This document shows positions 1 to 64,000 of a stretch of 64,000 nucleotides of DNA, one piece after another; the first letter of the stretch is position 1; each line of letters starts with the position of its first letter. The translations under genes and the position numbers were made by a program. The DNA lies in the NCBI RefSeq assembly GCF_964204645.1, contig NC_134026.1:15968150-16032149 (forward strand), given 5' to 3'. The notes below the pieces were generated by a model, which was not told the origin of the DNA, did no database searches, and saw only the letters and a program-made list of their open reading frames with translations. Source of the stretch: Tubulanus polymorphus (taxonomy: Eukaryota; Animalia; Nemertea).

Positions 1-94
1 AATGCACAGGTTAGTTAAACTATTCCCATTATTTCACATCGGGATGCACTTACCAATAAAAGACATACTACTCCTTTGAATTGATTTTATCTAG

Positions 95-2899
95 ATATCG
101 ACGAATGCAAGGCAATACAAAATCCTTGTCACAATGGGGGAGTCTGTCAAAACACAGATGGCAGTTACTTGTGTCCATGTGCGGTGAATGCTGCTAACTG
201 TCTCGGTGAGGATAGGCCTATCAAATGTTCTTGATTTCTTAAGTCCGCCTGAAAATTTTATTTTTTTTTTTCAAACTATGGTGCATCTCATACTGACAAA
301 AAAGAATGTTGGCAAGCAATCTATGTGAGAAATTATATATGGACATGCTCCAGATTTTGTTTATTTTCAGAACGGGTGCAACTCGATGTTGCCGTTTATT
401 TAGACACTAGTGCTGCATTTACAGCTGCACAATTCACAGCATATAGAACAGTATTCAAGAAAATCATTAAACATTTTGGTGCGCACAGAGACTTCGTGCG
501 AATATCAGCATCTACTTTTGACTCGAAAGTCACAGCAATCAGTGCATTGGGGGCTTGCAACTCATCCTCTTGCATTTTGGACTTAATAGCAAAATCGCCT
601 ATAACTCAGAACAAAAACATCGCCAAAGTCGACGGCGAAGTTGTTTTTGCTAACATTCGCGAGGTATTAGATGATCGCAATACAAGGCCTGGCGTTACGA
701 GAGCAGCTATATTAGTCTGGTCTGGTCAGTCAAATAATGTCCTATTGACAAAACATGCTATGCACAATACGAAGTTGGAGGAAATACGGCTGTATGATGT
801 TACCGTTAAAAACACTAATGTTCTGACGAATACGTTTAGCCTGAACCTTGCCCTAACCGTGTCGGCTTCTTATATCGATAACATAGCATATAACGTGGTT
901 CAAAAGGCCTCCGCAGGTAACTAAAATTTCAATTATTGTTATATCACCATGGAAATTAAAGTTGAGTTGATGTTTTTAAGGTTTTCTTGTTCCGATGCAG
1001 GTTTGGATTTAGAGGGTGCACAGTGAGCCCGGGGTCTAACATTGAATAACATTATTGCATGTTTCTTCTTCATTATCAACAATCTAGATCATCAGAAATA
1101 GAATTATTTGAAATGTTCTTGAATCCATCCCCTCCCCAACCCCTAATAACATTGGCACCTTGGAGCTCACTCAAAGTGTTCTATTTTGAATATATAGATC
1201 TCAACCCGCGACGGACCCCAACTCAAACCTTATGTGCTAAATTTGAACTGAGTTTTGATGGAGTCATTTCATCTGTTTTACAGATACGGAGTGTAAGTAC
1301 GGGTATCACTTGTCCAAAGGGAAATGCATCGACATTGACGAGTGTTCGGCTTCAGAGACATGTTACAACGACGGAACTTGCATTAACAGAGACGGATCAT
1401 TCGTCTGCCCGTGCCGGAAAACAAAAAACCCCGCTTGTCTTGGTGAGTAGACTTACACTTTTTCTTTGATTAGAATTCAGTGGGAATATTTCATGGAATC
1501 ATGTTCTTGTTAATCGAGTCTCAATATTACCGTGTTATTATTGTTGTCTTTTTTAATAAAGAAATGATGGATATCGATGTTGCTGTTTTACTGGATGTAT
1601 CGAATGCAGTGCACAAAGACCAGTTCCCTCTCCTTTATAAACTTTTTCTCAGAGTGATCAAGAAATTCTACGTCCATCCAGATTTCATTCGCTTGTCGGT
1701 AGCCGCATATAGTGATAATGTTGAAGTTAGCACACAGCTCGACACATGCAAAGACATTACCTGTGTAGTGAAAGCAACAGCTGGTTGGAGTTATAATCCA
1801 CATCCACCCAATACACACACAGCGCTGCAAATAGTGAAATCGAATTTACTAGTGAAAGGAGGTCGTAGAGACGCCTCCAAAGCAGTAATCATTATTGGAA
1901 GTGGGTCTTCAACTGAGCGCGCCGATGCGATGAAAGCTATTGAAGCTCTATGGGGAATCAATGTCAGAGTGTATGCACTAATTTACGACGTAGAAGATGA
2001 CGTACTGCGACACGTATTTTCCAATCATTTTAGAACATACATTCCATTTTACATTTCCGATGATCTCAGTAATGTGGACAATGTTCATACAGCTCTTGGA
2101 CAAACAATAGCCGACGGTAATATACATTTGTCACGGCCAAATTTTGACTAGGTTGGCCTATTCCCTATGATGTAGCCTTACGGAAGTCATAGATTTTTTT
2201 ATTTACAATTTCCTCAAATAAAAGAATTTAGTTCAAATTCGTATGACCATTACGATTCAGGGTGGAATCATTAAAATTCACTGAGGTAACTTCCGTATTA
2301 GATAATTGCGTCAACAATGGTATGTACCTACCTATTGCAAACCCCACATCTTATTAATATGAAAAGAAAGATTTGGACAATATGTTCATATCTTTGGGAC
2401 GAGTTTAAAGACTGGATTTTGTTTCATCCTCAATCTGTGGATAGCATTTGATTTGATATAAATCAGGTCCGAACATGTTAGACTATAACGTAGGGTAACT
2501 AAATGTACCACACAGTCCGCAAGTACATCAAATTTTCCAAAAGGGGAACCCGAACGCCTATCTAATTCTACATTAGAATTTTATCTCGTTTTGATTGTAG
2601 ATGCAGTTTGTAGTTACGGGAAATTCTACAGTTACACGTCAAAGCAATGCAAAAGTAAATTGCCATTAAGTTCTCATTTTTAGTTAATTCTAGTTATTAT
2701 AGTACTGAAGTAAGACAAGTGTGCCGAATTATTTCACGAACTTACGTGTTACAACATTCATCACCATCTTATAAGCCTATAAAGTTAATGCTCAACATTG
2801 TTTATTTCAGATGTAAATGAATGCGTTGGAGGTAACCCTTGTTTGTCTGGTGAAAAATGCTTCGACACAGCTACCGGATTTGACTGTCGTTACTCATAG
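95..2899 (+). CDS. vWA + calcium-binding EGF repeat extracellular protein (matrilin/cartilage-matrix-like); 5'-partial; exons 95-205, 371-916, 1284-1442, 1562-2116, 2601-2654, 2811-2899
   Basis: All exons have GT-AG boundaries with phase-1 introns. Ca-EGF exons read DIDECKAIQNPCHNGGVCQNTDGSYLCPC, DIDECSASETCYNDGTCINRDGSFVCPC and NVNECVGGNPCLSGEKCFDTATGFDC. Two vWA exons read LDVAVYLDTS... and IDVAVLLDVS.... Stop TAG at 2897-2899. Confidence 0.88.
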
Positions 2900-3938
2900 T
2901 AATCGATATCGAAGAAAAATTATTTTTGCTGAATATGATTCAAAATTTACGGAATTAAAAAAAGTGATAAGATACTTGTGTCGTCTTTACTGTCATACCC
3001 AATCTTAGTCATGTGCGTAACTTTTTGTAGAATCTGCGTGAAATGGCATTGTTTTCCACTTGAGTAGCAAACCTTGTAGAATTCCTTTATGATGCCGTTC
3101 GCAGTTTAACTTGATTGGATCTAGTATGGTCTCAGTATTAATGGAGCAGCTGCTGTCAGATTTTGACAAAATTGTCATTACTGTTCTGAAACTTTCACAA
3201 TCAGAAGGGTATATAAAAAAGATAACCGCCAAACTCCACAAAGAACATATAACGCATTCCAAATGTTTTGATACTCTCTCAGTTAATACGAAAAATAGCA
3301 CCAATTGTTGTTCCTCGAGGCCATGTAAAAATTGCTTTTTTTCTCATCACAGTAACGTGACAATAACAAGATCTTAGACGAGTGCGGGAGATTTCTTTGA
3401 AATTTTTATTTCAATTCTCCTTTAATAGATGGAATTGAAAATTTTTCAAGAGGCTTAATTTTCATTATGTGGGTGGGTGAATTCCATTTCTTTGTTACGT
3501 CAATTCTTGTTTCCAAGAGATTTTTCAAACCATTTTCAACAACTTCAAAGTTAGAAATAAAAAGTAAACAATTAATTTAAAAGAAAATGCACTTTCAATG
3601 AAATTGGAAAAAGAATTACAATATCAATGCAAAAATATAGCTGCAAAGCAGCAACAACGGGTTTATGCCTAGCTGGTTCAAATGTGGCACTAGGAGGCGT
3701 ACAAAGATGTCATCGAAATTATGTGAATCTGTCCATAACATGACTATTTCGAGGAAGCACAACCTAAGGTCAACAATATGCTGGATCTGCGGATCCATAA
3801 GGTCTACCACGTTAACAGTATAGATGTATCAAGTCTAGTCAAAATGGCTTTGAGGATATCGGAGACATGGTGCTTGCATAGTCCCCTTGTGGCAGCTGCA
3901 TGAACTTGTCTGTCGCATATGCTCTCCGTGCGCGTTTT

Positions 3939-4083
3939 AGTAATTAGGTATATGTCGTCTCATGCCAGATGTCGAAAGATCGAGGTCATAAAAAATAAAT
4001 TCTCGCATGCTCGAATTTATTTTTTATTTTTTACCCACTCTCACCTTCAACCTTTGATATGAAACGACATATATCTAATTACT
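3939..4083. repeat. ~145-bp imperfect palindrome (MITE/Crypton-like non-autonomous element or hairpin)
   Basis: Arms AGTAATTAGGTATATGTCGTCTCAT and ATGAAACGACATATATCTAATTACT; inner inverted repeat AAAAAATAAATT...AATTTATTTTTT. Confidence 0.7.
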
Positions 4084-4125
4084 CTTAATATAAAAATCAA
4101 TTTTAATAACAAAATTATATAATAA

Positions 4126-4467
4126 ATGGAGAGTAAACAAGTACATAGGGAGAACAACAATCATTCTTAGATAGAATTAAAGTTACTACAAATGCTAAAT
4201 CAGTAGATTATAAATTTAAAAAGTTACCTTAGTTAACAATTCATAAAAAATATTTAATCACTAATATTGAAACAATTACTAATAAATATGGTAATAGATT
4301 AATAATTCATTTAGAATATGAAGGATTGAAAGGTAATAAATTCAGAACATATCTACCAGATTTCATAGATTATCTAGTGAAGATCTAGAAGAGTTATGTT
4401 CAGGTGCTTTCTATTTTATATCTAAAGGTAAGAATGAAAAGGGGCACCATGATATAGATTTCGAATA
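4126..4467 (+). pseudogene. Small Polinton-like ORF, possibly OB-fold/SSB-like
   Basis: Conceptual translation FKKLP*LTIHKKYLITNIETITNKYGNRLIIHLEYEG...FRTYLPD, with a stop and frameshifts; begins at TAAATG. Confidence 0.4.
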
Positions 4468-4601
4468 AAAAAGATATGTTATATAAATGGGTGAATTAAA
4501 AGAATATAGAATATTTGTTGATTCTAGAAGACTTACTAAACATAAATCTCATAATTTATTAATACAACTAGATAGAGAATGTAGAAATTGCGTTAATTTA
4601 A

Positions 4602-7600
4602 CGGTTCCTGAACTTAGCTGAAAAAGCTGAATCACTGAAACGCTGAAACGCTGAAATAAAAACGCTTATATTTCAGGGAATTTCCGAAAAACGCCGAAAT
4701 TTCAGGGAATTCCTGAAAAACGCAGAAATCGTGCTAGGTACCGACAATACACGTTTTGAAATATTTTCCGGGCCGGTGTCCGCTGCCGAGTCCTGAACCG
4801 TGTTTTAGTGTCTACCTTCGGTTACAGAGACATGCATGGACAGTATGTGTGGAGTATACTTCTAGAGGGCTACTTGGCAAAAACCGGCATCAGACCACAA
4901 TTAGGTTAGTAGCTCGAAGATGCGTAGGGCCGGACCCCAAAAATAGTACCTAGAGTGAAGAAGAGGTCCCCCATAAATGTTGCCATAATTTCTGCAAATG
5001 GGATAGGTAACGAATTTCGGTTATATGTATGAAATCCATTGATCCTGAGAGACAGATTGATGATGAAGTAAGGGATTCCCTGGACTTTTTTGCTTGGAGT
5101 AAGGGTACCAAACACGGTTGGGGATTCCCTTAGATATTTGGCCCGGATGAATTGGCATACCTGTACTGGGATACCCCTCCTTTCTAAAGGTTTGATTATT
5201 TCAAAAGTTAGGTTGGGTATGTGGGGCGAAAACCACTTCAGTGCGTAGCTAAGATGCTGGCCTATGAGCCATAAGCAGGATTTCCCCTGAATTTACGCGC
5301 TTATATATGAACTAAACTCTCGAATTTCTTGTTTTTACTATAGGATATAGAAGATTTTGGAATAGTGGTCTGAGCTCAACCGTAAAGTTTCCCAAGTCTC
5401 CGTTTCTACCTAACGCATGCGCATTAGTCAGTGCTGTGAATTGCTCCGAGAAATCGGCACATTGCGCATGCGGCACTACATGTGAACTGCATGTGAACTT
5501 TATTGACCAATAGTTGCCGTAGTTTCCATTAGGTTCGAATCCCGTAAATATATTGATCTTATTATATTTACGCTGTTCATCTTTAAGCGGCGTTATCAGG
5601 TTCGGAACCCGAAAATTACTCAAGCGTTACGACATTAACTTACTTTGATGATCAAAGTGTCGCTGGGTTATTGTTTGCCGAGTAAAAAAGTTACAGCATC
5701 CCGAATATGAAATAATGAACTTTGATAGCCCCAGGATTTACTTTTGAGTGCTATTAGGTTCGAATCCCGAATGCGTAGAAGAAAAATACATTCATCCTTT
5801 TTAATATACCGATATATATCTTAGATTTTCAGCTTATGACAAGACCACTTCAACACCTGTCATCCCCGAAAATACAAATGATCCTCTTAAGTGACCAAAC
5901 AAACTGTGCCTTCCCGCTGCGCAAAAGTTCACGCAGGTTCATTCCGTTATAGTTCTATGTTTCAGCGTTCTGACATGACCCAGTTTAGGAAAAAATACAC
6001 ATGTAGCGACGCATGCGCACGCGACCAATTTCTGGACTTCGAGGATTTCCCCAACACTTACTAATGCGCATGCGTTATGAACAGAGACTTGGAAACTTTA
6101 AGGTTTTTGCGGCCACTTGTTGGACAAATTAATTCGCTTGAAATCCGGATTTTTAATGCATACAGGCAGCATAATGAGGAAAACCCATTCACAAACCGTG
6201 CAAGCCAACTTAAACACTATGAGTATGCTCAATATTCCCTGCAAGACGCAAAATATCTTATTTGAACGTTCATGTATAAAACATGGAGCAACTTTTCTTT
6301 TGTCAACACGTTGATGGGCGACGGACTATGGTATTCTCTGAAGGAGGTAAATTAATTTTGACAGCTAGTTATATAAATGATGCTGCTTTTGGACAAAAGG
6401 GATCTAACTAAATTTCTTTTTAAATCACTGTGGAATGGAATGGAATGGATTGACGCCAACGGCATGCAGTAGGCCCCTACATATGGGTCATACTAATTAG
6501 CGTCAACCAATTAATCTAAATCGGGCAAACCATTCAACAACTATGAATAAGTTATTTGCTGTGGTGTGATAATAATTAGTTTTTTTTTTGAAGAAATGAC
6601 ATACCAACTATTAGAAAAATGTACCGATTCTTATTTTCAGACTACTACTGAATCTATAAAAGGAGGAGTCATAGACAAAGTTGATCTGCTTAGCTGGAGA
6701 CACTTCTTGTCAAGTACATCATCTTAAGTCCTGGGTGTTTTGTAAGTTTAATTTCAGTATTTATCTACTAAGTGCTGTTCCCTCGGACCTCAGTGCTTTC
6801 AAACTAGGCCGACCCCATATGCTATATAGCCCAGGGTGTATTAGCCACTATTCTTTTATTTCCTACTTAAATGCACCTTTTTCTATTTTTAGACTCAGAC
6901 TTAGAATGTGCAAATTTTTTGAGATACTGAGAAATCAGCTTGCACCAGTAAACTTCAACTGCGAAATTTGCAGCAGGATAGCTGAACGACACAATTTTTA
7001 AAAATAAAATGGCTATTCGAATGCTATTTCAATAATAACTTGATTCAACCGGAGAGAAATAAGTCAATTGCGGATGTACAGTACACCCACTTAATTCCCT
7101 GTTTCCTGGTACCAAATTTTTAGTCTTAAGCTAAGCGATATTCTAAGGTATGCTAGTGGATTTCATTAGAATATGAAGCAATGGAACCAGAATTCTAGCC
7201 CGAGTTAAGCGAACTATTGATTCTGATATAATGTAAGAACTGATTTCCTTTGTGTACTCTTACAAAATGTGTTATGTATTATTTCAAGCTGTAAAATAAT
7301 ATAGTTAGACAAACGTCCAATTATTGAATCTTTCTTGTTGACTCGTTTAATTTTGTGAGTTTAGAGCTCCTATAAGCCAGACAAATCAAAGCATGCAATA
7401 CATTGCAGATAGTAGTCTCCGGCAAGTCGAAAGAGAAAGTAAACCAGGTTTTACCCCGTACCCTACCCGGGAACAAAGACACTTAAAGACTCATTCCTCC
7501 TTGTAGAAATATGGCACCCAATCGTAGCAATGCTAAGTACAGTATACTATGACGGTTGAACCTTTATTTACGAATTTCAATGACACCGAAAATAGAATCA

Positions 7601-8100
7601 AGATAATCATAAGTTCCATGCTAGCACTTTATTTGGGTTATCAGGTTCAGCCTAACTGTACTTTCATTCAGCTACAACCTGTATGAGACTTGGCAATGAT
7701 AAGTTGCAAGAAATCACCAAACATAAGAAAAAATATTTTGAATTAATATTACTGTAATTAAGAATTTATTCAAATGAAGTGATAACTTCATTGTTAGATC
7801 GTACCGGTATATGCACATAAAACTGTGGCAAAAAACACATCCAACAATCCACGCAATCCACAATCGATCAAATCGAACATGAAGACGACCTTAAGGCATG
7901 TCTATGTAACCGAAGGTAGAGCATAAAACACGGTTCAGGACTCGTCAGCGGACACCGGCCCGGAAAACATTTCAAAACGTGTATTGTCGGTACCTAGCAC
8001 GATTTCAGCGTTTTTCGGGAATTCCCTGAAATTTCTGCGTTTTTATTTCAGCGTTTCAGCTTTTCAGTGTTTCAGCTTTTTCAGCGAAGTTCAGGAACCG
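4602..8100 (+). mobile_element. Non-autonomous Foldback/MULE-like DNA transposon, copy 1
   Basis: ~200-bp TIRs CGGTTCCTGAACTT(A/C)GCTGAAA... with internal GCTGAAA repeats; 9-bp TSD TTAATTTAA at 4593-4601 and 8101-8109; second copy at 28439-30798. Confidence 0.9.
4877..6110. mobile_element. Nested non-autonomous element with 9-bp TSD (MULE-like)
   Basis: Absent from copy 2 of the host element; 9-bp TIR GCAAAAACC/GGTTTTTGC; TSD GGC(T/C)ACTTG at 4868-4876 and 6111-6119. Confidence 0.85.
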
Positions 8101-9000
8101 TTAATTTAAAGTTAGTAAACATTAGTTAATGTAACTCTTTTTATAATGTAACGGATAAATCTATTGATCATAGATTGTTTATGGTTCAGGAAAAAATAAA
8201 AGGTATCATCTATATCTAAAACCAGGGTTATATAATTTCGGTACATTGTCACAAGAAATTAATAGAAAAAAGCCTGGCATAAATCAGGTAGTGATGCTGG
8301 GTTTAACATTAGATTTTTAAAAAGTGATAGTTCCAATAAAATAAGGATTAGGTTAACTCGTTGTGAAAAAAATCAATTTTTAGTTAAAAAACCTACAGCT
8401 TAACTGTTAGGAACTACACCAGATAAACTTTATTTAAATGTTGATGCAACACCAAACCTAATACCTTACACACATTTTTTTTATATTTATTGTAATTTAA
8501 TTGATCCTACAAAAACATTTAAAACAACTATAGATACAACTTGTAATTCTAGTATATTAAATATTTTACCTTTGAAGAATGTTGAATAGTTTGGAACACA
8601 AATAAATTAGTTGTAAAGAATGTAAAGAATGATTAACAATTTTTTGTAATAATGAATATGAATATAACAGTAGGACCGAGTATTTGTTTTTGGTTTGATT
8701 TTAAGCATGATAAAGCCATGAGAATTGAACTAAATGATTCGATTACTGATATCAAAAGTAAATCATTTAACAATGCATCAATGATTAATTAAGAAAATTA
8801 TTATATAGAAAAAGTAATTGATTTAATTAAAACATCATTAGAATATTATGAATTAAATGAAGATAAAATTATTGATGATATTAGAAATATATTATCTAAA
8901 ATATATGATAATCATAAAAGTAGTAATGAAATAAATGTTGAAATAATTATTAATAAGATAACTAAATATTTTGAAGAAGTAATTTTTTTCTATTGAATGA

Positions 9001-9222
9001 ATGAATGATAATAAGCGGATAATAAATGGATTATATAATGGAGCATTACTTTCAGTGGGAACGGTTGGTTATACAATGTTACTGGAGAAAGTATTTAAAT
9101 TGGGAAATATTAATATTGATAGATTTGATATAAATGATATTTTGAAATTAACGTTAGCAGTTACTTTATCTAGTTTAACAATTGATTATTTGGAAAAAAA
9201 CAAAAATATATCCCTCCTTTAA
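9001..9222 (+). CDS. Small two-helix hydrophobic ORF of the Polinton-like element
   Basis: Intact 73-aa ORF with two hydrophobic segments inside the AT-rich cluster. Confidence 0.5.
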   Translation: MNDNKRIINGLYNGALLSVGTVGYTMLLEKVFKLGNINIDRFDINDILKLTLAVTLSSLTIDYLEKNKNISLL

Positions 9223-9244
9223 ATGCATTATTTATGTTAAATAA

Positions 9245-9667
9245 ATGGTATCTGCAATTATAACTATTATGGGATCGGCAATTGTTAACGCTTTAGCATT
9301 TACTGGTGGTGGATATTTATCTAAGCATAATGATAAAAATGGTTCATTATCAGAACAAAAAAGACATAACTTATCATTAGAAAAATATAATAAAGCAGCA
9401 GAAGAATGCAGAGGAAAAAGACAAAATTATATGGATTATATTAATAAAGAATTATATAATCAAAATATTTCACATGTAGATTTTGAATCAGTTGATGTTG
9501 CTTTGAGTTTATATAACGCAGTAACAAATAAAGAAAATTTTCATCTTTATAAACCTACATTATCAGATTATTATACACCAAGTAATGAACTGAAGAAATA
9601 TGAAGTAATATGGATTTTAGGTGGTACGATTATTGTTATATTTGTAGCATATAAATTTACAAATTAA
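9245..9667 (+). CDS. Polinton-like membrane/coiled-coil protein (NALAF.G family)
   Basis: Intact 140-aa ORF: N-terminal hydrophobic GSAIVNALAFTGG, an EQKRHNLSLEKYNK coil and a C-terminal TM; starts at TAAATG. Confidence 0.55.
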   Translation: MVSAIITIMGSAIVNALAFTGGGYLSKHNDKNGSLSEQKRHNLSLEKYNKAAEECRGKRQNYMDYINKELYNQNISHVDFESVDVALSLYNAVTNKENFHLYKPTLSDYYTPSNELKKYEVIWILGGTIIVIFVAYKFTN

Positions 9668-9693
9668 TTATATATTATTTTCTTGTTAAATAA

Positions 9694-10121
9694 ATGGAAA
9701 AAGTTGATAATTTTGATATTATTCCTCATGATATCAATAAAACTAAATTAAAATTATATCTAGAAAAACAAATATTAGAATTTGGAAATGATTTGAAAAT
9801 TAAAAAGAAAAAATCTAAGATTATATATTATTCTTTTATTAGTGGGTCCATTACAATTAGTTCGGTGATAACATTTTTAGCAATATTCTCACCATTAACA
9901 CCTTAAGCTATATCAATTGGTGTGCTTGGATTATCATCAAGTGTATTAACTGGCATAAGCTCAAAATTGAATATAAAAAGTAATAAAGGAAAAATTAAAT
10001 CTTACATTAACATCTAAGAAATTAATACATTAAGAAAAACTTTAGCTTATATAATTAGTTTAAATGGTAATATTACAATTGAAGAACGAGATGAATTATT
10101 AAAAGAAGTAATTAATTATTA
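9694..10121 (+). pseudogene. Two-TM coiled-coil ORF of the Polinton-like element
   Basis: The ORF continues past the in-frame stop at 9904-9906 as AISIGVLGLSSSVLTGISSKLNIKS; starts at TAAATG. Confidence 0.45.
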
Positions 10122-10138
10122 ATCTTGTTATTAAATAA

Positions 10139-11240
10139 ATGGTAAATAATTTTCCAAAAGCTTTCCAATATAATAAATCAATTAAATATAATATTCCAGC
10201 AATAGATTTTAATTAAAATATTACTCATAGAAATGAAGTTTTAAATTCATTAATTTATTTAGATATTTATGTTACTGAAACTAATAATTTTAATGTAAAG
10301 ATGGAAAATATATTTCATGTATATTTAATTAATTTAAAAAAATTAAGAGAAGCAAAACAATGGCTAGTAAAATCTAATATGAAGTATTGGCAGAACCAAT
10401 TAAATTTTGCAGTTTATTGTGTAACAACAGGATGTGGTATAAGTTGGAACAATCAATTAAATAAACCAAGTCTACCATTAATCTTATCAGTTTTTAGCGT
10501 TCATACGTACTTTCAAATAAGATTTATATTAAATGAATAACAGTGTCCTTTACCAGGATCTAGATATTTTAAACAATTAGATGATAATATTAATTTATCA
10601 AAGTTTTATAAAGTTTGTAATGAATTTCATATAAATATAAATAATTCTGATTTTCGAACAAAAATTGGAACAATAAGATCACTTCCTTGTCCTGAAAATA
10701 TTTTACAATATTGCACACTTCCAATACCAGCTAACAGTATTTACAATATATATACTAATAAATTAGGTTATGGTTAAATAGAAAATATAAATTTTAAAAC
10801 ATTAAATTTCAATAAATCACCGAAATTTAATGATAATTCAAAACAATGGGTTCATTTTATTTTAGTGAAGGATTTACCAAGCCCGGTATACAAAGAATAA
10901 ATCAATCTATTAGAATATATGTTAATTCGCATATTAGAATCACAGGTTGAAACAAGATCCCCGATAATTGGGAATGATAATACTTCATTCGATACACAGA
11001 ATCAAAATTATTTAGATAAATCTCGTATAAGATTAAATTATTGTTTAGGTCCTAATTTGTTAATTATATCTAATGATTTACTATTAAAGATAGGAGATAT
11101 AATTGGGTATAATAATTTAATTACGACTGCAGGACTAAATAATTCATTTGGGTGAAATTATATAAATCAAAAAATTATCACTGCTCCAAAACTAATGGAT
11201 GGTGAAAAAAATTTAAAAAAACATACAATCAACAGAAACT
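10139..11240 (+). pseudogene. Conserved hypothetical Polinton-like gene (QLNFAV.C.T.GCG.S family)
   Basis: Broken frame joining track ORFs 10301-10540 and 10919-11155; starts at TAAATG 10136-10141. Confidence 0.5.
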
Positions 11241-11254
11241 AAAACAAAGAATAA

Positions 11255-12361
11255 AGCTGCAAAGCAGCGATAACGGGTTTTCTGCAAATCTGCACCATGC
11301 CATTCAGGTTGATAGGAATTATTGAAAATTTAAATGCCGATACATGAAATATAATGTATTGACAGATTCGAACCTAATATACAACCACTGTGTAAACGTC
11401 CAATGTGATTCAGCTTTGAAAGCGAACTTACGTGGACGTACAATCAAAACATATGAATTGATTAGACCAAGCATTTATTTTCTATGACCACGCTTAAAAA
11501 ATGGATATGTTCTATTAAGAAACTCATCTTAAGAATCTGCTGAGTCAATAGGTGTTGAATACATTTACTGATATAAGAACGTATTAGGATTTAGAATAGA
11601 TTTCAAGGAATTAATCTTTTTATTGAAATATTTGAATAAATACATATATTGTATTGTAGATTCAATCGATAGATTATGAATTGCTTTGGTCGGGGTATCG
11701 GGCCGATGTTGATTTTGGCTTTTATCGATTACTAATTCTATACTGATAAACAATTTAAACCTTGCAACCCGTAAACATCAAACCTATTCCACGAGTTAAT
11801 AAACTGTTAGTCACTGCAAACTGTTCCAGTGTTATGTCGATCGTGTTAATCGCTTTGCTTGAGTTAAAAGAATCAGGCCGTATATGGTATGATGCAACAT
11901 CGGTCGAAGAGAGTTGTTGTTGACTGACTGCCCTTGAACATTTATCTTCAAGTGTTTGACATCAACATATACCCATGAACTGCAAAATATTCATAGAACA
12001 TGAAAACCTATATACATGTATACAGTATTCAAACTTTCACCAGTGTTGGATATTTGAATGAACATTGGCTTATTTCAATATTTTAAAGCAGCAAATAATA
12101 AGCCCAATCAATAGGCCATATTCCCATTAGTATAATGCGCTCAGCTGTTCACTCATCTGTCGAGATTGGAGAAATCGGTATACCAAACCTACGTACAGCA
12201 AAATGTACAGGCCTACATAATGATTTCTTGTTTTCTTTTATACGAGCCGTGATCACATGAACGTTTTGGATCTAGGTTTGACTATAAATGTCAGGTCAGC
12301 AGACAAGCCCGAGCAAAATTTAATCACATGGCTCAATTAGCCTTTCTGTGTGCGAATACTT
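11255..12361 (+). mobile_element. Helentron/Helitron-like non-autonomous element, 5' part
   Basis: Starts with hairpin GCTGCAAAGCAGC; colinear with 60804-62252 over ~1.1 kb; a short related start lies at ~3640. Confidence 0.65.
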
Positions 12362-12404
12362 AGGTAGGGACACACGAGCGTATTTTTTCGCACGATCGCG
12401 ACGA

Positions 12405-12690
12405 TTAAATTCCGCGGAATTCCGGATAATCAGAATTATTTTTCCAGAGATTTCCGGATCGTTCCAGAATAACATAGAATTGCTTTTCCAGAAATTTCCG
12501 GATCTCTCCAGAAAGCAGATCGCGTAACGGCACGGAGGAGGGGGGGGTTAACGCGGAATTCCGGAAAACCAGAATTATTTTTCCAGAAATTTCCGGATCT
12601 TTCCAGAAAGCTGATCGCGTAACGGCGCGAAGGGGGGAGGCACCGCGAACTTCCATAAAATCAGAATTATTTTTCCAGATATTTCCGAAT
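12405..12690. repeat. Degenerate tandem repeat (AGAATTATTTTTCCAGAAATTTCCGGATC units), probable element end
   Basis: About four degenerate copies of the unit, separated by GC-rich spacers. Confidence 0.7.
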
Positions 12691-13769
12691 TCACCTGGAT
12701 ACCATAACAAAGTTTTACCGTTTTGTGTAAATGTTAATTGATAAAATGGCGAACTGTGTTCTTTTTTGAAAGCATCAAAGCTTTTCCCTAGATGTATGCC
12801 AAATCGATGGAAGCATTTTTGTACATATCTTGGAGCTTCTGAGGACATTTCAAACGATTTTGAGACGAAGAGTACGTATATAATGGTAGGAAACAGTAGT
12901 CGCTCTTCATCTGTTAGGACATTCGAAAAAAGTGAAACGTGCTGGGGTCATTAGTCAAGAATATCCGGATATGCCTAGGATGGAGACTATTCACAAGGAT
13001 ATAATTTATGGGACAGTGTCATCCGGCAGAGATGGATTTAAACCAATTGTGCTGTGCCGCCGTTACAGATGTGCTTGTTTTGCGAACAAAAATATCTTTG
13101 ACAAATGAACCGTCTTTTCCACATGTATTTACCAAAACTGGAGTACACATAGCGGCTTCGTTTTCTGGAGAATGCAGGCATTGTGTGAGCAAGAAGCTTT
13201 CATATCACCCACAATATTTCACAATTAATGGAATGAAGGAAGTTATTATTATGAAAATCCAAACGAAACCTATTTTCTATCAACATCTCAAACCGCATTT
13301 TCCATTGATTATCTTGAACATTTTTCCGTCTCGATAAATCATTTCGGTGCCTCTTTCAAAGCGCTCGCGGACGCCTGCAACGAAGAACACGAAAATGCGA
13401 ACAAAACAAGAATGCACTGTTCATCGGTCTTTTCGCGTACTCCAACAAGTGATGGTCAAAATGATTTGATAAATTGGTACCTGAATGAACTCAGACTCGA
13501 AGAAGCGTGTTTTTGTACAGAATAACTAGGGAATCAAAACTGAACTACCCAAACCTGAAGACGACAATATCAAATTTCAAATACTTAAAGAATGGACACA
13601 TCGATTTAGATGCAATTTGCAAACAAGCGTGGCCGGTGAGTCTTTGAAAATCGTTTACAATGTTGACAAGAAGGATATAGGCTACTGATCTCCTGCTACA
13701 TTTCACATTCAGTCCATGTTAACATTACATATACTTATAAGAAACCCACATAACAGAAACGAACTAGGA

Positions 13770-13935
13770 TTCTAACCATCTAAACCCTTACCTTATAAAC
13801 TATGGTACTCTCAAGCATAACCACCCACAAAAAAACCTAACACTGTAAACCCTAACCCCGTAAACCCTAACCCTATAAAACGTAACGCTCTAAGACCTAA
13901 CCCCCAAACACCACTCCTCTAAATCCTAACCCCTT
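13770..13935 (+). repeat. Degenerate CCCTAA-like repeats at ~15-bp spacing
   Basis: AAACCCTAACCCCGTAAACCCTAACCCTAT...GACCTAACCCCC...ATCCTAACCCC. Confidence 0.55.
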
Positions 13936-14519
13936 AAAAATATCTTTAAATAAACCAATTGCCGTCTTGATATTCAAATGCTGATTGTTTAATAATGGGA
14001 AATAGTTCGTTGCTTTTTTATATAGAATCACAGACAACAACGCGATTCTTTGCGATCTAATTTTAAAATAAGCTTAGCAGTCCTTAACTCGTTATAGTAA
14101 AGGCCCATCTACACTACAGACTAATGCCGTATTATCCGTCTACACTATTGACAAAATACCGCATTAACGATAACGTCGTTAGATAAGCCGCCTTATCTAA
14201 CGACGGTATCGCCACCCGTGTTACGATAAACCGCCTTACAATGATGCGGTATTAAGCGTAGTGTAGACGCGATGCCGCATTAGAATTAGTCGGTGCGAGA
14301 TGTCGCCCCGGTGTTTTACTAAATAAAGTAAATTTTGATTTGAATTTACCAACATCCGGTTGGCCGTCCGTCCTTCTGTTTGTCCATCTGTCGGAACAAA
14401 CGAAATTTCATCGATCGTAATCGTTCTTATTATCTTACGGAATGAACGAAATTTCATCGTTCGTAATCGTTCTTATCATCTTACATATATTTTAATCGTT
14501 TTTTCCTGCTTTAACTAAA

Positions 14520-16435
14520 ATGAGTTCGAGTTCTCCTCACCAGAAAGATCCAGCTAAAAAACCCCGATGCACCTGGACTCATAGCGAAACAAAAGCTTTG
14601 TTAGCAATATGGCGAAAGCGCAATATTCTACGACATTTGGACGGTACAAAGACAGACTCGGCCGTTTACCGATTAATTGCTGAGGAATAAAATAGGAATT
14701 ATGAGACTAGTAAGCAGGTTACATCTAGAATTAAACTTCTTAAACAGCAATATAGGGAATGCAAAGATAACAACAAACGCAGTGGGCGAGATGCTAAAAC
14801 CACTGACTATTACGATGCCCTGGATGAAGTCTTGGGTCATAGGGAAAATATTGATCCTCTATTTTTAATGGAGACCTCGTCGGCTTCTAATAGAACTGCT
14901 AGTGTAGAAGATCAACCTAATACATCAATTGAAGGACAATCCCATTGTTCGAAGTCACTGTTAAGCATTTACAGTAATTCTGATTCTTGTTCCGAGAACA
15001 ATGATGTAAACAATTCTGATAAGCTGATACCTAAGAGATCATCAAATCAGTTACCAGGAATAGAAATGAGTCAGGATGAAAGTAACGATGTCGTACTCCA
15101 AGAATTTTCCAACCTTAGTGAGGCAGATGAAAGTAGGGATTCAGGTATTTTCAAGGGCTAATATTAGGGTAGACATGCATCACAACTGTTCAGATTTTTT
15201 GCCAAAATTTATTGAATTTGATATTTTTAAAATTAGATTGTGGTGTTAATTTGTGTATCATTTATTGGAATTCTACTTGTTCAAGGACAAAACACAGTGG
15301 AATCTTTTTGGTTTTAAACTAACTTTGGTTTTGGGACCCAGGGTCCCTAGCAACGGGCCTATGGAGACAACTTAGCTCCTCATATTGCAAGGCTAATAAT
15401 TGTATTCAACTTGTATTGTAAGGTGGCTCAAATTGATACCTCGTTCTCATTCTGCTGAGCTTACATTTATTACTGGCAATGATTTCAATTTATTAGTTTA
15501 AATATGTTATGGAATATTTTATATTGAACGGTTACCCTAGAAAGATTTTGTCCAATTCTTTTTTTAGAAAGATTTTGTCCGAGATTTTGTGAGCTGAGAA
15601 AATAATTTTGTTCACTATTCCTCTTTTAGAATCTGCTAATCTTTCTGGTGAAAAAACTGTCATCGCTCATCCATCCAAGAAACGTAGCGGTAAGTATAAT
15701 AGTCTGATCAATATATTGTAGAAGTTCATTTGGATTGATAAAATGTTTAATTTCGGCTCGATCCGTCGGCACTCCAAGTGACAAGAGGTCAAGCATTCCC
15801 GCCTCCAAAGTGGATAAGGAAAATGGTAGGACAACCCATATGAATTTCCTTTACCATACTTTTATGAAAATTTGAAGTATGAGAATTAAGGCATATCTAA
15901 TGTTCTAGGTGTCATCTCCATCAGGCATGCGCATAACAGTTTGACATTTGAACTAAAATCAATTTGCATTTTCTCAATTTTAGAGCGTTCCAAAAAGCGA
16001 CACACGAAACAAGAGGAACTTGTCACCAAATTTTTGGATCATCAAATGCGATCCGAAACTAAATTCAATGAAGAACAGGCCAAATTGCGACACGAAGAAC
16101 TCGAAACCATGCAGTGTCATAGAGCTGAAGACTTTGACAGAGAGGAAAGGCGGCGGCGGCTCCAGAGAATTATGGACCATGAACGTCAGCTTTTTCAAAT
16201 TTTCAGTCATTGGTTCGCACCAAGTACTAACTTACCACAGCAACCATTTTAATCCAACTATCCGGCATCGCAGACAAATTACCCTTCTGGAGTTACCGCG
16301 CTATCCTACGCACTAGCCAGAGGTGTAGGACTTCCACCTCCATCTATTCCTAGTACAGTGTACCTCATCACAGGACAGAAACATTTTTTCCTTGGTGAAA
16401 TCATCACTGGATTTGGTAGAATCTGACAATTTCTA
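14520..16435 (+). pseudogene. Harbinger Myb/SANT-like (trihelix) DNA-binding protein, spliced
   Basis: RCTWTHSETKALLAIWRKRNILRHLDGTKTDSAVYRLIAEE*...KQVTSRIKLLKQQYRECKDNNKRSGR...YYDALDEVLGHR; in-frame TAA at 14688-14690; C-terminal coiled-coil exon from ~15984. Confidence 0.8.
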
Positions 16436-16454
16436 ACTTGAGACTCTTGGTCAC

Positions 16455-16983
16455 AACGGGCTATTGTGTTCACTTTTCGTCCGTCCGGGGACCAGACGGA
16501 ATCCAGTTATTTGCCCACTTGGGACTTTAGTCCCAGCGGGCTATTGCGTTCACTTTTCGTCCGTCGTCCGTCCGTCCATCCGTAGACGGAATCCAGTAAT
16601 TTTCGGATGTTTTATACTTGAGACATGTATTTTTGATCAGCCAATTATGGTGCAGTTGGCAGCCATCTTGGCGTCATCAGTACTCATTCGTAGGTGGGAA
16701 AAAGTTTTTCCACATTATATTGATACCTAAGCATATTGTGTTACCACAATGTATTGGAAAGTTGTGGCTCATAACGTTTTCTATGATTTTGGTGAGTTTC
16801 AAGGTCATTGCTTTTTGTATATGGCCACCAGGGGGCATTGAATAATACAATAACTTAGAACTTGGTACTTCCTTATTAGATTGATGAAAATATATAATAA
16901 TGTGCTATATTATTGAAATTGTTAGATTGTTGAGCATTTGAAACCACTTCCCAAGTGGGCATGGTGTCCCCGGAATCCTAGTT
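16455..16983 (-). mobile_element. Helentron-like non-autonomous element fragment
   Basis: Reverse complement of 62267-63376 with internal deletions: GACG microsatellite, GGGACTAAAGTCCC hairpin, GCCCACTTGGGA sub-TIR. Confidence 0.75.
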
Positions 16984-17255
16984 TTTATGCAATTTATGTA
17001 TTTACATTGGTTCGGGTGTCACTAAACATAAGACCCGTTAGGTCTTATGTTTAGGGGGTCTTAGGTTTAGTTGAATAATATATAGAGTATAAAATGCTTT
17101 CGTTTTTAGCTCACTTGCGACATTAGTCCCAGACGAGAAAGTTAACAGGAAATTTAATTTCGTATCGAGGATAGTTGAATTTAATAGGGTTATTCATAGG
17201 GGCCTAAATGTATTTTGCTTGGTATGAACTGATAAGTATGCCAAGTATTCTACTG

Positions 17256-17471
17256 TGTTATGGCTTGGACAGAAATGACCAGTTGAGATCCACAGCGAAA
17301 TATACCAAAGACTGAGCAGCAGAGTACAGACATTCGTATGCTTTATTCAGCAGTTTGAGAACTGAATTTGTGTTACAGTATTTCATATATATATACGACG
17401 TTACAGTAGATTAAACATTTTGGTTGAAGGAACACACCAGTATACCAATTGATAATTAGAGGGGTGTGACA
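17256..17471 (-). repeat. 3' LTR
   Basis: Differs from the 5' LTR by 3 substitutions and a 6-bp (TA)n expansion. Confidence 0.95.
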
Positions 17472-20400
17472 CGCCCCCACAAAAAGATAAAAATTACTTA
17501 TGGTAATTTTTACAAGAGCATAACAATCATGGACTACATAATTAATTTCACAACAATTATATATTCACAACACAATTAGTTCGCATTTTCCACAAGTTCA
17601 TATCTATTTATATCCGAGACAGCGCATCTGCAACCACGTTATGTTGAGCACTTATATGACGAATGTCTAGATCATAATCCTGTAGAATCAAACTGCATCT
17701 CATGAGCCGTCTGTTTTTGTTTTTCATACGATTCAAGAAAACAAGAGGATTATGATCTGTAAAAATAACTAATGAGTGATAATTAAACTAGAATATGCAT
17801 CAAAGTGTTCAATAGCTAACAATAACCCCAAACACTCTTTTTCGACAGTAGAATAGTTAAGCTAGGCAGCGACAAACTTTTTAGAAAAGTATGCGACGGG
17901 ATGTTCTATCCCAGAATCATCGTCTTGAGCTAACATTGCTCCCGTACCGAAGTCACTCGCGTCAACCACAATTTTGAACTGTTTCTGAAAATTTGGCGCT
18001 GACAGCACTGGGGCACTGATGAGTAAGAGTTTAACCATCTCAAATTCATTTTTTCAAGAGATTTGTCAAGTTACATGTTAAATGGGCGAAATTCTTGCAG
18101 AACTTTCTGTAGAACCCCGACATGCCTAAGAAACGCATGAGTGATTTCTAATCAGTAGGATGAGGAAATTCAGTAATCGCCCTTATTTTGGCATCCAAGA
18201 GATATTTCACAGTAGCTTTACCAAATTCAGACTTGTCGAGATTAACCGTGAGGTTCCCTTTGGTAAGATTGTCAAATAATGAGCGAATTTGGGTGATATG
18301 CTCATCCCAGGAATCTGAAAAAACAATAATATCATCTTGATACACAACAACACAAATTAAACCTCTGACTACTCTATTCATAAGCCTCTGAAATGTGGCT
18401 GCTGAATTCTTCATTCCAAATGGCATAACCTTATACTGGAAGAGACCATCGGGAGTACAAAAAGCAGAAATCAACTTGGCTCTCTCTGTTAGAGGTACCT
18501 GCCAATATCCCTTTGTGAGGTCGAATTTGCTAACGTATTTGGCACTGCCTATACGGTCGATCAGGTCTTCAATTCTTGGCATTGGATAATTATCCCTTTT
18601 GGTTACTCTATTAACTTGCGAAAATCCGTGACAAAACGCCATTTGTTGCCGGGTTTAGGTACTAAGATACATGGAGAACTCCAGTCGCTTTCACTGGGCT
18701 CTGCACAATCCATCTCTAATATCGAAATAACCTCTTTTTTCATTTGCTCGGCTTTAATGGGATTAAGTCGATACGGATTCTGCTTTATAGGCGGATTGTC
18801 ACCAATATCAACATCATGACATGCGAATGTTGTCAATCCTGGTTTATCTGTAAACAAGTTTTGATATTCATTAATGAGATCATGTAACTGTTTACCTTCC
18901 CTTTCCTCTAAATGACTTAATTTATCATCAATATTACTCAGAACCTCAGAATTTATGAAGTCTGGTTTCATCCCAGTTTCCTTTGAAAACTCAAATTCGT
19001 GATTGTCAATTGTTTCATTGACAGAAACAATTTCCGGTTCAAGGTAATGCTCATCGTTACGTTCATGGAACAATTTCAACATATTGATATGGCAGAGTTG
19101 AGTCGGCTTTCTCCTATCGGGAGTTTCAATTATATAATTCACATCACTCAACTTAGACTTAACCGTATATGGGCCATGCAACTTGGCATTTAATGCATTA
19201 CCTTGAACAGGAAACAAAACTAAAACTTTATCCCCGATCTTGAAACTTCGAAGACGAGCATTGCGGTCATACCAAGTTCTCATCTTTACTTGGGCACATT
19301 GTAAATGGTTGCGTGCAAATTCCCATGTATTATGCAACCATTCTCGCTCACATCGACACATTCAAGCAACTGATTGTATCCAGCCAGTTGCTCTCATGCG
19401 CCGAAAACTGCCTTGCAACTAGTTGTCTCCAATCGCTGTGTCGATGTGCGCTAGGCTTTAGAGGTCCCCTAACTTGGTGACCGAATACAAGTTCAAATGG
19501 ACTGAAGGATTCTTGTACTGAATCTCGGATGGCAAAAAGCAAGAAAGGAATTCCTTCGTCCCAATCTCTATGATTCTCGTTGCAGTAAGCTTTGAGCATG
19601 GGCTTAAAAGTCTGGTGGAATCTTTCTAACGCTCCCTGGCTTTCGGGATGATAAGCGGATGAAAGTTGTTGGTTTATACCTAATTGATACATGACTTGTT
19701 GAAAAAGTCCTGATACAAAATTGGAACCTTGATCACTCTGTATTGAGAGAGGAAGACCATACCTAGTAAAGAACTTCGTTAACTCTTGACAGGCAGTACG
19801 TGACTTGATATTGCTCACAGGTATCGCTTCTGGAAAACGTGTTGCTCTCGGTAATTAAATATTGTTTTCCTGAGCGACACTTGGGCAACGGACCAACACA
19901 GTCACATATCACCTCGGAGAAAGGTTCTGCAAAAGCCGGTATGGGCTTCAACGGAGCCACAGGAATAGTTTGATTTGGTTTTCCACCTTTCTGACAAATA
20001 TGGCATGTCTGGCAAAATTTACTGACACACTTTTTGATTCCTGGCCAGTAAAAGTGCTCAAGTATCTTATTATAAGTTTTACTTACTCCCAGATGTCCAC
20101 CTAACGGGGTCTCATGAGCCATCCGCAAGATTTCCGACCGATACTTTGACGGTACAACTATCTGATAGCTTAACTGCCAATGGTTATCAGCAGGGACGTC
20201 GATTGGGCGCCACTTGCGCATTAAAACGCCATTGTTAAAATAATAACCTATAGGAGAATCAGATAGATTAGAAATGTCAGGCACAGCCTAACCATACAAA
20301 TGTTGAATATCAGAGTCACGGGACTGTAATTCAACTAAATTTGAATGAGACTGAAGTTCTTTGCTAGGTATGATACAACCAGTCCCTTCAAATATTTTAT

Positions 20401-21180
20401 GCAAAAATGTGTTGTCTATGCAATATCCCGCATCATTACAAGAAACGTCTAAAAGAGAGTCTAATTTATCAAAACTCTTTTTATCATTATTTCTAGACAT
20501 TTGTCTGGTGACAACACAAGCAAGAAAAATTCCTGAATCATTAGTTTCAAAATTAGGTGTTTCTGAAACAATTGGGCTAACGTGGACCTTACCCCCTGCT
20601 AAATCATTTCCCAGCAATAAAGAAACACCTGAAACTGGTAATTTTGGGCGTACGCCTACTACAACTGGTCCACTAATAAAATCAGACTTCAAATGAATAA
20701 TATGTAATGGCACCTCAATTATCTCAGGGCCGACTCCTTGAAGGAGAACACTCTGGCCAGTATAGGTATTTTGTAAAATGGCAATGAATCTTCCAAAATG
20801 AGTGACTGGGAAGCCCCAGTGTCTCTGAGAACTTTAATACCTATCTGATCGGAGTTAGAATCTATGGACACCAAACCATCGGTGACGAATGGTTGAAAAG
20901 ACTGATTATACGACCGTTCAAGTTTGACTGAAGCAACGAGACCATTTTCCTCAGAGAGATTGGGGGTGTACCTTTCTTTCCTCTTGCCCTGCAATTTAAA
21001 ACAATTTGACATCAGATGACCAGTTTTCTTACAATAACGACAATGAATTGTTTTATGGTTACCGTTGCTACTATCTTGACGCTTATAAAAAGACGGTAAT
21101 ATGTTTGGTTTGGCCTTTTTATGAGTCAATGCATAATCGTCAGACAAGGTAGCAGCAACTGACAATTCAGTAACATTTCC

Positions 21181-21610
21181 CTCCCAATAGAAAAAGGGAG
21201 ATATAATCGTATACCCCGAGCAGACAGGCTGTGTACTAAGTGCGATATGGGAGTTGTATGTAATGAATTTCACTTTATATTTATTTGTCCTTTTTTCAAT
21301 GACCAGCGCAAGAAGTATGTCAATCAATATTATATAAACAATCGTACATCGCATAAATTTAAAGAGTTATTTTGTACAACTGGCGTCAAATTAAAAAACC
21401 TCATTTTATATATACAGAAATGTTTAAGATACCTTGTTACCTAAGTGCATAAATGCCAGATAATGCACTTGTTGCATACATATGCCCACCAATTGTATGT
21501 ACTGTCAATTTTCATTGTCTGTAATTTGTATAATGTATCTTGTAACTGGCTTTTGCTCTTCGCAAATTTGTAAATTTTGTGAGCAATAAATCTATCTATC
21601 TATCTATCTA
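21181..21610 (+). mobile_element. 5'-truncated LINE 3' end inserted in gag
   Basis: LPIEKGRYNRIPRADRLCTKCDMGVVCNEFHFIFICPFF (C-terminal CCHC of LINE ORF2), 3' UTR, AATAAA and (TATC)n tail. Confidence 0.85.
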
Positions 21611-21618
21611 AGAAAGTG

Positions 21619-22549
21619 GGGTCCTGCTAAAGTACGAAATTACGAAATATGGAGAGAAATTACGAAACACGAAACGAAATTACGAAACTACGAAATTACG
21701 AAATGGAAATTTTTTTGCCAGTAGTGCTGAAATACGAACCGAAATACGAAACGAAATGGTCACATTTCAAACACACGCCCATACTATGGTCAAAGCTCGT
21801 TATGACGCTACGGGACTGTAAAAATCTCGGCGGTGTAAATGATCTTTTGAAAGTACCATATTCAAGAATTTATTTTCTTAAACTGGAGGGTTTTAAGAAC
21901 GTCTACAATTAGTAGAAACTTATAGGATGTTCTCAAAAACAAATAATGAATACGCTGCGCCATTTCCACGAACTCAGACGCGGTAAAGCATACTGAAATG
22001 ATAGGCCCTACACATGGACTACATGACGATCTTTTTACCGCTTAACAGCGTAGTGACGAGCAATTTGAAAAAAATTCCGGCCGTGAATTTTCTTTTCGAA
22101 TCCGCATCCCTTGCAGAATCCAGACTTTTAAGCTCCTCAGCAGAGGAGAAACGAGGTATCAATTTTTTAGCCTAAACACTGCAGGATATATTTTAAGGCA
22201 CACTTTGTTCTCTAACCCGTAATTTATTAATCGCTACCTTCCAGTTGTATACGAGCATGCACAGATCATTCTCCCTGATGGCATCGCTAAACCCAGTCGC
22301 GGCACGGAACCCTGCCACACTAGACCGGGTGCGCATGTTTAAGCCAGCTCCACGAATCCGCTGCTATAGCGCAAAAAATTACAAAATTTTCGTTTCGTAT
22401 TTCATTTTATACTTTAGCAGGACCCGCGAAAAAATGACCATTTCGTTTCGTAGTTTAGCATTTCGTATAGTATTTCATTTCGTACTTTAGCATTTCGTAA
22501 TTTCGTTGCATATTTCTTAATTTCGTAGTTTCGTACTTTAGAAGTACCC
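21619..22549. mobile_element. Non-autonomous TIR element with 9-bp TSD (MULE-like) inserted in gag
   Basis: TIR GGGTCCTGCTAAAGTACGAAA versus reverse complement GGGTACTTCTAAAGTACGAAA; ACGAAAT subterminal repeats; TSD AAGAAAG(T/C)G at 21610-21618 and 22550-22558. Confidence 0.85.
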
Positions 22550-23599
22550 AAGAAAGCGCGAATTTCAGAACTAACACAATTTTTGAACTCTTCAATCAAG
22601 ATCATTTCTTTTAAGTTATCAAATTTTCGTTGATATTTCTCGATTCGCACCAACGTTTAAACAGTGTTTCTTTTCTGTGAGCGAATTCAACGTAAGTTTC
22701 ATTGTCGGTTTTCTATGTTTCACGGAATTTCTGACGATATGCCTCTGGAACAAGTTCGTATGCCTTAAGCAAAATTTCTTTAACGTTGTCGTTATTCTGA
22801 CAGTCATCTAGCGACAAGGAAGAATATACTTCCTGTGCTTTCCCAGTGAGTACACTTTGTAGCATCAATAACCAATGTGTTTTTGGCCAACTTAAACTTA
22901 TTGCTACTTTTTCGGGATGGTCAAAATACATAGCTGGGTTATCTTCAGTGAACTTCGGAACCAGGCGAATATTCTTGGCTGGATCAAATGTAGTAATACT
23001 TGGTATTGCTGTTCGATTCTCCAGCTCTAGTTGTCGCAAATGAAATTCCATTTCTTTTTTGTCAAATTCGTGTTTTCGCCGTCTTTCTCGGTCCTCGAAT
23101 TCCATGCGTTTCATTTCTAGCGCTATTCTAGCTGAATTCTCGGAGTCTTCCGAATAACTTTGAAACGACGGATTTAATTCATTTGAATCTTTACAACCAG
23201 TTTCTGAAACACTTCCATTATGACGTGCAGACAATATTTCATTTTGCAACAAGTAATGTTCTAGAACACTTTTAAGATCTGGCTTTCTTAAACTCGATTT
23301 AGCAGGAATTTCATATTTTCTTGAAAGCTCAAAAAGTTCTTGTTTTAACAGTACGTCGAATAACTCCCAATTCGGGTCAACAATGAATTTATCAACGTTT
23401 GTCGACGACATTCTGCTCACAGACGCAAACTCAATAAAGTTAACGGGGTATAGGAATAACAAATATACGAAAACGGTACACTACATAATGAGTTGCGTCA
23501 TATGGATTCCTAACTCTGGAGTTCTCGGAAAACGATTAATAACGCTGTTCAGTTATGTAATTACGCCGGATACATCTCTACAGTTCCTCAGCTTTCAAA

Positions 23600-23618
23600 T
23601 TCCCGGACAGGCCCCCAA
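23600..23618 (-). promoter_or_regulatory. Primer binding site, tRNA-Pro type
   Basis: Minus strand TGGGGGCCTGTCCGGGA just inside the 5' LTR, near the tRNA-Pro PBS TGGGGGCTCGTCCGGGA. Confidence 0.75.
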
Positions 23619-23622
23619 TTTC

Positions 23623-23832
23623 TGTTATGGCTTGGACAGAAATGACCAGTTGAGATCGACAGCGAAATATACCAAAGACTGAGCAGCAGAGTACAGACAT
23701 TCGTATGCTTTATTCAGCAGTTTGAGAACTGCATTTGTGTTACAGTATTTCATATACGACGTTACGGTAGATTAAACATTTTGGTTGAAGGAACACACCA
23801 GTATACCAATTGATAATTAGAGGGGTGTGACA
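23623..23832 (-). repeat. 5' LTR
   Basis: Direct repeat of 17256-17471. Confidence 0.95.
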
Positions 23833-24488
23833 ACTGGTACTGTTTTATGTGTCAAATTTGGTGATTATACCCTCAAAAGTCCCTCAAATTTCATATCAAT
23901 GGTTCTGTAGGAACCATGATTGATCAATTACCTTGATCTTTCGTATGTATTTGAATCCCCCAAGGGCCCACTAGCTTAAGAAAAATGTTGAATTTCTCGT
24001 TACATATATCTTTTGAAATGGTCGTTATAAAGTGAGAAAGGTTGATTTATGGTGTATATGAATATTACTTCTTGTTACACATGTATAATGTTTAAGAGAC
24101 ATAGGTTCATTTATAGGTTCGGTACCCCGATAACTATGATTGCTTTTAACACGAGTAAATTACAATGAATCAATCGTTTTTAACGGATTATTGTTATGTT
24201 TATAGTTGTTTTGTTACTTAATAATTTGCATTTTAGGAAATAGTTCCAACGTAAATAAATGGATTACATAATACATTTTATCTGAATTGAGTCTTCTCTG
24301 GCTTCAACATTCCTAAAAAACAAGGAATCTGTTTTTTGTTCCACCGTGACAGAAATAGTCATTCCTCTTCAGAATTTTACTAATCAAAGTCTTCAATTTT
24401 ATTTATGCATTTTGTATATACACATGTAGTATATAACACCGACTAAACATGAACTTGATAGAAAACATTGAGCAAAAAGTAACTGAAT

Positions 24489-24885
24489 TTATCTGAAGTA
24501 CAATACGAACGCATGGCGGATGGCTTCGGCTTCTCCAATAGGCTGTGCCCCGTTGAAATTGTCTCTTGGTTGTGGTTGACTATTATCCTCGATGTCAAAT
24601 AGCCACTGATCATTAAAACGTTCACCATATTGTTCACAGATATTGTGTAGAACACAACACGAGAGGATAATTGCAGGAACATTGTCTAACCGATTGACCA
24701 GTCTTATGAGCAAAATAAGCCATCGGCCTTTAAGGCGTCCGAAAGCATTCTCGACCACCATTCGGGCACTGCTGAGACGGTAGTTGAATTTTGTTTGTGA
24801 TTCAGTCATGTGGCCATTGTCCATGAAAGGTTTCATTATCCATGGCAAAAGAGAGTTGGTGGGATCCCCATGCCACCAATGGGAC
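24489..24885 (-). pseudogene. Harbinger (HARBI1-like, DDE_Tnp_4) transposase, C-terminal fragment
   Basis: GDP...LLPWIMKPF...QTKFNYRLSSARMVVENAFGRLKGRW...IILSCCVLHNICE. Confidence 0.9.
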
Positions 24886-24990
24886 GTTGACACCAGTTAT
24901 TTTCCGGGTCTTGTTCGGTACAAGGGTTCCATCATTGCCACGGGTAAAAAAACGAAGAATTGGACAATTATTGTCCAATTCTTCGTTTTT

Positions 24991-26288
24991 CCTCGTGTTT
25001 CTTCGAAAAATCAGTTCGCAGAATTCCGGTGTGCAAAGATTGCTCGGACAGTAGTCTTGAGCAAATTATCATGGTCTGGCTGCGAAACTCTGGAGATCGA
25101 CATGGAGGCAGGCAGGAAAGAAACCGCGCAGCAACACTATAAATTCACTAATGACTTATGTAACTCGATAAACCTTAAAACTAACTTTGACATAAAAAAC
25201 TAGTTTATTCCAACTTGAAAAACTCAAAATAAATTGGTGAAATTACTTTTTACTGTAGAAACCAGTTTATTCCGAATTAAAAAAATCCAAAATTAAATTG
25301 ACTAGGAACAGATTGATTAAAAAATGATACCTTGCTTTTCCTTATCGGTGGGTTCATTTTGTAAACTGCAATAAAAGTTTGTAATAAGTTTATTTCTGTA
25401 GCACGTTTAACTGCAAATTGTCATTATCAGAGAAAATGAATATAAATTTCTCAATATTTGATCTTTGATTAAGGACAGATATATGTACATATATTATTGT
25501 CTGAGATACTCTGATGTATTTTTGGCTATTGGATTTTGTAGATTTTTACTGCCACCTTAAAATAGTTTTTAATAGTGCTAAAAATTGATACATACCTTGT
25601 TTCTCCGCTCTGCTGAGCTTTCAACTTGCCCCGTGCGGCCTCTTTTAAATCTTGATCAATTTCATCGTAACAGACAGCTATAGAAAATAACTTACAAATT
25701 TTATCACATTTTACAAAAATGACCCAACGGCTGTGGAAAAACAAGGTAACATTTTTTTAGCTTAACTATAGTATATTTTTGTAGGAAATATTACGCTGTG
25801 CCCAAAAACATGCTGTTACATTGGGCTGAATTGCATGTACCATACAATTTTTGCCTGATCTGGCATATTCCATGATATTCATCGGTTTGCATTGAATTTC
25901 ATGAATTTCCGTAAAGTTATACGTTTTTATGTCAGTATTATGTGTTCAAGTATGGAAGAGTTAATGTTTACAGTTCTTACATTCAAAATATATATATTTT
26001 AAATAAAAACGGTTAACAATTTCTAATTAATGGACATGTTTTTGTATATTGATTTTTGGATGGCAAATCATTGGCTGACTTCTGGAATATGAATGGCATT
26101 TCATTGGAGAAATATTGGCATTTACTCGGTAATTCATTGGCCCATCAAGTTGGTTCGTTGGCCATTCATTGGTAAAAAATGTGGGCCAATGCAGTGCCGA
26201 TGAGCAAGTCCAATGTTGGTCCGATATTGGTAACCATTATTGGGCCGATAATGAATACCAACATCGGCCCGATGTACAATGTGGGGTA
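24991..26288 (+). mobile_element. Probable CACTA/EnSpm-like right-end remnant with DUF4806-like C-terminal fragment
   Basis: SVRRIPVCKDCSDSSLEQIIMVWLRNSGDRHGGRQER resembles the DUF4806/BEN-like C-terminus; TTGGCC/GGCCGAT subterminal repeats at 26060-26280 end in GGGG|TA. Confidence 0.4.
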
Positions 26289-26529
26289 CGCTCTCTGTAC
26301 GTTTTTTTTTGTAACCCCGCTGGCGTCATACTTCTATGAATGCCCACCTCCCTGTAGAAGTGAATTTTTCAGGATCCATGGTAAAAAATCACCAGCATTC
26401 ATCAGAGCTCCGATGACGATGATTATAGGCCTACCGAATCGACAAAGTGAAAGACCGAGACTGGGGGATTCCCAGGAAATCCCAACAAATATAGGGGATA
26501 TTGGTAAAAATCATAGGCCTATTGTGTTT

Positions 26530-26668
26530 CGTGCACAAATTACGTACTATAACCCCCCCCCCCCCTGAGAGAAGTATGTACACTTAGAGCTCACCCCTGC
26601 CCTCCCCCTGTACGGATTTCTAAAACCCCCTTCCCCTACGTGGGTACGTACTTTATGCACGGCCCCTT
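26530..26668. mobile_element. PIF/Harbinger-like MITE remnant
   Basis: GTGCACAAATTACGTAC ... GTACGTACTTTATGCACGGCCCC-TTA inverted ends. Confidence 0.5.
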
Positions 26669-28438
26669 ATGCTTATCGGATTTCTTGCAGATAATATATC
26701 GAAAGTATAATACAGATAATGTATGATATATTTAGATAATGCACCCATCCTCAGGTAAACCTAGCTATGCGCTTGTATTTATGTATTATTTATAATAGGC
26801 CTACGTCACAGCATTAAGTGCTGTAGACACCCTCTGAACACCCTCTACTCAAAGCATACATTTAGAATGATGGTGATTTAGGTATAGTGAATTAAATGTT
26901 CTCACATTTTCTAATGATCTATATTTACAGTAATCACACCATGACATTGACATCATCTGGAAGAATAGGGTCCCGTCAGGTATGGTGAATCAAGTGTAAC
27001 TTAAAGAAATGGTATGTCACAATTTGCAATTTCCCTTTTCTTTCAGATTGTACAACACGCGCCATGGCAAGGGCGTCGAACCCATCCATACCGTCCATCA
27101 TCAACATCGCGTAAGTGAATACATGGTAATTGAAAAATTTGAATCTCAACAAACTCCGAAAATCTTCCAATTATTTTCTTAACCACAGTTGTTATGAAGA
27201 GAAAAAAAGTTGTGACTTTACCACACAAGAAGCGGACCTACACTCCCACGTCGGCTGAGAAAGATATGTTGATGGCAAATGGCCTCGGCGAAAAAGGAAA
27301 TAAACTTTGAAAAAGGTGGCGATGCAAACCACCTTTTAAACAAAATATATGAGTAAGCACAGGCAAATGCAATTTGAAATTTACTTCTTTTCATGTCATA
27401 AAGCTCAAAACTAATATAAAAGATTTTACTAATTTTTAGAAAATTTCCCCGCATGGAGGAAGGGGGTGGCATAGAAATTCTAACTGTGGCTGCATCAACG
27501 CGAAATGTATTAGAAAGCAGGCACATAGGACCTGTGTCCGTTGATAGGTTCCTGGCTTTAGCAACCGTCCGTATATATATCCGACCGCTACAGGCAGATA
27601 TATCAATAAATGAACAGGCGTTGTCACTGAGGAAGGATACTCGGAGCAGTGTTTGGTTTGTGGGAGGCTGGTGACTATGCCCGATTTCAGGGATCATCAG
27701 AAGATTTGTAAACAGGTATGTGTATTTAACCGTATACATGTGGTATGTAAATGATCCCCTAGTTTAAAACAGTTGATAAAAATTAAATTTGAGTGCCTTA
27801 GTCATATTTTTAAAATTTTTAGGAGAAACAACTGGGAATAAACTTTGAGTGGTACTACTACAATTACATGTACATTTGTCACAAGTCAATGTATAACTAT
27901 AACCTTTTTTAGGTTGAAAGCATTGAAGACCATGTTACCAGGTAATATTTCCGAGTTACTCTAAAGTTTTAAAAACCAATTAATTATACAGGACCGGTAG
28001 ACTCCGCTCAAATGTACATGCATTTTTACTCATTCGAACCTTTAAATAAATCTTTTTTGGGTTCTCAATAGGAATACGCTGCTCGCTGGCAAAATCATTA
28101 GGGTAATGTACTATGGTACAAAACAAGTCATGCTGTTTTTTACGTCTACCAATACCCGGTAGTTTTAGCGTTAGTCAGCGTTGAGAAATGAATGGGTTCC
28201 TGAACTTCGCTGACTATGACTTGGTATGATTGCTCTAAATATTCAGTTCGAAGGGGCGCACAATCACCTAATATCAATCAGTATAACACCAAACTTCTAC
28301 TAATTACACAGTAAATGTTCCAATAACCGCAACAATTTCTCACATGATTTTTGACTCATTACTATACTAGACCTTTTCCAACTCTTGTGTATCGCTTTGA
28401 TCATATTATTAATTTTTACCTTCAAGCAGTTGGAACAG

Positions 28439-30798
28439 CGGTTCCTGAACTTCGCTGAAAAAGCTGAAACACTGAAAAGCTGAAACGCTGAAATTTCAGG
28501 GAATTTCCGAAAAACGCCGAAATTTCAGGGAATTCCCGAAAAACGCATAAATCGTGCTAGGTACCGACAATACACGTTTTGAAATGTTTTCCGGGCCGAT
28601 GTCCGCTGACGAGTCCTGAACCGTGTTTTATGCTCTACCTTCGGTTACAGAGACATGCCTTAAGGTCGTCGTCATGATCGACTTGATCGATTGCGGATTG
28701 CGTGGATTGTTAGATGTGTTTTTTGCCATAGTTTTATGTGCATATACCGGTACGATCTAACAATGAAGTTATCACTTCATTTGAATAAATTCTTAATCAC
28801 AGTAATATTAATTCACAATATTTTTTCTTATGTTTGGTGATTTCTTGCAACTTATCATTGCCAAGTCTCATACAGGTTGTAGCTGAATGAAAGTACAGTT
28901 AGGCTGAACCTGATAACCCAAATTAAGTGCTAGCATGGAACTAATGATTATTTTGATTCTATTTTCGGTGTCATTGAAATTCGTTAATAAAGGTTCAACC
29001 GTCATAGTATACTGTACTTAGCATTGCTACAATTGGGTGCCATATTTCTACAATTTCTACAAGGAGGAAGGAATCTTTAAGTGTCTTTGTTCCCGGGTAG
29101 GGTACGGGGTAAAACCTGGGTTACTTTCTCTTTCGACTTGCCGGAGACTACTATCTGCAATGTATTGCATGCTTTGATGTGTCTGGCCTATAGGAGTCGA
29201 ACGATATTTTTTCCCATACACAGGCTTGGCTTTAGTGTAGATGAAGGCTAGGCACTGCACATTGTGGATTGACTGGAACTCTTAACTCACAAAATTAAAC
29301 GAGTCAACAAGAAAGATCCAATAATTGGACATTTGTCTAACTATATTATTTAACAGCTTGAAATAATACATAACACATTCTGCAAGAGTATACAAAGGAA
29401 ATCAGTTCTTACATTATATCAGAATCAATAGTTCGCTTAACTCTGGCTAGAATTGTGGTTTCATTGCTTCATATTCTAATGAAATCCACTAGTATACCTT
29501 AGAATATCGCTTAGCTTAAGACTAAACATTTGGTACCAGGAAACAGGGAAGAAAAGTGGGTGTACTGTACATCCGCAATTGACTTATTTCTCTCTGGTTG
29601 AATCAAGTTATTATTGAAATAGCATTCGAATAGTCATTTTATTTTTAAAAATTGTGTCGTTCAGCTATCCTGCTGCAAATTTCGCAGTTGAAGTTTACTG
29701 GTGCCATCTGATTTCTCAGTATCTCAAAAAATTTGCACATTCTAAGCCTGAATCTAAAAATAGAAAAAGGTGCATTTTAGTTGGATATAAAAGAATAGTG
29801 GCTAATACACCCTGGACTATATAGCCCATGGGGTGGGCCTAGTTTGAAAGCACTGAGGTCCGAGAGAACAGCACTTAATAACAGTAAATAAATACTGAAA
29901 TTAAACTTACAAAACACCCAGTACTTGAGATGATGTACTTGACAAGAAGTGTCACCAGCTAAGCAAATCAACTTTGTCTATGACTCCTCCTTTTATAGAT
30001 TCAGTAGTAGTCTAAAAATAAGAATCGGTATATTTTTCTAACAGTTGGTATGTCATTTCTTCAAAAAAACTAATTATTATCACGCCACAGCAAATAAATT
30101 ATTCACAGTTGTTGAATGGTTAGCCCGATTTAGATTAATTGGTTGACGTTAACCAGTATGACCCATACGTAGGGGCCTACTGCATGCCATTAGCGTCAAT
30201 CCATTCCATTCCATTCCACAGTGAATTAAAAAGAAATTTAGTTAGATCCCTTTTGTCCAAAAGCTGCATCATTTATATAACTAGCTGTCAAATTTAATTT
30301 ACCTCCTTCAGAGAATACCATAGTGACATAGTCCGTCGCCCATCAACGTGTTGACAAAAGAAAAGTTGCTCCATGTTTTATACATGAACGGTCAAATAAG
30401 ATATTTTGCGTCTTGCAGGGAATATTGAGCATAGTGTTTAAGTTGGCTTGCACGGTTTGTGAATGGGTTTTCCTCATTATGCTGCCTGTATGCATTAAAA
30501 ATCCGGATTTCAAGCGAATTAATTTGTCCAACAAGTGGCCCTCTAGAAGTATACTCCACACATACTGTCCATGCATGTCTCTGTAACCGAAGGTAGAGAC
30601 TAAAACACGGTTCAGGACTCGGCAGCGGACACCGGCCCGGAAAATATTTCAAAACGTGTATTGTTGGTACCTAGCACGATTTCAGCGTTTTTCGGGAATT
30701 CCCTGAAATTTCGGCGTTTTTCGGAAATTCCCTGAAATTTCAGCGTTTTTATTTCAGCGTTTCAGTGATTCAGCTTTTTCAGCGAAGTTCAGGAACCG
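28439..30798 (-). mobile_element. Non-autonomous Foldback/MULE-like DNA transposon, copy 2
   Basis: Inverted copy of 4602-8100 lacking the 4877-6110 insert; TSD GTTGGAACAG at 28429-28438 and 30799-30808. Confidence 0.9.
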
Positions 30799-32837
30799 GT
30801 TGGAACAGATGGAATTGGGGTTTCACATTTTCTTTAAAGTTTTTTTTGCTTTTCTCGTATTGTTTGTTGGGGAATCATCTGCACCTTGAAGTGGAGTTTA
30901 TATTTCTTAAACTGCTCGCACTCTGGCATAATTACTAAGTTTATTGCACAAAAACATTATTAGTCCTTCCGTAACTGCCTTGGATAAATAAGATTAATTT
31001 CTTCCAATTATCTGAAATTTCTCTAATAGCAGGCGTGGTGAGATAAGTTGGTGGTAATAAACCATCTACAAGTAGAATTTTGATTCAGTTGACTAATGGA
31101 TGTTTTTTTTTCATTCAGCTCTGATGATGATCTGTTAATGGAGTCAATTCAGGTCAATTCTGACGACAACCATGGCGGGTAAATTTATCAAATACACCTG
31201 TTAACGTAACATACAAGCTATTACAGTGCTCAGGATTAATTTCTAGGCCAGATAGTACCCATTTTCTTCTTGGTCAAGAATCTTCGACCTCCTAGTTGAA
31301 GATCTAGTGACAAAACCACTCAAGCTTGTCTGCTTCCCAACAATTACAATCTTCATATGTAATGAAAAATGTCTCATTCCTTTCTTTAATGTCTCGTTTG
31401 ATTAATTTCTGAATAATTCCAGGCCCGATGAGATTCGTAATGCATCAAGCTCTCAAGATGAAACCTCCAGTTCATGGCAGTAAGTACATTCTAAAACAAT
31501 AATTGGAAAATAACTGAATACATTCATTGCCTTTCTATATGATGTGAACTGCGTATATACTCTGATTCCAGATACTTGTGGAATTACTTAAAATTAAATA
31601 AGTAGTGTACCAGTAGTTAATAATACATTTTATATAAAGCAAAATTCAGCAATTTTTCAACCGACTGAATGTCATTTGTTTTTCTATGCAGCTGCCATGG
31701 AAGCACAGTAGAACACGATTAATGTGCATCATAAATTCATCCAGTTTACGGGAAATCTTAATTAAAAGTCATTTTCTTGTATATTAATGAAAAAATGCAC
31801 TGCAAATATTGTCAGAATTAAGCGAGTTTGACTGTACATGTACTTAGAAAAATCAACCCACATTGTATTTACTTAAATGAAATACAATTCGTTATTTTTT
31901 TGGTAATTTCTGAGATAAAGACCACAACGATCCTGTCGAAGTGCTATCTTGTTTCCAAGCATTGGTAATGGAAGGCGGAATGCTTGACCTACTAGCCGAG
32001 AACGAGACTATTGCAGGTGAAACCTATCCAACTGTAGTCCCAAGAGACAAGCTCTACGAAGAGGCAATAAATGAAATCCTTAGCCAGGATTTTAATCCAA
32101 GATTTCCCCTGGATATAACTTTTATGGGGGAGGAGTGTTTGGACTTAGGTGGTCCAAGGAAGGAATTTCTAACCATTGTTTTGCGAGAGATAAAAGAAAG
32201 GCTCTTTGAAGAGAGCAATGACGGGTTGATTGTCAGGCAGGATGAACGTGCTGTCGAAAACAGGCATTTCTATGCTGCTGGCATTTTCATTAGTATGTTG
32301 GTTAAATTCTAATCTGTGTATGAGAAAATGATAAGCTTTGGTAATTAAAACAAGCTATTCAGGTTTAAGTGTAAGCAAGGCCTATTTCTTTTAGGTTTAT
32401 CGCTGATCCAAAATGGACCAGTTCCAAATTTTTTCAGCCCTGCCCTGGTGGATAGGATTTGCGATGGTAATGTAACATCTCCCCCTGACAAGCAATTGAG
32501 AGATGGATTGGACCAATTAGGCTTAGTCCAGGTAGGTAGACCCACAACCCCCCAAATTGAAAATGACCCCCAAAAATTTTTGACTTACCTATTCCAAGCT
32601 AAGGGTTAAAATTGTTTCTTTTTTCAGGAGATACATGAATTAGTATAAGTGTACACATAAATTTTTACATTGTAGTTGATGACTCATAAAGACAACTTGA
32701 AGCATTTGTTGTACAAAAAAACTCAGCAACCAATGAAATTCAAGAAATTGTTGGCATTGTTAAAACCGAGGTTTTCTGAACGAGGCAGCAACCGCCGAAT
32801 GAAAGAAGAAGCCATTTATCGACTATATTGTGACTAT

Positions 32838-34099
32838 TGATACACCGGTCACAATCCTCTCTTTAATCGTTATCTATTAAAATACTTGAGTAAGGCCCTG
32901 GCGAGAGAACGTGTCCGTGCACAAATCCGAATGAATAAACTGAAATACCGGATGATAATATTGAAGATAATATATTTTATTTACCTTGAACCTGAGAATG
33001 ATTTTCCTAATCCCTATTATATGAATCCCTATCGTTCCGAAGCTTCTCCTGTCCTGCTGTCGACACTCGTCTTACTAAGGTACAGATTCTCCCGATTGAC
33101 TGCTCTCTCAAGATGCGGGTCCCTTTTATAGAAAGAATCGGCATTCTTAAAATACCGACTCTCCCACTCGACTTTTGGCAAGGAGCAGCAACCTTACTGT
33201 CATGACTGTTTTGGTCATATAGAATTTGGCCTTAATGATTCGCTGATCTAAAATTATTTTCAAAACTGATTTGCTAAACTAACTTTTTCCTTCCAACCCT
33301 CCTGTCATGACGCGTTGTGATTTACTCACTCCTTGCTAGTCGTTGTTGAGAGAGCAGCTATTGTCTGTGAATTACCAACGAGCGCATACAGACAACAGAA
33401 ACTTCAGACAGCTAGTTTTAACATTTAACACAAATTAATTTTCTTAAAACTTTAGCGATTATAGAGACTTTGTTCTCATTTAACATCTAGGATATTCAAA
33501 TTAAATATCTTTTCAAAACTTTGTTTTCTTTTCTAATTACAGTACAAATTCATTGTTTCTTTTTTAATTATTATAATTAACTACGATTCGGAATACATTG
33601 TGATTGATTATCAATTCTTAAATTATTTGAAATACTAATACTAATTATTTTATCTACAATTTAACTAATTCTATTTTAATACAGGATAAGCAAAACAACC
33701 ACATCTTCCTAAACTTCCGGTTTTTCCTTTTACGGAAAGTAGCCGGGAATATCATCAAGTATCAGCGTGATCCCTTCACGAGCCTCATTATAAATACACT
33801 CCATTGTTCCGACCCAACCAAATATGGTTCCAACTATTTAAAAGTTTTATATAAAGATTTTCTGAATGTTTGCCAGATCTCACAGCAGAAGAACCGAGAA
33901 AGAATTGTTGTTTATAGACTGATTTATGGTTTGCGTTGGCAGATGAAAGCATCAAACAAGAACTTTCGTAATTCTTACTACTATTACGTTCTTGTCTGAC
34001 GGCTTTAACGTAACCCCCACGCGTACGGAAACAACATTAAGAACATTTCTAAATACTACGAAACATTTTCAGTTACTACGAAAATCTAGCTGTGGATCA
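32838..34099. mobile_element. Solo LTR (~1.26 kb) inserted in a HECT exon
   Basis: TGATACAC...GTGGATCA ends with 4-bp TSD CTAT at 32834-32837 and 34100-34103; removal restores YRLYCDYLKEVS. Confidence 0.8.
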
Positions 34100-34615
34100 C
34101 TATCTTAAAGAAGTATCAGGTAGATATTTAAAATTCTTCAAATTAATCGCGAAAGGTTTTTCAGAAGAAATTAAACTGCATATTGAATTCAATTCTCTGA
34201 GAATATATTGTGGCAATCTGCTTATTGCAGCTACATTTGCTCACCTCAAACTTTGGTTTTCAGCTGGACGTCGCAAGCCTGGAAAGATGTTGCGATTGGA
34301 GGACATTTTGAAATTCGTAACAGGATTGGAGGACGAAGCATTATTGGGTTATACCATACAACCCTTCATTATTTTTGTAGAAGACATTATGATTCCCCAG
34401 AGTAGCACCTGCATTAATCAGTTGATGTTACCCTTACAGTTCACAGATAAAGACAATACATATAATTTCTTTGATTATGCATTCTGTAATGAATATTTCG
34501 GTAAAACTTAGCCCACATGTCAGTTTTCAGATATCAGGCGAATTGTTTATTACTTTCGTATACAATTTCTTCATTATGTAGTGTATTACATGTATACATT
34601 CATTCACTTAATATT

Positions 34616-34953
34616 CTGCGGCGTAGCTACCGGTGCGGTTGGTTCGACATATGACGGACCAATAATTACCAAGGTGGTTATTCTGATTCGGACAAATTTG
34701 CATTAAAAAATTTGGAGGAGGGGTTAGGTTAGGATTCGATTTTTCTTGAAGTCACGGCCCCGTGAACTGCGTCGGGGCCAGAAATTATTTTTGTAAAATG
34801 GGCCTCAGATGTCCCATGAACCCCTTGAAATTTCAGAATTTTCAAAATTTCTAAACCGTTAGGGGCTTCGCACTTCGGTGCTCGCGACTGCTGGCTACGG
34901 CAGCAGCTGGCCTAGCATGTCGGACCAATAATTATTTGGTTGCTACACTGCTG
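34616..34953. mobile_element. hAT-like MITE remnant
   Basis: C(T)GCGGCGTAGC ... GCTACACTGCTG ends and an internal CGGACCAATAATTA direct repeat; TSD not clear. Confidence 0.4.
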
Positions 34954-35325
34954 ATATTTGCTTTGATATTTTTCTTCCCATGTGCTGGTAATGATATTCA
35001 CTATACAAAATAATGCCAGTTAGACACATAAAAAAATCCTGTTTCTCGGGTGGGGCAATCACCAAAATGGGTAGGTATGTAGGGATTTTTTTTCTTTTTA
35101 CAGGAAAAAAAGTTGTCTGAGCACAGCTGTACCATTTCCAGAATCAAATTGTTAAATCTGATGTAATAAGATGTTTTTATGATGTCTCGATATCAGTGCC
35201 GATATCACGATTTTATTAAAAAGAAAAAATAGGGTTTTCTTTTGGTGTGGCCTTACAGTAAAATTTCTTCTATAATCCAATGGATAATTTATGTACAAAA
35301 CATTTTAGAATGTGTATTTTTCTAT

Positions 35326-37167
35326 TCATAATTCAATTACACTGTACACATAATCTCTAGTTCTACAGTACAATGAGAAACCCCATGGATCATCATCAGA
35401 ATCTCTAAGTACACCCACTGGACCATTTAAATGTTCTAGATGCTCAGGTTTGAGCACTGGTGCAGTATCTGGAACATGTATTCCTACTTCATCATCCTCT
35501 TCTGGAATTGTTTCACTTTGATCGATCCCATATTGCTGAGCTTGACCCTGAAGTAACAATATTTCCTACATGAATGAATGTATTATAATGAAATTGTATA
35601 ATTGAATGCAGAATAAAATTACCAGCTCTCCAAAATCATCAAAGTATTCCTTTCCAATTACGCTATCCCGATCATAAGCAACATTTTGTAGACCTTGTAT
35701 GAACTGCAATGGAGAATTGTTACAGCTGTCCGTATCTTATGTTGATTGCACATTTCCACAAACATTTCCAGTGATCGGTTGATCCTAGGTAGGAAGACAT
35801 AGTGGAGGCAATACAAATCAACTTCACAACTTGGGTCGAGATAACCATGGGCTTCGAGATACAAAAATAGTGCATGACAACTGGATATCACCATCTCAAA
35901 CACATCACACCACAGCCGCTCTATACGGGAGTTGTGAACACTTCTTCCGCAGATAAAACTTCCCCTCTCTGGTCCTCTTAATCGATGCTGCTGCATGAAA
36001 CCTGCCACATCATAGTTCTCTACTCCCATATCAGCCCTGACTCGTGATGGTAACCCCCAAGTAGCAATTGCTTTTTGGAAACACTGACGTACAGTAGCTG
36101 ACCTGTTGTTATCATTGCATTGAAGATAAACGATGACACGACTATATCCTTCAATCCCATTATGGGTAACAAGTCGCCAACTGCAATTAATTTAATTGTG
36201 TTATGTGAATTAAGCTTACTACAACACAATTGGTCACCCTTCTCTAAAGTTTTCAATAATATCCAGATATTTTCAAGAACTATTGGCCTATAAAATGCTA
36301 AAATGGCATTACCGAATCAGCTTGTGATGACCATCGATGTGCCACGATGCCAGGGGGCTTTTCACATTATACACACGACGATGTATACGCTTTCTTAATT
36401 TCATTATAGATCTACCATGAGGATCTACTCTCCATCCACATTGATTCCCTTACACGTTAACGCGTAACCCTTTTTCCTTCAGATAAGAGATTCGCAGAAA
36501 TACTCCTCCGCCCTAATAAGTAACATCAAAATAGAAATTGGCTATTTTAACAAGTCCAAGAGACTGAATTCATGAAAAATCAACACTTTCTATACATGTA
36601 TACTTACCAGAATTTGGAAATGATTGAAGGTAGTATGTTACTCTTGTAGCGAGCCTTTTATGATAAATCGGATAGGGTGGCTTATGGTCTAAGAAAATGT
36701 TACTGACTAGAGCCGCAGAAGGTAGAGAATGCCCCTGTTCCCATCATTTATACAAGACAGGATAGGCCTAGTAGGCCAAATTGTCCACAAATATTGATTG
36801 TCATTGAATTTTAATCGGCCTAGCTAAAAAGAATTCAACTTGTTCTCTGGGTATATCAAACCGAGGTCGTCCAGTTCTACCATGCCCCTGGAACATCTGA
36901 TACTGACGTTGGTGTGAGTTCAAGACGCTTGCATCGTTATATCTCGCCTGTTTTGATTGCCATAATCTATATGATGCCGTATGCATCGGCGACATTCACA
37001 GCCATCGCTCCCAATTCTAGCCATTCTAACATATCGCGGTATATTCTGTCTAATTTGTAATTGACACCGTCGTTAATTACCCCACTTTCAATTGTATCAA
37101 GTATTTCCTTAAGTCTATTAAAGAAATGTCCTACAACATATATATTAATATCAATTGACGTTGACAT
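35326..37167 (-). pseudogene. IS3EU-like (integrase-core, rve-type) DDE transposase, spliced, disrupted
   Basis: GRPRFDI (HTH region); RRVYNVKSPLASWHIDGHHKLIR|WRLVTHNGIEGYSR...GLPSRVRADMGVEN...GRSVHNSRIERLWCDV...LHYVFLPRIN. D-D-E residues are present; stop at ~36968 and frameshift at ~35720. Confidence 0.8.
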
Positions 37168-37210
37168 TTTTCCCTATTTTAATACTAAACAGTATAGGGC
37201 TGCGACCTTG

Positions 37211-38460
37211 AGAGAGTAGGTGAAAATAATCGGAATCTTCGTAACCGCAATCTGTGGGAACCAGTCTATCTTTCGTCATCGTTGCTCGGGTGGATGTCTA
37301 TCGTTATAATGCTTCGCCGTTTGAAAGGGAACCAGTCTATCTTTGATCATCGTTCACGCAATGATCATCGTTTTTAGATTAACATCATCAAATGTGATCA
37401 AATAATATCGTTAAATGAAGTTTTCTTCATCAATGCATGTTCTATATCGTTTCATAACTAATATCATCGTTTTGTATGTTTTAGTATCATCGTTTCATAT
37501 CTTTTTATTATCGTTTCATATCTTTTTATTATCGTTTCATATCTTTTTATTATCGGTTTATATCTTTTTAGTCATCTTTCAACCTTTTTGTTATGTTTTG
37601 GTGGTTTTGGCCCGCCATAAAATGTCAAAAAAATCGAATAAGAATAGTATTGATATTGAAAAGACAATTGAAGATTTAGGCATTACTGATTATAAAGATA
37701 CAGTTGTTTCTAATTGTGCTCAAAATAATAATAATATTGATGTTGAATACTATTTTACATGTAAACACCATCTTGAGTTACTAATTGCTAGTGGTAAATG
37801 TAAGGAATTTATCGGAAAAATTATAATTTTTCAAGAATTAGATAATATGAAACCTGATAAAGTAATAAAACATTTAAAAATATATGAAGAAGCTAGATTA
37901 GCTAGAATAAACGATTCTATTTCGGATGGTTTTATAAAATGTTACTCTTAGTTATGTAACCGGGTAATACCAATTGATGATGAAAATAATTTATATACTG
38001 ATTTAAAAAATGACTACTTAGTTATGACAGAATTACAAAAATGGGTTGGATACGCTTCATTCCAATTAGGTGGAATAATGACATTAATTTCTACTGGAGT
38101 TATAACATTTTCTAATATCAAACCTATAGCATGTAAAGATAAAAGTAAATCAGAAGATATTGAATCAGAATAAAAATTATTAAAATAAATGAGTGATGAT
38201 ATTAAGAGGAAACCTAGATCTGAAAAACAAATTAAATGGGCTAGGGAATTAGGTAAAAGATCTTCAGAATTAAAAAGAGCTAAGAAAAAGAAATTAAGTG
38301 ATATAAATGAATCACAGAAATTATCTGATATTAATTCGAATGATTATCCATCTGATTCTTCTAATACTGGAAGAAATAATTACTTATATATTACAATTGG
38401 GTTAATCACAGTAATTATATTCTCTGGTGTAATATATAAATCTAAGTATAAATCTCTACC
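37211..38460 (+). mobile_element. Left end of a Polinton/Maverick-like element, truncated
   Basis: Starts AGAGAGTAG; 18-bp direct repeat and 21-bp tandem repeats; two AT-rich intronless ORFs (37622-38172 with stop, KHHLELLIASGKCKEFIGK; 38189 KPRSEKQIKWARELGKRS + TM) starting TAAAATG and TAAATG. Confidence 0.65.
37489..37572 (+). repeat. 4 x 21-bp tandem repeat ATCGTTTCATATCTTTTTATT
   Basis: Three perfect copies plus one with 3 mismatches. Confidence 0.92.
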
Positions 38461-39507
38461 CATGCTGGGGATGACCGGAAATAACGGTCGTCAAACCTTT
38501 GAAATAGCCACCACCGTTACGTCACGTAACGGGTAGTGTTGCTATGGCCCTATAGATGGAATATACATCGAGCTCTGTACTTCATGTTATGTCGGTCATT
38601 CTCCCCTAAACGTTGAAAACTGGTCTCCCTTCAAAAAAATTATGTATATATTTTTTTATTGCGAAATTTTTGTTATTTCTGATTGAATATAGATTAAAGG
38701 TGATTTTTGAAGACAAAAATCATGTCTGTATATAATAATTATTATCATTATTATTATCAAAAGTGAGATTTTTGCTTGAAATGCGCTGTCTCCACCTTGA
38801 CTTCCTTCTATTTCACCTATTATAACTTTCATTGAATTCATTGGTAGATACTAAAACTATATATTTTCTAAAAGCTTATAATCAGGTTAATCTGGAAATC
38901 AATTCATTCAACTTATTTCTTTAACGCAGAATGGAGAAAAAATAACAAATTAGGTCCGTCTCCAATTTTCATGTCATTCCTGTTACCAAGCACTAAGTAA
39001 AAAAACATTGTTTATGTTGTGATTGGTTATTACTCTGAATGATAGATGGCACATGAGTGCAAACTGTATCACATGACTGAAAATGGCGGTAGTTTCAAAC
39101 TGTTGACTGTTCATTTTCCAGGTAAGTTTGTAATTTTTTAAGTGTGAACATTATCTGAGTCATTCCTGTTACGCTATTTTACAAGAACTAGCCTTATATT
39201 ATCAGACTGTGGAATTATTTTCTGAATTGAAGGTTTAACAATGAAATAAATAACTATTTTCAGTTCTCAGAATGCATAAATAAGCTCGTGGTTGACCTTG
39301 AAAGGACGTTTTGTCCGTTTTGTCATTACTGTTACTGTCATTCCTGTTACAGTTAGCATTCGTAACAGGAATGACAGCATGGTAACAGGAATGACACAAT
39401 CATCCAGTTACTGAAAATAATGTCCCAGTGGGCTATACAAAATTTAGTCAAACCTGCATTTATTTTTCTTCCTCTACTAGTAAAAGTTTTGAGGCAAACA
39501 GTCAAAA

Positions 39508-42500
39508 ATGGTTAAAACCCCTAAGGAGAAACAGAGGGAATACAGAGCGGGGTGGAATGCTGATCCGGAGAGGCGTGCAGCCTATCTGCAGAAAGAGAAA
39601 GAACGGTACAGGCAAGATAAAATCATGGGAAAAAAGAAGAGTATCGCAGAGAAGTCGATAAGGGAGCAGCGTTATCAAAGAAAGGCCTGGAACGAAAACC
39701 AAAAAAACCATCGTATGAAACAGTCATAATAATACATCAGAAGTAAACACTGACCAGTAAGTCTCAAAATTCATAATTAGGCTAGAAAATGTATACCTTG
39801 TTTCTCTATCTGACGAGCTTAAAAGTTGACCTGGCTGGCCGCCTATCTACATTGCTTTTTTTTAAAATCGTGATCAATTTCACCATAACACCCCTGGCAG
39901 CTATAGAAATGAACTGATTACAAATTTCATTATATTTTACAAAAATGATCCGGCCCCTGCGGAGAAACAAGGTATCATTTTTGTTTACCCTTAAAAAAAC
40001 TACAATGGATTTCAAATTATATAGAGAAGACTTTCTTATTGGTAGTATAATTTATTTATTTGCAGACCAAGCCGTCAGAAAATGCAAGGACAACAGATAA
40101 AGAAAAATACACAACGTAAGCATGCCGAAAAACTCAGGCACTTGGAAAAAAAATTGGAATCAGCAGAACGCAAGTTTCGCAAATATCAGAAACGGTTACA
40201 GAGATCCGAGAGAAGAACTGCTTTGCTAGAATTGACACCAAGATCAAAGACTAAGAAATTGTTGAGTGTATTCAGTAGACCGAACACTGGTCATGCTAAG
40301 GTTAGAAAAGTGTTGACATTCCACTATAGCTTATTAGCTAACCTAAGGATGAAGTATCAGAACGCAAAAAGTGAAAGAGCAAAGAATAGATTAGCTGCCT
40401 TGTTAAGTGGAAAGGTTCTCCGAAAATATAAAGTTTTGTCGATGACCAACGATTTAGGAATGACCTGGAGGAAGACTAAGAGAAGGGCCAAAAAAGCCTA
40501 GATCTGACATCTTTACAGGAGTCTTCAAAGAATCCATCCAGTCGTTCTATGAAAGGGATGATGTATTCAGAATGACGACTGGGAAAAAAGAAACAAAAAC
40601 TTTTCAAAAAGTGAAGAAGCAGAAGCGCATTCTCCTCGATTCAATGCTTAACCTTCATGCGAAGTTCAATGAATTGTCATCAAAACATATCAGCTATGCA
40701 TCATTCTGTAGATATCGTCCATTCTGGGTGTGCCCTCCGTCAGAGTCCGACAGGAACCTTGAATTTCTAATCACAGCGTTACGTGGCAAAACGCATTTCA
40801 AGAAAACGTGCCAGACAAAGAAAGCATGCTGAGGTTAATTACATGTGACACAGGATCCAAAAATTGTATGTATGGAACGTGTAACGTCTGCAACTCAAAG
40901 AGGGCCCCGATAGTCGAAGAAATAGAAGGGGGTAACGCTATTGTTCCATATTTTGAATGGGTAACGAAGACGAATGATGATGGCATCAAGATAACTGCTA
41001 AAGAAAGTCTTCAATCCTTCTTTGATGAAGTGGTAGGAAAATTCCATGCAGCCATGATTCGATACAAAAAGCATAAATTCAACATCACCAATCAACAGGA
41101 ATACTTAATAAGAAAAAAGGAGAACCTGAAACCTAACGAAGCCATAATACAAGTCGACTTTAGTGAAAATTACAACTGTGGTTACTCCGAAGAAATTCAA
41201 TCCGCGCATTTTGGTGGTAGTCATCAACAGGTAACCCTACATACTGGATGTCCTTACGTCGGCCAGTCACCGGTTACGTCATTCTGTACGATTTCGGAAG
41301 TTTGACACATGACCCTATCGGGATTTGGACCTATATGAGACCAATCCTCCAGTTCCGAGCTGATGAACATCCAGATGTTACGAAACTGCTGTTTTTTAGT
41401 GGTGGGCCCACAACCCGATATAGACAAAAGAAAAACTTCTATTTGTTCTCTTGTTTGACTAGCGGATACAGTTTTTCGTCGTGGAACTATTTTGAGGCTT
41501 CGCATGGAAAAGGGGCAGCAGATGGTATTGGAGGGACGCTAAAACGAATTGCTGATTGTCTGCTGAAACGTGGAACTGATGTATCGACTCCGTTACAACT
41601 CTACAACAGCTTATTAGACCAGACCTCCATTAAATTGTTCGATGTCCCGTCATGCGATGTAAAAGAGGCCGAAGAACTGCTAAGATGTGATTCAATAAAA
41701 ACTATCCCTGGTATGTAAATATGAGTCTAGGCCTAATCATACGATCGAGATTACAGGTGCGGACCTGGAATTAGTCCATAATTGAGTGCGATGAAATTAG
41801 ATATTTAACTAATATTTTTGTTGTTACAGGTACTATGAAGATACATCAGGTTATTCTAAATGGAAATGGCATTGTATACTACCGGGATGTCAGCTGCCTA
41901 AACTGTGATGGAGAGTGTACCCATATAGAAGGAAAGATTTTCCGATTTCTTTAGCAGACGAAAATAATAATAATGATAAAGAAAGCAAGGTCAGTTGAAT
42001 AAATTTTTCACAGGTTAATTGCAGTTTTAATAACATTGATAAATCTGAAAACTTATGCCTACATTTCTACAATTTAATGAATTTGCAGAATGATTTGTGA
42101 GCCAGTATACGTAAGAAGTATTTTAGATAGTACTGTAAAAGTGTAAAAGTGAACTCTTTGCAACTTTTTCTTTCATTTCCTATATTACAGACTGGTCATA
42201 CTGATGGGCTATCGGTATCAGTGAAAAAACCGGTCAACCTTTGTAGTGAAAGCAGCCCTAGTAATATCGCACTAGCTGTTAGCGCACAACCGACTTCATC
42301 TGACGGAACTCTCTTCGAAATCGAATCTGTTAAGAGTCATATACACAATAACAAGCCTGGTCAATGGGTCCTAGTACATTATGAAGGTGCAGTGTACCCT
42401 GGGTTAATTAATAATGTTGATGAGGATGATGATGATTACAATATTACATGTATGGCAACAGCTGGTGAAAATAGATACTTCTGGACAAAAAGACCTGATA

Positions 42501-42622
42501 TACTCTGGTACTCTTATGATGATATTGCCTGTGTAATTGAAGAGCCCAAAAGAATCACAAAGAATCGTGATCATTTTAAGAATGATCCAATAATTTGGAA
42601 ACGTTTTTCGAATTCAGAGTGA
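39508..42622 (+). pseudogene. Sola2-like transposase, multi-exon, frameshifted, FSDG>FSGG
   Basis: Track ORFs 39508, 40082, 40572, 40808, 41248 and 42149 are consecutive pieces. Confidence 0.75.
39780..39991. mobile_element. MITE in a Sola2 intron (family also at ~25580-25763 and ~54632)
   Basis: ATACCTTGTTTCTC / GAGAAACAAGGTAT inverted ends. Confidence 0.6.
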
Positions 42623-42979
42623 ATTAGTCTTCTAAGCTTATCGAAAATTAGATTTTAGTAAGCTTACATGCACTTTCCCTCAGTATAGTAAGCATTTGTA
42701 CTGTGCATCTATGTGTAACAGAAATGACCTGTCATTCCTGTTATTGTAACAGGAATGACAGGTCATTCCTATTATATGCTGATGTCATTCCCGTTATGGT
42801 TATAATATTTGTTATAATTTTTAGAGATTTTAAAATGAATTGTGTTTTTTGCTGCATTTGAAATATTGTTTGAACTGCTTTCAAGGATCTGAAAATGAGA
42901 AATGAAGAATACTCAACTTAAAAAAAAATATATGAATTTTTATGTCGTCAAATAAGATTTTTCTAATTTTTTTGTAATC

Positions 42980-43512
42980 AGCAGAATTTACGGCAGATGA
43001 GAGTCCGCCATATTTAAATTCCGAAGTGAGGCATGTTAACATTGATTACGTATCCCGGCCCATCACACACTCCAGTGTGTACACAAAAAGATACACTCAT
43101 TGAAGATCTCAGTTGAAAATTGCGATTGAAATACTCCTGCTGGGCTGCCCATGTGGTCTTAAATTTTCTTATTTATCCACTCACTGTGTTAACCATATCC
43201 AAATAATTGCTGATGTGGCATTATGCTGCAATGTAGAACTGTTATTGGACTTAAAGTGATAACAACACTATAAATAGCAGCAAAAATACATATGTATTTT
43301 TGATAGTAGCAGTAACACGCGCCGAAGTGAGCCGATCTACGTCACAGTCGAGAGAAAAGCATCTGCTACGTGGAGAAAATGGCGGCGGCCAGGCACTCTA
43401 CAAAACCTTCCATTTGAATAAAGTATTAGATGAAATGTTTTCTGCTGTTTTAAAATGTATTTATAAAGGTTTCTAACACAGATACAAACAATTTTTTACT
43501 GCAGTTCCCCTC
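42980..43512 (+). mobile_element. Truncated copy of the Kolobok-like non-autonomous element
   Basis: Shares GCAGAATTTACGGC.GATGAGAG, GAGAAAAGC.TCTGCTAC.TGGAGAAAATGGCG and TTTACTGC.GT.CCCCT with 52791-53857. Confidence 0.55.
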
Positions 43513-45819
43513 AAATCGAAACTGAGATAATCATTTTCGCCATTTTCACGCTTGCTCGAAATGAAGTAAAAGGAAACGAACCTGGCGCTGTTTTCGTCAC
43601 CGTAAATGTGGATTACCAGGAGTACGGCGAGTATGAGCATGTAAACGCCCGCAGAAAAAACCACTGCCGTACACTGCAGCTATGCGGGCGAGCGGGTCGA
43701 AATAATGTCAAAAATAAATGTATAACATTAATTGCCACCATGCTGCTGACGTTCCTGATGAATTATCTATTCTACTCCAAGAGTTCCTCACAAAAATCAT
43801 TGACGGTTAAATCAAAGAATAAGCCTACAATATAGTTGGAATTGAGATAAAATAATGGAATATTGCATCATGTGGCAGTGATCGAGTTCACCAAAAATTT
43901 CTGAGCATCAATACCAAATAAGATTCCAGTTTCCGGATTTTGTCATAACCTTTAAGAAATGGACGACTATTCATGACAGCAACAAAAAAAAACAAAATCG
44001 AGAGAAAAAAATAAACTTTTTTCTCAATGAGATATTTAAAAACGGATTACACCGATTCGATTCCTCGTACTAAGATTCTTTGGTGCCGTAAGTTTGATGT
44101 AGATAGACTGGAACATAGTGCGGTCCGAAAGTAAAGGAATGCCAGATATTCTTACTATAAGCATTATGTTGTTACGGAGAAAACTGAAGGGTAAGAATTT
44201 GACTGACCTAGGAGACAACATGATGTCATTTGAACAGGATAACGTAGTAGTCGTTCATTACGTGAACCGACCAAAAACAGACGAACAAATGGCGGCAAAC
44301 CACGTGCGAGAGTACCAGTTCATTCAAGTCTTATTCGCATCACCTACTTTAATTCCTTGAAAAACTAACACAGAGAATTCGGAGGGGTTTTCAGTAGGAA
44401 AGGCCACACAGACTATCATTAAATCATAGATTCTGATGTCACTCATTAGATCCACCATAAGGCTTGGACGGAAAATAATTCAATTCGCATTTAATTCCAG
44501 CTTGGCGGGTTTACAGTTTATATGCTAATTCTCATAATTTTGATGAGACACTGTTTAATCATATAGCAAATTGTGAATAAGGGTTTACAATAACATAAAG
44601 AAGTACGTGTGTTCATTTCATGTTCTCCTTTTGCCGTCATTAAAGATCAAGGCACCGTTACATACTTCAGAAGTTTCAATAATTTCTTTCTAAGATAAAA
44701 CTCAAAGAAAGTAAAGGCCGCTATGATGCTGGTAAAAAAATAAAGTGTATTTTCAATACAGTCAATAATTTCCAAATTAATACACACAACTTGATTATTC
44801 GTAAAACCAAACCGGTTGATTAAAGACTAAAAAGTATTTGTGAAGTTTTCATAGTTTTCGTTTATCTATGGCCGCGTCCACTTAAGCGTTTTCTTAATCT
44901 TTTTCTTAATCAACTCTTCACACGGATGCCAAACTTGGCCCGACCGCAAACGTCGGACCAGGCCCGAGCCAAATTTTAGCACGGGGCAAATGATTGCGTT
45001 TGAATTGCAACTGGTTCTGGAAATGATTCACTTCTTGATGTTTGAGCATTGTTTAGCATCGAGTGAGTGGTTTGTGTGTGAGTGTGCTCTCTAAATAGGC
45101 ACGGGCCAAATTTGGTGCGGGCCTGATCCGTGCCAATTTTGCACAAGCCAAATCGTCTTCACGTGATCGCGGCTAATTGTTTGATGGTCAAGATTCCATA
45201 AAAGGGGAACAGTCGCTTTCATTGTCTGTTAATCAAATTTGGTGACGGTATGTTCAGACACATCCCTTTCAACAGTTGAATTACGAAGAATCCGTAACCC
45301 GGATTAAAAGCAGAAAATTAACGTGTGTGATTGTATTGTAAAAAGATAATCCGAGATTTGACAAGCTTATATTAATCACAGCTTTACAGCTATATTTAGG
45401 GTTTCTGCTTCGCAGAGACCGTATTGTAATTCTCATGAGTAATTCTGGTGATTATTAGCTTTTCCACTTTCCTGACTAATTTTTTTCATAAAATGTATCT
45501 CCTCTCAGATTCGACTACTAACAGCTTATAAACGTAATTATTTTCAACTCTGACAGAAATGTAACTCAACGTCTGACCATTTCGAATTTGCGTATAGTAA
45601 TTTGTTATGAATTAATCCCGTGTAATTACTGGGTCTAAACAGCGACCAGAATAACGCAAAGCATTGTCATCCATTGATAAAAATACATCCCGAAAAAGCC
45701 TACAAATTACCGGACGACCTCGAGCGTCAAACTCAAAATCACGGATTCAGACTTACAATCAGTCCGGATGCGCAACAAGTGTATTATTAGTACGATAACC
45801 ACACTCAAACGTGGTGAAC

Positions 45820-46095
45820 GGATAATAAGATAAAAACCGACTATCAGATTAAAAGAGTTTTAAAATCAAGAATTCGAACAATCTAAAATATATGAAATAC
45901 ACGAACTTTCGATCGCACCCTACAGATCATCGTCAGGTGTGAGATATAGACTAAAAACAGGAGTATATATACAGATATGAACAGGTTAATTGAGTAAATT
46001 GGCGAGTGAGTAAGTAATTGGTGTTTAGTACTTACTCACTCACCAATTTTAAAATTCTTTTAATCCGTAGATAGTGGGTTTTTATCTTATTAAGT
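45820..46095 (-). mobile_element. Penelope-like pLTR fragment with local inverted duplication
   Basis: Contains a hammerhead core; 45822-45867 is inverted at 46046-46090. Confidence 0.5.
45899..45940 (-). ncRNA. Minimal type I hammerhead ribozyme
   Basis: ACAC-CUGACGA-U-GAUC-uguagggugc-GAUC-GAAA-G-UUC-GUGU: core boxes, stem II GAUC/GAUC and stem I ACAC/GUGU. Confidence 0.7.
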
Positions 46096-46840
46096 ATCTT
46101 ATTAATGAAACAACATGGCGGATGGTTGAAATCATTTTCGGCTAAAATTGATCGCAAATTTATGGCGAGTTTTAGGACTTTTATGAACTATGATCGCTAA
46201 AACCTAAAATGAGTCAATTGATTAATTCTATTCGTAAATCAATTTACGTTGGCTACATTTCGTGAAGATTTCTGGCTCAAATCAACTTAACATGAATAGA
46301 AATGGTAGGGATGTTCAGTGACCCCCGAAAATATAAAAACATCCCAAATGAAGATTTCCTTAATGGAAGATGATAAGGGATATAGATACCCATCAGCCAG
46401 AAAAATTTCCACAAGGGTCCAAAATCAAAGGTCATCGAAAGGTCATGCAATCGTTGGGTGAAGAACATGTATATCATTTGTGCTATTCTGTAACCAAAAA
46501 TATAGTAATAAACTCTGAATCATTTGTTTATGTTCACAGTGGGAAATGATGCTGCAGATATTGAAATCCAATGGCCCTTTTCCATTTTAGACCCCCAGGG
46601 GTCGAGTAAGCCCCCAGAACCGACAAAAAATATGTAAAAATTCATGTAGTTTATTCAAATAAACTACAATTTGCAGTCACTGATGTTTGAAATCATGGTT
46701 TGTACTCTCTAATTGTGTGGAATTGGTTGAAAGAGGTTTTAGGATGCAGGTACGGGTTATTTATGCACGTCTCGCAGAAGTAGGTCGCGTCTCACACTGT
46801 TTGTGCTTAGCTGTAAATGAGGTCAAATCGATAATTACTA

Positions 46841-47170
46841 CCAATACAATATAATACAATACAATAAACTTTATTGCTCCTTAATGAACATAACATTATC
46901 GGATTGTTTACAATAAAGATACAAACAGAGAGAAAATGTGATATAAAGGTACAAAAATAGTTACAAAACAATCAAAAATACAGAGAAATTATGGTATCAT
47001 TTCGGTAGTACACCAAACAATTTCAGATTCCTTATACAAAAACAGTCAGAAATAAACTGCTGAATATATTTCATGATTTCACGGTCGTTACTGCCTAATA
47101 GAAAGGCTATTTTACTACCGCAGCCGTGCATTGAAAAATGTATATTATGTTCACAATACATTCATAGTAC
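46841..47170 (-). mobile_element. LINE 3' tail fragment
   Basis: Minus strand AATAAA followed by a (TTGTA)n microsatellite tail. Confidence 0.45.
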
Positions 47171-47505
47171 AAACACTGCCTAGTTGCACCCATCTGCCAT
47201 CTATTGGAATAAGCAGCGATAACAATTGAGCCGGTACGCTGCCGGGCTTAATATATATTGAAAAAGGTGGACCAGGCACACTGCCGGGATAGACATGGAA
47301 TGATTAAGGTCACCTTTCCACTGGGTGATGCTATGGTATGAGTACATATGGTAGCAAATGAGTACTCGGCGAAGTAATGATCATGTTGGCTACCTACTTA
47401 ATGCCTAGCTTTTGTGGGGGATATGCCTAGAATAGATTTAGGCCCTTAGTATAGTATGTAGAGCCAGTGGAAAGCCTAAGTAGTTAGTAAGGGGCTGGTT
47501 TACGG

Positions 47506-48180
47506 ATGCGCTTGTGTAAATCGAGCATCCGCAAGCGCATCCGTGAACAGAGGAATGATGTTAAGAATTTTAAGCGTGAAAGTAGTGTTGTCAATCACGT
47601 ATACGAAACCAGCCACAATTTTGATTTTGAAAATGCCTCCATAATTTTCCCCTGTCCGGAAAAAATTAAACGACACATTATGGCATCGGCTCTGATTATC
47701 GAAAATTCAGGAAATTGTGCTAATTTGAATATCGGTTTCTCCCCTCACAACAATTTGATCTCCAAATTTCTCGCTTCTCTTGTACCCCGTATATTAATTC
47801 CCTCTATTGTTTGCCTTGAACATCGCTTGCTTGTGTCCATTCACTCACTGATTATCGCCTATCATGTTCCTTCTGTTTGTTTACATCTTAGTACCCCTTA
47901 GCTTGTCTTCACGTTTAATCACTTTATTTTTGTGTCTTTTGTTTATATATTACTTGAATCTATATTGCCCCTACTTTTCCTTTGCTTACTTTACCATTGT
48001 TTTCCAGCTGTTATGGCATTGCTTTAATCTATTCCCCTATCAATATTTAAATCACTCACTCTGTTTCTATTGTTTTGGTCTTGTATAAATATCTTGTAAT
48101 ATATCTCCTGTTCTCAGTACGCCTGATGATGGCATAGTCTTGAGCCGAAAAGTTGCGCAAATATATATATTCGTCTATCC
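47506..48180 (+). mobile_element. Penelope-like retroelement 3' fragment (GIY-YIG endonuclease C-terminus + pLTR)
   Basis: KRIREQRNDVKNFKRESSVVNHVYETSHNFDFENASII...ALII...NLNIG, followed by a hammerhead motif. Confidence 0.75.
48119..48158 (+). ncRNA. Minimal type I hammerhead ribozyme
   Basis: CGC-CUGAUGA-U-GGC-auagucuuga-GCC-GAAA-AGUU-GCG. Confidence 0.68.
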
Positions 48181-50164
48181 AAGTTTCTCGTTTAGGCTGA
48201 ATTTATTGTGGGATTTCTCTCGTTATCATCTCACTGCAATCATTGCTGCAACTATTTCTCCTGGATAAATCAACAATCACATCATACATCAAAATCTGTG
48301 TTCAGTAGAATTTCTTTCAATAAAATGAAAATTTATTTGACTAATTTTTATGTTTTCAAGATTGAATTTGAATTGATCTTAAAACCAGAGCATAAAGTTG
48401 AGGGCTCAGGTGCCTAAAATTCAATTCCTCAATGTCCCTGTAATGCCGAGTACGATGGAGATAACAAAGCAGTCTCTCATTTAATATTATTACATCTTTA
48501 ATGCATTTCCTTATCCATTAATTTTGTAAAAATTTTTCTACTGTTTACGTAGTAGCCCTTGTTGCTCCACATATCCCGGATATGTGTCGCGCTCTCAAAA
48601 GATAGTCGCACGTTACAAATTATTTTGGTGAAATCTTTGTGCGCTTCCCAGTGCGACATTTAAACCAACAAGGCAGAAATCCGTTGTCGCTGCTTTGTAG
48701 CTATATTTTGTTTCGAAGTTTTGATTTCTGTTTTTTCTTTAAATGCTCAGCTCAGGTATTCGTTTGATTGATTGGCCGTTGCTATTGGAATTGTATTTTG
48801 ATACAACGAATCCTATTTTTCTATATTCACTTTCAGCGAGTAAGTAATCGCGCTTGATGAAAATGTACTGTAGGCCTACTTTATGAGACCAACGCACTAT
48901 AGGTGGGTAGGCCGATATTAGTGCTAGTGTTTTTTCAATACGGTAAATAATTGAATATCACCATCAAACAAGGATCTACTGCAACTGAATGTATCTACTG
49001 CAACTCCATGCCTCACTATTGAATAAGATATGAATTGCGACGTATGATGTATTTTCGAATTTAAAAAATTAGAACATTCCATTTCATCGAATTAATATCA
49101 CCTAACCGAAAATGTTAAATATGACCTTGATTGTTTATCGTCTGATAGATACGAATACATATACGAATCTATTCGTACACCACGAATGTACCACAGGTCC
49201 TCTTTATCCTTTCGATTCCCAACGTGTTTCCATGGTAACAGTTTTGCGCGCTCCATAGCTCTGATCGGCAAGCATCATTCTTAGCTACATAAATGACAGA
49301 AACTCGACATGACGATGCCATGTTTAACCTATCATAAGGTAAGAGAAATGATGATGTGTGCTTGAGTATTTAGGTATTGTCATGATCTCTGATTAGTCAA
49401 CTTTTAATTCAATCGCGACATTCTACAGACTTTTCATGCAACACGTATATATCAAACCAGATTTTAGCTCATGTGTTTTCTATCAGGTCATTGACCTTTG
49501 ATTGAATAGCTACAGTCATCTCATTTCATTCATTTGCGTTTCATTTCATTCATTTAACGTTTAACTGTTTCCATCATATGTATGCAGCGATGTACATAAT
49601 ACTGAGATAATAATTATTCAATGGAAGGTATAAAGACATAAGTATTTGATCACATTATGACCCAAGGAGGGATTTTCTGAGTTTGGCTATTTTAGTGAGA
49701 TAAGCCAAGCGCAAGGTTAGGGATGGTTTGCTGGACATGATATCATTGACGTTTTTTATAGTTGGAGCTTGATAATGATGTAGCCTAGCAGTAAGTCCCT
49801 TCATAGGTCATTGTAAATTGGGAGTAGAAGTAAGACGTGAAATTCGTCCTCTACACCAGTATGCAAAATTTGACAAGCGTTGTACCTTGGGGTTAAAAGG
49901 AGATGTCCAGCGACCGGTTTCTAAAGCGAGGTCGTGGCTTCGACAGTGAAATCAACACGGTATCGGTTTTATGATAGTCGAAATAAATTTCTAGATCGAA
50001 TGGTTATGAACGTTATTAGTGACAATAAAGTTTCATATTGGTTGATATTCGATGAATTATTGTCGTGACAAACCGACAAAAAAACCGTGAAAAACCGTTA
50101 ACAGGAAAACATATTTTTTAGGTTTTTCTATTACACAATATTGTATTGACGGAGTGATATCAAC

Positions 50165-52246
50165 ATGAGAGTGATAATCAAAAGGTATCTATTTCGTCTC
50201 CTATTGGTCATCGTCATCTCAGTCCTTCTAGTAACCCCTTTTAAATGGTGGGATGTACTATGGAAATACAATCTGCATCCACAGAAAAAATGCGCAAGTA
50301 AAAATGAAACGTCAGTCACCAGAGTCACCAACATGTCAGCTGGAAACATATTTGAGAAAATGAGGAACTACCGCCCACCATATTGTAAAGATATAATCGA
50401 GGGAAATAGTTCGGCAATCGAGAATGCAAGGCAATTCATGAAGTCGAATCCCAGAGAAAAGATTAACGACTCGAATTATATTCAATTCATCGAATCATAT
50501 GGATGCGATACATTTCGCCGCATCAGAGGTTATCGGTCGCACCCAACATCGGAAGAAGAGAGAGAATTTCCTTTGGCATTCGGCATGTTGATCTACACCG
50601 ACTTGGAACAGGTCGAACGCTTTCTCCGTGCCATATACATGCCACAAAACTATTACTGTATACACATTGACAAGAAAGCGAAAAATCTAACAAGAACTGC
50701 TATAACTAAAATTTCCAGCTGTTTTCCAAACGTATTCTTATCTTCCAAATCGTACGATGTTCGCTGGGGGCAGTTTAGCGTTCTTCAAGCGGACATCACT
50801 TGTCCTACCGACTTACTTAGAATAAAAGATTGGAAGTATTTCTTTAACCTCGCAGGTATGTAGTTTGTCTAGAAGTAAGTTGTTGCATTTATTTTTACGT
50901 ATCACGACTTACATAAAGACTTCACGGACCGTTTGATTTTCAGGCCAGGAATTTCCACTCATGAGCAATCGGCAGCTAGTTCGCATGGTGAAAGCTTACA
51001 GCGGTGCTAATGACAATATCATCGTCAAGGCTTCCGATATGTTTCAATCATGGTTTGTAAAAAAATGAAAGAAACGTCAAACAAATAAAATTACTTGTAT
51101 ATGTATGCACGTATTTGGGATATTATCGATACAAGAGCACTATAGGCCATATATCTTGTCGTTTACAGGAAAGCGCGTACACAGTATGTCTTCAAATGGA
51201 AGGGCAAAGAGTTTTGGCCTAGACAGACCAACAGGAGGAAGTCCGCAGCTCCGCATGGCATCCGAGTGCGAAGGGGGGAGCTTCATCTAATAGCTAGCCG
51301 AAAATTTATCGAATACATTATTCGAAAGAAAGAGGCTAAAGATTTTTTAAACTGGCTTCGAGATACAAATATCCCCGATGAATCGTTTTACAGTACATTA
51401 ACAGCTCGGCAAGCAGCAATCTGCGTTCCCGGCGCATATAACGGTGAGTCAATCTGCGGTCAATTAATCGATGATGCTTTTGAAGAGATCTATCCCGTTA
51501 ATTACACTTCAGAGATGTTTCATACACAGATAAACTGCACATTATGTATGTCTTAATAATACCAATTAACAACACTGCGGCACATCGTAATTTTCGAATG
51601 AATCGATCATTACGTAATAACTGAATTAATTCCTCATTATTAGATCAGATTGTATTATCGTACTACGCGTAAAACCCCCTCAATGAAGTCAGATGTCTCA
51701 AAAAGTGAAATTTTTGATAACCTAATCAAGAGGTCCATGTTATCTGGTATAAACATATAGACTAGGGTGACCCAAATGTGCCTCCTGTCGACTTCTTGTA
51801 CTTAGGCACAGGGGACGACATACCGGCGCATACTTCCAAATTAAATCAATCGACAGGTTTGGCGTTCTGGGCAAAAAACCCGGTATAGTATCGTATACGT
51901 CTAACTATATACATGAATTCTAATTTAAGAATCGGACGAAGCGAAGCCAATCACTAGCCATACGAGGTGGAAGCATTGGACAGACTACAAAGGTTCGCCG
52001 AAATGTCATGGTAAAATCGTACGACTCATCTGCATCCCTGGTATTGAAGACCTGTCTCGAATCATAAAAGATAACACCAAACCCATCATCAATAAACTAT
52101 ATATCAATTTCGAATATTTAACTTTCGACTGTTTGGAGGATTATGTACGCGGGCTTCAGAACGAGGCTAATTCGATTTCATTTCAATTTAATGATACGTA
52201 TTTCAAGCAACTGAATCACGTAAAGTATCGCAATACTGAGTGTTAG
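50165..52246 (+). CDS. Beta-1,6-N-acetylglucosaminyltransferase (GT14, core-2/I-branching, GCNT-like); exons 50165-50855, 50944-51052, 51169-51443, 51930-52246
   Basis: Type II TM N-terminus; EEREFPLAF, RAIYMPQNYYCIHIDKK, CFPNVF, VRWGQFSVLQADITC, WKYFFNLAGQEFP, IPDESFYSTL, CHGKIVRLICI; GT-AG junctions keep frame; TAG at 52244-52246. Confidence 0.92.
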
Positions 52247-52790
52247 ACTGCAAACGTATCACGTTAAAGCGGAAAAAAATCCAGGTCTCACAATCAGAAA
52301 ACTGAAAAATATGAAAAATTAAAATGTCAAGATTATGAAATCCGATTTTTTTTTCGGTTTTCCCCTTAAAAACCAAGGAATTAAGGAATGGCTTTTAGTG
52401 GAAACCGAAAATTCGGATTTCATAATAAACTTTTATATTCTAACTGTTCGGCTTCTTTATAATGGTACTTGGATATAATATTCATTGGCGAAACAGTGTG
52501 AAGCTCTACCTCGTCACGTCGATGCGATCATACCTAGTACGTAAATCATCCGAAGTGTCGAGTATGATGTGGCTATTCATATCTACGTAATTAACAGTGA
52601 TAGTGAATGCATACAACTTATATATACTCCAATATTGAAGCTTTAATTTTTAGTAGTTTATTAGTTTATTATTTATCGTATTTCAGTATATGTGCAACTG
52701 GGACCGGGAATTCGTTGAATTCGTTGGAATCGATAAATCGTGAAATCGATAGCAATTGATGGCATAGAGATTTTGCAAAACAAGACTTAA

Positions 52791-53857
52791 AGGGGATCTG
52801 CAGTGTCAAAACTATAATTTGGCTCTGCTATTGTTAAGCATATGCTAATTGAAATTTTCAATTCTCCCTAATTAACTCATACACAACATTTTGATACTGT
52901 TGTCGGCAGAATTTACGGCGGATGAGAGCTGCCATATCTAAACTCCATAGCGAGGCTTGTACGTAAACATCAATTGAAATTGCTGCATTTTAAACCTGCT
53001 TTTTGACTTCAAGTGATGAAAACACAGTGAATTAGAGTCAGTACAGTAAAAACTCGTTACAACGACGGTTTTATCGAAATATTAGTATCGACGAATAAAT
53101 TGCAGTGTCCTGGCCAAAAAGTCGTTATTTCCTTTAATTTCTATCGGTATTAACGAGATCGCTTACAATGAAATATCGGTTTGAACGAAGTAAATTGTCT
53201 GTCCCAAGAGCAGTTCTCATCGGTTAAAACGTAATTACTCGAAGCCGCAGCTGAAAATATTGATGAATCGACGCTGCATGTTTAATAGTACAAGGCATTG
53301 TTTTACTGACGACGCCGTAACAATATCTGTTCATATTGTCTACAGTGGCGCCCCACAAATGCATGCCAATTGATTTGGCCACTTTGATGATGAGGGACTA
53401 CTACATTACCGAAAGTGACGTTGTTGAAATTCTATTTCGGAACATGAATTAAAGATTAATTATAAAAACGTGTACATTCATTTGGAACAATCTTGGATTA
53501 ATAACTGTACAGTATCGAATCCAAGAACAATAGAAGCACTTCAGTTACAATTGACTTTTCTTCAATTCTTACAACGTAGTAGGTCTATCGCATACAATGA
53601 CTTATTTTGTCCTAGAATATCGTTGAAACGAAGCTTGGCAGCAACGAGTACGTATATATCGCATAGGGCCGTACTACGTCTCAGTAGAGAGAAAAGCGTC
53701 TGCTACCTGGAGAAAATGGCGTCGGTCAGGTACTTCCAACCCCTCCTCGTTGACAAAAATATTAGAAAAAATGTGTTTCTCTTTCACGAAAATGTATTTA
53801 TGAAAATTTCATACACATATAGGCCTAGATATTGAATTTTTTTACTGCTGTCCCCCT
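52791..53857 (+). mobile_element. Kolobok-like non-autonomous element
   Basis: TTAA|AGGGGATCTGCAGT...ACTGCTGTCCCCCT|TTAA; contains a probable Tc1/pogo MITE start (TA|CAGTAAAAACTCGTTACAACGA) at ~53043. Confidence 0.6.
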
Positions 53858-55965
53858 TTAACAATTAAAGTTCCTATTACGTTGTGTGTGATAATGCTTA
53901 GGTCTTCTTGATAACGGCGTGTTAAACGTGTGTATGGAAAGGTTTGATTTGTGGCTAATGATTTATAAATAAACAGTGAAAAAATATATGATATATTGGT
54001 TATTCTATTCAACTAAGGCTTGCTGTCATTGTATATATTATCTATTCATTGCACTAGATATTGGCTATTTTAGTTTTGACCTTGGCTTACGTTTGCAAAA
54101 AGGACTGGCTTTAATTAGTTTTCCCATGAGACCGACAAGTTAATAAGTGGTGACATCCAGCTATCCCACCAAATGGCGTAACTAAGAGCCAGTACGTCTC
54201 GACGTAAATCCATTTGAGGAATGAATATCCTCTCTCGGTAAGGGGATAGGCCTACTTGGTTCGAAGTCAATAAACAATATCGCGCCATCCTTAGATCTGG
54301 AGTTAGGGTACTCGTGCAAAAATCAAACATCGCGTTGATCATTGAGCGCTCATGGTCGCTCGAATATCATGGATACTGGACACCAGATACTCGGGATTGT
54401 GGAGAATAGGCCATCGGTTCCAAGAGTTGCTGCGGTACGTTTCAACTTGGGACGAATCATATAAACACACTTATTGTATTTTCGCATCAAAGCATTTGAA
54501 ATGTCAGACCATTCAACTCAATCACGAACCGAGCCAAATCATAAATCAATGCTCATGAATCTTGTTTTATCATATCGATATAGAAACAGCGAATAACTCC
54601 TATACATGTCGACATGTGGCGAAATATGTTTAGGCTTAAAAAATGATACCTTGTTTCTCCGCAGCGGCTAGGTCGGAAAATTTCATGCTGAAAATTTGTA
54701 ACAATAAAATTCTTGCGGCAGGTAAGAATTTTATTCAGAAATAAAATCCGGCCTGCCGGGTTAATATAAAGCTTAATTTGAGCTGATATTTATTATTAAT
54801 TGTACATGAATCAGGAGGAATTCATCGGAGCGACACGCGCACCAATCGAAGAATCCGCGCTCGGTAAGAATGGACTCAAAGTCCTTATCGGGCGACGATA
54901 TCGCATGTGTGCCATGGTCGGCGATTGAGTCGGCCGACGGAACCGCCCTAATCCAGTCACGGAGACGATGTGGGTGTCCCCCTCGTTTAACTATATTTCT
55001 ATGCAAATACATTGTACATGTACGTGGTAAAATGGTTCGATGTCTTTAGTAAAAAAAATAATGGAAAATGATGTTCGATTTCGTCGCCGGCGATTTAGCC
55101 TAGTGTGTCGGGCTACGGTGCCGTATTCCACCGACCAATCGCGGCTCTTCAAAAATCCACGTGATTATGAAAGGCGATTTCTGTCGACTTAATCACCCAG
55201 CGTATCTGCGATTAAGTTTCCCGTTTGATTTTAGAAAAATAACTTTGGTTTACCATGTATATGTATGAACTTGTGGGGCCACGGAAGTAGTTGAGTGTAA
55301 GGTGTTTTTTTACATAAAGACTGAGTGAGTCGAAGCATTTTGCCTCGTACATACTTTAAAATAGAAATACACTGTACAGATAAACGAGGGGAACGCCCAC
55401 TCCGTCTCCGTGACTAAATTCACCTATATTCTTTTTCTTGTTATTTGGTACCGGTGACAATATGTCATTTGAAAACATTAATATGCAGTCAGTAGGTCAT
55501 AATTCGGATCTTCCCCTGCCATTTTATATCCATTTTTGGAAATTTCATGCTTTTTCATTTAAAAAAGTTACATATATTTGTGGAGAAACGTAACATTTTT
55601 AGCCTTATATCAGGCTTTTTCTTTTTCTTTCTTACGATTCCTTCCTGCGGGTCTACATATCAAGAACTTCAAACAGGCTGATATGGTTTTCCTAAATGGT
55701 TGTTTTTGATTTGTTTTATATTTAAATGGTTCTTGGCGTCGCGATTTTGTCATATGATCTTGGAACGTTTGACCTCCTGCAGCCAATTTCAATGCGAATT
55801 TCCAATGTATCAAAACAATATCCTTGTCACAAATGAGTACACAGACCGCTGATAAGCATGTTTATAACAGATGATTTCTATCCACGAGTCCTGTGTCATT
55901 CGGTCCATTCACAGCATTAGTTAGTGATTTCGAAACCCACTATCCATGCTCTCGTCGTCGGAATA

Positions 55966-56565
55966 TTAACTTATCTTGAGTAAAGGGACATTACGTTCCG
56001 ATTCAGGGGACGTTCCACTGTTGTTCACGCAATTTTCAGCATCCTCATCTATGAAGCGAACGTGTGAATATTCGGGAAATTTATTTACTTCTTCCCGGGT
56101 GTTCACTGAAAGTTGAGTGGCGAACGGGGAAGATGGCAATGATGCCTCACTTTCGTACAAATTCAGCGAAACGACCGATCCCTGAAGATGCGTTGAAGAA
56201 TCGGTATCAAGCGTGCTTTCTTTCGTTGTTTTCTGAATCATTGGTGGTGTTGACTTAACAGTTGCACATAAAACCTGATCTCGGCGTGTTTGTTTACGGA
56301 CAACGGCGATTTCTTTTAGGTAAATACTGATATGGTTATCCATCTTGTTTTTCTTAATGTGCGAGGCTATCAGCATGACAATGGAAATACCGTATATTAG
56401 CACCACAGCAACAACATAATATAGAGCTCCAGCATCATCATAGCGCTGGTCATGAAAATGATGGTGATAACGATGCCCGCCTTTCCCTGGTCGTATTACC
56501 GTGGCATGGAACGTCTTGTTATTAATCTTATGCATATGGAATTGGAGACCATCAAATGCGTCCAT
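55966..56565 (-). CDS. Single-pass membrane protein, KCNE/MiRP-like TM pattern
   Basis: Intact 199-aa ORF with no signal peptide, N-glycosylation site NKT, one TM (GALYYVVAVVLIYGISIVMLIASHIKK) and a Ser/Thr-rich tail; acceptor-like TTTTTATAG just upstream. Confidence 0.7.
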   Translation of the reverse strand: MDAFDGLQFHMHKINNKTFHATVIRPGKGGHRYHHHFHDQRYDDAGALYYVVAVVLIYGISIVMLIASHIKKNKMDNHISIYLKEIAVVRKQTRRDQVLCATVKSTPPMIQKTTKESTLDTDSSTHLQGSVVSLNLYESEASLPSSPFATQLSVNTREEVNKFPEYSHVRFIDEDAENCVNNSGTSPESERNVPLLKIS

Positions 56566-58228
56566 CGTGCCCTATAAAAAGAATAAACGAGATTCATTCA
56601 ATAAATCTAATGAACATGATGGTCCGGTGCTGTTCACATTCGCTATACGATATATCGTATATACGATAAAGATTTCCCACCATAACAGTCTCTAGACGGT
56701 ATAACTGCTACCTGACCAGGTACGTAACCGACAACCGACATGATCGATTTCCACTATAATGCGTTAACCAGTTCCAGATAGTGTACTGTACTTATCGACC
56801 TTCCCACAAATACTCTAGTACTTGTTCATGTATAAAAAGTGTAGCAACATGTATTTATTAAAGAATTTTCGAGAACTCACACATCATCAAAATAGAACCA
56901 GGGGCCCACGGACATTTTAATGATTTTCGACCTTTAGAGCAGTTCAAAAATGAATGAAAAATAAATTCAATAAGTAAAAGTGTTTATTTAAAACTATAAG
57001 TACAAATGCATTTGTTCGGACACAACTTATGTCCGGCGGCTTATACGAGCGAATGGATTTGGTGCTAAATTCGACAAAGTGTCTAGTGATTTTCGTTCAC
57101 CCGATTCCAAACATGCTAGCACTATTTGACAAGGTTTGCTAAATGTGTCCGCTTCACTGAAGTATGGAACACAATCCTGGAAAATCTATATCGTATTTTT
57201 ATTTCGAATTCACGTTCTAGAAAAGTGAGTTTTTAATTATGTTTAATTATGGATAACTAAATCGAGTAAATACACACAGACGACAAGCAAAGAATATCTG
57301 GCTCCTGCGACTTAAATGGCTGAACGGACATAAAACACGCAATACTTATACGCATGCGCAGAGCTGAAGACTGTCGGGAAAGTGATAACTTACGTATATT
57401 AGAACGTATGAAATCCCGACAGACAAAGTACACTTTATTTCATCTAATTTCGACTAATTTCAATCAGAACGGACATTGCATTGAATACTGTGGTTAATCA
57501 GACGGTCCTTCAATGTGGACTCTATCGGTGATTACAATTTGTTATTCGTTAAAGCCTATCTTCAACGGCTTAGTGTTTTTTACGTTGCGCGTTGCACCGA
57601 ACAATCAATTGCTCAGAATCCACCGAAACAAGGCTCATGACAAATCTATCATTTCTATTATTCCTTACCATATAGCGTCGCATGATATTTCAATTAATTG
57701 GAAAAAATCGTCTCATCGAATATTTGCCCATTATTTATTGAGATGAGATAGGATTAAGCAATCTGCATTCATATCCACGGTTAGTTATAGTTCACATCGT
57801 CATCGACTAACTGTTTTTGGACAATAGATGCAAAATAACTTATAATTCGGTTGATATTTCATGGAAACCAAGTATAGCCAGTGGTTAGTATATCGTTCCC
57901 GTGAGTCGGGGAGCGATCTAAACCAACCACTTTCCATGCCTGAGTGAATAATAGTGGAAAAAAGCTTGCAGTTATCTTGGCTTCTATCTATTTCATTAAA
58001 AGTCTAGTAACAAAAAAGATTTTTATCGTAGGCTACGATGTATATTGATGTGATGAATAAAGAAAAAAATCTGAAAAAAAACATCCTTTTACAACTTTTT
58101 ACATAATAAACATCGGGGCACATCATCAGGAAAACATCGTTGGCTAGAATAGGAATCATATCACATGCAACATTTATATTGTTCATACTACGATACCAAT
58201 CGCTGCATATCGATTCGTAAATAGACAC

Positions 58229-58596
58229 ACCACTGCTACGCCGCCTTTAATGCATATATCGCCGTAAATTATTGTCTTATTCCATCGTATGCAGTGAGGT
58301 GGTCATCGGATCGATGAACCAGGTCATCGGACGTATCGTTTTATGGTGGCGTATCGTAATATTATCAAAGATCAAGTTACTCAACTTTTACGATGGCGGT
58401 AAATCGGGAAATATTGTAATACATTTGTATAGGATTGCACTAGGATATTACATTGGCAGTGGCGGTATGCGAGGGGCGGTAAATCGGGTTTTTCCTGTAC
58501 ATTTTAGATACGAATGTTCAGTTCCCATGAAATCCCGGCGGTAGACGAGGTTGGCGGTGAATCGGCGGGGGGACGTTAAACCGAGGTATGACTGTA
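58229..58596 (-). mobile_element. Tc1/mariner-pogo (Tigger-like) MITE, partial
   Basis: Right end CGTTAAACCGAGGTATGACTG|TA with GGCGGTAAATCGG repeats; left TIR not found. Confidence 0.45.
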
Positions 58597-59151
58597 TGTA
58601 TTTCGAAAAGTCAAACAGGTCGAATCAAGACACGGTTAGCCACGAGATGTTTATAATCGTTCACTTCACATCATAAACATCATGGTTTTTACTTCCATGT
58701 TTAAAAATCCAATTCATATCTCTAGGTAGGCCAAAAATACAGAAAACGAGCAAAAATACGATTAAATAACATCCTCGGGAATTGATTCAATCAGGATTAC
58801 AATTCGAATACGAAAGAGCCACAGTGATTCCTTCTTTATGGGTGTTTTCCATTTCAATCATTGACAGGCCGATGTCTGTTGGTATCGATCTACAAGATGG
58901 GGCTTAATCTCAAAGCGTCACATTCAACACGTCAATACAATTCATTCTGGAAAATTAAATTCGATTGAAATTATTCAAAAATTTATGAAATCTAGTGAAA
59001 ACTTTTCCAACCAGTTATCTAACTCTCAGGTCCGACTAGGTCGGAGTTAAAATACAGTCAGGTACTATGCTTTGAATTTTGGGGCGATCATCACGTAAAT
59101 TTTACCGTTGAAAGAGAAAGTTGATGCTAGTAACATGATATGAAAAGCAAA

Positions 59152-59830
59152 ACAAGAGGCCCACGGGCCTTATACCTTCATGACGCAGTAGAAGAAGAAT
59201 GATCCAGTATTCAAAGTTTTACAGAAAGATTTACATTGTAACGATGTAACAAGTTTTAAAATAGTTAAGATGGTATAGGCTTTGTGGCGATAACGTTCAT
59301 TTTCTGTTAATATATCCTTACATGAAAAGACAAGCCCATTTCAGCTGCCCTAAAGATCAAACTGCATGAGAAAATGCATAAAGAATTGGTGTAGGCATCG
59401 TGCTGAAAAAAAGAAACCCAAGACGGATAGCAACCCGGGCGGCCATACTTGAACTCAATTTTCAACAAGGGGTAGACATTTACCTACCAAAATTCATACA
59501 CCTAGTATCATGAAAATGCATCGATAATTGCAGGCCGTTTCGTGCTAGAAATTCAAGATGGCTGACCTGGCGGCCATTTTCGAAAGCCGATGACCTTCGA
59601 ATTTTGCGGAAATCCATCAAGAATTGCGGGCTGCATTGTGCAAACAAGAAATTTAAGATGGCTTCCCCAATGGCAGCCATATTTGATTACCAATGACCTT
59701 TTTTACAATAGGAGTGGTCATCTTGCCAGACCCAATCTTCAAACTGATTTTCAAAACGATTAATCGCAAATAACGGGTGAATTACCGTGTCGATTATTCA
59801 ATCCAATTCCAGAGGTCCTGGCTTAGGCCT
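59152..59830 (+). mobile_element. Helitron/Helentron-like non-autonomous fragment
   Basis: ACAAGAGGCCCACGGGCCT start hairpin; repeated CAAGATGGC...GGC(G/A)GCCAT units. Confidence 0.45.
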
Positions 59831-60404
59831 ATGCAATAGAAGTCAATTAAGATTCGACTTTTTTTTTTTAACCAGCACAGATGCCTATTAAAATCACATG
59901 TAATTCAAACATTCAGTGCTTCTAAGTTTGATGTGCCTGTTTTTATCGCGCTCGTGGTTTATATTATTGTTTACATCAAACGTCTTCAACAGCTGATACA
60001 ACCGCACCCGCGTCTGTCAATCATTTTAATTGATTCATATAAATGCTCACTGAAAAAACTATGCGGTGAATCAATCCGAAATTTTTCAGTAGAATGTCAG
60101 ACACTAGGTACCTTTCTGTAAAAGGTTTATTTGATGTATGTCATTAACAATCAGTTATATAATACTTTATTCATAACTTTGAAGCGGCGCACCGGCAGCG
60201 AACGCTCACGCATGGTCAGTCACGTAGGCCAACGATAACACGAAACAGACCACGGTTTTCCCGATTAAGAGCGTCTTTCCACATAAATAAGAGAGACTAT
60301 AATGGACCGTTTGTTGACACTAACCTTTAATACTATACTTCGTATGGATACAATCAAGATAATTCCACCATATAATTCCACTATTCAATGGGCGATCCCT
60401 TAAG

Positions 60405-60795
60405 GAAATAAAATGTATTTTCATGTGTAAAAATGTATTTCTCTGTGATAAAGAATACATTATTTTCCATATGAATATATATTTTTCAGCAATAAATGTA
60501 TTTCTTGATCAAACTAAATGTTGAAAAATATATTTCATGACTAGAAAATATATTATTCATCAAATGAAAATACATTAATCAGTGGAAAATATATTTCATG
60601 ATCAATGTATATTTTTCAAAATATATTTCATAATCAGAAAATTTCTTCATCAAATGAAAATATAGTTCATACTGAAAAATGTATTTATGAACAAAATGTA
60701 CTTTTCAAAATATATTTTCAAAAATACGTATTTATCAAAATATGTTTTTCACATCTCCATTGCCACAAAATACATTTTGTCAGAAAAGGCAATTT
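60405..60795. repeat. Degenerate ~22-bp AT-rich tandem array (AAAATGTATTT/AAAATATATTT)
   Basis: Recurrent AAAAT(G/A)(T/C)ATTT units at roughly 22-bp spacing. Confidence 0.6.
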
Positions 60796-60803
60796 TGAAA
60801 TAT

Positions 60804-63376
60804 AGCTGCCAAGCAGCGATGACGGGTTTTCTGCAAAGCCATTCAGAAAGATCGGAATTGTAGTAAATTGAAATATCGATACATAGAATAAAATGCATTG
60901 ACAGATTCGAACCTAATGTGCTACCACTGTGTAAACGTCAAATATGATTCAGCTTTGAAACCGAACATACGCGGACGTACAATCAACAAATATTAATCTA
61001 TTTGACCAGGCATTTATTTTGGCATTCAAACATCATGATACTGTATTATCACCATGCTTAAAAATGGATCTGTCCTATTAAGAACTCATCTTAAGCACCT
61101 GCTGAGTCGATAGATTGAGTGAATTTACAGATAAGAACGTATTATGATTTAGAATAGATTTAAGAAGTTAATGTTTTTATTGAAATATTTGAATAAATAC
61201 ATGTACATATATTGTAGTGTAGATTCAATCAATAAATTATGAATTGATCTGGTCTGGGTTTCCGGCTGATGTTGATTTTGGCTTTTATGGATTAAAAATT
61301 CTATAGTGATAAACAATTGATACCTGCAACATGTGTGTAAATCAAACCTATTCCACTAGTTGCGTGTGTTTCCTAATAAACGGGAGAGTCACTCTTGTTC
61401 TAAGTTATTAGAAAAATAATGTTCATTTAGTTATAGAAATTCATTGCCTTTTTTAAAATTCTGTAATAATATTTGTTCTTTCCTAATTTTTATTACTGTA
61501 TGAACCAATGATATGCTTTGTAAATATGATGTAATAAAATAAATTTGAATTTGAATTAAATTTGAACATGAGAATTAGGCATAACTTGTGTTTTTTTAAC
61601 TCTTTTGTTAACAGTTCCAGAGTTTCAATTACAATAATATTCAAATTGGCTAAAAAAGTACATAGGACTAAATGAAATGAACCGTTTAGTTACTGCAAAC
61701 CTATTCCAGTGTTTTGTCGATCGTGTTGAATCACTTTGCTTGAGTTGAAAGAATCAGATCTTCTATGGTGCAACATCGGTCGAAGAGAGATATCTTGGTG
61801 TTGACTGTCCATCTAACTTCATGCGTTTGACATTGGAATCAGCATCATACTCATTTGAACTGCAAAATATTCATACAACATGAAAAACCTACAGTACATG
61901 TATACAGTAATCAAAATTTCACCGATGTTGGATATTTGAATGAACATTTGGCTTATTTCAGTATTCTAAAGCAGGAAATAATACGCCCAATCAATAGGCC
62001 CTATTCCCATTGGAACAATTGTATAATGCATACAGCTGTACCGTACACTTATCAGTCAAGAATGGAGAAATCGGTATACCAAACCTACGAACAGCAAAAT
62101 GTACAGGCCTACAATGATTTCTGGTATACAAGCCGTGACCATATGAACGTTTTGGATCTAGGTTTGACTATTAATGTCAGCAGGTCAGGGAAGGCCTGGC
62201 CAAATTTAATCACATGGCTCAAATCAATTGGCATTTCTGCGTGTGAATACTTCACTGTATTGTTTTAACTAGGGGTCCAGGGACACCATGCCCACTTGGG
62301 AAGTGGTTATGAATGCTCAACAATCTAACAATTTCAATATTCAACGCCCCCTGGTGACCATATTCAAAACCCACTGACCTTGAAACTCACCACAATCATA
62401 GAACATGTCACGAACTATAACTTTGTAATTGATCATGGTAACAAAATATGCCTAGGTACCAATATAATAAGGAAATACTAAGTTATTCTACTATTCAACG
62501 CCCCCTGGTGACCATATAGAATAACTATTGGCCTTAAAATTGCCACAATCATAGATGATGTCATGAGCTACAACTTTGCAATTGATTGTGGTTACAAAAT
62601 ATGCATTGATACGAATATAATATAGAAATACTAAGATATTGTATTATTCAACGCCCCCTGGTGGCCATATACAAAAACCAATGACCTTCAAACTCACCAC
62701 AATCATAAACCATGTCATGCGCTACAACTTTCCAATTGATTGTGGTAAGAAAATATGCTTAAATATCAAAAATATAATGTGGAAAATCTTTTCCCACCTA
62801 CGAATGAGTGCTTATGACACCAAGATGGCCGCCAATTGCGTCATAATTGGCTGATCAAAAATATCTGTCTCAGGTATAACACATCCCTTTTCAAAGAATA
62901 CCCATCACAAATTGCAATGAGAAATGGCGAACCAGTAGGGAGCTACAGCACTCCGAATTCGGGCCAAAATTGACATTTTTGGGCACTAGAAAGGTCATAG
63001 GACGGTCATCTTGAGTCCGATCGACCCAATTTTCGTTATGCTGATGGGCCCTGGGGGATCACATACATCCAAAAGATCAAGGTAATTGATCAAAGCGTCT
63101 TCAAAATTTCCCTCAAAAAGTTCAAAAATGTGTAAAAAGTGTTGATTTTGGCGAACAACAATGGCTGCCAGTCGGCCATCTTGATTCTGACAGGGCCAGT
63201 TTTTGGGCTGAAGATGTGTCTAGGGTAGATACATGTGTAACCCAAATATCAAGACATTACATTGAAGCGTCTTCAAAACTTCCCAAAATAACTGGATTCC
63301 GTCTACAGACGGACGGACGACGGACGAAAAGTGAACGCAATAGCCCGCTGGGACTAAAGTCCCAAGTTGGCTAAAA
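60804..63376 (+). mobile_element. Helentron-associated non-autonomous element (HINE/DINE-1-like), composite
   Basis: 5' hairpin GCTGCCAAGCAGC; sub-TIR GCCCACTTGGGA (62290) and TCCCAAGTTGGC (63360); GACG microsatellite; 3' hairpin GGGACTAAAGTCCC; three ~154-bp internal tandem units (62338, 62492, 62645). Confidence 0.72.
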
Positions 63377-64000
63377 ATAGGCCTATCGAGTGAATTAGTA
63401 CATAGACTGAATTAGACTTTAGGCTAGTCCTGACTTCACCAAGAATCTTAGTGTCTGATGTACCACATGGTTACACTAGGATCGTAGAGCGACAGAGATC
63501 ACTGGTGGAGACAACCGCTGCCAGTGCTGGGTGAAGTCCTGACCAAATCCTATCCATGTTATAATGGCACCAGTTATTAGTAACGTCACTGTAGGGCCGA
63601 CGAGAGGGAAAAAGTTGTGTTTGTAGTACATAGGCATGGTAGGCTTGTCGTACTCACTTAGGTCTAATACTTAAAACGCTGTTGTTATCTGTACGTGACT
63701 GTACGGTGATTTAAAGGTTAGCCATATGTGAGTACGTTGACGCTCAGACTTGCAATATTGGGATTCGAAACCAAACGAAAAAAAAATCCAGTAGTAGTCC
63801 AGTGATTTACCCACTGTGCCACAGAACGTAACTGGTGGGAGGATGAATTTGATTTACAAATAGCCTAGCCTCACCTAACCCAAACTCTGTTCTTTTACGC
63901 ACGCGTGTTTGCAGATTACACTAGGAACTCACGTACGGCGTTAGTCGGGAACTCACGTACGGTTAACCTGTGGAGATCACCGTACAGTCACGTACAGGTA

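Follow-up and report, generated by a model that had tools for sequence, protein, structure and literature searches.

The stretch under study (hereafter the window) comprises 64,000 nucleotides of animal genomic DNA from the nemertean Tubulanus polymorphus, with a spliced VWA/EGF gene, a Core-2/I-branching enzyme gene and several transposon remnants. Polinton-like open reading frames (ORFs) are confined to a pair of AT-rich islands (22-32% GC), one at about 4060-11250 and the other at about 37400-38450. The span 4115-38191 given in a preliminary description is thus made up of two short fragments, rather than a single element, with about 26 kb of other DNA between them, which includes LTR, DDE and TIR transposon remnants. 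The two fragments are decayed pieces of a Maverick/Polinton provirus, and most of their ORFs are disrupted by in-frame stops or frameshifts. They contain the following features, where L001 is a related metagenome locus presented below and negative positions are aligned on the ATG, so that -13 lies 10 nt upstream of TAAAT.

4123..4128, forward strand: TAAATG, an initiator-like site with which a small gene begins; T at -13 missing
4126..4467, forward strand: broken homolog of the L001 ORF 125-469 (tblastn), with in-frame stops and a frameshift
4484..4489, forward strand: TAAATG at the penton start; upstream sequence A-rich, not T-rich, as in L001
4487..4601, forward strand: 5' part of a broken penton (minor capsid) gene, by tblastn to L001 565-1329
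4602..8100, no strand assigned: TIR transposon, foreign to the Polinton, that interrupts the penton gene and has a 9-bp target duplication
8110..8650, forward strand: 3' part of the broken penton gene, with frameshifts and stops; end approximate
8658..8996, forward strand: broken homolog of the L001 ORF 1333-1713; start without TAA, upstream T-run kept
8998..9213, forward strand: small membrane-type gene, homolog of L001 1733-1960 with 87% identity (tblastn)
9242..9667, forward strand: TAAATG and an intact 140-aa ORF (9245-9667), 75% identical to L001 2014-2433; T at -13
9691..10122, forward strand: TAAATG and a broken homolog of L001 2541-2975 with in-frame stops; T at -13
10136..11245, forward strand: TAAATG and a broken, truncated homolog of the 442-aa L001 ORF 2996-4324 with in-frame stops; T at -13
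37618..38173, forward strand: TAAAATG and a broken homolog of L001 9410-10030 with one in-frame stop
38186..38536, forward strand: TAAATG and ORF 38189-38536, whose homology to L001 9951-10343 extends to about 38449; T at -13 missing

The window copy is dead and incapable of function, broken as it is by in-frame stops, frameshifts and a 3.5-kb transposon inside the penton gene. By tblastn, the A32-like ATPase and the rve integrase are absent from its fragments, and no element ends (terminal inverted repeats or target-site duplication) were identified in the window or in the relatives L001-L005. The product of 4126..4467 is possibly a ssDNA-binding protein, a lead that comes from its Atlas similarity (0.87) to a cluster in which 44% of the members carry PF17427. 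Two further TAAATG sequences were ruled out as starts: the one at 37412, before a 178-aa ORF, because the 5' part of that ORF is a tandem repeat, and the one at 9023, because its frame differs from that of the conserved gene.

The preliminary description had likened the gene starts to poxvirus late promoters. The six TAAATG sites that it listed (4123, 4484, 9242, 9691, 10136 and 38186) all lie where it placed them, as do four extended motifs and the variants TAAAATG (37618) and TGAATG (8998), and the two host gene starts at 50165 and 56565 indeed lack the motif. As such, TAAATG is common: it accounts for 89 of the 2,604 ATGs across the window, and the AT-rich pieces of the element have it at 24 of their 180 ATGs. 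Enrichment over this local background was borne out: six of eight tested starts read TAAATG versus 18 of 172 other ATGs (p=3e-5, a value that refers to these eight starts and not to nine). Counting all starts defined by homology, the motif is found at 6/9, the ninth (8658, defined by tblastn) being without it. A T at -13 occurs in five of the nine, including the starts at 8658 and 9001, where the TAA has decayed; indeed, the decayed TGAATG at 8998 has kept an intact T-run at -16 to -12.

Among 33 candidates, 24 proved to be homologs of the intact 140-aa ORF. Their alignment led to 155 confirmed stretches of metagenome contigs, and the best 80 of these 155 were analysed. ORFs were called mechanically and the 80 loci were divided by similarity and GC content after the start contexts had been seen; the grouping is thus post hoc, and the trees agree with it. 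L001 (11,483 bp, 20% GC) has 70-80% DNA identity to the window, with the same genes in the same order. Between the counterparts of the two window pieces it carries a 485-aa gene and genes for a major capsid protein, an rve integrase and an A32-like ATPase, and a deoxynucleoside kinase (dNK) gene lies after the gene set shared with the window. Pfam identified the packaging ATPase (PF04665, E 5e-11) and the integrase (PF00665, E 1.5e-10, with a chromodomain). The structural model of the major capsid protein (pLDDT 58), whose gene is absent from the window, matches the capsids of PBCV-1, iridovirus and virophages (E 1e-11), matches that are generic; the capsid is thus predicted to be of the double-jelly-roll type. 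The penton model (pLDDT 93, built with 77 of 143 hits) has the mavirus penton as its best match (E 5e-11), and its gene, L001 565-1329, is the homolog of window 4487-8650. A fragment in L005 is 42% identical to a 930-aa protein of locus L009 and contains a YxDTD motif, which we take to be that of family-B polymerases; no polymerase match was obtained in Pfam, PHROGs, NCBIfam or PDB, and the sequence suggests that the fragment is a probable family-B polymerase.

On the capsid, penton, ATPase and integrase of the relatives, the family belongs to the Mavericks/Polintons (Polintoviricetes), and presumably to Maverick-Polinton capsid group 2, by the look of its proteins. No Pfam match to RNA polymerase, capping or transcription-factor families was obtained for 16 ORFs of L001 and two of L005, both incomplete loci, nor was a maturation protease found among the 16 ORFs of the incomplete L001 contig. 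We do not place the family among the virophages proper (Virophaviricetes). The L001 ORF 1333-1713, with five close homologs, is present only in motif-bearing loci among the best 80 of 155; it was considered as a polymerase subunit, a link that could not be made for want of a family match. The window and L001-L004 (71-85% similar to each other) formed a clade with 100/100 support in a 35-protein tree that omitted most GC-rich loci, and L005 fell outside it, on a long branch. In a capsid tree of 12 rows, L001 and L005 grouped together at 91/94.

In the motif-bearing relatives, TAAATG is found at nearly every start: 32 of 36 ORFs in L001-L005, versus 16 of 219 short spurious ORFs taken by the same rule. 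The four non-matching starts are an internal ATG of a split integrase, an antisense ORF and the variants TAAATAATG and TAAATATG. For L001 alone the count is 15/17 (null 11/78) and does not reflect inherited copies of one site, because the genes differ; the 32 starts are not independent, however, since L001-L004 are 71-85% alike. L005, with 44% GC, has TAAATG at three of its four starts and TAAATATG at the fourth. In intact relatives the motif precedes capsid, penton, ATPase, integrase and accessory genes, and it is kept where a start falls within the upstream coding sequence and also at the divergent dNK gene. In contrast, among the best 80 of 155 loci, TAAATG was found at only 1/43 starts in the AT-rich sister Polintons (13 loci of 25-39% GC, several of them near-duplicates) and at 2/214 in the 62 GC-rich sister loci. 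The motif T(A)3-8 precedes the ATG at 24 of 47 sister starts (the 13 loci plus L082), and TAAAAT is itself an intermediate initiator of vaccinia (available text of PMC12722222). The sisters thus control for composition and are not proven to be helper-free.

A second element became apparent upstream. When the starts of L001-L005 were aligned on the ATG, T reached frequencies of 72, 78, 94 and 88% at positions -15 to -12. T at -13 was present at 30/32 TAAATG starts versus 16/46 non-start TAAATG sequences of the same loci (p=6.5e-8), and in 37% of cases in the sister elements. In the late promoters of vaccinia, the 10th nucleotide upstream of TAAAT is a conserved T, with Ts of lesser conservation around it, and intermediate promoters are without this conserved T (PMC11980589, as far as its text was available); this rule was read alongside the base-frequency table, not before it, and tested afterwards. 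In the accessible portions of PMC4542343 and PMC5294985, TAAAT is described as the initiation site, where slippage of the polymerase makes the 5' poly(A) heads, and as retained in the deepest chordopoxvirus. The likeness of the starts to poxvirus late promoters, proposed in the preliminary description, is strongly supported: the motif is near-universal in intact relatives, it is confined to one lineage and it has its T 10 nt upstream of TAAAT.

How might such starts have arisen? That TAAATG recurs by chance in very AT-rich DNA is extremely improbable: the sequence is indeed frequent in the element pieces (24/180 ATGs), but the null expectation is 7-14% against 89% observed, and 14 viral contigs of 28-50% GC that were chosen for the motif have 0-2 such starts each. 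The AT-rich sisters (1/43) and the 44% GC of L005 show that AT content fails as an explanation, and chance is refuted by the counts in the relatives and their sisters. We also consider it very improbable that TAAATG marks stop-start coupling in a compact genome, the TAA of one gene being followed by the ATG of the next. One of 14 junctions in L001 has a gap of 0 and two read TAA-TAA-ATG, yet at the other 11 the genes lie 16-710 nt apart or overlap by 80 nt, none of the six window sites is the stop of an upstream gene, and the T at -13 would be left unexplained. Stop-start coupling is largely refuted. Transcription in the nucleus by host RNA polymerase II deserves more weight, even if we hold it to be unlikely; the motif would then be a fusion of host signals (the poly(A) signal of the upstream gene, a U-rich element and an A-rich translation context) or a relic of ancestral promoters no longer needed. 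It is favoured by the overlap of AATAAA with 15 of the 32 starts, by the A-runs before the ATG in sister elements, by T-runs being common after stop codons in AT-rich DNA and by a family that is seemingly multi-copy in the host. It is also conceivable, given the sister starts with T(A)3-8, that TAAATG drifted from an A-rich translation context. However, 17 of 32 starts lack the AATAAA overlap, and the divergent dNK gene has the complete motif even though its strand carries no gene upstream of it. Moreover, the T peak is fixed to the ATG when stop-to-start gaps vary from -80 to 710, and retention of 94% would be unexpected for a relic across relatives 71-85% alike and in a member of 44% GC.

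Tests of nuclear signals in coding DNA showed no depletion of AATAAA in the motif-bearing or in the sister group, and those for AATAAA, ATTAAA and splice donors did not separate the two groups; with neither group depleted, the AATAAA test cannot discriminate cytoplasmic from nuclear transcription. A depletion of TTTTTNT (10 versus 22 expected) was considered as a sign of early terminators and discarded, since A-runs and T-runs are depleted alike, as in general homopolymer avoidance. Poxvirus late transcription requires several polymerase subunits and factors, which would be too much for a genome of 15-20 kb. This argues against an autonomous cytoplasmic family with a poxvirus-like RNA polymerase of its own, in the manner of the yeast pGKL linear plasmids and their TAAAN initiator, an explanation that we regard as quite improbable. 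A single captured subunit, if there were one, would suit a satellite better than autonomy. The plasmids pGKL1/2 are elements of the pPolB lineage and, to our knowledge, are without capsid and integrase. The pGKL elements have 5' poly(A) leaders in addition to that initiator (PMC6211774, available text), and L001 (11.5 kb) is without ends, both of which speak for autonomy; against it, the 16 ORFs of L001 and two of L005 yielded no Pfam match to RNA polymerase, capping or transcription-factor families, and the upstream sequence of pGKL resembles the poxvirus early promoter and not the late T element (same source).

The starts match poxvirus late promoters, and we consider it fairly probable that a co-infecting cytoplasmic virus of poxvirus type supplies the late RNA polymerase that transcribes active members of the family. 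Dependence on such a helper is the most economical inference, and by analogy the element is best read as an integrating, mavirus-like satellite of a poxvirus-type virus. During a helper infection, element DNA would reach the factory of the helper and be transcribed there into near-leaderless mRNAs with 5' poly(A) heads; replication would fall to the element's own family-B polymerase and packaging to its own capsid. Its rve integrase would insert it into the host genome, where, in the manner of mavirus and CroV, it would lie silent until a helper infects again. A true poxvirus may be the helper, or a different virus of that class that has the same promoter; the main text of the preprint on egoviruses (10.1101/2024.03.23.586382) does not treat promoters. 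This mechanism is modelled on virophages, which share the late motif of their helper and are silent when integrated.

A candidate helper was sought among viral contigs. No relatives of the family proteins or alignments were found in them, and a scan with the extended motif returned the 14 IMG/VR contigs (28-50% GC) with 0-2 such starts each, none of which is rich in TAAATG. A viral contig encoding a 37%-identical dNK was rejected as helper, with TAAATG at only one of its 17 starts; no donor of the dNK can be named, because its Atlas neighbours are mixed viral and bacterial clusters.

Three sequencing runs of one organism, none recorded as RNA, were examined. Run X1 behaves as DNA: one contig spans 1-3662 unspliced at a depth of 30. 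In this run 4,444 contigs match 12 kb, with a summed depth over element bins of about 20,000-109,000, which is not a copy number; we take this as a sign that the host carries the family in many divergent copies. Such copies count against dependence on a helper, since they would be harder to reach if each round needed one. Among the loose contig ends of X1, a T-run was followed by a TAAATG start in five and by an A-run start in 12. In run X3, joints of host genes are spliced and the element is covered by contigs of low depth; contigs show neither expression level nor 5' ends.

The closest known systems each share part of these properties. Mavericks/Polintons, or 'adintoviruses' (available text of PMC8502044 and of bioRxiv 10.64898/2026.06.19.733378), have in common with the present family a double-jelly-roll capsid, a penton, an A32-like ATPase, an rve integrase with chromodomain and integration in animal genomes, and probably also a family-B polymerase; promoters are unmentioned in the main text of either source. 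The present family differs from other Mavericks/Polintons by poxvirus-late-type promoters at nearly every gene and by the dNK of L001. The Polinton-like viruses AHEV_PLV1/2, CBEV_PLV1 and Ca_PLV1 come from entomopoxvirus occlusion bodies and have been proposed to be poxvirus hyperparasites, two of them as divergent members of Maverick-Polinton capsid group 2; the words 'promoter', 'motif' and 'TAAAT' are absent from the main text of that report (PMC11296320). Those viruses, compared here by their description in its available text only, stem from insect occlusion bodies and have either no integrase or a tyrosine recombinase, whereas the present element is a germline rve-integrase Maverick without a known helper.

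Late promoter motifs are common to virophages and their helpers, and integrated virophages are silent (accessible text of PMC6428243 and PMC10945749). Mavirus and the EMALEs of Cafeteria resemble the present element in their rve integrase, and would do so in their PolB, their silent provirus and the late motif of the helper at their genes, the type of motif depending on the lineage (same two sources, same portions). The present element differs in its animal host, in a capsid lineage that is probably of Polinton and not virophage type and in a poxvirus-type, not mimivirid, motif, and its reactivation and any protection of the host are hypothetical. With the late promoter of vaccinia and other chordopoxviruses it shares TAAAT over the ATG and the T 10 nt upstream within a T-run (PMC11980589, PMC5294985 and PMC4542343, in the parts available); here, in contrast, the putative promoter stands in a non-poxvirus element, at genes of all classes, and no early-type genes were seen. 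The yeast plasmids pGKL1/2 have a poxvirus-like TAAAN initiator and differ by their own RNA polymerase and an early-type upstream element (PMC6211774, available text).

In the main text of the largely open-access literature searched on Polintons, Mavericks and adintoviruses, we found no report of TAAAT(G) or other poxvirus-type promoters in Polintons. Polinton-like viruses associated with entomopoxviruses are already published; poxvirus late promoters in Polintons are apparently new within the literature searched. Nor did a search for poxviruses of non-insect invertebrates return any, including in the available text of PMC11097642 and 10.1101/2025.04.19.649669. The dependence on a poxvirus-type helper proposed here would predict such a virus in hosts where the search found none described. 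We tentatively suggest, as a possibility that falls short of being probable, that non-insect invertebrates harbour an undiscovered poxvirus-type virus of which this germline Polinton lineage is an endogenous virophage, with its promoters as the fossil record of that virus; its intact copies may then be an antiviral system that is inherited and triggered by the helper, as an animal equivalent of what mavirus is in Cafeteria.

We know of no virion or trigger of animal Mavericks. For one Maverick lineage, the strict two-part late promoter offers a testable answer to the question of expression: its members would await infection by a pox-type virus. TAAATG plus a T at -13 may also serve as a simple genome-wide screen sorting helper-dependent Polintons from others. 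Dependence on a poxvirus-type helper would extend the virophage lifestyle to germline elements of animals.

The penton gene of the window is interrupted by a non-coding TIR transposon, one of two copies that are 93-100% alike and opposite in orientation:

window 4602-8100, non-coding TIR transposon, copy 1, 9-bp target duplication
window 28439-30798, non-coding TIR transposon, copy 2, 9-bp target duplication

Elsewhere in the window lie host genes and other repeats:

window 93-2900, host gene, spliced, with VWA and EGF-like exons
window 50165-50863, host Core-2/I-branching glycosyltransferase (PF02485)
window 55966-56565, host small membrane protein, unannotated
window 18148-23411, minus strand, decayed LTR retrotransposon, reverse transcriptase (PF00078)
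window 60494-60748, AT-rich tandem repeats, period about 90
window 62338-62769, 153-bp tandem array

The GT..AG joints of the VWA/EGF-like gene were visible in sequencing run X3. Judged by eye, the retrotransposon carries gag-like and integrase-like ORFs; its direct repeats lie at 17256-17471 and 23623-23832.

In the metagenomic relative L001, two genes were located:

L001:10340-10981, minus strand, deoxynucleoside kinase (PF01712, E 2e-31)
L001:7141-8469, integrase, split, one in-frame stop after 125 codons

The stop within the integrase may be due to decay or may be programmed. The kinase sits within the Polinton, its start has the full motif (TAAATG over the start codon with T at -13), and its closest Atlas clusters are a mixture of viral and bacterial ones. 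Upstream of the penton start, the sequence is A-rich, not T-rich, both in the window (4464-4489) and in L001 (541-567), and the predicted penton promoter of each resembles an intermediate-class promoter.

In a second relative (L005:1-4939, 44% GC), starts are still TAAATG/TAAATATG, with AT-rich short tandem repeats upstream; here, an endonuclease VII/HNH-like gene follows the capsid gene. The sole visible start of the divergent relative L069 (position 765) has, as read by eye, TAAATG and T at -13, and its capsid falls in one group with those of L001, L005 and the locus L010 (support 100/100). Finally, a Polinton contig assigned to a bacterial MAG, of which it is probably a contaminant (L082:1-3992), begins all three long ORFs with TAAA|ATG, a match to TAAAAT, the vaccinia G8R intermediate initiator (PMC12722222).
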